Program-made: the position numbers and the translations under genes | Notes under the pieces: generated by a model | Told to the model about the DNA's origin: nothing | Database searches by the model: none | Seen by the model: the letters and a program-made list of their open reading frames with translations, nothing else | Source of the DNA: an uncultured Planctomycetales bacterium | GTDB taxonomy: Bacteria; Omnitrophota; Gorgyraeia; Gygaellales; Profunditerraquicolaceae | Length of the DNA: 35,392 nt | Assembly: GCA_964608955.1 (NCBI GenBank) | Contig: CAZSQC010000004.1 | Span: 1 to 35,392 of the forward strand | Direction of reading: 5' to 3' | Part shown: positions 1-35,392 of the stretch, piece after piece | Position numbering within the stretch: position 1 is the stretch's first letter | Layout: every line of letters starts with the position of its first letter

Positions 1-855
1 AACAGGCTTTTTGCATTTTGGACACTCTCCCTTATGCTCTTTTGTTTCCTTAGGAGACCATCTTATACCACAAAGACGGTGCCCGTCAAAATGATACTTA
101 CCTTCCTCCGGAAAGAACTCTATTGTATAAAGAAATCTTTTCTTATCCTTTGTCTTTAACACTTCTCTGATTGTTTTATAATCCATCTCGCAGTTAAAAA
201 CATTCGCCTCGCGTCCGATCTTCTGCGGAGAATGGCTATCCGAATTGCTAATCAGGGTAAATCTGTCCAGCGCCGATAAGCGCCAGTTCATTGCCGGATC
301 GCTGCTAAGCCCGGTCTCCAGAGCAAATATCTTAGGAGTCTCCTTTTCAAAACAATCCTCTATCCTGTCAAACCCGGACATTGAACCAAAAAGCGAAAAC
401 CATGGGGTCCAGATATGCCCCGGCACAATCATGCACTCTGCGTCAATATCAAAAACGATACGGGCGAGTTCCGCCGCATCCAACCCCAAGATAGGCCTGC
501 CGTCAGAGGCTAAATTACCGATTTTACCAAGCCTCTCATTTATTTTATCTACCGTCTTAAAAGAAGGAGCAAAGATAAGATTATGAATTCTGTAGGTTCT
601 GTTATTCTTGGAATATATACTGCTTACTTCGGCAGTCAGTATAAAATTAATACCGTTATATTTGTAAAGCCCGTTGCCGCAGTCTTCGAGATAATGTTTT
701 AATTCTTCCAGCCATAAATGATGGGTAAAGTCTCCCGTACCCATCAAGGCAATACCTTTTATCTTCGCCCATTCGCTTAAAGACTTTACTTCCATGTTGC
801 GGCTGGTAGCGCGTGAATACTTTGAATGTATGTGAAAATCTGCTATGAATTCCAT
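1..855 (-). CDS. PHP-domain endonuclease Q-like protein (TIGR00375-like); first 285 codons only, runs off the left edge
   Basis: Absent from the ORF track because it has no in-window stop. My minus-strand translation from ATG 855..853 stays open to position 1: MEFIADFHIHSKYSRATSRNMEVKSLSEWAKIKGIALMGTGDFTHHLW...GHIWTPWFSLFGSMSGFDRIEDCF...LISNSDSHSPQKIGREANVF...GECPKCKKPV. The HIHS.YSRA, GTGDFTH, HIWTPWFS.FG and SDSHSP motifs match the PHP metal-ligand pattern I recall for EndoQ-type proteins, and the CxxC at the edge fits their Zn finger. The start overlaps the pyrC stop by 13 nt. Confidence 0.75.
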   Translation of the reverse strand, partial: MEFIADFHIHSKYSRATSRNMEVKSLSEWAKIKGIALMGTGDFTHHLWLEELKHYLEDCGNGLYKYNGINFILTAEVSSIYSKNNRTYRIHNLIFAPSFKTVDKINERLGKIGNLASDGRPILGLDAAELARIVFDIDAECMIVPGHIWTPWFSLFGSMSGFDRIEDCFEKETPKIFALETGLSSDPAMNWRLSALDRFTLISNSDSHSPQKIGREANVFNCEMDYKTIREVLKTKDKKRFLYTIEFFPEEGKYHFDGHRLCGIRWSPKETKEHKGECPKCKKPV

Positions 856-2126
856 TTATGAACTTTCCCCAGGCATATAGTATATTCCACAGCCCCTTTA
901 AGCTTCTCCCCCAGAAAAGCGGAGTTCTTGGATTTAGAAAGAAGGTTTTCTTTATTTACTGTCCATTCTTTCTGCGGATCGATTATGGCTATATCAGCGT
1001 CTCTCCCGGTTCCGAGCGTCCCTTTAGCGATCTTTAAGATAAGACTAGGATTAAGACAAAGTTTTTTTACCAGCTCCGGCCATGTTAATATTTGACCGTT
1101 TATAAGCTGGGTTATGCTCACAGCCAGCTCTGTCTGAAGCCCTATAACTCCGAATTCCGCCCTTTCAAATTCGATATCCTTCTCGTTTTCCGTATGCGGG
1201 GCATGATCAGAAGCAATAGCATCTATTGTCCCATCCCTTAACCCCTCCCTTACAGCAAGCATATCTTCTTCGGAGCGCAAAGGAGGATTCATCTTAAAAT
1301 TAGTATCATATCCTAAAACACATTTTTCACTTAAAGCAAAATAATGCGGGGCAGTCTCACAGGTAATTTCCATTCCTTCTTTTTTGGCTTTAGCGATTAT
1401 CTCCACAGACTCTCTGCAGCTTACATGTGCGATATGTAAAGGTGCGCCGGATTTTTTTGCGAGCCTAATATCCCGCTCGATTCTTTTATATTCTGATTCA
1501 CTGGATATCCCCTTTAACCCTAAACGGGTTGAAGTAAAGCCACGATTAACTACACCACCCGCAGACAAAGTTTTATCTTCGCAGTGACAGACTACTAACA
1601 AACCACTTTCTTTCGAGAGCTTTAATGCCTCAAGCATCAATTCTTCGCTCTCCACCGAATATCCGTCATCTGAAATTGCTACTACTCCTAAATCCCTGAA
1701 TTTATCTATCTGCGCCAATTCCTGGCCGCAGCGACCTTTGGTGATTGCCCCACATACAAAAACATTCGCTTTTGCGCTCTTTTCTACCGCTTTTTTAAGG
1801 ATACTAATATGGGAAGATGAATCCATTGCCGGATCAGTATTAGGCATTGCAAGGATACTGGTTACTCCGCCGCGCAAAGCAGCCTTGGTGCCGCTGCATA
1901 TATTTTCCTTATCCTCCCTGCCCGGCTCGCGAAGATGCACATGCATATCCACTAACCCCGGAATCGCGATCTTCCCCGTAGCATCGATTATTTTCTCGCA
2001 GCCCCCGATGCTCCTGGAAACCTTGGAAATAACCGAACCTTCTATCAGAATATCCGCGACTTCGTCTAAGTTATTGGCCGGGTCAATTACCCTGGCTCCT
2101 TTAATAAGCAGCTTGTTCTCTTCCAT
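843..2126 (-). CDS. pyrC: dihydroorotase
   Basis: 427-aa ORF with amidohydrolase/DHOase signatures DMHVHLREPG and ASDHAPH. The N-terminus [11 protein letters not shown] is typical. It lies directly downstream of pyrB in one operon. Confidence 0.9.
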   Translation of the reverse strand: MEENKLLIKGARVIDPANNLDEVADILIEGSVISKVSRSIGGCEKIIDATGKIAIPGLVDMHVHLREPGREDKENICSGTKAALRGGVTSILAMPNTDPAMDSSSHISILKKAVEKSAKANVFVCGAITKGRCGQELAQIDKFRDLGVVAISDDGYSVESEELMLEALKLSKESGLLVVCHCEDKTLSAGGVVNRGFTSTRLGLKGISSESEYKRIERDIRLAKKSGAPLHIAHVSCRESVEIIAKAKKEGMEITCETAPHYFALSEKCVLGYDTNFKMNPPLRSEEDMLAVREGLRDGTIDAIASDHAPHTENEKDIEFERAEFGVIGLQTELAVSITQLINGQILTWPELVKKLCLNPSLILKIAKGTLGTGRDADIAIIDPQKEWTVNKENLLSKSKNSAFLGEKLKGAVEYTICLGKVHKWNS

Positions 2127-3045
2127 CTCTCGCCTGATCCACTAAAAATAAAACCGCCATGCGTACTGCGATACCGTTTGTAACCTGGTCTAAAATTACT
2201 GAATTTTCTCCGTCTGCCACCTGACTGGACATCTCGATCCCGCGATTAATAGGCCCGGGGTGCATTACTACAATATCCTTTTTGGCTTTCTTTAACCTTT
2301 CATGCGTTATGCCGAATTCTTTAAAATACTCCAACTGTTTTGGAAAAGCAGTCTCTCCGTCGCGTTCAAACTGCATACGCAGAACATTAACCGCATCGGC
2401 ATTCTTCAGCGCCTCTTCTATATCATAAGTCACCTTTACGCCAAAACCCTCTATTCCGACAGGAATGAGCATTTTAGGGGCGCAAACAGTCACCTTTGCG
2501 CCCAGTTTGGTCAATCCCCACATATTTGAACGCGCAACGCGCGAATGAGCGATATCTCCCACAATACTGACATTTAAACCTTCGATTCTGCCCAGCTTTT
2601 CCTTAAGGGTAAAAATATCCAGCAGCGCCTGGGTAGGATGCTCATGCCAGCCGTCTCCGGCATTGACCACGCTTAAATTTACATGTTTTGCGAGCATAAG
2701 CGCAGCCCCGGAACAGTTATGCCGCATAACAATAATATCCGCTTTAAGCGCCTCGATATTGCGCCCGGTATCAATAAGGGTTTCCCCCTTTTTAACGCTG
2801 GAGGTCTCGGTAGCAATATTAATCACATCCGCCGAAAGCCTTTTGGCAGCTACTTCAAAAGAAACGCGCGTACGCGTAGAAGGCTCATAAAATAAATTTA
2901 CCACTGTCTTCCCGCGAAGGGCAGGAACCTTTTTTATTTCCCTGCTGGAAACTTCTTTAAAAGATTCGGCGGTTGATAAAATCAGCCCTATCTCTTCTCT
3001 GTTAAGTTCTTCTAACCCTAGCAAGTCTTTTCTGTTCCAGGTCAT
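2101..3045 (-). CDS. pyrB: aspartate carbamoyltransferase catalytic subunit
   Basis: 314 aa with the carbamoyl-phosphate binding motif [21 protein letters not shown] and HPGPINRG. It has a 4-nt ATGA overlap with pyrR and a 26-nt overlap with pyrC. Confidence 0.92.
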
Positions 3046-3578
3046 TTTTCGAGAATTACTACTTCTTCTGTTCCGTCGGTCTCGGATAAACGCACTTCCA
3101 CGGTTTCGTTCTTAGCAGTAGGAATATTTTTACCGACGTAGTCAGCGCGGATAGGGAGCTCCCGATGCCCGCGATCGGTCAAAACCGCAAGCTGTATTGA
3201 TTTAGGCCTGCCGAAGTCTATTAAAGCATCTAAGGCAGCGCGGATAGTCCTACCGGTGTACAGAACATCGTCAACAAGTATCAATATTTTATCGTTAATG
3301 TCAAAATCTATTTCGGTCTTTCTCACCAAGGGCTGGCCTGAAGCTAAGGCCAGATCATCGCGGTATAAAGTAATATCCAATGCGCCGGATAGAACGTCAA
3401 CCCCTTCAATGCTTTTAATCGCATCTGCAAGACGCTTAGCAAGATAAACTCCGCGGTTTCTTATCCCCACTATACAGAGATCCCGGGTCCCTTTGTTTTT
3501 TTCGACTATTTCATGCGCTATCCTCATCAAGGCGCGGTTAATCCCGTCTTTATCCAGAATTTTAGCCTTTTCTTTCAT
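3042..3578 (-). CDS. pyrR: bifunctional pyr operon regulator / uracil phosphoribosyltransferase PyrR
   Basis: 178 aa with PRTase motif [22 protein letters not shown]. Length and N-terminus are PyrR-like. It is first in the pyr operon and is preceded by a PyrR-type attenuator. Confidence 0.9.
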
Positions 3579-3750
3579 AAGTGAGCACTTGCGTTATGGA
3601 GTCCGCTTTTACCGCGGGCGACATAACTTATATGTTTGAACTTACCCGGCACTAATTTATCTAACTCCTTAAGGCATAAAACAAACTGGTGCCGGGTTAA
3701 TTCGCGCATTGGCTTACTCACGCTTTGCTTTCGTAAACCAAGCGCTCATT

Positions 3751-3780
3751 AAAAAAATACCCCAGGCCTTTAGCCTAGGG
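3751..3780 (-). terminator. attenuator terminator of the pyr leader
   Basis: Minus strand reads CCCTAGGC-TAAAG-GCCTGGGG followed by TATTTTTTTAA. That is an 8-bp GC-rich stem (one G-U pair) plus a U-tract, about 37 nt downstream of the PyrR-binding hairpin and about 170 nt upstream of the pyrR ATG. Confidence 0.65.
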
Positions 3781-3817
3781 TTATTGTTATTTATCTTCAT
3801 GTATTGCATTCTTTTCT

Positions 3818-3853
3818 CCACCTTGCCTGCCTCTCCGGGCAGGGTTAAAGGTT
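3818..3853 (-). promoter_or_regulatory. PyrR-binding (anti-antiterminator) RNA hairpin
   Basis: Minus strand reads ACCUUUAACCCUGCCCGGAGAGGCAGGCAAGGUGG. The upper stem CCUGCC/GGCAGG closes a purine-rich loop, and the lower stem is CCUU/AAGG. The three elements I recall as conserved in PyrR binding loops (CUUUAA bulge, GAGAGGC, CAAGG) are all present. Confidence 0.7.
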
Positions 3854-3869
3854 AAATCTTATTTGATGT

Positions 3870-3897
3870 AGTATAACACGGGAGAGGTATTTGTCAA
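3870..3897 (-). promoter_or_regulatory. sigma70-type promoter of the pyrR operon
   Basis: Minus strand reads TTGACA (3897..3892), a 16-nt spacer, then TGtTATACT (extended -10, hexamer 3875..3870). Confidence 0.65.
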
Positions 3898-3905
3898 GTC
3901 TAAAT

Positions 3906-3977
3906 TCTTAAAAAGGGGCGCTAATATTCGGGGCCTTCTTATTGGCTGATAAACCTTTTTGGAAGGATCAGCGCCCC
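3906..3977 (-). terminator. candidate intrinsic terminator of the giant ORF
   Basis: On the minus strand, GGGGCGCT (3977..3970, overlapping the TAG stop) pairs with AGCGCCCC (3922..3915) and is followed by TTTTTAA. An inner CCTTC/GAAGG pair is also possible. The enclosed region is unusually long at 47 nt, so confidence is modest. Confidence 0.4.
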
Positions 3978-6900
3978 TAATTTATCAAAACCGGCTCTTT
4001 TTCTGAAACCCGCATTTTCATTAGTTCCTCCTTGATTTGAGCTGCGGGTTTCTCGGATTCAAGCAAAACTAATAGCTGCTTAAGAGAGCTTTCGGTTGAA
4101 ACACAACGCTCTTCCTCCAGCCTTAAGATGTCGGCTATGCAGCTTAAAACCAAACCTAATCTTTCCTTGCAATCATCGGATTGACATGAAAATAGAATAT
4201 ACTCTCTCATGCGCTCAATGGAAGGAATAATCTTTCCGTTCAGCATATTTTGAATCTTATTCCACTCCATATCTAGCTCTAAAGCATCTTTTTTAACCAC
4301 AAGTTTACCTGGGGTGGTTAAAAAGGCTCCGCCTGGAATAGGCTGCGTATTTATCGGAAGGGAACGGAAGTCTATTCCTCCCTTTTTCCCCTCTTCTTCC
4401 CCCGTAACCGGAATAGCGTCCGGACTGCTCTCTTCCGGAAGATCGAACAGAAACTCTTTCAATACCTCATCCAGCGATCTAACAAAAAATCTTTCTGTCC
4501 CAAAAGCAATTTTTTTCTTTTCCAGAACATCCTTCTTTATTTCCAGCTTCTCTTCATGTGTTAAGTGCCGTGAAATCTGCTGTATAACCCATAGCGAATC
4601 CTCATCAAACTTCCAACCGGTTTTCTCCGCCTTAGTCCTGGTATACAAAACAGCGCAATAATCTATTACTCCTTGTATGGCGTTTTTATTCTCTTTTATC
4701 CATTGCTCTAGCTCCTTTGGATTAGACCTGAATCTTTGAGCATCAGGCATAGTTAAAATCCTATTCACATAGTTTTCATAATCCTGCGGGGTCCTAAAAT
4801 AAATTCTCGCCCTGCCGTCTCTTGTAACTAACAATAAAGCGGTGTGCTTAAGGGGCACGTTTATCTCCGGATGGCCGTAAAACAGGTACCTCCCTGCCTC
4901 ATAGTTACGCACATAATCACGCAAATCAAGAGAAGATTCTCCGTTAACCATCACCGAAACCCCTTTAATCTCTGACCTAGACCTACCGGCTCTTCTCTTC
5001 CAAGGAGCAAAGTCAATATTGTCATAAAAGCGCATTGCTGTAAAAACATCCGCTAGCTCCTCTGGAGACCTGATTACGTTTACCTCCGCTAAATCCCTGG
5101 CAATGATTACTTTTTGTTCTCCGAGTAGCATCTGAACTAAGTCCGAACCGCCGCCATATACTAATTCGTCTTTATCTTCAAGTTCAACAAGTTTAACGAA
5201 AAATGGATCTATCTGGCTAGCATCCACCTCTACTGACCAGGTAAACCAACCGTCTCTCTGTGCACGCGTTCCTTCAATAAAACCCGTTATTATTGCAGGA
5301 GGGTTAACTTTTTTAAGCTCTCCTGATAAGCGAGAGTCTCTTTTTGGAGCTGTTTCACGGACACCTCCTAAGGCAACAGCTGCACTGGAACTTCTTGGGC
5401 TTGACTTTTCTTTTAAGAAAGCCGTTATTTTCCCTGACGGATCAATTCTTTTCCAAGCGGGCTGGGCTTGTAAATCCGTTATTCTACTGTGTATATTCTC
5501 TGCTAGATCCTGCGATTTCCCGGTATAAACAAATCCTTGCTCCGGATCGCTCACCCAGGCACGATACCCTTGATTTTCTGATCCGGTAATCATGATATTA
5601 TCGGGCCTTAAATCAAATACATCTACCAGCCCTGTTGATTCATCAAGCATACGCTCAAAAAGCTCAATCACTGCCTTCATCTGCTGATCATTAAGAGGCC
5701 CTAATTGATCGAGCCTTTTATCCAGCTTAGTAGTAACGATAAAATAAAATCCTTCGGCGTCTTCATTTATGAAACCGGAGTCTACAATATCTGGAGAAAT
5801 GCCTTTTCTTGAGAAAAGTTTCCATGCGGAAATATTAGCATTCCTGCCTGGCTTATTCATCACTCTCAAAACATGTCTGCCATCCGGAAGAGCAAAAACA
5901 AAATTAAACATCCCTCCTCCTAAAGGCTTTCCTAAAGATACCCCGTCCAAAGAGATGTCGCCTTCGTCATCTATTTTTATTCTGCGGGAATACGATCCCT
6001 CCCCGCTATCTTCACCTGCTTGGATGTCTCCTCCTAACCCCCTTCCATCAGCTAGTTCTCTTGCCTGACGCTGGTCACGGGCAAGTAAAACCGGAGCTAA
6101 GGCATCGCGTATCCTCTGGGACTGCTCTGGATGCATGGCTTCTGCCATCATGCCAACATGATGAGCCTGCGCATCATTTAATCCTGACTGAATCGCAAAT
6201 GCTTCTGCTATATCGTGAATTAAGATTCTTTCAGCTGCTGCTTTTCTTTCTTGGGGGTTAAGGCTTGAACCGTTAAGGAGGGAGTTTATTTTATCTTGGT
6301 TTACCGAGACTACGCTGCCGTCTGCGCTGACAGAGACGTAAGAGTCCTGGAGATTATTAATAACGATACGTATCTGCCTGCCGTTTACAGTAACTAATCC
6401 CGAGACAACCGTAACTACGCCCTGGCTATTGACGCTTACCGGTATAACCAGGCTACCGCTATTAAGCGCATCTAATACTGTATCTGCGTAACTGCCCAAT
6501 AATTCCAGATTTCCTGTTTCTACCTGTCCGGGGGCGCCTATTGCTTCAGGGGCTCTTTCTGAAGAAAGGCCCTTCTCACTAATATCCTGCGCACTCCCGC
6601 TCGCATCTTTCTTATTATCCGTAACAATCTCTTTCTTAGCTGTAATGATTGTAAAAGGAACCCCCGTTTCTGAGACAAAAAAACCGTTCTCCGCAAGAAT
6701 ACGCCTTGACTCGCTCCTTCCTTCCCTATATAAAGGTATATCTTCATCCTGGCTGTCAGGAACTATGTCTTCATCTATAGGGGTAAGGTGGCCTCCGTTT
6801 ATAATAAGTGCTAGCTGCGGCAAGCTGGCAATCATCTCCAAAGCAATAACATTAGCTTTGCCGTATACCTCGTGAGGGCCTATATTCACTAATGCTACCG

Positions 6901-9900
6901 CGGGCCTGCTTCCTAAATCATAAGAACCCAAGATATTTTTTAGCTCCGGATCTGCTAAATCCTTCTGAACAATCTCTACCCTTTCACTCTCCTGCGACAA
7001 TAGAATTCTTGACCTGGCAACGCTCTGGGCATTATTCTCAATAAGCACCGCTTTCCTTGCTCCCAGTCTGAGCGCAACTAATGAAAGAAGCCCATCCCCT
7101 GCGCCGGCATCAAAAACAACAGCGTCATTAAAATTGCCTGCGTTAGATATCATGGAAGCTATAACTAAAAGAGCATACCGGCTTATCGGCTGTATGGAGG
7201 TGGCATCATAAAAAGTAGGCACTACGAAAATAACATTTCCTTTATATTTCTCATAAAGCTTAGAGGATTTTAGTTTATTCTGTTTCTCCAGAACCTCTCT
7301 CTTAAGGCCTTCTAAGTCACCACTCTCCCTAGTATCTCCAATAACAACAAAAACAATTGGTCCGAAACGGACAACCCGCGCAGCGCCCTCATGAGTTGCA
7401 TCGGATTCAATAGCATATTCATACCCTCCAGCTTCAAGAGTGCGCGGGAAATAGTCATCGATTTTTTTACCGCCTAAAATACTGTTCACTTCTTCTGCCA
7501 AGGCATGCGCTTCCTGATCCGTAACTTTGGTCATTATCCTCAGGCTTTCTTTCTCTTCTGCTGAACCGCTGGGCTGAGAATTTATAACCAAGCTTGCCAT
7601 TTTCACTGCTTGCTCGCTCACTCTTACAACCTCCCTCCTATAGGAAAGGAGTTCCTCATACCTGTACAAATTAGGATCTTTGCTCGACAAAATACTCTTT
7701 ACAGCCGCTGCCGCATATGATTGCAGGTTAAATACATTAATATCCAAACCTAAGCCATATAAATAATTTTTAATTTCATTTGTAATTAATCCGGGATTAA
7801 CCCGATACATAATATGATAATAATAAAACACCATTATTCTGCTAAAAACCTCTTCCGTCGTACCAAGAAACAAGGCTTCGGAGTCTGTTTCTTCTCCTAA
7901 AGCTATTTTAGCTGCCTCTTCCTTAAAGTAACTCCTGAACAATAAGTGCCCCAAGACTTCATGGAGGATAAGAATATCTTTTGCCGCTGGGTTGATTACC
8001 ATCCCGGAAGAAGTTTTCTCCAAAAGGCTTATATCTACAGCAAGGTAAGCCTTGTCTTTCACTCTCGCCAGCCTAACTTTAAACAAAGGAATATTTGTTC
8101 CGACGGCAGAATTTACAAATTTAATCTCCGGCAATCTTAAACCGCTGATCCCAAGCCTGCTTAGCCAACGGGAAAGATACTCCTTAAGGTCTTTTTCTGC
8201 ATCCGGGATTTCTTCTGCCTTGCCAATCAAGCTTTCGTCTATATTGGACCTGTTGGTCCTTTTACGCATAGTTCTGGCTGTTAATATATAATTTTCGTGC
8301 TCGATCTGCCTGCGCTCAATCTGTCCGTGAAGTTCATCGGCAATAAAGTCGGCCAGCTCTTCCGGAGACTTCATAAAACGCGTAACCTTAATAAACTCAT
8401 TCTTATTCTGCTGATTAATCTCAAGCGGGGGAAGGTTCGCGCGCATCAGGTAATAATCCATAAGCAGCTTCGCCACCCTTCTGTTACCGTCGGAAAAATA
8501 CTGTAGATCAGTAAGGGCAAAGTAAACTAAAGCGGCCTGCATTACGGCAGGCATGCTCTTAAATTCTCCCCCTGCAACATAGAGAGATAAGTTCTGCATA
8601 GCCCTCTTAAGGTCATCTCCTCCTCTTAAAAATCCTTTTACTCTGTCCGTATGTTCAACGTCATGCATACGCATCTTCCCCGCAGAAAAACCGCAAAGGC
8701 TTCTGGCTGCCACTGAATGCAACTGCTCGACATGCTTCATAAAACTGAAGATGTCATCTTCAATAATTACGCCTTTTTCAATCCAATTGTTTACCAACCT
8801 GGACGCGTCATTGATATCCCGCATTTCGCTATGAGGGATATCTTTACGGGCGCTGTTAAGATACTCCAGAATATTCATGTATGCTATCTTGTAATTAATG
8901 CGATCATGGAAATAATATTCAAAAAGGCTGGTAATTTTAGATCTTAAATTAAAGGTATCGCGCACTTTCCAGTCCGAACGCTGATTGATATAGACGTCCC
9001 AGAAAATATTTCTCCAAGGAGCAAGATAAATAACCGTAGTAAAAATTACTATGGGTTTATTTAGGATATAGTCAAAAATCCTTTTGACGCTTTCTTTATC
9101 GCTTATCTGGCTTGTTTTTCGTGCGAATACTTTCGCGAATACTACCGGGTCAAAGAACGGGGCAGGGGAAAACGGTTCCGGATTAGGATTATGGGGAAAT
9201 GCCTCCGGGTTCATTAATGCGGCCAGGTGCATCTTCTTTAAATCTTCTACTATTTCCTCTGCTATTTCCTCTTCCGAAGATGTAAGGGAAATCTGAAGGA
9301 CCAACTGCCTGGCATGCCTTCTGTCTCTTTCTATAAGAAGCGGGGACAAAGCATCCCTGATTTTCTGCGAATTAGCGGGGTACATCGCTTCAGCCATCAT
9401 CGCGGAAAAATGGCTATCCGCTAAAGTATTTCCCAGCTGCAACGAATATGCTTCCGTAATTTCGTGTATTATAATCCTCTCTAAAGCATTTATTCTTTCC
9501 GCGACGCTAAGGCCCGTATTTACAAACATCTGATTAATTTTTTGAAGGTTTAAATGCACCTCTGTTCCGTCTGCACTGACAGACCCCAGCAATAACTGTC
9601 TATTATTAATTACTATTTTTATCCTGCGGTTCTCCACATTAAGAACCATTTCTCTCAAAGAAAGCTCCCCGTTAGTATTGCTTACTACGGGGAAAACCAA
9701 AGCGCCTTTTTTAAAAGCTTCGATTACCGTGTCAGCCGGCAGGCCCAGGGAATCTAAATCGCCGGTAGAAACAACCCCGGAAGCGTACTCAAAGTGCCCT
9801 CTATTTTTTTCAAAAATCTCAAGTAGCTCGTTATCTCCTAACTTACCAACTTCTTCTTTAGACACTCCCAGCAAAGATGCAATTGTCTCCTGTGTTGATT

Positions 9901-12900
9901 CGAGCTCTTCGGCAGTCTTGGAATCTGCGAAAATACTTAATAATACTTCGAATGCAGACCGCGCGCCAACGCTATCCCTCCCTGATTTTATATAGGAGGA
10001 AAGCGCATAAACAACAGAAGAATACAGAGAAGGCTCATTCTTAAAGATTTCCCTTAGGCTCTGAAAAGCAGATTCCGGAACCAAATCCGGGCTTATTTTA
10101 GTGGCTGACTGTATATATTTTATGTAATCAATGCTATCGGTAATAGAATAAGTTGCATCCCTTCCTTTAAGCCCCTCGCTTACAATTCTTCCGCGCAACT
10201 CAATGAAATCTCTGGCAAAATTATCAGCCTCCTGGTTAGGCTCGCCTTGCTGCTTATGGTAAACGTTTGCATAGATTAGAACCTGCCCAGACATGTGTTT
10301 AATCACCCTATTGATAAAGTTTTTATCCTGGATACTTATCCCGTCCGAAATCATCCCGTTAATTACGTTAATAAGAATACTGAGATTATTCCAATTGATA
10401 GTAAGCCTTACGGCTCCTGTTTCATCTTCTACGGAACCTTCTTCAAATAATATATCCTGCAAGCCGCTTAAATCATAACCTTTAACTAATGCTTCAATTT
10501 GGGCGTATAAATGATTATCCTTGGTATTCCTGCTTATTTGTCTTCGGTCCGGCGCTCCCTCTTGCTGCTTCGAAGAAACAGGCAGTTTTATAGTTAGGGG
10601 GCCTTTCTTGGAAATATCACCGCTTGCGGCGGGAGAAACTTCTTCTGTTTTCTGTTCTGGTAAAGCCTCTCTATGAGAAAAGATAAAAAACGTAAGAGGA
10701 AATGCGGCTATTGCTGCTATTGCCAGACGGATAACCATGCTGCGCCTCTTATTTCCGGCAGAGCTATTTTCTCCCCCATACCCCCTTCCATCAGCTAGTT
10801 CTCTTGCCTGACGCTGGTCACGGGCAAGTAAAACCGGAGCTAAGGCATCGCGTATCCTCTGGGACTGCTCTGGATGCATGGCTTCTGCCATCATGCCAAC
10901 ATGATGAGCCTGCGCATCATTTAATCCTGACTGAATCGCAAATGCTTCTGCTATATCGTGAATTAAGATTCTTTCAGCTGCTGCTTTTCTTTCTTGGGGG
11001 TTAAGGCTTGAACCGTTAAGGAGGGAGTTTATTTTATCTTGGTTTACCGAGACTACGCTGCCGTCTGCGCTGACAGAGACGTAAGAGTCCTGGAGATTAT
11101 TAATAACGATACGTATCTGCCTGCCGTTTACAGTAACTAATCCCGAGACAACCGTAACTACGCCCTGGCTATTGACGCTTACCGGTATAACCAGGCTACC
11201 GCTATTAAGCGCATCTAATACTGTATCTGCGTAACTGCCCAATAATTCCAGATTTCCTGTTTCTACCTGTCCGGGGGCGCCTTCAAAAGAATTGGATTCT
11301 TTTAGAACCCCGGAGACAAGCGGATACCTGCTTCTTATAATCGGCTTAAGTTTTTTCTCGAATTGCGTACCCCTTTCAGTAACGGACAGGAATATTTCTT
11401 TTATAATATTATTGTCGTCGAAAAAGGCCGGCTCATGTTCGTGGCCTAAGTGCAGATTCTTTAACGTTGCAGGGACATCCGCGTCTACCAATACCGCATT
11501 GACAAATATGATGGTGGGGCCTTTGACCTGTGCAGGCCTTACATTGTCTACTTCTGCAAGTGGCTGCCTGTTTTCACGCAGAATAGACCTTAATCCTCCC
11601 GGATTCCAAAACATAAAGTCATAATAAAGCTTTTCTCCCGATATCCTTCTTAAAATAGCGGCGATTTTATTTTTCAGCCTTAAAAAGTCTTCGCCGAAGG
11701 CAGAAACAAAAGTGCGATCCTTACCTAATAATTCGCCTCTGTTGCGGGCAGCCTGATCCCCTAAGATACTTCCGATAGCCTCGTTAAAAGCCAAAGCAAA
11801 ATTTCTATATCCCTGATATGCGTCTGGATATCTTCCGCGCTTTCCTTCGTCTCCTTCGCGGTCTACCAAATGCTGCGTTCCGTCAACAACTACCATAATG
11901 GGTTGGTTATTTACTAAATACTCCAGGTCTCCTTCGCTAAAGAGGTCCTCCCTAAACACCCAAGGATTTTGATGGCTCTCCGTAGAGCCTATCTTTGTCC
12001 TTATTATTCTGACTCCCCGGCGCGCAAGCTCCTCTTCTATGATATCGATAACAAATCCGCCGTAACTCATATTTGCCACAACTACAACCTCTCTGTTAAC
12101 CGCTCTACCCTGGCTTATTAATTTATCTATAAATTCAAGGAGCCTCTTTGCTTCGAATATGGCATAATCAACCTCTGCTATTTCCGCCGCTCCCAGATGC
12201 ACCTCTCCGGGACGGTGCTCCCCGCTGATAAACTGCCTGTAGTTGTTATAATTTGCCCTGTTTAGGCCAAAACCGTTCTCCAACAACACTGCCACAAAAT
12301 GCGAGTATTCTACATCAATATAAAGAGCTTTTCCCTGTGGATCGTTAATTTTATCAAGCCGGAATCCGCCTTCAGAAATAGCTCTTTTTACCCTTGCAAA
12401 ATCTTCCAGCGCACCTTTTAAATCCTTCTTTCCGAAAGCATATTCCACTAGCCCTTCGGTAGGAATAAACCCTGCCCCCATAATAGCAATGGCTATCTCT
12501 ATCTTTTCCGGACTCAAAAGAATGCTTTTATAATGCCCGAAGTTCTCAATGAATATTTCTGCGATAGAATTATTCCCGGATTTCATTATCCCCTCAAAAA
12601 GTTTCTCTGCGGAGGCCAAGGTCGAAGCAAAGCTTACCGGGCTAAGTTCAGAAAAATGCCTTATACAATTACGTAGTGCGATATTGATCAAAGCCTGATG
12701 TTCTTTTCCGGGGAACTTTTTAGTTAGAGATGTTTTAAACTCTAAAAATGCACGGACCTTTTCTTTTAAAGCCGGAAGATTTCTCTCGTGCTCGCAAAAA
12801 GACCAGAGATAAGTCTCAGCCGACTCTAAATATATGTCTGCCGCACTCATCTCCTTAAATAATAAAGCGAGCTCCAAGAAAGTACGCTGCAGATTATCGG

Positions 12901-15900
12901 CTCCAGGGCTCAGCTTATTAGCCATATCAAACACCGCTACCCAAACCGACTTGGAGAAGAGCATTTGTACATCTTTGTCATCAAGAGCATCCATTAATCC
13001 TGACATAGCGTTCATATAAACAGCGAACAACTTGCCTTCTTTTTCCCCAAGCATTTCTGAAAGTTTCTGCATAAAATTATAGATGACATATTCCGGAATA
13101 TTTTCACTGAGACGCTTCTCCGATGTAATCAGAAAACGGTGTAAGGCCGCGACATTGTTTTTTAATTCTTCGGCGGTGTCGCTATGATTAACGGCATTGG
13201 CTAGTCCGTGTGAACCTCCATAAGATTCATCAAAAAGGTTGTCATCTCTTCTTGAAATAAACTCCGCGGCAAAGTTAAATACCGCATCACAAGCTAAAGT
13301 TGCTTGCGCTGATTTGCTGGAGAAGAGAAACTGCACTATAATATCCAAGATACTCTTAGCTACGCTAAGCGCGCGATGATGCGCAATTCGCGCAGCATTA
13401 GAATCTCCTTTGTGTTTTAGAGAATATATATTTAAAATTTCTTTGGTTTTATTATATACTTTATCGAGAAACGCTTTTAGCTCTTCCTCTCTTTTAGCTT
13501 TATCCGGGATGTTTTCAAGCATACGGTCTGCGATACCCATAACCCTGGATAGAAAAGAAGGTAAATATAACTCGGAGTATTCCATTTCTCCGAATTCTTC
13601 TGTAATGGAACCTGTAAATCTTAATAGCATCTCGGAATAAGATAAGAACTCTTTCTTATCTTCGGTCTCCTCTAAGATTCTGGAAAACCCGAGATAGACA
13701 AAACCGTACCTAGAGTAAGATTCGGTGATATATTTACCAAAGAGGCCCAAGTGCGCTTCTAGCTCAGAGACACTGCTTAAGAACCTCAAGTGCGAAGACA
13801 AAAGTCTTTCTAAATCCCACTTCTCTTTTACTTTCTCGGCGTGGGATTTTAAGAATTCCTCGAGCACCGTTGTTACCCTTTCTGTGCTTTCTCCTGTGCG
13901 TGATATAAAGCTGCGAAACTCTTCTCTCGCAGCAACCTTTTGAAGAACTTCCGAGACCTCTCCTTCTCCTTCGTATCCTACTCCGTCTTTACCCCAGGCA
14001 TCTAATCCTCCGTATTCTATCCTGGCTCCTGCGCTACGGTCAGAAGTTAAAGAACCCCAAAGCTTATGCATTGCCTCGCGTAACTGGCTGTCTTCTCCTA
14101 TCGCCTCTGCTTCTGCGATCATTCCTTCTGTATGCGCTTCTTTCGCACTTAAACCCCTGCCAATAGCAGCATCTTCCGCCATTTCATGCTGCCTTAAGAC
14201 ATTCGCCACCTTAAGAACAATAGGGTCATCTTCCGCAACCCCTAGCACAGAAGCAATCTCTCTGGTATTAACGATAATTTCTCCGCGCGCATTTACCCTA
14301 ACAAATCTTCCGTCGATTCTTCCGGCGAGGTTTTTCAATACAGCTTGCCCTCCCTTGACAGAGGTTGTTTCAGGAGGTCCTCGGCGAGAATCAACCTTAG
14401 CCATAAAAGCATTGAGGCTATTAATAAAATACTCGGTAAAATCAGTTATCGGCTTTTCATTTCCGGCATTACCTCCCAGATTCCAGAACATATTTCTTCC
14501 TTTACTAAGGAAAAGGTCTTTTATTTCTTTTTTTGACATGGAATTTACAAGAGCATGGGCATCTTCCAACAAGCCCAACGCATCCTTTCTGAAGGCCGGA
14601 TGCTTAAGAACCTCGTCAAAAATAAAATTATCCGTTCCCGGTGCCCCGTAATCTTTAAAACCGTACTGCGACATAATCATCGCCAGAAAAAGCAATCTAT
14701 GCTGTGCATTAGCAGATTTTCCCCCTATATACAGCCTATTATCTCCGATATCAACCATTACCGCTTCCTGGTTCCCCTTACGGATAATAAAATTGCCTCC
14801 ATGCATGTCACGCGGAGCCATGCCTCCTAATCCGAAAGTTATAGTAAGGAGGGCGTAAACAATGCTCCTGCGTAAGCGCTCGGTAAGTAAACCCTTATTA
14901 AGTAACCCCTGGGCTGTTTCTCCTTCAATAAACTCCTCGATATACCAACGCCTTCCGTCGGCAGAGACACCGCTCCAGGCGAATTTAGGCACTCCTCTCC
15001 CGTCTAGCCTCTTAAGGTTTTGCAACTCATGGGAAGTGATATCGTTTTTCCCTACTTCCTTCTTGGCCGCCAGAAGTATATTTATCTTTTCTCCAGATAC
15101 CAACGCAAACTGCATCCTATAAACATATTTGTGTGCGCCTTCAGCGAAATAGGAAAGATCCACATCCTGTGAAATATCAGCCCATTGGAGATCTTTAATA
15201 CCGGATATTTTGCGTAATATTGACAGCAGGTCCTCCCTCGAAATCCCGGTAATTAAATCCCTTGAAACGCTTAACAGTGTATTATATTTCTCCCAGGATC
15301 TTTCATCGGTTGAGTCAAAATCAAATTTTGCGATATGGATATTTAGTTTATGACTTACGGGGGCTGCTTCAGTACTGCGCCCAGACGCAACGGATTGAAC
15401 TGGCGCGCTTTCATTTAATACCGTCAGAAGAATGATTAAATCGAGCATCTGCTGCTGGGCATTTAGACCTAAGAAATCCTCCTGTCTATCTGCCTCAACG
15501 CCTTGGCCGGATTCGCGCTGCCTACTAAGCCAGAGCTCATGCAGCGCTTCCCCGGCAGCTAAGACAACCTTACCTGCGGGATTCGTCCCGAATTGAGCGC
15601 TTAATTTCTGTCCATTCTTTAATTGTTGCAGTGCGGATTCTAATGCCCTGCGAAATTCTGCTGTTGAGATGCCCGCAGTCTTTATTAATTCAAGAGCCCT
15701 TCTTACTGACGCAATATTATCATTCTGTATGCGTTCAGGAAGAGCAGCAAAACTTACTACCCTTGATATATCTATTCCGTCTTCAACGTTAACTCCCGCG
15801 CCTAAGGCCAGCTGAGTTGCCAGATGCACTTTCCATGCCAGCTTCTTTTCTTCTCCCGAAGCAGTATCCTGCTGCGTTGCAATGACCTTTGCTCTTGGCA

Positions 15901-17053
15901 AAGGGACCCCACTAGCTTCTATAACATGTCCGTTAGCAAGGCCCGCTGGCAAAGCGCTATTTCCGGGGCTTACTACCTGCGCAACGGTATCGAGGTTGCC
16001 TATTGCAATGCCTCCCGAATAGTAACTTCTTAAAACCCGGCCAAAAGCCGATTGCTGGGAGACTTTATAATTATATTCGCCATCTTTAAATGACTTCTGG
16101 TACTCTTTAAAATAATCATCTTTTAGCCAGGCATCCTTTGAATAAAACCTGTTGATGTCTTTCCCGTCAATCATAGAAGCATAAAACCCATCGGTACCGC
16201 GGAATTTTTTCTTAAACCACTGCGCTAATATTAAAGAATAGTAGACCTGCCTTAACCTGGCGTAGCGCTTCGATGTATTAATTTCCCTGCTAATGTTCGG
16301 AATTATTGTCTCTTTAAGAATTTCTGCGGCATATTCATTTAGCTGCTTAAGGCGTTCATCTTTAAAACTGTAGTCTGCCCCTCCCGGGAAAGGATTATTT
16401 TTGTTCAGATAGTCCTGTTCCAGCATTACTTTTAATGTTGCTTTATAGATATAGGCATTTTCACTTGTTTCCCGGATTATAATTTCATCGGGGACAATCC
16501 AAGGCCGGATTAGTGTCGGTATGGTCACGTTCTGGCTTCCGAAAAGCTCCTCTGCCTTCGCGTAAAGCCTTTCCCAGTATTGCTTTCCTTCCGGTGTCTC
16601 GGGAGAGGTCGCTTTAGCGGTATCTTTTTTTAACTGGACGTCCGCCTCCAGAAAAACTTTTCCGATATCGGTTTTTTCAACAAGGGGGTCGATAATATTA
16701 CCCGGCGAATCGGGCCTTAAATTAACCCAGAAGGAATCATTAGGAAGACTTATGCCGATAAGAAAAAAGCTTAGCAGCTCTTCCGTTGCTTTCTCGGCAG
16801 AAGGCCTTGATAAATTTTTCAGGTTTTCCTTATCAAGAAGAAGCTGAAAGTTATTCGTTGCCGGGCTATACTGCATAAACCTTAAGTGGACGGGACGGAA
16901 ACTGGAGGGGAAAAAGGTATTTCTGAAGGCTGTAAGCTGCCGGGAAATATCAAGCTGTCCCGCAATTTGAGCAAAACCCGATTGCTCAAAAGAAAGTAAC
17001 AAGCATAGAGAAATGGCAATTAACTTTAGGAAAAAAGATTGTTTTATTTTCAT
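3977..17053 (-). CDS. giant multidomain protein (4358 aa) with signal peptide; function unknown (two kinase-like, one Fic-like, one SAM-MTase-like domain and 4 copies of an unassigned module)
   Basis: The ORF is an uninterrupted 13,077 nt. My residue count was cross-checked against nucleotide anchors at six motifs, and each codon matched. Domain evidence is listed in the sub-features below. Confidence 0.95.
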   Translation of the reverse strand: MKIKQSFFLKLIAISLCLLLSFEQSGFAQIAGQLDISRQLTAFRNTFFPSSFRPVHLRFMQYSPATNNFQLLLDKENLKNLSRPSAEKATEELLSFFLIGISLPNDSFWVNLRPDSPGNIIDPLVEKTDIGKVFLEADVQLKKDTAKATSPETPEGKQYWERLYAKAEELFGSQNVTIPTLIRPWIVPDEIIIRETSENAYIYKATLKVMLEQDYLNKNNPFPGGADYSFKDERLKQLNEYAAEILKETIIPNISREINTSKRYARLRQVYYSLILAQWFKKKFRGTDGFYASMIDGKDINRFYSKDAWLKDDYFKEYQKSFKDGEYNYKVSQQSAFGRVLRSYYSGGIAIGNLDTVAQVVSPGNSALPAGLANGHVIEASGVPLPRAKVIATQQDTASGEEKKLAWKVHLATQLALGAGVNVEDGIDISRVVSFAALPERIQNDNIASVRRALELIKTAGISTAEFRRALESALQQLKNGQKLSAQFGTNPAGKVVLAAGEALHELWLSRQRESGQGVEADRQEDFLGLNAQQQMLDLIILLTVLNESAPVQSVASGRSTEAAPVSHKLNIHIAKFDFDSTDERSWEKYNTLLSVSRDLITGISREDLLSILRKISGIKDLQWADISQDVDLSYFAEGAHKYVYRMQFALVSGEKINILLAAKKEVGKNDITSHELQNLKRLDGRGVPKFAWSGVSADGRRWYIEEFIEGETAQGLLNKGLLTERLRRSIVYALLTITFGLGGMAPRDMHGGNFIIRKGNQEAVMVDIGDNRLYIGGKSANAQHRLLFLAMIMSQYGFKDYGAPGTDNFIFDEVLKHPAFRKDALGLLEDAHALVNSMSKKEIKDLFLSKGRNMFWNLGGNAGNEKPITDFTEYFINSLNAFMAKVDSRRGPPETTSVKGGQAVLKNLAGRIDGRFVRVNARGEIIVNTREIASVLGVAEDDPIVLKVANVLRQHEMAEDAAIGRGLSAKEAHTEGMIAEAEAIGEDSQLREAMHKLWGSLTSDRSAGARIEYGGLDAWGKDGVGYEGEGEVSEVLQKVAAREEFRSFISRTGESTERVTTVLEEFLKSHAEKVKEKWDLERLLSSHLRFLSSVSELEAHLGLFGKYITESYSRYGFVYLGFSRILEETEDKKEFLSYSEMLLRFTGSITEEFGEMEYSELYLPSFLSRVMGIADRMLENIPDKAKREEELKAFLDKVYNKTKEILNIYSLKHKGDSNAARIAHHRALSVAKSILDIIVQFLFSSKSAQATLACDAVFNFAAEFISRRDDNLFDESYGGSHGLANAVNHSDTAEELKNNVAALHRFLITSEKRLSENIPEYVIYNFMQKLSEMLGEKEGKLFAVYMNAMSGLMDALDDKDVQMLFSKSVWVAVFDMANKLSPGADNLQRTFLELALLFKEMSAADIYLESAETYLWSFCEHERNLPALKEKVRAFLEFKTSLTKKFPGKEHQALINIALRNCIRHFSELSPVSFASTLASAEKLFEGIMKSGNNSIAEIFIENFGHYKSILLSPEKIEIAIAIMGAGFIPTEGLVEYAFGKKDLKGALEDFARVKRAISEGGFRLDKINDPQGKALYIDVEYSHFVAVLLENGFGLNRANYNNYRQFISGEHRPGEVHLGAAEIAEVDYAIFEAKRLLEFIDKLISQGRAVNREVVVVANMSYGGFVIDIIEEELARRGVRIIRTKIGSTESHQNPWVFREDLFSEGDLEYLVNNQPIMVVVDGTQHLVDREGDEGKRGRYPDAYQGYRNFALAFNEAIGSILGDQAARNRGELLGKDRTFVSAFGEDFLRLKNKIAAILRRISGEKLYYDFMFWNPGGLRSILRENRQPLAEVDNVRPAQVKGPTIIFVNAVLVDADVPATLKNLHLGHEHEPAFFDDNNIIKEIFLSVTERGTQFEKKLKPIIRSRYPLVSGVLKESNSFEGAPGQVETGNLELLGSYADTVLDALNSGSLVIPVSVNSQGVVTVVSGLVTVNGRQIRIVINNLQDSYVSVSADGSVVSVNQDKINSLLNGSSLNPQERKAAAERILIHDIAEAFAIQSGLNDAQAHHVGMMAEAMHPEQSQRIRDALAPVLLARDQRQARELADGRGYGGENSSAGNKRRSMVIRLAIAAIAAFPLTFFIFSHREALPEQKTEEVSPAASGDISKKGPLTIKLPVSSKQQEGAPDRRQISRNTKDNHLYAQIEALVKGYDLSGLQDILFEEGSVEDETGAVRLTINWNNLSILINVINGMISDGISIQDKNFINRVIKHMSGQVLIYANVYHKQQGEPNQEADNFARDFIELRGRIVSEGLKGRDATYSITDSIDYIKYIQSATKISPDLVPESAFQSLREIFKNEPSLYSSVVYALSSYIKSGRDSVGARSAFEVLLSIFADSKTAEELESTQETIASLLGVSKEEVGKLGDNELLEIFEKNRGHFEYASGVVSTGDLDSLGLPADTVIEAFKKGALVFPVVSNTNGELSLREMVLNVENRRIKIVINNRQLLLGSVSADGTEVHLNLQKINQMFVNTGLSVAERINALERIIIHEITEAYSLQLGNTLADSHFSAMMAEAMYPANSQKIRDALSPLLIERDRRHARQLVLQISLTSSEEEIAEEIVEDLKKMHLAALMNPEAFPHNPNPEPFSPAPFFDPVVFAKVFARKTSQISDKESVKRIFDYILNKPIVIFTTVIYLAPWRNIFWDVYINQRSDWKVRDTFNLRSKITSLFEYYFHDRINYKIAYMNILEYLNSARKDIPHSEMRDINDASRLVNNWIEKGVIIEDDIFSFMKHVEQLHSVAARSLCGFSAGKMRMHDVEHTDRVKGFLRGGDDLKRAMQNLSLYVAGGEFKSMPAVMQAALVYFALTDLQYFSDGNRRVAKLLMDYYLMRANLPPLEINQQNKNEFIKVTRFMKSPEELADFIADELHGQIERRQIEHENYILTARTMRKRTNRSNIDESLIGKAEEIPDAEKDLKEYLSRWLSRLGISGLRLPEIKFVNSAVGTNIPLFKVRLARVKDKAYLAVDISLLEKTSSGMVINPAAKDILILHEVLGHLLFRSYFKEEAAKIALGEETDSEALFLGTTEEVFSRIMVFYYYHIMYRVNPGLITNEIKNYLYGLGLDINVFNLQSYAAAAVKSILSSKDPNLYRYEELLSYRREVVRVSEQAVKMASLVINSQPSGSAEEKESLRIMTKVTDQEAHALAEEVNSILGGKKIDDYFPRTLEAGGYEYAIESDATHEGAARVVRFGPIVFVVIGDTRESGDLEGLKREVLEKQNKLKSSKLYEKYKGNVIFVVPTFYDATSIQPISRYALLVIASMISNAGNFNDAVVFDAGAGDGLLSLVALRLGARKAVLIENNAQSVARSRILLSQESERVEIVQKDLADPELKNILGSYDLGSRPAVALVNIGPHEVYGKANVIALEMIASLPQLALIINGGHLTPIDEDIVPDSQDEDIPLYREGRSESRRILAENGFFVSETGVPFTIITAKKEIVTDNKKDASGSAQDISEKGLSSERAPEAIGAPGQVETGNLELLGSYADTVLDALNSGSLVIPVSVNSQGVVTVVSGLVTVNGRQIRIVINNLQDSYVSVSADGSVVSVNQDKINSLLNGSSLNPQERKAAAERILIHDIAEAFAIQSGLNDAQAHHVGMMAEAMHPEQSQRIRDALAPVLLARDQRQARELADGRGLGGDIQAGEDSGEGSYSRRIKIDDEGDISLDGVSLGKPLGGGMFNFVFALPDGRHVLRVMNKPGRNANISAWKLFSRKGISPDIVDSGFINEDAEGFYFIVTTKLDKRLDQLGPLNDQQMKAVIELFERMLDESTGLVDVFDLRPDNIMITGSENQGYRAWVSDPEQGFVYTGKSQDLAENIHSRITDLQAQPAWKRIDPSGKITAFLKEKSSPRSSSAAVALGGVRETAPKRDSRLSGELKKVNPPAIITGFIEGTRAQRDGWFTWSVEVDASQIDPFFVKLVELEDKDELVYGGGSDLVQMLLGEQKVIIARDLAEVNVIRSPEELADVFTAMRFYDNIDFAPWKRRAGRSRSEIKGVSVMVNGESSLDLRDYVRNYEAGRYLFYGHPEINVPLKHTALLLVTRDGRARIYFRTPQDYENYVNRILTMPDAQRFRSNPKELEQWIKENKNAIQGVIDYCAVLYTRTKAEKTGWKFDEDSLWVIQQISRHLTHEEKLEIKKDVLEKKKIAFGTERFFVRSLDEVLKEFLFDLPEESSPDAIPVTGEEEGKKGGIDFRSLPINTQPIPGGAFLTTPGKLVVKKDALELDMEWNKIQNMLNGKIIPSIERMREYILFSCQSDDCKERLGLVLSCIADILRLEEERCVSTESSLKQLLVLLESEKPAAQIKEELMKMRVSEKEPVLIN
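5519..5947 (-). other. protein-kinase-like domain 2 (aa ~3703-3845)
   Basis: It contains the Gly-rich loop LGKPLGGGMFNFVF, the catalytic loop VFDLRPDNIMI (D-L-[KR]-P-x-N as in Hanks-type kinases, codons verified at 5614..5600) and a downstream WVSDPEQ as a possible DFG equivalent. Confidence 0.55.
6037..6539 (-). repeat. R module copy (aa 3506-3672); 503-bp perfect direct repeat, downstream copy in gene orientation
   Basis: It is identical to 10780..11282. Identity stops sharply at both ends. Flanking codons are I/E on the N-terminal side and L/Y on the C-terminal side, after which only weak protein similarity continues (LGGDIQAG... versus YGGENSSAG...). Confidence 0.97.
6644..7246 (-). other. 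class I SAM-dependent methyltransferase domain, PrmA-like (aa ~3270-3470)
   Basis: Motif I is VVFDAGAGDGLLSLVALRLGA (codons verified at 7117..7109). The acidic post-I motif is KAVLIENN. AVALVNIG resembles the PrmA VVANI motif. Confidence 0.7.
8414..8851 (-). other. Fic/DOC-like domain with degenerate active-site motif (aa ~2735-2880)
   Basis: The motif region is ALVYFALTDLQYFSDGNRRVAKLLMDYYLMRANLPPL (codons 8503..8468 verified). Against the canonical H-x-F-x-[DE]-G-N-G-R-x-x-R it reads Q-Y-F-S-D-G-N-R-R-V-A-K, so the catalytic His is Gln, Gly8 is Arg and the last Arg is Lys. Confidence 0.6.
9302..9784 (-). repeat. R module, diverged copy (aa ~2424-2584)
   Basis: It aligns end to end with the perfect copies at about half identical residues by eye: ADTV, LV.PV, I.IVINN, SVSADG, KIN, ERI.IH[DE]I.EA, MMAEAM.P..SQ.IRDAL.P.L..RD.R.AR.L. 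The H-E codons were verified at 9466..9461. Confidence 0.85.
10679..10738 (-). other. internal hydrophobic, signal-anchor-like segment (aa 2106-2125)
   Basis: NKRRS-MVIRLAIAAIAAFPLTFFIF-SHREALPEQKTEE. The 20 residues are almost entirely hydrophobic (one Arg near the N-terminal end), with a basic N-flank and an acidic C-flank. The Met codon is at 10738..10736 and is preceded by AAGAGG plus 6 nt. Confidence 0.6.
10780..11282 (-). repeat. R module copy (aa 1925-2091); 503-bp perfect direct repeat, upstream copy in gene orientation
   Basis: It is nucleotide-identical to 6037..6539 by my line-by-line comparison. The offset is 4743 nt (3 x 1581), so the repeat is in frame. The identical 66-aa shadow ORFs on the plus strand (10804..11004 and 6061..6261) confirm it. 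Confidence 0.97.
14045..14356 (-). repeat. R module, most divergent copy (aa ~900-1003)
   Basis: VLRQHEMAEDAAIGRGLSAKEAHTEGMIAEAEAIGEDSQLREAM aligns with ILIHDIAEAFAIQSGLNDAQAHHVGMMAEAMHPEQSQRIRDAL of the other copies. The shared pattern is H-[DE]-x-A-E, AI, GL, AH, GM-x-AEA, Q-x-R-x-A. It is preceded by a beta-like stretch, FVRVNARGEIIVN. Confidence 0.6.
14729..15160 (-). other. protein-kinase-like domain 1 (aa ~632-775), APH/RIO/ABC1-like
   Basis: It contains EGAHKYVYRM (nucleotide-loop region), ILLAAKKE (beta3 Lys candidate), a YIEEFIEGE hinge, a PRDMHGGNFII catalytic loop (D-x-H-x-x-N as in HADPHPGN/HGDLHPGN families) and VMVDIGDN (DFG-like). The codons for D-M-H were verified at 14809..14801. 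Confidence 0.55.
16967..17053 (-). other. N-terminal Sec-type signal peptide of the giant protein (aa 1-29)
   Basis: MKIKQSFFLKLIAISLCLLLSFEQSGFAQ|IAG has a basic n-region, a hydrophobic core and a small-residue G-F-A cleavage-like site. Confidence 0.7.
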
Positions 17054-17070
17054 TTGGTTTATCAGCCTTT

Positions 17071-17112
17071 AATATAACAATAAAAGTATGCTATATAGGT
17101 AAAACAAATCAA
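17071..17112 (-). promoter_or_regulatory. candidate promoter region of the giant ORF (two alternatives)
   Basis: One option on the minus strand is TTGATT (17112..17107), 16 nt, then CATACT (17090..17085). The other is the extended -10 TGtTATATT (17079..17071), which would leave a leader of only about 11 nt. Neither is strong. Confidence 0.3.
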
Positions 17113-17142
17113 GGGCAAAAAAAGCATTTTAGGAAAGAGCTT

Positions 17143-17192
17143 TCAAATTAAAAAGAAGGGACACGCTTAGCTTTAGACTATAGGGTGTCCCT
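17143..17192 (-). terminator. candidate intrinsic terminator after rsmI
   Basis: On the minus strand AGGGACAC (17192..17185) pairs with GTGTCCCT (17164..17157) and is followed by TCTTTTTAATTTG. The 20-nt loop is longer than usual. Confidence 0.45.
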
Positions 17193-17238
17193 GGATAGAG
17201 TGGACAATTATGAAGCTGTTTTTTGTCCATTCTAAATA

Positions 17239-17892
17239 TTAGATAACAACTACAAATTCGCCGCGGGGTTTTGTTTCCTGAAGTTTTTGAATAATATTTT
17301 TAGGATGGTCTCGTATGACCTCTTCAAATTTCTTAGTAAGCTCCCTTGCTAGAACTATCTCTTTATCCCCAAAAACTTCGTTGATATCTCCCAGGGTGCT
17401 TAAAATTCTATGTGATGATTCGTAGAAAATTATAGTGCAGCTATAGCCTTTTAGCTCAACCAGCTTTTTTTTACGCGCAGACTTTTTATTGGATAAAAAC
17501 CCCGCAAAATGGAATTCATGAGCCGGCTTCCCGGATAAAACCAGAGCATTAATAAAAGCGCTGGGGCCCGGAATAATTGTAAAAGGAATATCGTTTTTTA
17601 TAACTAAATTGATTAAATTATACCCGGGATCAAGAATTCCCGGAGTGCCTGCATCCGAAACAAGCGCTATATCTTTACCGTTTTTTAAAAGTTCGAGCAA
17701 GTATTCGCCCTTGGTAAATCTATTGTGCTGGAAAAAACTTGTTAAAGGTTTTGAGATATTGAAATTGTCGAGAAGTATTTTTGTGTGACGGGTATCTTCA
17801 CAGGCGATGATATCAACGCTTTTTAATGTTTCAATGGCGCGCAGCGAAATATCTTTCAGATTGCCGATCGGGGTAGCAACGATATAAAGCAT
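17239..17892 (-). CDS. rsmI: 16S rRNA (cytidine1402-2'-O)-methyltransferase
   Basis: 217 aa with N-terminus MLYIVATPIGNLKDISLRAIETLKSVDIIACEDTRHT, which is characteristic of RsmI (tetrapyrrole-methylase fold). At 217 aa it is somewhat shorter than I would expect for RsmI. Confidence 0.85.
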   Translation of the reverse strand: MLYIVATPIGNLKDISLRAIETLKSVDIIACEDTRHTKILLDNFNISKPLTSFFQHNRFTKGEYLLELLKNGKDIALVSDAGTPGILDPGYNLINLVIKNDIPFTIIPGPSAFINALVLSGKPAHEFHFAGFLSNKKSARKKKLVELKGYSCTIIFYESSHRILSTLGDINEVFGDKEIVLARELTKKFEEVIRDHPKNIIQKLQETKPRGEFVVVI

Positions 17893-17908
17893 TTTTAATT
17901 TATAAAAT

Positions 17909-19747
17909 TTATTCTACGGTTACGGATTTGGCTAAATTGCGCGGCTGATCTACATCACAACCCCTTTTTACAGCAATATGATAAGCCATGAGCTGCAGCG
18001 GAAGCGCTACTAAAAAAGGAGAAAATAGTTCTTCGCACTTGGGGATATAGATAACATCTTTTATCGATTCTTTAATCTCCTTATCGCCCTTGGAGGCGAT
18101 GGCAATAATTTTACCCTTGCGCGAGCGGATTTCTTGAATATTGGAAACCATCTTTTCATACACTTTAGAATACGGCGCGATGCAAACTACGGCACGGTAC
18201 TCATCAATCAAAGCTATAGGACCATGTTTCATTTCTCCCGCAGCGTATCCTTCGGCAGGAATGTAAGAAATTTCCTTAAGCTTGAGCGCTCCTTCTAGTG
18301 CGGAAGGAAAATTAATATTCCTACCCAGATAAAGGAAAGAGCCAAAATGAGAGTGCCTACGGCTAAGGTTGGCTATCAAACTTTGTTCTTTAAGAATATG
18401 GGCCATTAAATGCGGCAGTTTACATAAACTATCCAAATTCTTACCTAATACAACTTCTGAAAGGCTCCTGCGAATTCGGGCCAAGTAAAAAGCAAAAAGG
18501 TAAATCGCTGCCAGCTGGGCAGTATACGCCTTAGTTGAAGCAACGCCTATCTCCGGGCCGGCATGAGTATATATAATTCCGTCGGACTCGCGGGTTAAAG
18601 TAGAGCCCAAAACATTACAGATAGAAAGAACTTTAGAACCCCTTTTCCTTGCCTCCCTTACGCCTGCTAAAGTATCAGCGGTTTCTCCTGATTGGCTGAT
18701 AGCAATAACCAGCGTATCCGAATTCACCAAAGGATCGCGGTACCTAAACTCACTTGAAACATCTATGCTGACAGGTAAAGAACACAATGACTCAAGAACA
18801 TATTTTCCTACCAATCCGGCATGAAAAGCCGTACCGCAGGCAACAATAAAAATATTCTTAATTTCCTTAAGCCTTCCTTCATCAATATTCTGCTCGCTAA
18901 AGGAAATCTGCCCGGTTTGCTGGTTTATCCTCGAGCTTAATATGCGCTCGAGGATTTTAGGCTGCTCGTTAATCTCTTTAAGCATAAAATGCTTAAAGCC
19001 TGCGCGCTGCGCTAGGGCAATATCCCAGGTAATTGCGGTCACTTTCTTGAAAACAGTTTTTCCCTCTAAATCAATAACCTTAAAACTGTCCCTGGATAAA
19101 ACCGCTACCTCTCCTTCTTCCATAAAAATAATGTTTTTAGTCGAGCCCAAAACTGCCGGCACATCAGAAGCAATAAAATTCTCGCCCTCACCCACTCCTA
19201 TTATAAGCGGGCTTCCTGACCTGGCGCCGATTAGCTTATTCGGCTCACACGAAGAAATAACAGCGAGAGCAAAAGAGCCGTTTAATAGCTTAAGCGCCCG
19301 GCAAACCGCTTCTTCTATGGATATGTTTTTGTAGAATTTCTCTATAAGGTGCACAATCACTTCCGTATCGGTTTGACTCTCGAAAACATGCCCTTCTTTA
19401 ATAAGCTGTTTCTTGAGCTGTTCGTAATTTTCAATTATTCCGTTGTGCACCAAGGCGATTCTTTTCGAACAATCTAAATGAGGATGGGCATTCGCATGAG
19501 TGGGAGCACCGTGGGTTGCCCAGCGCGTATGCGCTATACCGGTGCCGCCGGTAAGAAAGCAATTCTTGAGTACTTTTTCTAGGGCGCTGATCTTTCCGGG
19601 AGATTTCTTAATGCAAATTTTTTCTTTTTTGGGAAGGATAACTCCTATGCCGCTCGAATCGTAACCACGGTACCCCAGAAGCTTTAGGCCAGCTAATAAT
19701 ATGTCTTTAGCTGGCCTGTTACCAATATAACCTATTATTCCGCACAT
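17909..19747 (-). CDS. glmS: glutamine--fructose-6-phosphate aminotransferase (isomerizing)
   Basis: 612 aa with the N-terminal nucleophile MCGIIGY, two SIS domains and the C-terminus DQPRNLAKSVTVE. Confidence 0.95.
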   Translation of the reverse strand: MCGIIGYIGNRPAKDILLAGLKLLGYRGYDSSGIGVILPKKEKICIKKSPGKISALEKVLKNCFLTGGTGIAHTRWATHGAPTHANAHPHLDCSKRIALVHNGIIENYEQLKKQLIKEGHVFESQTDTEVIVHLIEKFYKNISIEEAVCRALKLLNGSFALAVISSCEPNKLIGARSGSPLIIGVGEGENFIASDVPAVLGSTKNIIFMEEGEVAVLSRDSFKVIDLEGKTVFKKVTAITWDIALAQRAGFKHFMLKEINEQPKILERILSSRINQQTGQISFSEQNIDEGRLKEIKNIFIVACGTAFHAGLVGKYVLESLCSLPVSIDVSSEFRYRDPLVNSDTLVIAISQSGETADTLAGVREARKRGSKVLSICNVLGSTLTRESDGIIYTHAGPEIGVASTKAYTAQLAAIYLFAFYLARIRRSLSEVVLGKNLDSLCKLPHLMAHILKEQSLIANLSRRHSHFGSFLYLGRNINFPSALEGALKLKEISYIPAEGYAAGEMKHGPIALIDEYRAVVCIAPYSKVYEKMVSNIQEIRSRKGKIIAIASKGDKEIKESIKDVIYIPKCEELFSPFLVALPLQLMAYHIAVKRGCDVDQPRNLAKSVTVE

Positions 19748-19756
19748 AAATTTTAA

Positions 19757-19831
19757 TGACCCTGACGGGATTTGAACCCGTGTCGAGAGCTTGAAAAGCT
19801 CTTGTCCTAGACCAGGCTAGACGACAGGGTC
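19757..19831 (-). tRNA. tRNA-Glu (anticodon UUC)
   Basis: The 75-nt minus-strand sequence is GACCCTGTCGTCTAGCCTGGTCTAGGACAAGAGCTTTTCAAGCTCTCGACACGGGTTCAAATCCCGTCAGGGTCA. The 7-bp acceptor stem is GACCCTG/CAGGGTC, the anticodon stem AGAGC/GCTCT closes loop TTTTCAA, and the T-loop is GGTTCAAATCC. No CCA is encoded. Confidence 0.9.
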
Positions 19832-19835
19832 AAGC

Positions 19836-22268
19836 CTATTCCTCTTCTTCAGCAATTACCGGAGCAACACAGGAAACGCGATCTTTATCCTGTAATTTTA
19901 TAAGCCTGACTCCCTGGGCAGAGCGCCCAGTTTCTCGTATGTCTTTAACAGCGCAACGTAAAAATATTCCGTTTTGCGTTATCACCATTAATTCATCGTT
20001 ATCATTTACGGTTTTTATATTTACGGCCTCTCCGTTTTTATCAGTTACTTTTATATTTATCACGCCCTTACCGCCGCGCGAAGTAAGCCGGTACTCTTCA
20101 ACAGTGGTACGCTTGGCAAACCCCAGAGAGGTTACCGTTAAAATCGCGGTATCCTTCTTGGGAACAACTAAATCTATTACTTCATCCTTCTTCCCCAACG
20201 ATATTGCCCTCACCCCTTTAGCCGCCCTGCCCATATCCCTTACCTTGGATTCAGAGAACCTGATTGCTTTCCCCTGCCGCGTACCAATTAGCAATTCCTG
20301 CTTTCCGTCGGTCATCTCTACTCCGATCAACTCGTCGTTCTTCTCGAGCGAGATTCCGATAATCCCTGCCTTACGAGGATTCCCGTAAGCATCGAGCATG
20401 GTCTTCTTTATCTGACCCAATTTCGTTACCATTACCAAGTATTTATCGGAGGAGAATTCCTTAACCGGGATAGTAGAACTTATCTTAGCGCCGGGCTCCA
20501 TTTGAACCAGATTAATTATTGCTTTACCCTTGGATGTGCGGCTGGCCTGCGGTATTTCGTAAACCTTAAGCCAATGCACCTGTCCGTTACCGGTAAATAT
20601 CAAAAGATAGTCTTTGGTTGAGGCTACAAAAAGGTGCTCAATAAAATCCTCTTCTTTAAGCTCTGCGCCGGTAACTCCTTTCCCTCCGCGTTTCTGCTTA
20701 CGGTAGGAGCTGACAGGTAATCTTTTAATATAGCCTCCGTGGCTTATAGTAACTACCACATCCTCCTCGGCAATTAAATCTTCCACCTCCAGCTCTTCAA
20801 CTTCTCCCACAATATCGGTGCGGCGCTCATCTCCGTATTTCTTCTTGAGCTCTTCGAGTTCTGTTTTTATAATGCCCTCGACCTTTTTTTCTGAAGCTAA
20901 AATTGCCCTGCAAAATTCGATCTTTTTCAATAGCTCGGCGTATTCCGCATCAATTTTATCCCTTTCAAGCGCAGTTAACCTCTGCAGCTGCATCTCTAAA
21001 ATAGCCTGGGCCTGAATCTCGGAAAGATCAAATTCTTTCACCAGGTTTGCCCTAGCCGCTTCTACGCTCTTAGATGTTTTTATTACTTTGATAATTCGGT
21101 CGATAAACTTGAGGGCTATTTTTAGCCCTTCTAAGATATGCGCCCTTTTTAATGCCTTATCCAATTCGAACTGCGTCCGGCGCTTAATAATAACCTTGCG
21201 GTGCTCAATATAGCAATCTAAAACCTGCTTTAAATTTAACACCTTGGGACGGTTCTCAACTAAAGCCAGCATTATAATGCCAAAGGTGGTCTCGAGCTGG
21301 GTATGCTTAAACAGCTGGTTTAAAATAATCTGCGGCTCTGCGTCCCTTTTAAGCTCTACAGCTATACGCATCCCGTCTTTATCGGACTCGTCTCTTATGT
21401 CAGAAATACCCTCTATTTTTTTATCATCTACTAAAGCAGCGATGTTTTCAATAATAGCGGACTTTTGCACCTGGTAAGGAATTTCGGTTACGATAATAAG
21501 GTCTTTACCGTTCTTCTGGTGTTCTACAGTAGCGCGGGCGCGCACGGTTAACTTGCCTCTTCCGGTTGTGTAAGCCTCTTTTATCCCGCCCTTACCGCAG
21601 ATAACTCCGCCGGTTGGAAAGTCCGGACCTTTAATATAACGCATTAAGTCCTTCGCTTCTGCTTCGGGGTTATCCAGGTAATAAATTATAGCATCGGCAA
21701 CTTCGGTCAAATTATGAGGGGGAATATTGGTCGCCATTCCAACCGCGATTCCGCTTGAGCCGTTAACTAAAAGATTAGGAAGGGATGCAGGAAGTAAAAG
21801 CGGCTCTTTTAAAGACGCATCGAAATTAGGCCCAAAATTTACGGTATCCTTATCAATATCTCCGAGCATCTCATCAGAAACTGCTGCCAGCCTTGCTTCT
21901 GTATAGCGCATAGCCGCTGCCGCATCGCCGTCAACCGAACCAAAGTTCCCTTGCCCGTCGACTAACGGGTAACGCAAAGAGAAATCCTGCGCCATTCTCA
22001 CTAGCGTATCATATACTGCAGCATCTCCATGAGGATGATATTTACCAAGCACCTCTCCGACAATACGCGCACATTTTTTATAAGGCTTGGAGTGGTCGAG
22101 ATTAAGCTCCTGCATCGCATAAAGTATTCTTCTGTGTACGGGCTTTAGGCCATCTCTTACATCGGGCAGGGCGCGGCCTACAATTACGCTCATCGCATAA
22201 TTAAGATAGGCATCCTTAACTTCTTCCTCAATATAAATAGGGACTATTCTTTCGTTGCGCGTATACAT
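19836..22268 (-). CDS. gyrA: DNA gyrase subunit A
   Basis: 810 aa with [20 protein letters not shown] (QRDR region), the active-site Tyr motif [11 protein letters not shown] and a C-terminal beta-pinwheel repeat region. Confidence 0.95.
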
Positions 22269-22269
22269 T

Positions 22270-23058
22270 TTAACTTGCTACTTCCTTAAGTTTATTATAA
22301 AGCATTACAAAAATACAAACGGTAAGAGGTATTACCAGCGAATTTGTCAGCATGTTCTGATAAATAATAAGAACTGCCGGCGCCCTCATTGTAAAAAGAA
22401 AAAGCGGCAGCAACACTAGAAGATATAAAGCCATAACCAACAGGAATTCGGCAACAACCGCGTTAACCCGGCTTTTAATCAAATTAAAGCTTGTCTTAAT
22501 AGAAACGAGCGGGCCGCTGTTTTCAGAAGCGCAGGATACTTGAGCAAGGGCCAGTCTAATCGCAAAATAAACTGCCCCGGCTATGCATATGGCTATAAGC
22601 GAACCGAAAAGCGCGGAGCCTAAGAAAACATTCTGCATTTTTGGAAAATTAACTACCAGCCCCGCAGCAAGGAAGAGGCCGACGATAGAAATTCCGCCGA
22701 CAATTAGGCTGCTTAATAAGACTGTTGAAATAAATTTGAGGAATACTCTACCGGGTGCTTTCATGGCCGTAATCAGGCTAATTTGCTCTTTCCTCTGGAT
22801 TGCCTGGGCAGCTAAAATAAGGCTCGCCATAACCCAAGTGTCAAAAAGCCAGCGCACAATACCTACAAGTATTCCCAAAAAACCTGTTTTCAGCGGCAGG
22901 GGAACAACAAAAATCTGCGCGGATTCAATCGGCAGATGAAAAATAAGATAAAGCCCCGCGAGCTTCAGCCAGCTCGTTTTCCAATCTATTATGCCCTGTA
23001 GAAAAATTGACCAGGGTTTTATTTTTTTGTCTTTTAAGCTTTCGGTTAAGTCTTGCAT
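22270..23058 (-). CDS. polytopic membrane protein, function unknown
   Basis: 262 aa with about six hydrophobic helices by eye ([93 protein letters not shown]). It is packed between gyrB and gyrA, with 1 nt separating it from the gyrA start. I recognise no family signature. Confidence 0.7.
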
Positions 23059-23085
23059 ATCATACCTCCTTGCTAGCCTGGAGAA

Positions 23086-25820
<2,735 letters not shown>

Positions 25821-25821
25821 A

Positions 25822-26913
25822 CTAATTGAGGCGCATCGGTAAAACAATGTAGGTATAACCGTTTATACGTATTACTCCCGGCTTTTCGCTATCCGTAACC
25901 TCTAAATCTATAGCATCATCATCCAGGTTTTTCAAAACATCTATTATATAAGACGGATTAAACCCTATTACCAGTTCTTTTCCTTGATACACTACATTAA
26001 CTTCTTCTCTCGACTCGCCTACATCGGGAGTTGCCTTTGAAACCACAAGCTTGTTTTTAAAAATTTCTAGCTTAACCGCCTGGTAGTCCGGTGTAGAAAG
26101 CAACGCCGCACGTTTTACTGCCAGCAAAAAGGCCTCCCTGTCAACATGCATCTTGTTCTCCGATGGTACTGGAATCACCTGCTTATAATCCGGAAATTCC
26201 CCGTCGATTAAGCGCGAAATAATCATTATACCGCCTAAATCAAACAAGATCTGATTGCTACCCAAAATCAAAGAAACCTCCCCCTCGTCTTTCAGGTTAC
26301 GGACCAACTCGTGTATAGTTTTTATGGGAACAATTATATCAATGGCTTTTCCGAGATCCGAACGCAAGCCTCTTTCGGCAACAGCCAATCTTTTTCCGTC
26401 GGTTGCGACCATGCTAATTTTATTTTTATTAATCCTAAAAAGAATGCCGTTTAGAACATAGCGCGTTTCGTCCACAGAGACAGAAAAAGATGTGAGGTTT
26501 AACATTTCTTTTAAAACCTCCTGGTCCACCTTAACTACTTCTTTGTCCTTAAACTCCGGGATTTTAGGAAACTCCTCTTTAGCTATACCCATAACCTTAA
26601 ACTGGCACCCCCCGGACTCAACGCTAACCTGGTTGTTTTTTTTGGCATTAATTAAAACGTTTTCTTGCGGAAGCTCTTTAATAATGTCGCTAAACCTTTT
26701 TGCCGGAACAGTAACCCCCCCTGCTTCCTGGATATCCACCGGTATTTCACAGGTTATCCCGATGTCTAAATCCGTTGCGGTTAGCCTTAACAGGCCCTGC
26801 TGCGTCTCCATTAAAACGTTGGAAAGAATAGGTAAGCTCACCTTGGCGATTATAACATTTTGAACTGTCTGGAGCCCGAATTGTAAAACTCCTTTTTCTA
26901 CCTTGAACTTCAT
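25822..26913 (-). CDS. dnaN: DNA polymerase III beta sliding clamp
   Basis: 363 aa immediately after dnaA. The sequence has a three-domain clamp-like periodicity and typical N-terminus MKFKVEKGVLQFGLQTVQ. The SD AAGGAGAG lies upstream. Confidence 0.9.
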   Translation of the reverse strand: MKFKVEKGVLQFGLQTVQNVIIAKVSLPILSNVLMETQQGLLRLTATDLDIGITCEIPVDIQEAGGVTVPAKRFSDIIKELPQENVLINAKKNNQVSVESGGCQFKVMGIAKEEFPKIPEFKDKEVVKVDQEVLKEMLNLTSFSVSVDETRYVLNGILFRINKNKISMVATDGKRLAVAERGLRSDLGKAIDIIVPIKTIHELVRNLKDEGEVSLILGSNQILFDLGGIMIISRLIDGEFPDYKQVIPVPSENKMHVDREAFLLAVKRAALLSTPDYQAVKLEIFKNKLVVSKATPDVGESREEVNVVYQGKELVIGFNPSYIIDVLKNLDDDAIDLEVTDSEKPGVIRINGYTYIVLPMRLN

Positions 26914-27051
26914 TTTACTCTCCTTACTATTTATAATTATAATATAAAAAAATAATAAAAGTAATAATATCTTCTTATTTTGTTAAAAAGAACAAAACCC
27001 CTATATTTTTAAGGAGTTACAATAAGAAGAACCTTTGGAAAACCCGTTAAC
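26914..27051. other. strongly AT-rich dnaA-dnaN spacer (candidate DNA-unwinding element)
   Basis: The stretch at about 26925..26990 is almost entirely A/T (tatttataattataatataaaaaaataataaaagtaataatatcttcttattttg). I found no good DnaA box inside it. Confidence 0.35.
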
Positions 27052-28389
27052 TCAGCGCTTTATTACTTGAATTAGTTTTTCAAGCCGTTCTTTTAATTCC
27101 GTATCGCTATTAAAAAGCTCCTTAATTTTATTATATGAATGCAAAACCGTTGTGTGGTCCTTTCCGCCAAAAAACCCTCCGATCTCAGGCAGCGAAAGAT
27201 CGGTTAATTCTCTACTTAAATACATGGCTATCTGCCTGGGCAAAACTATGTTTTTATTTCTACGCCTTGTTTTTATATCGGATAGCGCTATTCCGAACTC
27301 TTCCGCAACGCAGCGCTGTATAAAATCCACTGTTATTAATTTTTTAGGCTCTTTTAATAAGTCCTTGAGGACCTCTCTTGTTAATTCCATTGTTATGGGC
27401 TTTTCCTCCATAAGAGAATAAGCCATTGTTCTTACCAGAGCGCCCTCTAATTCACGGATATTTGTTTTTATTAACTGGGCGATAAAAAAAACAACGTCGT
27501 CAGGAACGCTGACCGGCTCGCGTTCAATCTTCTTTTTTAAAATAGCAACCCTTGTTTCTAGGTCCGGAGGCTTTATTTCGGTAGTTAATCCCCAGCTAAA
27601 CCTAGAGACAAGCCTTTCCTGTAAATCCGCGATTTCCTTCGGCGGGCGATCCGACGAAAGTATTATTTGTTTGTGTGCGTCGTAAAGAGCATTAAAAGTA
27701 TTAAAAAATTCTTCTTGCGATGAATCTTTTCCTCCGAAGAAATGCACATCGTCAATAACCAATATGTCAGCGTTGCGGTATTTATTCCTGAATTGGTCTG
27801 TGGAGCGGTGTTGGATCGCGTTAATAAGCTCGTTTGTAAACTGCTCCGAAGGAAGGTACGCGATTTTTAGTTTTCCGGAAAAGCCCTCTTGGGCCTTGTG
27901 GCAGATAGCCTGAATAAGGTGAGTTTTGCCCAGCCCCACCCCGCCATAGATAAACAGAGGATTATAGGCTTTAGCCGGAGAATCAGCTACTGCTATGGAA
28001 CAAGCATGGGCATGCTTGTTAGACTGCCCTATAACAAAATTTTCAAAAGTGTAACGGTTGTTCAGTTTTAACCCGAAGGGGTTAGATTTTTCAGCCCCCG
28101 TGTTTTTTAAAAAGTGCTCCGGAGTTTTTGTGGTCTCTTCATTTTTGGCGTTTTCCAGAAGGAGTGAGATTTTCTTGCCAGCAACAATCGAAAGCGCCTC
28201 TTCAATTATAGCAAAGTAATTTTTCTTAACCCAATCCTTAAAAAAAGCATCCGGGGCCTCAAGGGTAATCGATTCCCCATTAAAATCCTTTTGCTTAATA
28301 GGCAATATCCAGGCCTCAAAAGCAGCTATTTCTAGCCTCCCTTTTAGGAGTTCTTGCGCCTTTAACCAAATGTTTTCCGAGGTATGCAT
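27052..28389 (-). CDS. dnaA: chromosomal replication initiator protein DnaA
   Basis: 445 aa with the AAA+ Walker A motif GGVGLGKTHL, Walker B ILVIDDVHFF and the C-terminal DNA-binding domain (GGKDHTTVLHSYNKI). Confidence 0.95.
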   Translation of the reverse strand: MHTSENIWLKAQELLKGRLEIAAFEAWILPIKQKDFNGESITLEAPDAFFKDWVKKNYFAIIEEALSIVAGKKISLLLENAKNEETTKTPEHFLKNTGAEKSNPFGLKLNNRYTFENFVIGQSNKHAHACSIAVADSPAKAYNPLFIYGGVGLGKTHLIQAICHKAQEGFSGKLKIAYLPSEQFTNELINAIQHRSTDQFRNKYRNADILVIDDVHFFGGKDSSQEEFFNTFNALYDAHKQIILSSDRPPKEIADLQERLVSRFSWGLTTEIKPPDLETRVAILKKKIEREPVSVPDDVVFFIAQLIKTNIRELEGALVRTMAYSLMEEKPITMELTREVLKDLLKEPKKLITVDFIQRCVAEEFGIALSDIKTRRRNKNIVLPRQIAMYLSRELTDLSLPEIGGFFGGKDHTTVLHSYNKIKELFNSDTELKERLEKLIQVIKR

Positions 28390-28404
28390 TATGTTATTAA
28401 CAAT

Positions 28405-28435
28405 TTATCCACACCTTGAATAAATCTGTGGAAAA
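28405..28435. promoter_or_regulatory. pair of convergent DnaA boxes next to the dnaA start
   Basis: TTATCCACA (28405..28413) is a perfect match to the consensus. TGTGGAAAA (28427..28435) matches TGTGGATAA at 8/9. Confidence 0.7.
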
Positions 28436-28521
28436 TTATTTTATCTAAAACTCCTCTTCCCGCGTTAGGATTAAAGCAGGTATTATAAGATGGAAAGCGT
28501 ATTTTCTACAACAGCAAAGAA

Positions 28522-28549
28522 ATTATAACAGAAACAAAACTAGTTGCAA
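28522..28549 (-). promoter_or_regulatory. candidate dnaA promoter
   Basis: Minus strand reads TTGCAA (28549..28544), 16 nt, then TGtTATAAT (hexamer 28527..28522). The transcript would cross the DnaA boxes at 28405..28435, which fits autoregulation. Confidence 0.55.
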
Positions 28550-28689
28550 GTAAAAAAGATAAACGTCAATAATTATACTGCAAACTAAGGAAACGTCAAA
28601 TAAAAAAAATCAAAGAGGTCCCGTTTTTTTAGATACAGCTCTTTGTACGAGCAGAATAAAGAGGAAAGTGTCGGGCTTTCCCGACGGGC

Positions 28690-28719
28690 TGTGGAAAAGC
28701 TGGCCGCTTTTGTGTATAA
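28690..28719. promoter_or_regulatory. two further DnaA-box-like sites
   Basis: TGTGGAAAA (28690..28698) and TGTGTATAA (28711..28719) each match TGTGGATAA at 8/9. Confidence 0.5.
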
Positions 28720-28744
28720 ACCGCCTCCCGGAATAAATTACCCA

Positions 28745-28772
28745 TTGACGAGATACGCGTTTGTGTTATAAT
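28745..28772 (+). promoter_or_regulatory. candidate rpmH operon promoter
   Basis: TTGACG (28745..28750), 16 nt, then TGtTATAAT (hexamer 28767..28772), about 40 nt upstream of the rpmH ATG. Confidence 0.6.
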
Positions 28773-28811
28773 TATCAACCATTCTATAAAAGCTAAGGTT
28801 AGGGAGGAGAA

Positions 28812-28949
28812 ATGAAAAAAAATATAAAAACACCGACTAACATAGTTGGAAAGAGAAAATTGGGATTCCGTAAAAAAATGGCTTCCCGCAACGGAAGAAA
28901 GGTTTTATCCAGGAGAAGGCGCAAAGGCAGAAAGAAAATCTGCCGGTGA
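28812..28949 (+). CDS. rpmH: 50S ribosomal protein L34
   Basis: Too short for the ORF track, so I translated it by hand: MKKNIKTPTNIVGKRKLGFRKKMASRNGRKVLSRRRRKGRKKICR (45 aa). This is the typical L34 pattern (G.R.RM.t.nGRkVL..RR.KGRk.L). A strong SD, AGGGAGGAG, lies at 28801..28809. Confidence 0.9.
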   Translation: MKKNIKTPTNIVGKRKLGFRKKMASRNGRKVLSRRRRKGRKKICR

Positions 28950-29164
28950 TGCTAAAAAAGTTACTTATTTTCCTGATTAATGTTTACCAGGCTATTTTGA
29001 GGGGGATTCTTCCTGTTTCGTGCCGTTTTGAGCCAAGCTGCTCAGAATATACCAAGCAGGCAATTTTAAAATACGGACCTTTTAAAGGACCATTATTGGG
29101 ATTAAGAAGGGTTTTTTTGTGCCATCCTTTTTCAGGCAAATCCGGATATTACCCATTGGAGTAA
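28949..29164 (+). CDS. yidD: membrane protein insertion efficiency factor YidD
   Basis: 71 aa with the YidD signature CRFEPSCSEYTKQAILKYG. The ATG overlaps the rpmH TGA by 1 nt (TGATG). The ORF track uses the GTG 3 nt upstream. Confidence 0.85.
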   Translation: MLKKLLIFLINVYQAILRGILPVSCRFEPSCSEYTKQAILKYGPFKGPLLGLRRVFLCHPFSGKSGYYPLE

Positions 29165-29168
29165 AATT

Positions 29169-30683
29169 ATGGAAAAACGTTTGATTTTAGCAATAGCATT
29201 ATCCCTTATAGTATTGATAAGCTGGTCTTTTATTGTACCAAAGCCGCAACATGTTGCTACACAAGATGTTGTGGAAAAGAATATTGTTAGTATTGAAAAC
29301 GCGGTTGCTATACAAGAACTCTTAATAAGTCAGTCAAAAAATGAACCCTTGGTTTTCAAGACCGATAATTTTGAGGTATTTTTTAATAAGCCTCTCGGTG
29401 CAATTGAAAAAATTGTTTTTAGCAAGTATAAAGATCACAATTTTTTACTGGGAAAAGGCTTTTTAATTAATAATAAAAATATTGTTTTTCAGAAAAGCGA
29501 GCAAAAAGACAAGGCTATTGTTTTTAAGTACTCAGGCCCGGACCTGAATATAGAAAAGAAGTTCACATTTCATAACTCTAGCTATAGCATAGATTTAGAG
29601 ATAACGGCGACTAATACTTCAAAACAGGAAGTTACGCTCCAGATGCCTTTAGTAATAGGTAATTTGGATCTTTCCTCTAAGAACCCACAGACTAGATTCA
29701 TAGACACGGCTCTCATGAATAGCGAAACAGAGCTCTATTCCAATGGCCACAAGAATCTTTCTCTTCCAAATATTAAGTTTATAGGCTTTAGGGATCAATA
29801 TTTTACTGCGTTACTTTCCCCTGTCAATTTTACTGCTGAAGGATATATAAATAAAGAAAGCAATCAATCCTCTGAAATAGGAGTTAATGTCCAAAATGAA
29901 AAAATAGCACCTGGAAAGCAGATTGGACATTTATATAAAATTTACCTAGGCCCTCAAGATGTAAACTTAATTAATTCAGTTAATCCTGATTGGGCCAAAA
30001 TTGTGAGATACGGGCCAAGGCTCCTTGATTTTATCTCACAAATTCTTTTACAAACTTTAAAAGCTATTTATGGCATAGTTCGCAATTGGGGCATTGCCAT
30101 TATACTTTTAAGCATACTGGTGTATTTAATTTTATATCCGCTTTCCCTTAAACAAATGCGCTCTATGAAAGAGATGCAAATTTTGCAGCCTAAGGTGGAG
30201 GAAATAAGAAAGGCTTATAAAGATAATCCGCAGAAGATGAATAAAGAGATTATGGAGCTTTATAGAGAGCATAAGGTTAATCCTTTGGGAGGGTGCTTGC
30301 CATTATTACTACAGATGCCCATATTTTTTGCTCTTTACAATGCCTTAATTAGATCAATTTCCCTTAAAGGAGCTGGTTTCTTATGGATTAAGGATTTGTC
30401 AGAACCAGATAAGCTTTATGTTTTTGAAAAAGCACTTCCGCTTCTCGGGAAGGATTTAAACATATTACCAATAATAATGGCTATTGGAATGTTCTTTCAG
30501 CAAAAAATTTCCTCGTCTTCCATGACTGGATCAGCGGCTGAGCAGCAGAAGATAATGTTTGTTGTTATGCCTATTATGTTTGGTATAATATTTTATAGGA
30601 TGCCTTCCGGGCTTGTTTTATACTGGTTTGTTAACAGCATCCTTATGTTAATTTTTCAGTTACGTATGCAAAGGTCAAAATGA
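29169..30683 (+). CDS. yidC: membrane protein insertase YidC
   Basis: 504 aa with an N-terminal TM helix, a large periplasmic domain of about 270 aa and the conserved C-terminal core (KVNPLGGCLPLLLQMPIFFALY, PSGLVLYWFVNSILMLIFQ). Confidence 0.92.
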   Translation: MEKRLILAIALSLIVLISWSFIVPKPQHVATQDVVEKNIVSIENAVAIQELLISQSKNEPLVFKTDNFEVFFNKPLGAIEKIVFSKYKDHNFLLGKGFLINNKNIVFQKSEQKDKAIVFKYSGPDLNIEKKFTFHNSSYSIDLEITATNTSKQEVTLQMPLVIGNLDLSSKNPQTRFIDTALMNSETELYSNGHKNLSLPNIKFIGFRDQYFTALLSPVNFTAEGYINKESNQSSEIGVNVQNEKIAPGKQIGHLYKIYLGPQDVNLINSVNPDWAKIVRYGPRLLDFISQILLQTLKAIYGIVRNWGIAIILLSILVYLILYPLSLKQMRSMKEMQILQPKVEEIRKAYKDNPQKMNKEIMELYREHKVNPLGGCLPLLLQMPIFFALYNALIRSISLKGAGFLWIKDLSEPDKLYVFEKALPLLGKDLNILPIIMAIGMFFQQKISSSSMTGSAAEQQKIMFVVMPIMFGIIFYRMPSGLVLYWFVNSILMLIFQLRMQRSK

Positions 30684-30880
30684 AGGAAGAGGGTTTTATT
30701 GAGGTAGAGGGAGATTCGGTAGAAGAGGCAATAAAGAAAGCTCTCCGGGAGCTGAAGGTTCCTCGTAAGAAAGCCAAAATAGAAGTAATTAGCGAAGAGG
30801 CTAAAGGCCTTTTTGGCATGCCTGGAGCTAAGCCAGCCAAGGTGCGTGTAACTATTTTAAAGGATGGAAAAAACACTTGA
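30680..30880 (+). CDS. Jag_N-domain-only protein (short Jag/KhpB homologue)
   Basis: 66 aa in the conserved post-yidC position, with a 4-nt ATGA overlap. VEGDSVEEAIKKALRELKVPRKKAKIEVISEEAKGLFG matches the Jag N-terminal domain pattern. No KH or R3H region follows. Confidence 0.65.
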   Translation: MKEEGFIEVEGDSVEEAIKKALRELKVPRKKAKIEVISEEAKGLFGMPGAKPAKVRVTILKDGKNT

Positions 30881-30905
30881 CATCCTTTGTGTATTTTAAG
30901 ATAAT
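30877..30905 (+). promoter_or_regulatory. candidate parAB promoter
   Basis: TTGACA (30877..30882, overlapping the jag stop), a 17-nt spacer, then GATAAT (30900..30905). Confidence 0.55.
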
Positions 30906-30935
30906 ATCTTTGGCAGTATGGATAGAATAACGAAA

Positions 30936-30951
30936 TGTTTCGCGTGGAACA
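30936..30951. promoter_or_regulatory. parS-like site
   Basis: TGTTTCGCGTGGAACA matches the parS consensus TGTTTCACGTGAAACA at 14/16 (A to G at positions 7 and 12). It lies 23 nt upstream of the parA ATG. Confidence 0.6.
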
Positions 30952-30973
30952 ATGCGTAACCATATAGATATCA

Positions 30974-31771
30974 ATGGGTAAGGTAATCGCAATCTGTAAT
31001 CAGAAGGGAGGGGTTGGTAAAACTACCTCCGCAATTAATATTTCTGTTTTTCTTGCTGTAGCAGGCAAGAAAACAATGTTAATTGACCTTGATCCTCAGG
31101 CGAATGCTACAAGCGGCATAGGCCTTAATAAACACAGTATAGTAAAAAGCACATACCATGTTCTCTTGGAAGAGTTGGACATTAAAGACGTACTCCTGCC
31201 CACCGAGATAAAAAATCTTTTTATAGCTCCGTCTAATCTTGATTTAACAGGTGCCGAAGTTGAGTTAGTTGGTTCGCTGGGAAGAGAGTATCGTCTAAAA
31301 AGAGCCCTGGAGAAAGTAAGGCCCGAATACGATTTTATTATTATAGACTCACCCCCGTCTTTGGGGCTTTTGACTATCAATGGTTTATGCGCCGCAGATT
31401 CGGTTCTTATCCCGGTTCAGTGTGAGTATTATGCGCTGGAGGGCTTAACACAGCTGAATAATACCATTAAGTTAGTAAAAGACAATATAAATCAGAACCT
31501 TTATATTGAAGGCGTTTTGCTTACTATGGCAGATTTCAGGACGAATCTAACTAAAGAAGTAATACAAGAGGCGAGAAATCATTTTAAAGACAAAGTTTAC
31601 AATACTGTAATTCCCCGTAACATACGCCTCACAGAAGCCCCGAGTTTCGGAAAGCCGATATTTATTTATGATAAGGATTCTCTAGGAGCCCAAAAGTATG
31701 AAGAATTATGCCGCGAGATTTTAGGTTTACCTTTAGGTCCTAAAGAAGCTAAATTAGAAGGAGAGCTTTAA
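30974..31771 (+). CDS. parA: chromosome partitioning ATPase ParA/Soj
   Basis: 265 aa with the deviant Walker A motif NQKGGVGKTT, followed by IIIDSPPSLG and VIPRNIRLTEAPSFGKPI. Confidence 0.92.
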   Translation: MGKVIAICNQKGGVGKTTSAINISVFLAVAGKKTMLIDLDPQANATSGIGLNKHSIVKSTYHVLLEELDIKDVLLPTEIKNLFIAPSNLDLTGAEVELVGSLGREYRLKRALEKVRPEYDFIIIDSPPSLGLLTINGLCAADSVLIPVQCEYYALEGLTQLNNTIKLVKDNINQNLYIEGVLLTMADFRTNLTKEVIQEARNHFKDKVYNTVIPRNIRLTEAPSFGKPIFIYDKDSLGAQKYEELCREILGLPLGPKEAKLEGEL

Positions 31772-32616
31772 TGGAGAGGAGAGCCCTGGGTAAAGGTATA
31801 AGCGCTTTAATACCGGAGAAGGAAGCCGGAGTAAAAAACGAAATTTTATTTGTTCAGCCGGAACAAATAAAGCCTAATCCATTTCAACCGAGAGAAGAAT
31901 TTGATTCACAGCACATCGAAGAGCTTGCTCAGTCAATAAAGGAGAAGGGGATAATCCAGCCTTTATTGGTCCGTAGAAAAGGAGACCACTATGAGCTAAT
32001 TGCCGGGGAAAGAAGACTCCGTGCTTGTAACTCGTTGGGGCTCAAGGAGATACCAATCATCATAAAAGAAGTCGATGACCGGGATTCTTTGGAATATGCT
32101 TTGATCGAAAATATCCAGAGGGAAAGTTTAAACCCCATAGAGGAAGCGCATGCTTATCAACACTTAATGGATAAGTTCCAAATGACTCAGGATAAAATGA
32201 GTCAAGGCCTTGGAAAATCCAGGACCGCAATAGCAAATACTTTACGGCTTTTAAAATTGCCGCATGAAATACAGGACGAGATAAAAAAGGGGAGAATATC
32301 TTTTGCCCACGGAAGAGCATTATTGGAGCTCGATGACGCAAATTTACAAAGGCGCTTGGCGCAGGAGATAGTCGCAAAAAACTTATCTGTGAGAGAGCTG
32401 GAGAGCCTTATAAAAACTCGTCGCGTAAAAACATTTAAACCGAAGGTGAAAAAACCATTGGAACCTTATATCGCGGTTCTGGAGGAAGAACTACAGCACC
32501 TTTTGTCGACAAAGGTCCGGATAAATAAGATGAAAAAAAGAGGGAATATTTCCATTGAGTTTTACTCTTCCGAGGAGTTGGATCGGATTATTAATATAAT
32601 GAGAGGGGGTAAGTAG
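31771..32616 (+). CDS. parB: chromosome partitioning protein ParB/Spo0J
   Basis: 281 aa with the ParB boxes IQPLLVRR and IAGERRLRA and an HTH region (QDKMSQGLGKSRTAIANTLRLLKL). Its ATG overlaps the parA TAA by 1 nt (TAATG). Confidence 0.92.
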   Translation: MERRALGKGISALIPEKEAGVKNEILFVQPEQIKPNPFQPREEFDSQHIEELAQSIKEKGIIQPLLVRRKGDHYELIAGERRLRACNSLGLKEIPIIIKEVDDRDSLEYALIENIQRESLNPIEEAHAYQHLMDKFQMTQDKMSQGLGKSRTAIANTLRLLKLPHEIQDEIKKGRISFAHGRALLELDDANLQRRLAQEIVAKNLSVRELESLIKTRRVKTFKPKVKKPLEPYIAVLEEELQHLLSTKVRINKMKKRGNISIEFYSSEELDRIINIMRGGK

Positions 32617-32618
32617 CG

Positions 32619-33125
32619 ATGAATCAAGCGGTTTTAATTCTTATTAAACCCGACGGGCTTAAAAAATCTTTAACGGGCAATATTTTAACGCGCCTTTCAG
32701 AAACAAAACTTGAAATCGTCGCCGCTAAAATGGTACGGGTTTCCAAGGAATTAGCCGAAAACCATTACAGGCATTTAAAGGATAAGCCTTTTTTCAATGA
32801 CATTATTAAATATTTACAGGGCGAGTTGCATAATCGTAAAAAGGTTATGGCTTTAGTTTATTGGGGAGAAGATGCTATTAAGAAATGCAGGGAATTAGCA
32901 GGCTCTACTAATCCGGAAGAAGCAGACCCTACTTCGATCAGGGGTTCTTACGGCCGCATTACAACCTCGGGAGTGTATGAAAACGTAATACATGTTTCAT
33001 CTGACCCCGTAGATGCCGAAAGAGAGATAAAAATGTGGTTTTCGCCCGATGAGATTATAGTGGAGCTTTATCCGAAGAAAGAAGCGGTTGAAAAAGAAAT
33101 TAAAAGGATGGTTTGGGCTTCTTGA
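32619..33125 (+). CDS. ndk: nucleoside-diphosphate kinase (long form)
   Basis: 168 aa with LILIKPDG, the RGSYG region, the active-site His context NVIHVSSD and AEREIKMWF. A tail of about 25 aa extends past the usual C-terminus. Confidence 0.85.
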   Translation: MNQAVLILIKPDGLKKSLTGNILTRLSETKLEIVAAKMVRVSKELAENHYRHLKDKPFFNDIIKYLQGELHNRKKVMALVYWGEDAIKKCRELAGSTNPEEADPTSIRGSYGRITTSGVYENVIHVSSDPVDAEREIKMWFSPDEIIVELYPKKEAVEKEIKRMVWAS

Positions 33126-33139
33126 TAAGAGGTGTATAA

Positions 33140-33967
33140 ATGATAACAAGCATGACAGGCTTTGGGAGCTTTGAGGTTGAAACTCCAAAGCACGGAAAGA
33201 TTTATGTGGAGTTAAGGAGCACGAATCATAAATTCCTTGAGACCAGTTTGCATTTACCGGAAGGATCGCTTTCTCTGGAAGAGAGAGTCAAGAAAATTAT
33301 AGAAAAAAAGATAAAAAGGGGCAGGGTAACTTGCGTTGTCAATCTTGGTGGGCAGAGGTCAGGGGCAGCTTTTATAAATAAAACGCTTCTTAAGAAGTAT
33401 ATTGAAAAGATAGACTCCATAAGAGGCGAATTCAAGCTAAAAGAAAAACTTGGCATAAATGAGCTCATACGTCTTCCCGGTGTTTTGACATTCGAAGAAG
33501 AGAGAGTAACCCCGGAGCATTTGTGGCCCAGCCTTAACAAGGCGCTTAGTATGGCGGTAAGCGATTTGGTTAAGGCCCGGAAAAAAGAAGGGCTTGCACT
33601 GCAGGTTTACCTCAAAAAGTTGGCAGCACAGTTAAAGGGCGTGATCCTTAGCATAGATAAAATAATCAAGAGCTCTTTAAAACTGAAACTAAAGGAACTT
33701 ACTACAGACGAAGAAAGGGCAGTGTTTCTGAAAGAGACTGATACCCAGGAAGAAGTCGATAGGCTGAATTTCCACGTGGACAATTTTAAGAACAGGATTA
33801 ATTCCGGCGGAGCGGTAGGAAAAGAATTGGATTTTATAGCGCAGGAGATGCAGCGAGAAGCAAATACGCTGGGCGCGAAGACTTTCGATGTTAAGGTTTC
33901 TTCGCAGGTATTAAGGGCTAAAAGCTTAATTGAAAAAATACGCGAACAGGTACAGAATATAGAGTGA
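33140..33967 (+). CDS. yicC: YicC/YloC family endoribonuclease-like protein
   Basis: 275 aa with N-terminus MTGFG and the C-terminal motif ELDFIAQEMQREANTLGAK. It sits in the conserved position upstream of gmk and rpoZ. Confidence 0.85.
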   Translation: MITSMTGFGSFEVETPKHGKIYVELRSTNHKFLETSLHLPEGSLSLEERVKKIIEKKIKRGRVTCVVNLGGQRSGAAFINKTLLKKYIEKIDSIRGEFKLKEKLGINELIRLPGVLTFEEERVTPEHLWPSLNKALSMAVSDLVKARKKEGLALQVYLKKLAAQLKGVILSIDKIIKSSLKLKLKELTTDEERAVFLKETDTQEEVDRLNFHVDNFKNRINSGGAVGKELDFIAQEMQREANTLGAKTFDVKVSSQVLRAKSLIEKIREQVQNIE

Positions 33968-34560
33968 CGGAAAAACGCAGAAAAAATAAACGTGGCGGCA
34001 AAATTTTTGTGTTTTCGGGTCCTTCTGGCTCAGGGAAAACTACCCTGCGTGATTTAATCATAAAAGATCCGGCATTTAGCAGGAAATTCATGAAATCCGT
34101 TTCTTTTACGACCCGCACGAGGCGCAAAGGCGAAAAAGAAGGAGTAGATTATAATTTTATAACCAAAGATGAGTTTTTAAGGCTTAATAAGGCAGGAAAA
34201 ATTCTGGAGTGGACTAAATACCTGGAAAATTATTACGGCACATCCAGGGATTTCATATCGCAGAGTTTAAAAAATGGAAAAAGTATTATTCTCTGTCTTG
34301 ATTTTAAGGGTTTCTTAAATGTTAAGAGATTTTATAAAAAAAAAGCGGTAGGTATATTTGTATTGCCGCCTTCCATAAAAGAACTCCGTAAAAGAATTGT
34401 AAAACGTTCTCTGGGAACACTTGAAAATGAGCTAGGTAAAAGATTGTCTTTGGCGGTAAAAGAGATAAAAAATGCGCCCAAATACGATTATGCATTTAGG
34501 AATATTAACCTGAATAATTCTGTTAATAGGCTAAAGGGTATTATATTAAAAATTTTATAA
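33964..34560 (+). CDS. gmk: guanylate kinase
   Basis: 198 aa with P-loop FSGPSGSGKTTL, SFTTRTRRKGEKEGVDYNF and LEWTKYLENYYGTS. The GTG start overlaps the yicC stop. Confidence 0.9.
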   Translation: MTEKRRKNKRGGKIFVFSGPSGSGKTTLRDLIIKDPAFSRKFMKSVSFTTRTRRKGEKEGVDYNFITKDEFLRLNKAGKILEWTKYLENYYGTSRDFISQSLKNGKSIILCLDFKGFLNVKRFYKKKAVGIFVLPPSIKELRKRIVKRSLGTLENELGKRLSLAVKEIKNAPKYDYAFRNINLNNSVNRLKGIILKIL

Positions 34561-34575
34561 AAGGAGAAGGTACTT

Positions 34576-34785
34576 ATGGGATATATAGACAGAAGCAGGC
34601 TGTTGCCGAAAAGCGAAGGGTCCATTTATAAACTTGTTAACCTGGCGGCTAAAAGGGCATTGGAGATCGCAGAGGGCCAGCCAAAACTTGTAAACTTAGA
34701 TGCGTCTATTAAGCCTTCTACTATAGCCTTGCACGAGATAGCCGGCGGCAAGGTACAGGCGGCAAAGTCGAAGAAGAAAGATTAA
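34576..34785 (+). CDS. rpoZ: DNA-directed RNA polymerase subunit omega
   Basis: 69 aa with the omega core motif SIYKLVNLAAKRALEIAEG. The SD AAGGAGAAGG lies upstream, and the gene follows gmk as in many bacteria. Confidence 0.85.
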   Translation: MGYIDRSRLLPKSEGSIYKLVNLAAKRALEIAEGQPKLVNLDASIKPSTIALHEIAGGKVQAAKSKKKD

Positions 34786-34787
34786 AA

Positions 34788-35330
34788 GTGGAGAAAAAAC
34801 AGAAGAAAGTTGTATTAGGTGTCAGCGCAGGGATATCAATATATAAATCCTGTGATATTTTGAGAAGGCTCCAGGATGAAGGCTTTAGCGTAACGGTTAT
34901 AATGACGCGGGAGTCCCGGGAGTTAATCAGGCCTGTAGTTTTTGAAAGCCTCTCCAGAGAAAAGGTTTATTGCGAACTTTTTGATAGCCCGGGCGATTGG
35001 GACATTAAACATATTTCTCTGGCAAAGAAGGCGGATTTACTCTTGATTGCTCCGGCAACAGCTAATATAATAGCAAAGATCGCAAGCGGCATATGCGATG
35101 ATTTATTAACTTGTACTGTTTTGGCTACCAGTTCTCCGGTTCTGATAGCACCGGCGATGAACGAGAATATGTATAATAATAAAATCACGCAGGCAAATAT
35201 TGCCAGGCTCAAGGGTTTGGGTTTTATTTTCGTGGGGCCTGAAAAGGGAAGGCTTGCCTGCGGTGATATAGGAAACGGGTGCCTGGCTAAAACCGAAGAG
35301 ATAGTAAAGGCTGTAAAGAAAAACATTTGA
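34788..35330 (+). CDS. coaC: phosphopantothenoylcysteine decarboxylase (CoaC flavoprotein domain only)
   Basis: 180 aa with VLGVSAGISIYKSCDILRRL, IAPATANIIAKIASGICDDLLT and PAMNENMY. The ORF stops 8 nt before tRNA-Cys, so no CoaB domain is fused here. It has a GTG start. Confidence 0.85.
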   Translation: MEKKQKKVVLGVSAGISIYKSCDILRRLQDEGFSVTVIMTRESRELIRPVVFESLSREKVYCELFDSPGDWDIKHISLAKKADLLLIAPATANIIAKIASGICDDLLTCTVLATSSPVLIAPAMNENMYNNKITQANIARLKGLGFIFVGPEKGRLACGDIGNGCLAKTEEIVKAVKKNI

Positions 35331-35338
35331 TAATTTTT

Positions 35339-35392
35339 GGCGTGGTAGCCAAGTGGTAAGGCAACGGTCTGCAAAACCGTTATTCACCGGTC
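35339..35392 (+). tRNA. tRNA-Cys (anticodon GCA), 5' 54 nt; truncated by the window edge
   Basis: GGCGTGGTAGCCAAGTGGTAAGGCAACGGTCTGCAAAACCGTTATTCACCGGTC. The acceptor 5' arm is GGCGTGG and a D-arm is present. The anticodon stem ACGGT/ACCGT closes loop CTGCAAA. Confidence 0.8.

What the first reader, a model, noticed from the sequence alone, without database searches (positions are those of the whole stretch)
3977..17053. 4358-aa signal-peptide-bearing protein combining kinase-like, Fic-like and methyltransferase domains: candidate undescribed giant multi-effector
This is the only non-housekeeping gene in the window. It lies about 11 kb from the origin, between rsmI and the pyr operon. My residue count was anchored on nucleotides. 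The domain order runs as follows: signal peptide (aa 1-29); unassigned region (30-630); kinase-like 1 (632-775); R module (900-1003); a long, probably helical, unassigned block (1040-1920); R (1925-2091); hydrophobic segment (2106-2125); unassigned (2130-2420); R (2424-2584); a Pro-rich linker (NPEAFPHNPNPEPFSPAPFFDP); Fic-like (2735-2880); an HEVLGH segment (3031-3036); PrmA-like SAM-MTase (3270-3470); R (3506-3672); kinase-like 2 (3703-3845); and an unassigned C-terminal 500 aa ending in a Cys-containing tail. Kinase-like, Fic and methyltransferase folds are the enzyme classes that secreted bacterial effectors commonly use to modify target proteins. Finding all three in one exported polypeptide, separated by a repeated module, suggests a polymorphic multi-effector logic. 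That would be analogous in concept, not in sequence, to MARTX-type toxins. More than half of the protein matches nothing I recognise.
Basis: partly seen in the sequence, partly recalled or inferred. Interest (0 to 1): 0.8.

Follow-up and report, generated by a model that had tools for sequence, protein, structure and literature searches.

The report
Capped modular giant protein of Omnitrophota
This is a real 4,358-residue exported protein from an Omnitrophota bacterium, and it belongs to a very large, apparently undescribed family in which one conserved head domain and one conserved tail domain frame ever-changing enzyme-like modules, so it extends this phylum's known habit of building huge multi-enzyme proteins rather than being a one-off toxin.

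Summary
The ORF (3977-17053, minus strand, 4358 aa) is real and sits about 11 kb from dnaA among housekeeping genes. These calls hold up: the signal peptide, four R repeats, one hydrophobic helix, a Pfam-level Fic domain, a PRMT-like SAM-methyltransferase domain and kinase-like domain 1. Three calls need correction. The Fic motif lacks the catalytic His (QYFSDGNRRVAK), and an orthologue conserves that loss. Kinase-like 2 has no profile support. "HEVLGH" is HExxxH, not HExxH.

Residues 1-365 ("N-cap") and 4222-4358 ("C-cap", starting GGIDFRxLP) are the constant ends of an Omnitrophota-specific family. A scan found 479 loci in species-representative genomes, with several copies per genome and sizes from 0.6 to over 3.7 kaa. 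The cargo between the caps is unrelated from member to member (kinases, methyltransferases, HEAT, transketolase and others). In 28 species a family member occupies the same rsmI-adjacent, origin-proximal slot with different cargo.

The R module is rare (23 clusters among 1.84 billion). It models confidently as a minigluzincin-like fold with an invariant HxxxE...H...E motif.

My best reading is a Sec-exported modular host-interaction protein, a small relative of the published Omnitrophota multi-enzyme giant proteins. The caps, the slot and R appear undescribed. The effector role is an inference.

The parts
16970..17053 (-). Signal peptide, aa 1-28 (MKIKQSFFLK / LIAISLCLLLSF / EQSGFA|Q). The c-region motif FEQSGFAQ is itself conserved across the family.
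   Evidence: Sequence. Hydropathy peak at aa 3-21. Family N-termini and consensus. No SignalP tool was available; the cleavage site is inferred from the small residues at -3 (G) and -1 (A).
15959..16969 (-). N-cap, aa 29-365: conserved family-defining N-terminal domain of mixed alpha/beta fold, with no database family.
   Evidence: 55-65% identity to hundreds of Omnitrophota proteins, E down to 1e-205. 479 loci in species-representative genomes. About 80 invariant columns. No Pfam, NCBIfam or PDB sequence hit. The AF2 model of a minimal member has pLDDT 75-90 in this domain, with no Foldseek hit at E<0.5 in PDB or BFVD.
15257..15958 (-). Variable linker or unassigned block, aa 366-599.
   Evidence: Only weak similarity to P0002 at its end. 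No family hits.
14474..15256 (-). Kinase-like module 1 (K1), aa 600-860, core 632-775. Candidate catalytic residues are K664, E676, D749, N754 and D768-I-G770.
   Evidence: Homologues sit directly after the N-cap in P0001, P0002, L001, L083 and L084, and also occur in L032, L037, L004, L015 and L008. Invariant columns map to the protein-kinase catalytic set. PADLOC PD-T4-6 E 1.4e-4. Pfam ABC1 E 0.07. PDB profile hits are mostly kinases but each has E>=0.13.
13964..14365 (-). R1, aa 897-1030: divergent copy of the R module (motif HEMAE at aa 956).
   Evidence: Self-comparison. Alignments A2 and A5.
11303..13936 (-). Long helical block, aa 1040-1917, probably HEAT-like repeats.
   Evidence: 51% identity over 964 aa to P0140, carried on locus L083. 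That product has weak precomputed HEAT hits. No Pfam hit for the window sequence itself.
10769..11302 (-). R2, aa 1918-2095: R module with H2032-D-I-A-E2036 ... H2050 ... E2057.
   Evidence: AF2 model pLDDT 90.3, pTM 0.86. The top ten Foldseek hits are all minigluzincins, best E 0.089, prob 0.66.
10679..10735 (-). Single internal hydrophobic helix, aa 2107-2125, flanked by KRR on the N-side and an acidic stretch on the C-side.
   Evidence: Kyte-Doolittle peak of 2.27, the only internal peak above 1.9.
9809..10678 (-). Orphan block U2, aa 2126-2415.
   Evidence: No homologue in local sets or in the metagenome scan. Only a sub-threshold Pfam Endotoxin_N hit, E 0.0074.
9299..9808 (-). R3, aa 2416-2585: R module (motif HEITE at aa 2530), 48% identical to R2 and R4.
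8273..9286 (-). Fic-fold module, aa 2590-2927, including the Pro-rich lead-in. Pfam Fic covers aa 2776-2869. The degenerate motif QYFSDGNRRVAK lies at aa 2851-2862 (window 8468-8503).
   Evidence: Pfam PF02661 27.5 bits against a gathering score of 24. FICD alignment places Q where the catalytic H should be. 50% identical to positional orthologue P0139, which has QYFANGNRRVAK.
7580..8206 (-). Block containing HEVLGH (aa 3031-3036, window 7946-7963). This is an HExxxH segment preceded by beta-strand-like sequence.
   Evidence: Sequence only. No profile hit. Analogous short HExxH or HExxxH segments were seen by eye in relatives P0122, P0125, P0126, P0129 and L005.
6566..7579 (-). Class I SAM-methyltransferase module, aa 3159-3496. 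Motif I VVFDAGAGDG lies at aa 3312-3321.
   Evidence: Pfam PrmA, MTS, RrnaAD and Methyltransf_25 all fall just under threshold on the same stretch. Module shared with P0035 (42%) and P0139 (36-40%). Profile A7 hits PRMT1, PRMT8 and CARM1 at E 3.5e-8 to 3e-6.
6026..6538 (-). R4, aa 3506-3676: near-identical copy of R2 (513 bp, 99.4% nt identity).
   Evidence: An independent contig, L081, starts inside this repeat.
5519..5947 (-). Its motifs are GGGMFNFV (aa 3712) and DLRPDN (aa 3814).
   Evidence: Resemblance at motif level only. No Pfam hit, no PDB hit at E<=10, and no hhalign relation to K1. The only homologue is P0133, which is 99% identical.
4391..5518 (-). Orphan block, aa 3846-4221.
   Evidence: Only P0133, on contig L081 from a near-identical strain, matches.
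3980..4390 (-). C-cap, aa 4222-4358: conserved helical C-terminal domain that starts GGIDFRSLPI, contains conserved Cys residues, and ends ...KEPVLIN.
   Evidence: Present at the extreme C-terminus of 84 of 120 database hits and 41 of 47 complete ORFs from genomes. Consensus. Modelled as a helical bundle with pLDDT about 80.

Best explanation
The gene encodes a Sec-exported modular protein of an Omnitrophota bacterium. It belongs to a phylum-specific family whose constant parts are three: a signal peptide with a conserved FEQSGFAQ c-region, an N-terminal domain of about 335 aa (N-cap), and a helical C-terminal domain of about 135 aa (C-cap, GGIDFRxLP...).

Between the caps the family carries interchangeable cargo. 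This member occupies a conserved origin-proximal slot (dnaN-gyrB-gyrA-glmS-rsmI-[family gene]-pyrR-pyrB-pyrC). Its cargo is a mosaic of cassettes that occur separately in smaller relatives:
- a protein-kinase-like domain with an intact catalytic set;
- a HEAT-like helical block;
- a Fic-fold domain that has lost the catalytic His;
- a PRMT-like SAM methyltransferase;
- two orphan blocks.

The cargo is punctuated by four copies of the R module, a minigluzincin-like fold with an invariant HxxxE...H...E motif.

What is shown: the anatomy, the family, the slot, the cargo turnover and the fold assignments. What is inferred: the caps handle export, anchoring or assembly. The cargo acts outside the cell, on or in a host or prey cell that supplies ATP and SAM, in line with the episymbiotic or predatory lifestyle reported for the phylum. 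The R modules either cut the polyprotein or serve as metal-binding adaptors between cassettes.
For: - Family and caps.
- Taxonomy: names and record titles are almost all Candidatus Omnitrophota.
- Cargo diversity: precomputed Pfam and the census (Metallophos+FHA, MTases, HD, transketolase, TAL, FBPase, guanylate kinase, HEAT, TPR, PP2C, GNAT).
- Conserved slot: 28 of 71 loci have rsmI directly upstream, and glmS, gyrA, gyrB and dnaN recur. P0139 lies in the identical slot and shares Fic, R, MTase and both caps.
- Cargo turnover within the slot.
- Colinear orthologue of aa 1-1913 in another MAG.
- Mosaic origin of the cassettes.
- Domain tests: Fic; MTase; K1; R (38, 63, 73, 76).
- Export signal and single hydrophobic helix.
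- Published context: Omnitrophota long proteins are mostly signal-peptide and/or TM-bearing multi-enzyme mosaics. Peptides of a giant ORF increased 3-fold in V. archaeovorus cells attached to larger cells.
Against: - No experiment or predictor confirms export or signal-peptide cleavage.
- With a cleaved signal peptide and one stop-transfer helix, the C-terminal half, including the C-cap, would be cytoplasmic. In TM-free relatives the C-cap would be exported. The KRR flank on the N-side of the helix also contradicts that orientation, so the topology is unresolved.
- Much family cargo is ordinary cytoplasmic metabolism (transketolase, transaldolase, FBPase, guanylate kinase). That is odd for secreted effectors.
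- The Fic domain is probably not an AMPylase.
- The R fold match is sub-significant (best E 0.089), and its motif is not HExxH. Position +1 alternates E and D, which argues against a classical zincin mechanism.
- No secretion-system genes are nearby.
- Nothing links this particular organism to a host.
Confidence: 0.5

Rival explanations
1. The protein is a membrane-tethered or otherwise intracellular scaffold. The hydrophobic N-terminus anchors it rather than exporting it. The family is the cell's own way of clustering metabolic and regulatory enzymes at the membrane, with the kinase, methyltransferase and Fic-like domains acting on the bacterium's own proteins.
For: Family cargo includes core cytoplasmic enzymes and cofactor-dependent domains: transketolase, TAL, FBPase, guanylate kinase, GNAT, Nudix, MTases and kinases. 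ATP and SAM are not available outside the cell. The gene sits in a strictly housekeeping, origin-proximal operon-like context on the leading strand. The charge distribution around the TM helix fits an N-side-in orientation.
Against: The N-terminus has the canonical n-h-c layout with small residues at -3 and -1, and positive charges precede the hydrophobic core. That layout directs the following chain outward. Most relatives have no second hydrophobic segment to bring the chain back in. The 2026 preprint abandoned the intracellular reading for the giant multi-enzyme proteins on topology predictions.
Confidence: 0.2
2. The protein is a surface-coat or adhesion protein whose enzyme-like domains are mostly pseudoenzymes used as binding modules. 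It would be structural rather than catalytic, analogous to the proposed coat role of the V. archaeovorus giant protein.
For: The Fic domain lacks its catalytic His, yet it is conserved at about 50% identity with the degenerate motif intact, as expected for a binding pseudoenzyme. R has a non-canonical motif with E/D variation. There is a long HEAT-like block, and HEAT and TPR cargo are frequent in the family. The literature proposes coat and adhesin roles for giant Omnitrophota ORFs.
Against: K1 keeps every catalytic residue invariant across seven divergent homologues. The MTase keeps an intact SAM-binding motif. No adhesin-type domains (Ig, cadherin, discoidin, dockerin, lectin) were found.
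Confidence: 0.2
3. The 4358-aa architecture is partly an assembly artefact. The two 513-bp near-identical R copies caused a mis-join, so the interval between them (U2-R3-Fic-MTase) does not belong in this gene.
For: R2 and R4 are 99.4% identical at the DNA level. Independent contigs break exactly at R boundaries: L081 starts inside R4, and L083 ends five residues before R2. A metagenome scan with the U2 block found no second copy.
Against: The frame stays open across all four junctions. The interval has no caps of its own, so it could not be a separate family gene. The positional orthologue P0139 has the same order N-cap ... Fic ... R ... MTase ... C-cap in one gene on a 30-kb contig. L081 confirms the R4-K2-C-cap-pyrR-pyrB junctions at 99.2% identity.
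Confidence: 0.05

Closest known systems
Omnitrophota multi-enzyme giant proteins ('Archaeovorins' of West-Roberts et al. 2023, bioRxiv 10.1101/2023.11.21.568195; 'class 1 multi-enzyme' and 'SP+TM' long proteins of Nielsen & Lui 2026, bioRxiv 10.64898/2026.06.07.730766)
   Same: Same phylum. Same logic of stringing many otherwise cytoplasmic enzyme domains (methyltransferases, kinases, NUDIX, HEAT, TPR, PPDK and others) into one polypeptide that carries a signal peptide and/or TM helices. Internal domain repeats are the rule. Sequences are mostly unique while the architecture type recurs.
   Different: This protein is 4.4 kaa, below the 10 kaa and 30 kaa cut-offs of those catalogues. It has one TM helix rather than dozens. 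It has no glycosyltransferase, glycoside hydrolase, C39, S8 or SecA-like domains. Those papers do not mention the N-cap, the C-cap, the rsmI slot or an R-like module. I could not test whether the >=10 kaa giants carry the caps.
MARTX toxins
   Same: A single large polypeptide that carries several unrelated enzyme modules, with the idea of internal processing.
   Different: No RTX or GD-rich repeats and no cysteine protease domain. An N-terminal Sec signal replaces a C-terminal type I secretion signal. There are no adjacent secretion genes. The candidate processing module is zincin-like and present in four copies.
Polymorphic toxin or effector families with constant trafficking domains (Rhs, CdiA, PE/PPE type logic)
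   Same: Constant domain(s) combined with rapidly exchanged cargo, many paralogues per genome, and cargo replacement at an orthologous locus.
   Different: Both ends are constant and the variable part is internal. No YD/Rhs or filamentous haemagglutinin repeats. No downstream immunity gene; the next gene is pyrR. Cargo includes metabolic enzymes and repeat scaffolds, not nucleases or deaminases.
Fic/DOC family (Pfam PF02661; FICD, AvrAC/XopAC)
   Same: Profile match above the Pfam gathering score. Alignment to FICD runs through the core helices and the motif loop.
   Different: The motif is QYFSDGNRRVAK instead of HxFx(D/E)GNGRxxR. The catalytic His is absent, the second Gly is Arg and the final Arg is Lys. 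An orthologue conserves this degenerate form.
Minigluzincins (selecase, proabylysin, projannalysin; M48/M56-type minimal metallopeptidase scaffold)
   Same: The confident R model has a beta-sheet, then a long helix bearing H-[E/D]-x-x-E, then a second helix bearing H and E. Its ten best PDB matches are all minigluzincins. BlaR1 (M56) and an M48-like peptidase appear lower in the list.
   Different: Foldseek E is 0.09-1, TM about 0.45 on the target, and RMSD is high. The zinc motif is HxxxE, not HExxH. The would-be catalytic Glu is Asp in R2 and R4. There is no sequence-level hit to any peptidase family. R is embedded as a repeated internal module rather than being a free enzyme.
Protein arginine methyltransferases / PrmA (class I SAM methyltransferases)
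   Same: The SAM-binding motif I and post-I region align to PRMT1, PRMT8 and CARM1 with E down to 3.5e-8. PrmA and MTS are the best Pfam families.
   Different: Only about 60 residues align. The PRMT double-E and THW loops were not examined. The module has a long N-terminal extension of about 130 aa, shared only with P0035 and P0139.

Membership tests
Omnitrophota N-cap/C-cap family (defined here) | N-terminal signal peptide with the conserved FEQSGFAQ region, followed by the N-cap domain of about 335 aa | tested here: met
   58-65% identity over aa 1-365 to hundreds of proteins. Invariant columns are shared.
Omnitrophota N-cap/C-cap family (defined here) | C-cap domain starting GGIDFRxLP at the extreme C-terminus | tested here: met
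   aa 4222-4358 aligns at 35-56% identity to the C-termini of 84 of 120 hits and 41 of 47 complete genomic ORFs.
Omnitrophota N-cap/C-cap family (defined here) | Occupies the rsmI-adjacent origin-proximal slot (subset of the family) | tested here: met
   The window has the order dnaN-gyrB-gyrA-glmS-rsmI-ORF-pyrR-pyrB-pyrC. The same order holds in L005, L082 and 26 further loci.
Fic/DOC (PF02661) | Profile match above the curated threshold | tested here: met
   27.5 bits against a gathering score of 24, aa 2776-2869. FICD in PDB at E 3e-5.
Fic/DOC (PF02661) | Catalytic motif HxFx(D/E)GNGRxxR with the catalytic His (motif taken from established knowledge of the family) | tested here: not met
   The aligned segment reads QYFSDGNRRVAK. 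Orthologue P0139 reads QYFANGNRRVAK.
Class I SAM-dependent methyltransferase (PRMT/PrmA-like) | Significant profile similarity across the SAM-binding Rossmann motif I and post-I | tested here: met
   Family profile A7 against PDB gives PRMT1 at E 3.5e-8, 36 bits. The single sequence falls just below Pfam thresholds (PrmA 21.0 vs 22).
Class I SAM-dependent methyltransferase (PRMT/PrmA-like) | PRMT-specific double-E loop and THW loop, which define arginine specificity | not tested
   The alignment covers only the motif I region. No structure model was made for this module.
Protein-kinase-like fold (K1, aa 600-860) | Conserved catalytic set: beta3 Lys, alphaC Glu, D-x4-N catalytic loop and DxG | tested here: met
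   K664, E676, D749, N754, D768 and G770 are invariant in seven homologues at 22-39% identity.
Protein-kinase-like fold (K1, aa 600-860) | Statistically significant profile match to a kinase family | tested here: inconclusive
   PADLOC PD-T4-6 E 1.4e-4. Pfam ABC1 E 0.07. In the PDB profile search about 46 of 55 hits are kinases aligned in register, but the best kinase E is 0.13.
Protein-kinase-like fold (K2, aa 3703-3845) | Any profile or sequence match to a kinase family | tested here: not met
   No Pfam hit at E<=10. No PDB hit at E<=10. hhalign against the K1 profile gives probability 0.2%. Only motif-level resemblance remains (GGGMFNFV, DLRPDN).
Minigluzincin / zincin metallopeptidase (R module) | Zincin fold: beta-sheet plus active-site helix plus following ligand helix | tested here: inconclusive
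   Model pLDDT 90.3. The top ten Foldseek hits are all minigluzincins, but E is 0.089-1.0 and prob <=0.66.
Minigluzincin / zincin metallopeptidase (R module) | HExxH zinc-binding motif | tested here: not met
   The invariant motif is H-[E/D]-x-x-E, with H and E on the next helix.
Archaeovorin (West-Roberts et al. 2023) | Giant size (gene >90 kb, >=30 kaa) with many TM helices | tested here: not met
   13.1 kb, 4358 aa, one internal hydrophobic helix.
Archaeovorin (West-Roberts et al. 2023) | Domain set including glycosyltransferases, glycoside hydrolases, peptidases, methylases and NUDIX | tested here: not met
   Only the methyltransferase is present. No GT, GH or NUDIX by Pfam.
MARTX toxin | RTX/GD-rich repeats, a cysteine protease domain, and type I secretion without an N-terminal signal peptide | tested here: not met
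   No such Pfam or NCBIfam hits. An N-terminal signal peptide is present. No T1SS genes among the neighbours.
Rhs/CdiA-type polymorphic toxin | YD/Rhs or FHA-type repeats, a C-terminal variable toxin, and a downstream immunity gene | tested here: not met
   No repeat-family hits. The C-terminus is the conserved part. The downstream gene is pyrR.

The most novel reading that the evidence does not exclude
N-cap and C-cap define a previously unrecognised, Omnitrophota-wide delivery system for polymorphic cargo. The conserved signal peptide and N-cap route the protein to the cell surface or into a host or prey cell. The C-cap (GGIDFRxLP...) is a sorting or assembly signal. The R modules are a new HxxxE-type mini-zincin that cuts the polyprotein into separate enzymes after delivery. 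The rsmI-adjacent origin-proximal slot would then be a hot spot where cargo cassettes are shuffled, and the >=10 kaa giant proteins of the phylum would be the extreme end of the same system.
Probability: 0.2. Interest if true: 0.85.

Novelty: new variant of a known kind. Interest (0 to 1): 0.6.

Why it matters
Omnitrophota are uncultured, tiny, probably host-dependent bacteria, notable for the longest proteins known. Nobody knows how those proteins are built, exported or used. This locus shows that the phenomenon is not confined to the >=10 kaa outliers. A continuous family of 0.6 to over 4 kaa shares the same two end domains and the same signal peptide, and swaps cargo freely, even at one conserved chromosomal position next to the origin.

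This gives three concrete, small and testable handles:
- N-cap, about 335 aa.
- C-cap, about 135 aa.
- The R module, about 170 aa, with four invariant putative metal ligands.

These can be expressed, localised and assayed, which is impractical for a 40-150 kaa protein. It also supplies three new domain definitions that would annotate hundreds of 'hypothetical proteins'. Finally, it flags a conserved His-less Fic domain as a likely pseudoenzyme.

Tried and rejected
- The whole-protein homologue search timed out. An exact-sequence contig look-up of the giant found nothing.
- A word-index search with the R alignment found only one fragment. The full HMMER search was needed to find the 23 carriers.
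- The word-index search with aa 3677-4215 returned only the near-identical fragment P0133, so K2 and the last orphan block could not be profiled.
- K2 against PDB and against the K1 profile gave nothing. I therefore drop 'kinase-like 2' as a supported call.
- The N-cap/C-cap model against PDB and BFVD gave no hit at E<0.5. The weak top hits to NheA/ClyA-type toxins and colicin Ia (prob <=0.11) are not evidence. The N-cap/C-cap profile against PDB sequences gave only spurious hits inside the variable middle.
- The R profile against PDB sequences gave nothing meaningful.
- The metagenome scan with the U2 block found nothing. The scan with the whole cargo region found only K1-containing relatives.
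- I considered RTX/MARTX, Rhs, adhesin, T9SS-CTD and lipoprotein readings and rejected them. There are no matching profiles, the C-cap is helical rather than a beta-sandwich, and the Cys in the signal peptide is not in a lipobox.
- I considered a Fic/Doc toxin-antitoxin or defence-system reading. PADLOC gives only generic domain-level hits (SoFic, PD-T4-6, mad2), and the context is housekeeping.
- Literature searches for a description of the caps found nothing relevant.
Full report
**1. The observation**

The window contains one uninterrupted ORF at 3977..17053 on the minus strand, 4358 codons long.

Every other sizeable gene is housekeeping:
- Upstream on the same strand: dnaA (27052-28389), dnaN, a DciA-like ORF, gyrB, a small membrane ORF, gyrA, tRNA-Glu, glmS and rsmI (17239-17892).
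- Downstream: pyrR, pyrB and pyrC.
- On the other side of the skew switch, on the plus strand: yidC, parA, parB, ndk, yicC, gmk and coaBC.

GC skew changes sign at about 28-29 kb.

**2.

*Signal peptide.* The N-terminus reads MKIKQSFFLK-LIAISLCLLLSF-EQSGFA|QIAG. It has a positive n-region, a 12-residue hydrophobic core, and small residues at -3 and -1. I had no SignalP tool, so cleavage is inferred.

*R modules.* Tiled self-BLAST finds four copies at aa 897-1030, 1918-2095, 2416-2585 and 3506-3676. R2 and R4 are 99% identical, including at the DNA level (513 bp, 99.4%). R3 is 48% identical and R1 about 31%.

*Hydrophobic segment.* Only aa 2107-2125 exceeds a Kyte-Doolittle mean of 1.9 inside the protein.

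*Fic.* Pfam PF02661 passes its gathering score (27.5 vs 24 bits, aa 2776-2869). NCBIfam XopAC and PDB FICD also match. But in the FICD alignment the motif HPFIDGNGRTSR is opposite QYFSDGNRRVAK (aa 2851-2862). The catalytic His is Gln, the second Gly is Arg and the last Arg is Lys.

*Methyltransferase.* Four class I MTase Pfam families hit the same stretch just under threshold (PrmA 21.0 vs 22 bits). A profile of the module with its three homologues hits PRMT1 at E 3.5e-8, and PRMT8, CARM1 and PRMT3 below 1e-4. The call stands at fold level.

*Kinase-like 1.*
- Homologues exist in at least ten family proteins.
- In a 7-sequence alignment at 22-39% identity the invariant residues are K664, E676, D749, N754, D768 and G770. 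These are exactly the beta3 Lys, alphaC Glu, D-x4-N and DxG of protein kinases.
- PADLOC's kinase-containing PD-T4-6 model matches at E 1.4e-4.
- Pfam ABC1 matches at E 0.07.
- In the PDB profile search about 46 of 55 hits are protein kinases aligned in register. None is individually significant; the best kinase E is 0.13.
- I accept 'kinase-like, probably active' with moderate confidence.

*Kinase-like 2.* There is no Pfam hit at E<=10, no PDB hit at E<=10, and no relation to the K1 profile. The only homologue is a 99% identical fragment. GGGMFNFV and DLRPDN look kinase-like by eye, but the call is unsupported.

*HEVLGH.* This is HExxxH and has no profile support.

**3.

Nearly all that carry a name are Candidatus Omnitrophota. 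They are 55-64% identical to aa 1-365 and unrelated beyond that.

The same proteins end in a domain 35-56% identical to aa 4222-4358, always at their extreme C-terminus. This holds for 84 of 120 hits; the rest are mostly partial. I call these domains N-cap and C-cap.

The N-cap has about 80 invariant columns across 29-39 members, and even the signal-peptide c-region (FEQSGFAQ) is conserved. The C-cap starts with GGIDFRxLPIxTQ and has conserved Cys residues.

Neither cap matches Pfam-A (2025), NCBIfam (2026) or PDB sequences.

I made an AF2 model of a minimal 612-aa member consisting only of N-cap, linker and C-cap. It gives pLDDT 75-90 for a mixed helix and beta-hairpin N-cap, and about 80 for a helical C-cap. 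It has no Foldseek match at E<0.5 in PDB or BFVD.

**4. Size, spread and cargo of the family**

A scan of one genome per GTDB species found 479 confirmed N-cap loci. Essentially all are in Omnitrophota MAGs or SAGs, and several genomes contribute 2-5 loci to the top 80 alone.

Among 82 copies in those 80 loci there are 47 complete ORFs of 181-3692 aa. Of these, 41 end in the C-cap. So 4358 aa is at the upper end of a continuum rather than an outlier. Most members have no internal hydrophobic helix.

Cargo is extremely diverse: metallophosphatase+FHA, several methyltransferase types, HD, a complete transketolase, transaldolase, FBPase, guanylate kinase, PP2C, GNAT, HEAT, TPR, Nudix, MidA, Pkinase, CN-hydrolase and PEP-utilising domains.

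**5. A conserved chromosomal slot with replaceable cargo**

I clustered neighbouring ORFs across the 80 loci. Of the 71 loci with upstream sequence, 28 have rsmI immediately upstream on the same strand. Across the 80 loci, glmS recurs in 26, gyrA in 23, gyrB in 21 and dnaN in 15; where the flank reaches downstream, pyrR, pyrB and pyrC follow.

The slot members range from 1591 aa to over 3708 aa. Outside the caps they share almost nothing with the window protein at BLAST level. The exceptions are a K1-like domain in L037 and part of the helical block in L018. L005, for example, has the identical gene order but an 1867-aa member with quite different cargo.

**6. Relatives that share cargo: the giant is a mosaic**

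- P0139 (2310 aa, GCA_964543845.1) sits in the same slot: glmS-rsmI-[P0139]-pyrR-pyrB-pyrC-...-carAB. Its order is N-cap - Fic module (50% identical, motif QYFANGNRRVAK) - R-like - MTase module - C-cap. The His-less Fic is therefore conserved, not decaying.
- L083 (GCA_026387355.1) is colinear with aa 1-1913: N-cap, K1, R1 and the helical block, at 33-65% identity. It has two frameshifts, and its contig stops five residues before R2.
- P0001, P0002, L001 and L084 carry N-cap followed by K1.
- P0035 carries the MTase module.
- P0122 (4808 aa) shares only the caps and R.
- L081, a JGI contig (sample 3300010357), is 99.2% identical to window 2473-6141. It starts inside R4 and independently confirms R4-K2-orphan-C-cap-pyrR-pyrB.
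- U2 (aa 2126-2415) and aa 3677-4221 remain orphans.

**7. The R module**

A full HMMER search of 1.84 billion cluster representatives found R in only 23 proteins. Most are 1.3-5.8 kaa. Some carry the caps and some do not.

Across 18 copies H2032 and E2036 (HxxxE) are invariant, and H2050 and E2057 nearly so. Position 2033 is E or D.

The AF2 model is confident (pLDDT 90.3, pTM 0.86). It shows a small beta-sheet, a long helix carrying H-[E/D]-x-x-E, and a following helix carrying H and E.

The ten best Foldseek PDB matches are all minigluzincins: selecase, proabylysin and projannalysin. BlaR1 (M56), an M48-like peptidase and IrrE appear further down. The statistics are weak, however: best E 0.089, prob 0.66, target TM about 0.45.

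My reading is that R has a zincin-like scaffold with a variant ligand set (His/Glu instead of His/His). Whether it is a protease, a metal-binding adaptor or neither is not shown. Its position between cassettes (K1|R1|helical|R2-TM|U2|R3|Fic-MTase|R4|K2) is what suggests processing.

**8. Mechanism**

*Shown:* the anatomy, the family, the slot, cargo turnover and the fold-level identities.

*Inferred:* the conserved signal peptide and caps handle export, anchoring or assembly, and the cargo acts outside the producer. ATP- and SAM-dependent cargo would need a host or prey cytoplasm. That fits the episymbiotic or predatory lifestyle described for the phylum and the attachment-induced giant protein of V. 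archaeovorus.

*Unresolved:*
- Topology is the main problem. A cleaved signal peptide plus one stop-transfer helix would leave aa 2126-4358, including the C-cap, in the cytoplasm. In TM-free relatives the C-cap would be outside.
- The KRR flank lies on the 'wrong' side of the helix for that orientation.
- The metabolic cargo of many relatives (transketolase and others) sits more naturally inside the cell.

For these reasons I give the exported host-interaction reading 0.5, an intracellular scaffold 0.2, a coat or pseudoenzyme reading 0.2, and an R-repeat mis-assembly 0.05.

**9. Comparison with what is known**

The closest known kind is the Omnitrophota multi-enzyme long or giant proteins: Archaeovorins, and the class 1 / SP+TM proteins of the 2026 catalogue. 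This protein works like them, but it fails their size, TM and domain-set definitions.

Those papers do not mention the caps, the rsmI slot or an R-like module in any passage I searched.

The protein is not a MARTX, Rhs/CdiA, adhesin or canonical Fic enzyme (see the membership table).

**10. Verdict**

The interpretation needs reframing. This is not a unique giant toxin. It is a large, mosaic member of a big and apparently unnamed Omnitrophota family with constant caps and shuffled cargo, sitting in a conserved origin-proximal slot.

Novelty: a new variant of a known kind. Interest: 0.6. The individual protein is unexceptional for the phylum, but the caps, the slot, the conserved His-less Fic and the HxxxE mini-zincin-like R module are small, testable entry points into a long-standing puzzle.

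Noticed in passing
window 22270-23058 (-): A 262-aa polytopic membrane protein ORF lies between gyrB and gyrA. It has no Pfam hit and only a sub-threshold NCBIfam YciC hit (E 0.007). In the syntenic locus L005, gyrB and gyrA are directly adjacent, so this looks like a lineage-specific insertion into the gyrBA pair.
   Followed up: partly
window 3759-3897 (-), between the giant's stop and pyrR: The 397-nt spacer holds a strong sigma-70-like promoter (TTGACA-16-TGnTATACT, 11 of 12 matches). About 90 nt downstream is a 10-bp GC-rich hairpin followed by a T-run. This is the layout expected of a PyrR-controlled attenuator leader, but no Rfam family reached its gathering score.
   Followed up: partly
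window 6026-6538 and 10769-11302; L081 start; L083 end: The 513-bp R2/R4 repeat (99.4% identical) coincides with contig breaks in independent assemblies of relatives. L081 begins inside R4, and L083 ends five codons before R2. This suggests that related genomes also carry near-identical R copies, through recent duplication or gene conversion, and that such genes are systematically fragmented in short-read MAGs.
   Followed up: partly
L083:14-8837 (GCA_026387355.1, JAPLLW010000002.1): The colinear orthologue of the giant's first 1913 residues is split into three overlapping called genes (302, 963 and 1711 aa) by two frameshifts. It is either a pseudogene or carries assembly errors in a repetitive gene.
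   Followed up: no
P0125 C-terminus; P0125 and P0127 N-termini: More distant N-cap relatives exist at 30-34% identity, with '...DLWVNL...' in place of 'SFWVNLRPD'. P0125 ends with three short GGIDLR motifs instead of a full C-cap. This hints that GGID[FL]R is the functional core of the C-terminal signal and that the superfamily is wider than the 479 loci counted.
   Followed up: no
window 25536-25847 (-): A 103-aa ORF between dnaN and gyrB overlaps the dnaN end by 26 nt. It has a sub-threshold DciA match (Pfam PF05258, 20.8 vs 24 bits). It may be a short DciA-like helicase-loading factor in the classical recF position.
   Followed up: no
window aa 2190-2303 of the giant (about 10145-10486, -): The orphan block U2, just after the hydrophobic helix, gives a weak match to the delta-endotoxin N-terminal pore-forming helical domain (Pfam PF03945, E 0.0074, 16.5 vs 21.3 bits). 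It is below threshold but is placed suggestively next to the only TM-like segment.
   Followed up: no
window 19756-19832 (-) and 35339-35392 (+): tRNA-Glu(UUC) lies between gyrA and glmS. A second tRNA, cut off by the window end, follows the flavoprotein (coaBC-like) gene.
   Followed up: yes
L022 and L079 (same contig JBDRKE010000033.1); L076; L066: Some genomes carry two family genes within 5-20 kb of each other. L076 has two N-caps 5 kb apart. L066 has a second, 33%-identical N-cap directly upstream. This indicates local duplication as well as dispersed paralogy.
   Followed up: no

Follow-up and report, generated by a model that had tools for sequence, protein, structure and literature searches.

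We describe an unannotated and rare protein module of about 165 residues that occurs four times in one giant protein of Omnitrophota, at the joints between enzyme-like cargo blocks. With moderate confidence, the predicted fold is zincin-like and derives from a minimal zincin scaffold. Since the module looks like a pared-down metalloprotease whose metal-binding motif is altered, and is placed at the joints of enzyme blocks, it is a testable candidate for what cuts such giant proteins into pieces. The reading that we favour, to which we give somewhat less than an even chance, is that it serves as a zincin-derived built-in processing peptidase and, at the same time, as a recombination joint.

Four copies of the module in a giant protein

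The analysed stretch of 35,392 nucleotides (the window) contains a giant open reading frame, and positions 6037-14356, to which the earlier note had drawn attention, correspond to aa 900-3672 of its 4358 residues (Table 1). The protein begins with a Sec-type signal peptide (MKIKQSFFLKLIAISLCLLLSFEQSGFA, followed by Q after the cleavage point), and its conserved N-terminal and C-terminal domains enclose the variable, enzyme-like cargo blocks and the four modules. The N-terminal domain is 52-62% identical to those of P0001, P0002, P0003, P0015, L002 and L007 and 30-34% identical to those of P0006 and P0007, and the C-terminal domain is common to P0001, P0002, P0003, P0013, P0015, P0022 and L003-L006. 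Neither terminal domain has a match in Pfam. The genes around the open reading frame are housekeeping genes near oriC.

Table 1. Coordinates of the giant open reading frame, its domains and its module copies in the window
Feature	Position	Strand	Details
Giant ORF	3977..17053	minus	4358 aa, single, no interruption
N-terminal domain, conserved, aa 1-373	15935..17053	minus	defines protein family
c1, aa 901-1030, truncated type B	13964..14353	minus	H956-E957-x-x-E960 ... H974 ... E981
c2, aa 1925-2095, full type A	10769..11281	minus	H2032-D2033-x-x-E2036, H2050 ... E2057; tail DGRGYGGE
Transmembrane-like segment, aa 2107-2125, VIRLAIAAIAAFPLTFFIF	10679..10735	minus	Kyte-Doolittle scan
c3, aa 2424-2587, type A	9293..9784	minus	H2530-E2531-x-x-E2534 ... 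H2548 ... E2555
Fic cargo domain, aa 2776-2869	8447..8728	minus	between c3 and c4; Pfam PF02661, E 5.8e-6
HExxxH element, zincin-like layout, aa about 2990-3080	7814..8086	minus	cargo block between c3 and c4
c4, aa 3506-3676, type A	6026..6538	minus	H3613-D3614-x-x-E3617 ... H3631 ... E3638; tail DGRGLGGD
C-terminal domain, conserved, aa 4206-4358	3980..4438	minus	GGIDFRSLPI ... NGxIIPSxERxxEY ... DILRLEEE

The four copies that had been read from the translation are exactly those returned by BLASTP and phmmer when each copy is compared with the whole protein, and a 19-instance profile at relaxed thresholds finds no fifth copy in it. The c2 (aa 1925-2091) and c4 (aa 3506-3672) copies are 98.8% identical over 171 aa. 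The c3 copy is 48% identical to either of them (E about 1e-44), and c1 is 31-35% identical to them over about 81-116 aa (E 5e-7 to 2e-6). At the DNA level c2 and c4 are 100% identical across 503 nt, a feature that the earlier note had missed. The identity is bounded exactly by the G-A-P-G codons and the D-G-R-G codons, and its flanks are only 18-35% identical; c2 and c4 have been homogenised by conversion precisely over the unit. The c3 copy is only 53.5% identical to c2 in its DNA and is thus an old duplicate.

A perfect 503-nt repeat with its copies 4743 nt apart is of the kind that misleads short-read assemblers, and no independent copy of this contig is on record. The c2/c4 pair could accordingly be a collapsed or chimeric join across the repeat, in which case the actual copy number could be three, or the order of cargo different. 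We consider such an artefact very improbable: the distance of 1581 codons keeps the reading frame, which is unbroken over 13 kb, the flanks are unique and coding on all four sides, c1 and c3 are independent copies that have diverged, and relatives also have multiple copies (two in P0008 and three in L006). It would in any case alter the copy number only and not the nature of the module.

Conserved residues and predicted fold

A profile was searched exhaustively against 1.84 billion representative proteins and gave 22 matches, about 20 of which look genuine; P0016 and P0019 are repeat-rich and likely false positives. The matches that carry the core motif are nearly all other long, mostly unannotated proteins, and one match is labelled Omnitrophota, the phylum to which the window itself is assigned by its GyrA. 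The module sequence has no match in Pfam, NCBIfam, PHROGs, PADLOC or the PDB sequences, which bears out its earlier description as unassigned, and it matches no purely structural repeat. Against the zincin models of Pfam, DUF4157 and SprT among them, it scores no better than noise.

Across 26 instances from the window and the relatives, with a mean identity of about 31%, the first His and the second His are invariant (26/26 each), as is the Glu of M-x-A-E-A (26/26). The position after the first His is always acidic (15 Glu, 11 Asp), and the Glu corresponding to E2036 is kept in 24 of the 26, with Ser in the other two. The predicted conservation of the His/Glu/His set in homologues therefore holds in these instances, and the motif proposed earlier stands at each of its positions although it was incomplete as stated. 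In full, the signature is H-[DE]-x-x-E-x13-H-x6-E. There is no conserved Cys. Among the relatives, L003 has a 21-residue deletion that takes out the second His, and L006 has a 220-aa insertion in the hairpin loop.

AlphaFold2 models c2 with a pLDDT of 92.3 and a pTM of 0.88 as a helix, a β-sheet and a motif-bearing helical hairpin. From the N-terminal side, the order is the flank F-E-G-A-P-G, a helix, a six-stranded sheet region, the His/Asp/Glu helix, the His/Glu helix, two C-terminal helices and the tail. The β-like half followed by a helical half that had been read from the sequence is thus largely reproduced, except that the long copies open with an α-helix (module residues 7-26) and the sheet comes after it. 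In the c2 model, a His and a Glu stand at i/i+4 on helix 94-116, and another His and Glu at i/i+7 on the adjacent helix 121-133; they lie in the middle of these helices and are not helix caps. The c1 copy was thought to keep only the core. It is indeed truncated, but it retains two or three short strands and the helical hairpin, followed by a disordered tail (AWGKDGVGYEGEGE), and its model has a pLDDT of 85-97 in the core and below 50 in the tail. This type B form, which is also found in P0008 (aa 633-738), P0015 and P0018, largely lacks the sheet expected to hold a substrate. Both subtypes conserve a flank motif on each side, [FY]-x-G-x-x-G on the N-terminal side and DGRG-[FYLIM]-GG-[ED] or G-Y-x-G-E-G on the C-terminal side, and both motifs are of low confidence and flexible in the models.

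We compared the c2 model with known structures using Foldseek. In the PDB, the minigluzincins selecase (4qhi/4qhg/4qhh), proabylysin (4jiu) and projannalysin (4jix) rank first, ahead of the BlaR1 metalloprotease domain and of IrrE/PprI; in BFVD the best matches are a phage 'Peptidase' (E 0.014, probability 0.99), SprT-like proteins and IrrE. No match in PDB or BFVD is significant, with E values all above 0.01, TM-scores of 0.3-0.55 and PDB probabilities of at most 0.54. With the model of the truncated c1 copy, no zincin is matched at all. Independently of the models, a sequence profile compared with the PDB finds selecase MJ1213 as its best match, non-significant and in the correct register; the aligned strand-strand-'LSDEE' segment directly precedes the His helix. 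Moreover, the spacing H-[DE]-x-x-E-x20-E resembles the gluzincin HExxH-x19/20-E with the second His replaced by Glu, and the invariant Glu lies 21 residues past the second-ligand position. Thermolysin and the M1 gluzincins have HExxH-x19/x18-E. The earlier note had set the motif apart from the zincin HExxH. If this is taken to separate the module from zincins altogether, it is probably wrong as far as the fold is concerned, although HExxH, the defining zincin motif, is indeed absent from the module.

The closest known counterparts are the minigluzincins (4qhf-4qhj, 4jiu, 4jix) and the SprT/Wss1, IrrE/ImmA and M48/M56 cores. Like these minimal zincins, the module is a small α+β domain that opens with a helix and a sheet and continues with an 'active-site' helix and then a Glu-supplying helix, and like proabylysin it has a flexible C-terminal tail. 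It differs from them in its H-[DE]-x-x-E motif and the extra invariant His 14 residues further on, in its size, with six strands and a further pair of helices at the C-terminal end, and in being embedded repeatedly in a giant protein, whereas they stand alone; none of them matches it significantly in sequence or structure.

Position at cassette junctions

Apart from one cargo block, which the giant protein has in common with P0018 and L002, its similarity to the relatives is confined to the N- and C-terminal domains and the module, which thus marks the junctions of cassettes. Homology between the related giants stops at its edges, which agrees with the earlier suggestion that the copies bound blocks of cargo. 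In a close relative (GyrA 93% identical), the syntenic giant gene shares the first 373 aa only. Because the module is the sole conserved internal sequence, we propose that it acts as a homology arm for cassette shuffling.

Within the cargo of the giant protein, Pfam recognizes only the Fic domain and a weak methyltransferase match (aa 3300-3370), and PADLOC gives weak kinase-like matches (aa 675-776). The Fic domain also matches FICD in the PDB (E 3e-5) and, far under the family cut-off, XopAC/AvrAC in NCBIfam (6.5e-9). A motif scan and reading of the sequence place an HExxxH element at aa 3031 (kaylavdisllek...aakdililHEVLGHllf), which is separate from the module, has no database match and resembles ...thELIGHisf of P0001. 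When the module is aligned by hhalign with this element or with canonical HExxH segments of the same proteins, the result is not significant. The only strong internal hydrophobic segment in the Kyte-Doolittle scan is preceded by NKRRS and starts about 12 residues past the c2 tail; transmembrane segments also lie near the module in P0001 and P0009.

The zincin-like scaffold and invariant site might also mean that the module is itself cargo, a small metallohydrolase that is repeated for its usefulness and whose substrates, for example peptides or cell-wall peptides, would be those of prey or host. Omnitrophota giant proteins have been proposed to attack prey envelopes and do contain peptidase domains (bioRxiv 10.1101/2023.11.21.568195). 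We regard this as improbable, as no other internal element is common to these proteins, whose cargo is otherwise unrelated, and the module sits exactly at the homology breakpoints, the c2/c4 DNA is homogenised precisely over the unit, and the conserved flexible flanks suggest a role in protein architecture rather than on an external target.

A candidate processing peptidase

In the processing-peptidase reading, a minimal zincin scaffold (minigluzincin-, SprT- or PVC-metallopeptidase-like) would have been placed at the joints between exchangeable enzyme cassettes of secreted, polymorphic Omnitrophota giants. Its HExxH ... E metal site would have kept the first His and the downstream Glu, exchanged the second His for Glu, and gained a further His, now invariant, on the following helix. 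We infer that the resulting H/E/H/E cluster may bind a metal and that the module may act in cis, cutting the linkers on both of its sides, which are flexible, rich in Gly and contain a bulky hydrophobic residue. The kinase-like, Fic, methyltransferase and uncharacterized cargo blocks would then be freed after export, and the module would double as the homology arm. Several observations weigh against this. The structural matches and the hhalign comparison are not significant, HExxH is absent, Ser stands in two instances at the E2036 position, L003 lacks the second His, and the sheet of type B is reduced. In addition, most relatives carry a single copy, and the general-base position alternates between Asp and Glu, which is unusual for active zincins.

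The same alternation, together with the missing HExxH, the two Ser substitutions, the reduced sheet of type B, and the deletion in L003 and large insertion in L006 that are tolerated, would fit a non-catalytic pseudo-zincin. Such a metal-stabilized spacer or adaptor would part the cargo blocks or dock them to a partner (a secretion or translocation component, a receptor or another cassette), and transmembrane segments often adjoin the module. The N-terminal domain of anthrax lethal factor is an inactivated zincin-like domain of this kind that serves docking. Substituted 'inactive zincins' are common, with replacements that are conserved and non-random and whose roles are unknown (PMC3650047). 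We judge a non-catalytic module unlikely, but a serious alternative. Four to five invariant ionizable residues at about 30% identity exceed the needs of a spacer, a change from His to Glu keeps a metal ligand whereas dead zincins typically have Lys, Arg or Leu (PMC3650047), and the conserved motifs in flexible linkers would be left without explanation.

The cutting could instead be done by another protease, in the same protein or a separate one, with the module as its recognition and cleavage cassette and the conserved residues serving folding or recognition. In P0003, P0005 and P0007, a caspase/C13-like domain (GHGG ... ACYSYNF) lies immediately upstream of the module and could cut in its place, and the HEVLGH element is a second candidate; the 'pre-toxin' domains of polymorphic toxins are also thought to be processing sites (PMC3482391). 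There is little probability in this reading, since a bare cut site needs no invariant His/Glu cluster, no one candidate protease was found to accompany the module in all relatives, and no caspase-like domain was seen on reading the translation of the giant protein.

Precedents exist for the processing peptidase that we favour. Polymorphic toxins contain built-in minimal zincin 'releasing peptidases', among them the PVC-metallopeptidase (DUF4157), which has three strands and three helices, the second and third of which carry the ligands (Zhang et al. 2012, PMC3482391). Wss1 cleaves itself, and the C-terminal tail of proabylysin fills its own active-site cleft (PMC5557861). The module likewise is a minimal zincin-like domain in a large secreted protein, beside variable cargo that is swapped by recombination at conserved junctions and for which autoproteolytic release is proposed. 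However, the signatures differ (HExxHxxQ-E in PVC-metallopeptidase and H[DE]xxE-x13-H-x6-E in the module), as does the internal repetition, up to four times between cargo blocks, and no immunity gene, PVC, T6SS or Rhs context was found around the giant reading frame.

MARTX and large clostridial toxins are very long secreted polypeptides whose several effectors, including Fic-type and kinase-like ones, are released when a built-in protease cuts the linkers. Their cysteine protease domain belongs to clan CD, is activated by InsP6 and occurs once per toxin. The logic proposed here is the same; the module, in contrast, has a different fold without conserved Cys and occurs once per junction, and the giant protein has neither RTX repeats nor nearby type I secretion genes.

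Lastly, the giant protein resembles the 'multi-enzyme' giants of the same phylum, for which C39 or S8 peptidase domains were proposed as possible processing enzymes (West-Roberts et al. 2023; bioRxiv 10.64898/2026.06.07.730766). Term searches of these two sources for a metallopeptidase-type or linker module, and for the shared N- and C-terminal domains, found neither; whether Omnitrophota giants are cleaved has been posed as an explicit question (bioRxiv 10.1101/2023.11.21.568195). At 4.4 kaa the present protein is much shorter than the 30-147 kaa described, but both are largely 'dark' in sequence, have internal transmembrane segments and overlap in cargo (methyltransferase, HATPase, GNAT and kinase-like).

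Copies of the module and their distribution

The giant protein is encoded by one unbroken ORF of 4358 aa (window 3977-17053, minus strand), in which the module, a repeated domain with an H-[DE]-x-x-E ... H ... E core, lies within aa 900-3672. BLASTP and phmmer searches with each copy against the whole protein find exactly four copies (c1 to c4 from the N-terminus), the number counted in the earlier note on this DNA, and no fifth copy emerges when a 19-sequence profile is run against the protein at relaxed thresholds. The copies are unequally related. c2 (aa 1925-2091) and c4 (aa 3506-3672) show 98.8% identity over 171 aa, c3 (aa 2424-2584) shows 48% identity to both of these (E about 1e-44) and c1 shows 31-35% identity to them over about 81-116 residues (E 5e-7 to 2e-6). 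The DNA of c2 and c4, which lie 4743 nt apart and in frame, is 100% identical across 503 nt (window 10770-11282 and 6027-6539). The identical block starts at the G-A-P-G codons and ends at the D-G-R-G codons with sharp edges, and outside it, over 60 nt on each side, the identity is only 18-35%. Either the unit was converted or duplicated very recently, as this pattern suggests, or the repeat is an assembly hazard; an assembly artefact, which would concern the c2/c4 pair only, is very unlikely in our estimate. Since c2 and c3 share just 53.5% of their nucleotides, the array consists of old duplicates and the product of one very recent event, a gene conversion or duplication with its edges at those of the module. 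The exact DNA identity bounded by the unit shows that recombination acts on the module.

To describe the core, we used an alignment of 26 instances, made up of the four window copies, 17 sequences from profile matches and five from fetched loci. At a mean identity of about 31%, four positions are invariant: the first His, the acidic residue next to it (Glu in 15 instances and Asp in 11), the second His and the Glu of M-x-A-E-A. The Glu at i+4 is kept in 24 instances and replaced by Ser in the other two. The H, [DE], E and H positions noticed in the window copies are therefore conserved in the homologues as well. A second His at i+4, which would give HExxH, occurs in none of the 26 instances, all of which read H-[DE]-x-x-[E/S], and no Cys is conserved in the alignment. 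The instances fall into two types. Type A, to which c2, c3, c4 and most relatives belong, has a length of about 165 aa and ends with ...RDxRQAxxLxDGRG-[FYLIM]-GG-[ED]; on its N side, an aromatic-x-Gly-x-x-Gly stretch (FEGAPG, FEGVQG, FMGANG, FSGTQG and others) is located about eight residues ahead of a conserved T-x-D-L. Type B lacks most of the sheet and ends with ...MHKLW...AWG...G-Y-x-G-E-G; it comprises c1, rightly described before as the most divergent copy, and the modules of three related proteins (P0008a, P0015 and P0018). The same cargo block follows the type A tail RGFGGEG in the related locus L002 and the type B tail VGYEGEG of c1 in the window, so the two tails are equivalent.

The module is rare. 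A HMMER profile of the window copies, a check that the earlier note had suggested, gave 22 matches in an exhaustive search of 1.84 billion representative proteins at E <= 1e-3, six of them at E below 1e-30. Two repeat-rich, weak matches (P0016 and P0019) look like false positives; most of the others are very long proteins (1300-5800 aa) or pieces of such proteins, with one annotated as Candidatus Omnitrophota and another as plain 'bacterium'. Scanning one genome per species (185,579 species) returned a single module locus, on a 5-kb MAG contig whose label, 'uncultured Clostridia', we distrust in view of the Omnitrophota evidence, and a metagenome scan returned five loci. No match was found in the viral contigs scanned, so a phage origin of the module is rejected. 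A word-indexed homologue search with c2 alone or with the 19-sequence alignment also gave no match; because relatives are cluster representatives in that collection, this result reflects a limit of the search method and not a biological absence. Pfam, NCBIfam, PADLOC and PHROGs, scanned with the whole protein or all module instances, hold no match to the module, which agrees with the initial remark that its motif could not be matched to a known family. A term search likewise found no mention of it in the available text of Omnitrophota giant-protein studies, including bioRxiv 10.1101/2023.11.21.568195.

Predicted structure and comparison with zincins

The AlphaFold2 model of c2, built from the 19-sequence alignment, has a mean pLDDT of 92.3 and a pTM of 0.88, with low confidence in the first ten and last ten residues. 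A beta half followed by a helical half had been proposed; the six strands followed by helices bear this out, except that a helix precedes them (see table). The helix positions in the model place the conserved residues mid-helix: those on the first of the two helices are separated by one turn and those on its antiparallel neighbour by two. In the model, this placement is as expected for a metal site and not for helix caps, the arrangement that the earlier note had named as speaking against its proposal. The model of c1 has a core pLDDT of 85-97 (residues about 20-115), and both of its ends are disordered, including the whole G-Y-E-G-E-G tail.

The order of elements in the c2 model fits the backing helix and mixed sheet, then the active-site helix and then the Glu helix of the zincin fold. 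Foldseek with this model gave no match at E <= 0.001 (best E 0.014, TM-scores 0.3-0.55). In the PDB, the first rank is the unrelated RuvA (E 0.12, probability 0.12), and eight of the next nine matches are the minigluzincins selecase, proabylysin and projannalysin (E 0.15-1.5, target-normalised TM 0.31-0.47, probability 0.54 or lower), with the BlaR1 metalloprotease domain, IrrE/PprI and YbeY at lower ranks. The top match in a viral structure library is a phage 'Peptidase' (E 0.014, probability 0.99, TM 0.55), accompanied by several small uncharacterised phage proteins, SprT-like proteins and IrrE. In sequence, the best PDB match of the 19-sequence profile is selecase MJ1213, which is not significant (E 0.74); its segment ...IKIKI...ASISLTNKTIYINKNIL..LSDEE... 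is aligned to the strand-strand-'LsdEE' segment of the module, and such a stretch lies directly ahead of the HExxH helix in zincins. The fold search with the c1 model, on the other hand, returned unrelated helical proteins only and no zincins, and the Pfam zincin models do not match the module. In hhalign, the His-Glu pair of the module profile is aligned to that of the canonical HExxH segments of the same giant proteins with probabilities below 3%, so this alignment carries no evidential weight. Although these last results weaken it, zincin ancestry of the module is the reading that we favour on balance.

We compared the module with known peptidase groups. Thermolysin-type and M1 gluzincins contain HExxH-x19-E or HExxH-x18-E, whereas the module reads H-[DE]-x-x-E-x20-E, has an extra invariant His 14 residues past the i+4 position and lacks HExxH, with its two His ligands and Glu general base, in every instance. 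In gluzincins, a Glu on the following helix is the third metal ligand, about 18-25 residues past the second ligand position; in the module, an invariant Glu (26/26) on the next predicted helix, 21 residues past the E/H position, fits this spacing at the level of sequence and secondary structure. The minigluzincins selecase, abylysin and jannalysin are stand-alone, soluble proteins of about 100-110 residues with HExxH, whereas the module is embedded, longer and without this motif. The HExxHxxQ ... E signature of PVC-metallopeptidase/DUF4157 is absent from the module, and 19 instances gave no Pfam match to this family at E up to 10. One of 19 instances matched the SprT-like Pfam model at noise level (E 0.02); the HExxH and third His shortly downstream of SprT/Wss1-like proteins are missing in the module. 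The cysteine protease domain (CPD) of MARTX and clostridial toxins belongs to clan CD and uses a Cys-His dyad in a caspase-like fold, a topology different from that of the module, which has no conserved Cys. A literature search for 'HExxE' zincins yielded only what looks like a misprint for CLCA1, in which His156 and His160 are the ligands. Because HExxH, which defines the zincin families, is absent, we do not file the module in any of them. The original statement that the motif is not the zincin HExxH thus holds for all 26 instances, while the scaffold on which the module works is probably zincin-like, as the top Foldseek matches (E >= 0.014) suggest.

Two other assignments were considered. 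Structural-repeat families (Ig-like, KOW and others) gave no significant match; a trace of Spt5 KOW, seen with a three-copy profile against PDB sequences (E 0.5-0.9), was lost with the 19-sequence profile, and the module therefore does not map to a known structural repeat, the outcome that would have counted against the earlier note. A hemerythrin-like or di-iron HxxxE site was set aside, since there are just four ligands and the motif is not repeated in a four-helix bundle.

Cassette architecture and chromosomal locus

The giant protein begins with a typical Sec signal peptide. BLASTP against all relatives shows that only the N-terminal domain, the C-terminal domain and the module are common to the window protein and its relatives; the exception is the cargo block 953-1913, found again in P0018 and, in part, in L002. 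The N-terminal domain is 52-62% identical to those of P0001, P0002, P0003, P0015 and L002, and 30-34% identical to those of P0006 and P0007. The C-terminal motif reads GGIDF(R/N)xLPI across the family, and GGIDLR occurs several times in P0006. Both terminal domains may act as export, anchoring or sorting signals. Homology between relatives begins and ends at the module edges, and the cargo varies by protein: P0001 carries HATPase and kinase domains, P0002 carries HATPase and GNAT domains, and the other relatives have none that can be recognised. The Pfam matches of the window protein are limited to a Fic domain at aa 2776-2869 and a weak methyltransferase signal at aa 3300-3370, and PADLOC gives weak kinase-like matches (aa 675-776); the remainder is unannotated.

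A close relative (GyrA 93% identical) contains a 6603-aa protein in the same slot after the methylase gene (L007 15287-22433, JGI Ga0438303_0000234; L008 11602-18748, Ga0438302_0000602). This protein shares the first 373 aa alone with the window protein, at 60% identity, and then diverges completely; the module is absent from the 2385 residues of it examined. The limited sharing identifies a hypervariable giant-gene locus beside oriC. The window protein has the architecture of a polymorphic, cassette-shuffled secreted protein, with the module at its internal joints. Active or not, the module defines a previously undescribed polymorphic family with conserved N- and C-terminal domains and variable cargo, seated at a hypervariable chromosomal locus in a phylum whose genes are the longest known in bacteria.

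The neighbours of the giant ORF are ordinary chromosomal genes near the replication origin. Many MAGs that bear the label Candidatus Omnitrophota or Omnitrophica have a GyrA with 86-93% identity to that of the window, which therefore derives from an uncultured member of this phylum. Membership among classic polymorphic toxins, which come with an immunity gene, was rejected, as the downstream genes are pyrR, pyrB and pyrC. GyrB of L007 (5459-9211) is 1250 aa long and contains an intein (Pfam Intein_splicing), whereas the window GyrB (23086-25536) has 816 aa and none; intein domains are also present in one GyrA homologue, P0119 (1276 aa).

Features of the module, the giant protein, its relatives and the surrounding locus
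Feature	Position	Details
Helix, c2 model	module residues 7-26	AlphaFold2
Six strands, c2 model	between module residues 33 and 78	AlphaFold2
Short helix, c2 model	module residues 80-87	AlphaFold2
Long helix, c2 model	module residues 94-116	AlphaFold2; H107, D108, E111; tight turn after
Helix, c2 model	module residues 121-133	AlphaFold2; H125, E132
Helices, c2 model	module residues 140-162	AlphaFold2
Conserved N-terminal domain	aa 1 to about 373-400; window 15935-17053	unannotated
Conserved C-terminal domain	aa about 4206-4358; window 3980-4438	unannotated; motifs GGIDFRSLPI, ...PSxERxxEY...DILRLEEE
Internal hydrophobic segment	aa 2107-2125; window 10679-10735	NKRRS ahead
Fic signature	aa about 2858-2869; window about 8450-8480	Q-Y-F-S-D-G-N-R-R-V-A-K
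HEVLGH element	aa about 2990-3080; window 7814-8086	HExxxH; strand and 'ISLLEK' ahead
Second junction-like element	P0001 aa about 1290-1400 and about 3880-3990; P0002 aa about 700-760	
Caspase/legumain-like domain	P0003 aa about 900-1060; P0005 aa about 1130-1290; P0007 aa about 1750-1910	LTIFFxGHGG...NACYSYNF
One side of giant ORF		dnaA, dnaN, DciA-like ORF, gyrB, unannotated 262-aa ORF, gyrA, tRNA-Glu, glmS, tetrapyrrole-methylase-family gene
Other side of giant ORF		pyrR, pyrB, pyrC
Opposite strand past dnaA		yidC, parA, parB, ndk, yicC, gmk, flavoprotein gene
262-aa ORF between gyrB and gyrA	window 22270-23058 (-)	no Pfam match beyond weak YciC-like; 254-aa ORF at equivalent position in L007, L008
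tRNA-Glu(UUC) between glmS and gyrA	window 19756-19832 (-)	
tRNA	window 35339-35392 (+)	broken off by window end

Possible functions of the module

Whether Omnitrophota giant proteins are single chains or are cut into many enzymes is left open in the available text of bioRxiv 10.1101/2023.11.21.568195, and giant-protein papers, in the portions of their text available, point to C39 or S8 domains for cleavage. The module is a concrete handle on this cleavage, being short and confidently modelled, with five conserved residues (the i+4 Glu in 24/26) and candidate cut sites on both sides. The reading that we rank first, tentatively and short of probable, is that the module is a zincin-derived metal-binding domain acting as a built-in processing peptidase; past fold and conservation, every step of this mechanism is one that we infer. 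In c2 numbering, H2032, E2036 or H2050, and E2057 are the candidate metal ligands, and D/E2033 is the candidate general base. The flexible flanks contain a bulky hydrophobic residue after Gly (DGRG-[FYLIM]-GG; x-[FY]-x-G), which would suit the hydrophobic S1' preference common in gluzincins. A cut between DGRG and YGGE would leave a downstream fragment starting like a signal anchor. The MARTX toxin cysteine protease domain is a functional analogue; an active module would be its metalloprotease counterpart and would extend the zincin repertoire by a ligand arrangement without HExxH. Precedents exist among zincins: minimal 'PVC-metallopeptidase' releasing peptidases occur in polymorphic toxins (PMC3482391), Wss1 cleaves itself and the tail of proabylysin occupies its own cleft (PMC5557861). 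The directly adjoining segment after the c2 tail is the sole strong internal hydrophobic segment of the window protein, and TM segments are found near modules in relatives too.

A more ambitious version of the processing peptidase, which we regard as possible but doubtful, is a new kind of self-processing unit. In this version, a zincin-derived 'junction peptidase' that depends on metal and uses a His/Glu/His/Glu site would excise itself at the conserved Gly-aromatic linkers, making the giant-gene products true polyproteins, and the same unit would be the recombination arm for Omnitrophota cassette swaps at the hypervariable locus beside the replication origin.

Several observations are at odds with a standard active zincin and keep alive a non-catalytic reading, in which the module is a metal-stabilised pseudo-zincin serving as a spacer or docking unit. 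Asp and Glu alternate at the base position, Ser occupies i+4 in two instances and type B copies are poor in sheet. In addition, a 21-residue in-frame deletion in L003 (ORF aa 51-193) fuses HEITEA to MHP with loss of the second His, and in L006 (ORF aa 3332-3739) the module is split by an insert of roughly 220 residues, with hydrophobic segments and an HELTH motif, in the hairpin loop between the motif helices. Substituted zincins with conserved replacements are common (PMC3650047). We consider this reading a possibility on the unlikely side; an inactive module would clearly exemplify a conserved pseudo-zincin used as an architectural joint.

It is improbable, in our judgement, that the module is a recognition cassette cut by another protease, for which the caspase/C13-like GHGG...ACYSYNF domain that immediately precedes the module in P0003, P0005 and P0007 and the HEVLGH element of the window protein would be candidates; the former is absent from the window protein. 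A cargo hydrolase for external substrates is a similarly poor prospect for the module, set beside the processing peptidase.

The window protein and its relatives contain further elements. The HEVLGH element is separate from the module and has a zincin-like layout with HExxxH, a DPP III-type motif, and resembles ...THELIGH... of P0001. Canonical HExxH mini-elements are present in relatives: HEIFH in P0005, HELGH in P0009 and HEAYH in L007. The Fic signature of the window protein deviates from the expected HxFx[DE]GN[GK]RxxR; judged from sequence, its catalytic His appears to be replaced by Gln, and the domain may be inactive or atypical. Lastly, a second junction-like element, ...VRLGNQVLIVDNHWQAQSDQEKLDILMHEAMADW...VEAEDIAIDLEG..., is repeated in relatives; it escapes detection by the module profile and has the same strand-'SDQEK'-His-Glu helix layout as the module.

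Follow-up and report, generated by a model that had tools for sequence, protein, structure and literature searches.

The window, that is, the whole stretch of 35,392 nucleotides analysed here, carries on its minus strand a giant ORF of 4358 aa (3977..17053) that contains both copies of a long internal repeat. The N-proximal copy, R1 (10780..11282, minus strand, aa 1925-2091), and the C-proximal copy, R3 (6037..6539, minus strand, aa 3506-3672), are the halves of a perfect 503-bp pair. In a base-by-base comparison of 6037-6539 with 10780-11282 at offset 4743, 503/503 nt were identical (0 mismatches, a single perfect run), and just outside both tract ends about three quarters of the positions mismatch, which is chance level. 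The earlier note's description of a 503-bp identity with abrupt ends is thus borne out, the exactness of the interior being that of a k=55 short-read assembly. Its offset of 3 x 1581 nt within one gene is also correct, the gene being the minus-strand ORF 3977-17053. Each copy encodes a 167-residue module that begins with GAPGQ and ends with DGRG, and the 503-nt sequence occurs in two copies only in the whole genome (1.03 Mb). The GC3 of the repeat (R) is 0.425, compared to 0.417 for the whole gene, and no compositional oddity of R was found at synonymous sites; as its GC3 is ordinary, nothing points to a foreign insert.

The giant ORF consists of a signal-peptide-like N-terminus, a conserved N-terminal domain of ~350 aa, a variable middle, and a conserved C-terminal domain of ~120 aa. 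Both terminal domains are common to the related proteins P0002 and P0004, whereas the middles are unrelated. The N-terminal domain belongs to a multi-copy family present in 43/61 related genomes; its best match within the genus (66%, genome G004) is located at the head of a 1208-aa ORF. Between the two repeat copies lies a unique cassette, X, of 4240 nt (6540..10779, minus strand), which together with one repeat copy makes up 4743 nt or 1581 codons. X comprises a hydrophobic segment, a further module copy (R2), and Fic-like and methyltransferase-like domains, as had been proposed from the ORF translation. A Pfam scan of the whole protein (E <= 0.1) retrieved only Fic, PrmA, and Methyltransf_25, with the Fic match (aa 2776-2869) and the methyltransferase match (aa 3310-3372) both between R1 and R3. 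A homologous-protein search with the cassette gave no matches. Through the R1/R3 repeats, the 1581-codon cassette could be lost or gained in frame; the arithmetic of the suggested deletion to 2777 aa is right, and the genome encodes RecA (PF00154 RecA, 459 bits, C12:2509-3291).

The module family and the borders of the repeat

R2 (9284..9808, minus strand; 9302-9784 or aa ~2421-2585 as the third copy of the earlier note) shares 46-48% protein identity and 53% DNA identity with R1/R3, in agreement with the earlier estimate that the third copy is only about half identical in protein. Synonymous sites between R2 and R1/R3 are saturated (identical codon at 34/78 conserved residues), no micro-conversion between R2 and R1 was detected, and the longest exact DNA run that they have in common is 9 nt. 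In these comparisons, R2 shows no sign of recent exchange with R1/R3. The most divergent module copy, R0 (aa ~856-1017, 14024..14506, minus strand), has 27-35% protein identity. The module tree is unresolved, with R2 not demonstrably nearer to R1/R3 than other species' modules. R is lacking in 226/234 genomes of the order, the module was not found in any of 10 same-genus genomes, and most relatives that encode it have a single R. A scan of genome contigs for the module retrieved one distant relative only (L041), and scans of metagenome contigs with the R1 peptide and with a 33-nt pattern from the R end, in collections that apparently do not include near-identical records, gave no matches.

No Pfam family matched the module. 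Its AlphaFold model, of good quality (pLDDT 84), starts with a helix, followed by six short strands that form a sheet and then by five further helices, and had no match in the PDB with E < 0.05. The insignificant PDB matches include the mini-metallopeptidases selecase, abylysin, and jannalysin as well as the zinc-protease portions of BlaR1 and BepA. Inteins begin with Cys, Ser, or Thr, end with His-Asn followed by Cys, Ser, or Thr, and adopt the Hint fold. An intein or another mobile in-frame element was ruled out for the module, given its GAPGQ start, its DGRG end, and the lack of a Pfam match or a significant PDB match. Also ruled out were a diversity-generating retroelement, whose template and variable repeats should differ, mainly at adenines, whereas 0 mismatches in 503 nt were found here; a surface protein with tandem identical repeats, because 4240 nt of unique sequence separate the copies, which are not arranged head-to-tail; and a toxin of the MARTX type, because the Pfam scan revealed neither RTX repeats nor a cysteine protease domain.

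The flanking peptides quoted in the earlier note are correct, and its claim that the C-terminal flanks remain weakly alignable holds for four codons, beyond which the flanks are dissimilar. Straight after the R1 tract these codons encode Y-G-G-E (10769..10780, minus strand), the family-conserved end of the module; their counterpart after the R3 tract encodes L-G-G-D (6026..6037, minus strand). The end motif [YLF]-[GE]-G-[ED] is also found in L041, P0004, P0022, and R0. Of the first 11 nt past the tract, 4/11 differ between the R1 side and the R3 side. A point against giving this extension much weight is that it is short and glycine-rich, with a chance probability of ~0.02-0.03 for 7/11 matching bases by our own calculation. 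No DNA homology is left in the 90 nt past each tract end (shuffle p ~0.9). Family-conserved codons that differ at 4/11 positions would be as expected if the homogenised tract had ended inside an older homology.

Assembly graph and independent samples

The genome is a short-read de Bruijn assembly, a SPAdes-style scaffold set with k = 55: at least 10 contig pairs overlap by exactly 55 identical end bases, and N-runs occur in 41 contigs, nearly all of them 10 or 100 N long. The repeat far exceeds k in length and must have been represented in the graph by one looped edge; both the identity of its interior (positions 55-449) and the copy number of the loop therefore rest on the assembler. In contrast, bubble popping at k=55 cannot remove a difference that lies within 54 nt of either repeat end: the repeat would come out shorter instead, so that the identity of the outer 108 nt is real.

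This graph structure also bears on whether one of the four repeat-flank junctions is unreal, for example because two genes sharing R were stitched together. The assembly, a metagenome bin, has a giant-gene family in multiple copies, and R exceeds typical inserts, so that a loop rule rather than spanning reads probably set the path. However, X exits the end of R and re-enters its start as a unique path, with no repeat of >=45 nt linking X to other contigs of the genome. The sole alternative pairing would consist of the part preceding R1 (N) joined through R to the part following R3 (C), plus a 4743-bp circle that is all open reading frame. The reading frame stays open across all four junctions, and three of these recur in independent assemblies. 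A chimeric join is thus highly improbable.

The strains used for comparison come from independent assemblies that are 98-99.6% identical to the window. Relative to the window, the flanking housekeeping genes are 0-0.9% different, whereas inside the giant gene the difference is 1-9% per 500 nt; such giant genes are hotspots of strain-level divergence. One Logan contig assembled with k=31 (L050, SRR27676560) runs from the upstream gene through N and ends in R1, after exactly 30 nt of it. Another from the same sample (L044) begins exactly 30 nt before the R3 end and continues into C, and L045 (SRR27676562) begins at the first base of R3 and likewise continues into C. The breaks of L050 and L044 at k-1 inside both ends imply that two different sequences join R on the left, and two on the right, in their sample as well. 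Among JGI scaffolds, L057 (3300028241) extends from R1 position 41 into X and L058 (3300010351) covers X from 9449 to 6995, the X parts of both being 98-99% identical to the window. Three of the four junctions were thus seen elsewhere, namely N|R1 in L050, R1|X in L057, and R3|C in L044, L045, and L046. The X|R3 junction was not recovered among the other assemblies; the in-branch at the first base of R (L045/L050) implies it. Because the junctions occur in independent assemblies, the two-copy architecture is older than the strain split. Exact look-ups gave no match for the giant protein, for a contig consisting of R by itself (either strain type), or for the X and C contigs that Logan was predicted to contain for the strain of the window, and cluster look-ups retrieved no further fragments.

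Origin of the identical pair

The decisive contrast is that within the genome R1 and R3 differ at 0/503 positions, whereas between strains R3 differs from R3 at 27/503, a comparison that is robust to assembly for the outer 108 nt with three sites. Of the 27 differences between the R3 of L045 and the R of the window, 16 are synonymous, and 7 residues are changed by the remaining 11. The independent JGI assembly L046 has the same variants at the 4 sites that it covers. Drift since before the strain split would have produced ~27 or more differences between the two copies in the window; none were seen, which favours homogenisation. At 5.4% divergence, we calculate a probability of ~0.0025 for finding no difference in 108 nt. 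Only repeat position 13 is known in all four copies: it is A/A in R1/R3 of the window and C/C in the other strain (L050/L045), whose R1 is covered for 30 nt. This is the pattern expected under concerted evolution, which would in its full form rest on that one site.

The most plausible reading, to which we assign a probability of roughly 0.6, is that R1 and R3, two long-standing paralogous modules, owe their complete or nearly complete identity to intragenic gene conversion. R1 and R3 would be old copies of the 167-residue module, situated between enzyme-like blocks of a secreted-looking, polymorphic protein. Non-reciprocal homologous recombination of the RecA type would rewrite one copy from the other, and the homogenised tract would stop at the module borders because the flanks were never homologous. 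The earlier note had leaned the same way, toward conversion of a pre-existing pair of modules, and the cross-strain junctions, the contrast of 27/503 with 0/503, and position 13 lend support to this view. Both the mechanism and an interior as identical as assembled are what these data suggest for the window.

A simpler history would have the module copied once, very recently, in this lineage, so that conversion is unneeded. Perfect identity and abrupt ends would follow directly from such a duplication, and the N-x-F-E residues found ahead of the module in R1, R2, and P0004 are missing from R3, as if R3 had been copied from R1 starting at GAPGQ. However, R is present in both contexts, with branching at both ends, already in strains that are more than 1% diverged. 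The distance of 1-9% between strains in this gene is far above 0/503, which places the duplication before the split. Furthermore, no simple mechanism would place a copy of precisely one module, in frame, at a distance of 4.2 kb in a single step. This leaves a fresh duplication as a very poor candidate.

The assembly may also have exaggerated the identity, if similar copies up to a few percent apart were merged by bubble popping, in which case the cassette number might be wrong as well. This would fit SPAdes-style k=55 scaffolds, in which a 503-bp repeat must be one looped edge. A second giant ORF of the same genome (on C11, >7359 aa) contains a 390-bp in-frame pair at offset 3123 whose sole mismatch is 31 nt from the border, and this surviving mismatch lies within k of the border, where popping cannot act. 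Moreover, R1 of L057 and R3 of L045/L046 are ~5% apart and would be a natural pair if these contigs came from one strain. On the other hand, the uncollapsible outer 54 nt at each end are identical in the window despite three strain-variable sites (positions 13, 31, and 34, 3/27 of the variable sites). The 27 differences would give arms that do not form a bubble (positions 1-134) and a bubble of ~290 nt (211-448). The limit for simple bulges in SPAdes is ~3k, and the ~290-nt bubble is longer. Finally, R1 of L057, a third sample, is of the window type from position 41 to 501, matching at 461/462 compared positions with no mosaic. Merged copies are thus an unlikely explanation, albeit one to be taken seriously.

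Within the preferred reading of gene conversion, the type of R1 in L057 also fits a norm of ~5% between R1 and R3 combined with one recent full-length conversion in the window lineage only. This one-off model is still conversion, without continuing concerted evolution. The second giant ORF, which also has a third, divergent copy of its repeated module, shows the same pattern, which counts in favour of gene conversion.

Implications and comparison with known systems

The identical modules could also persist because of a benefit from recombination, either between them or with R modules of other genes of the family, that inserts or deletes effector blocks in frame and would give programmed variation in length and content. 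Deletion or duplication would indeed preserve the frame (2777 or 5939 aa), family members are alike only in their ends and in R with unrelated blocks between, P0025 has the block preceding R1 and then diverges at the same border, and in L045 the passage from R to C shows no branch, although one is expected at the R end. Such a built-in cassette switch is nevertheless improbable. No contig with an N-R-C junction was found, the rarity of R in the order and its single copy in most relatives argue against it, different genes were not seen to have R sequences identical at the DNA level, and the in-frame offset is automatic when both copies encode the same module in one ORF. More broadly, R modules might be in-frame recombination joints of a polymorphic giant-protein family, and the module might double as a small zincin-like unit whose processing would separate the blocks, a rather doubtful proposal. 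If it were true, exchange between identical R modules, either intragenic or with DNA of relatives, would insert, delete, or swap enzyme-like blocks, and within a population of these ultra-small bacteria one secreted protein would then exist in variants differing in length and cargo. In-frame cassette loss, if it occurs, would give a candidate multi-enzyme secreted protein a simple means of varying.

Gene conversion itself is well known; here the copies lie inside a giant gene of an uncultivated bacterium with a small genome, and homogenisation of internal modules would operate in giant genes of such organisms. The locus also illustrates how one can assess a perfect repeat of a short-read metagenome bin without the reads: k is obtained from contig-end overlaps, only the outer k-1 bases are regarded as verified, and independent k=31 break points serve as evidence for the junctions.

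RecA-dependent gene conversion causes concerted evolution of duplicated bacterial genes such as tufA/tufB of Salmonella and the rRNA operons. The repeat pair resembles these systems in having dispersed direct copies that are identical within a genome while the orthologues differ between strains, in the presence of recA, and in an identity that ends at the edge of the duplicated unit. It differs in that R1 and R3 are domains of one reading frame and are known from metagenome assemblies. Internal repeats that are identical at the DNA level and variable in number are found in the alpha C/Rib family of group B streptococci and as G5-E repeats in staphylococcal Aap/SasG, where recombination between repeats alters the protein length and leaves the frame unbroken. 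The giant gene shares with them in-frame, nucleotide-identical repeats inside a large protein of extracellular type. Their repeats are tandem and numerous, whereas the two copies in the giant gene flank unrelated enzyme-like domains at a distance of 4.2 kb, and no variant of a different length has been seen.

In the MARTX toxins of vibrios, recombination within rtxA1 changes the effector-domain content (PMC5555677, citing Kwak et al. 2011). The similarity lies in a protein of several thousand residues with conserved ends and a modular middle of enzyme-like blocks that differ between relatives, and in intragenic recombination as the proposed source of variants. Unlike in MARTX, the ends of the giant ORF are unrelated to those toxins, and the substrate of recombination would be a repeated internal module. 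Giant genes have been described in Omnitrophota and other uncultivated bacteria, where repeats cause unresolvable fragmentation of assemblies (bioRxiv 10.1101/2023.11.21.568195); intragenic gene conversion is not discussed in that work, whose text contains the word 'recombination' 0 times. With 4358 aa, the present protein is far smaller than the 30,000-aa class reported there and its domains differ, but it shares with those giant genes a very long ORF in a small, metagenome-derived genome.

Repeat pair and module copies in the giant gene

Base-by-base comparison within the window bore out the perfect in-frame repeat described in the earlier note: positions 6037-6539 and 10780-11282 form a single run of 503 nt with 0 mismatches at an offset of 4743 nt (3 x 1581), outside which about three quarters of the positions mismatch immediately. 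Both copies lie in a minus-strand ORF of 4358 aa (3977-17053), where R1 (10780-11282, minus strand) encodes residues 1925-2091 and R3 (6037-6539, minus strand) residues 3506-3672, and they are the only two copies in the whole genome (1.03 Mb). The same module occurs twice more in this giant gene. R2 (aa ~2421-2585), correctly estimated earlier as about half identical in protein, shows 46-48% protein and 53% DNA identity, with saturated synonymous sites, and R0 (aa ~856-1017) is 27-35% identical. A whole-protein self-comparison detected no internal repeats besides these module copies. The GC3 of R is ordinary, and a recA gene was found in the genome.

A second giant gene occupies contig C11 (L038) of the same genome as one frame open at both contig ends (>7359 aa). 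It contains an in-frame direct repeat of 390 bp (12546-12935 and 15669-16058; offset 3123 = 3 x 1041) with one mismatch, which is non-synonymous, and a third module copy (aa ~5905-6042) that is 30-45% identical. The end of the C11 module, ...ELIITIIHEALTQ, recalls the ILIHDIAEA core of R.

Assembly structure and contigs from other samples

The window makes up one whole contig of a 103-contig bin (1.03 Mb, 83% complete). At least 10 pairs of contigs are identical at their ends over exactly 55 bases, and N-runs, almost always of 10 or 100 N, interrupt 41 contigs; together these features indicate a SPAdes-type scaffold set with a final k of 55. On contig C54, an exact 55-bp direct repeat (1803-1857 and 1958-2012) flanks a 100-N gap; this artefact of scaffolding usefully reveals the k that the assembler used. 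Because k is far smaller than 503 bp, R must be one graph edge with a loop R-X-R, X being the unique 4240-nt cassette between the copies, and the contig N-R-X-R-C (N and C denote the gene parts before R1 and after R3) is the minimal traversal of this loop. All four junctions, N|R1, R1|X, X|R3, and R3|C, must therefore be present as k-mers in the reads. No repeat of at least 45 nt joins X to another contig of the genome, and X is a single unique path. The sole alternative pairing, N-R-C plus a 4743-bp circle consisting entirely of open reading frame, is implausible.

Contigs from other samples (97.8-99.7% identity to the window) were reached by exact match to the flanking housekeeping proteins PyrR (pyrR, 3042-3578) and TP_methylase protein (17239-17892). 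In run SRR27676560 (Logan, k=31), contig L050 extends from the upstream genes through N and ends at window position 11253, exactly 30 nt inside R1, and L044 takes up at 6066, with exactly 30 nt of R3 left, and continues through C to pyrR. Contig L045 (Logan, SRR27676562) begins with the first base of R3 (6539) and reads through R3 into C; its first 30 nt equal the last 30 nt of L050. The breaks at k-1 inside both repeat ends are the pattern expected of a repeat with two left and two right neighbors. Two JGI contigs were reached through fragments clustering with the giant protein: L057 (3300028241), which spans the R1|X junction between R1 position 41 and window 9491 and contains a 15-N gap, and L058 (3300010351), which covers X from 9449 to 6995 at 98.2%. 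Three of the four junctions (N|R1, R1|X, and R3|C) are thereby reproduced outside the window's assembly. The fourth, X|R3, was not recovered in these contigs and can be deduced from the in-branch where R begins. A chimeric join is largely excluded by the three junctions seen in independent assemblies and by the unique path through X. The start of L045 at the first base of R implies an in-branch, yet the contig passes from R to C without the out-branch expected at the end of R. Low coverage of R1|X in that run may be the simplest reading; alternatively, the strain may be built differently.

The assembly does not by itself establish how often the loop is passed or that the interior of R is identical, since mismatches between the copies may be removed by bubble popping. 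Within 54 nt of either repeat end, in contrast, a mismatch creates no bubble and only shortens the repeat, so that identity across the outer 108 nt is genuine. The C11 repeat, whose lone mismatch sits 31 nt from the border, illustrates this point.

Protein family, module distribution, and tract borders

The N-terminal domain of the giant protein (~350 aa; window 16004-17053, aa 1-350, behind a signal peptide) is conserved and present in 43 of 61 related genomes, where a single genome may hold as many as 30 copies, and heads ORFs of 300-5000 aa; a second family member in the own genome (C2:8148-9164) belongs to a 2130-aa frame. A C-terminal domain of ~120 aa is also conserved, and between these ends the proteins are unrelated. 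The only named homologue, P0002, is labeled Margulisiibacteriota. Few genomes encode the R module: of 234 in the order, 8 have it, and among 1.84 billion proteins it was found in 25 cluster representatives, which for the most part exceed 1000 aa and as a rule carry it once. No Pfam family corresponds to the module. Its structure (window 10769-11302, model m898d379d0ef7) was predicted with confidence (pLDDT 84, pTM 0.79) as an N-terminal helix, a sheet of six short strands, and five more helices, and the residues H115, E119, H133, and M-x-A-E-A are invariant. A PDB search with the model returned no significant neighbor; mini-metallopeptidases (minigluzincins) and zinc proteases of the BlaR1/BepA type recur among insignificant matches only.

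The related protein P0025 (1711 aa) matches aa ~960-1915, comprising the end of R0 and the whole block before R1, and is conserved up to KLKPxI[RK]xR; beyond it, P0025 has unrelated domains where the giant protein has R1. This divergence at the same border argues that blocks were reshuffled over evolutionary time and that block borders were reused. The identical tract coincides with the module as delimited in relatives, namely the single copy of genome G203, contig L041 (60% identical), and protein P0004 (56-58% identical). Upstream of the module, N-x-F-E is common to R1, R2, and P0004 and is missing from R3. Downstream of G-R-G, the motif [YLF]-[GE]-G-[ED] appears in R1, R3, R0, P0004, P0022, and L041. 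The four codons past the tract read TAT GGG GGA GAA in R1 versus TTA GGA GGA GAC in R3, and 4 of 11 nt thus differ directly adjoining 503 identical bases. This pattern would fit, if weakly, a tract end inside older homology, the stretch being short and glycine-rich. Of the weakly alignable C-terminal flanks reported earlier, these four codons are what stands, marginally; beyond them the flanks of R1 and R3 share no DNA similarity. The L041 module (545-1090 of CAYFRM010000073.1, labeled uncultured Clostridia) is closer to R1 than the gene's own R2, and its 1713-aa frame, open at both ends, begins with a near-perfect tandem repeat of ~46 aa (QVKEDILGYKNIGDVDILK...).

Strain divergence and probable homogenization of the copies

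Divergence was compared over window positions 11253-17053 (against L050, L051, and L052) and 2473-9449 (against L045, L046, and L058). The flanking genes of other strains diverge from the window by 0-0.9%, the giant gene by 1-9% per 500 nt, which makes the latter a strain-level divergence hotspot; the peak (9.4%) falls at 12500-13000. The divergence is mosaic: L051 matches perfectly over 13500-15500 and departs by 1-3% in the flanks, a pattern suggestive of recombination between strains.

A total of 27 of 503 nt distinguish R3 of L045 from the window's R (positions 13, 31, 34, 65, 82, 97, 130, 134, 211, 214, 268, 271, 276, 307, 337, 370, 371, 373, 380, 381, 382, 384, 385, 403, 412, 415, and 448); 16 differences are synonymous and the other 11 change seven residues. 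An independent JGI assembly, L046, begins at 6141, and the four variants in the part it covers agree with L045. Over positions 41-501, R1 of L057 is of the window type; position 502 has a single change (G to A at contig position 462, window 10781), two bases before the tract end. The repeat of this strain (JGI 3300028241) would be slightly shorter if its R3 resembles the others.

Three of the 27 variable sites (13, 31, and 34) lie in the outer zone that the assembler cannot collapse, and there R3 of the window equals R1 and both differ from R3 of L045. At 5.4% divergence, we calculate a probability of ~0.0025 for no difference in 108 nt. Popped bubbles might have exaggerated the identity of the interior, which is unlikely. 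All four states are known at position 13: the window has A in R1 and R3, and the other strain has C in R1 (L050, which covers only the first 30 nt of R1) and in R3 (L045). The copies within a genome are thus more alike than orthologous copies between genomes. A fresh duplication would also yield identical copies and is largely excluded, as the two-copy architecture is older than the strain split. This old architecture, together with the closer similarity within than between genomes, amounts by definition to homogenization by gene conversion, the best-supported explanation (probability roughly 60%). The cross-strain data, and not the flank similarity invoked in the earlier note, carry this conclusion, which agrees with the note's proposal of conversion between pre-existing modules. 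Both copies might be homogenized continuously in every strain. Alternatively, R1 and R3 might usually differ by ~5%, and the window's lineage would have undergone one recent full-length conversion; the other strain would then be homogenized at least at the first 30 nt.

Recombination between direct repeats can delete or duplicate the intervening segment. Reciprocal recombination or single-strand annealing between R1 and R3 would delete residues 2092-3672 and, as the note had computed correctly, leave an open frame of 2777 aa; cassette duplication would be permitted as well. None of the contigs found carried an N-R-C junction, which is beyond what k=31 contigs can show. Gene conversion between R1 and R3 would represent a known kind of phenomenon, the concerted evolution of repeats, in a new setting.
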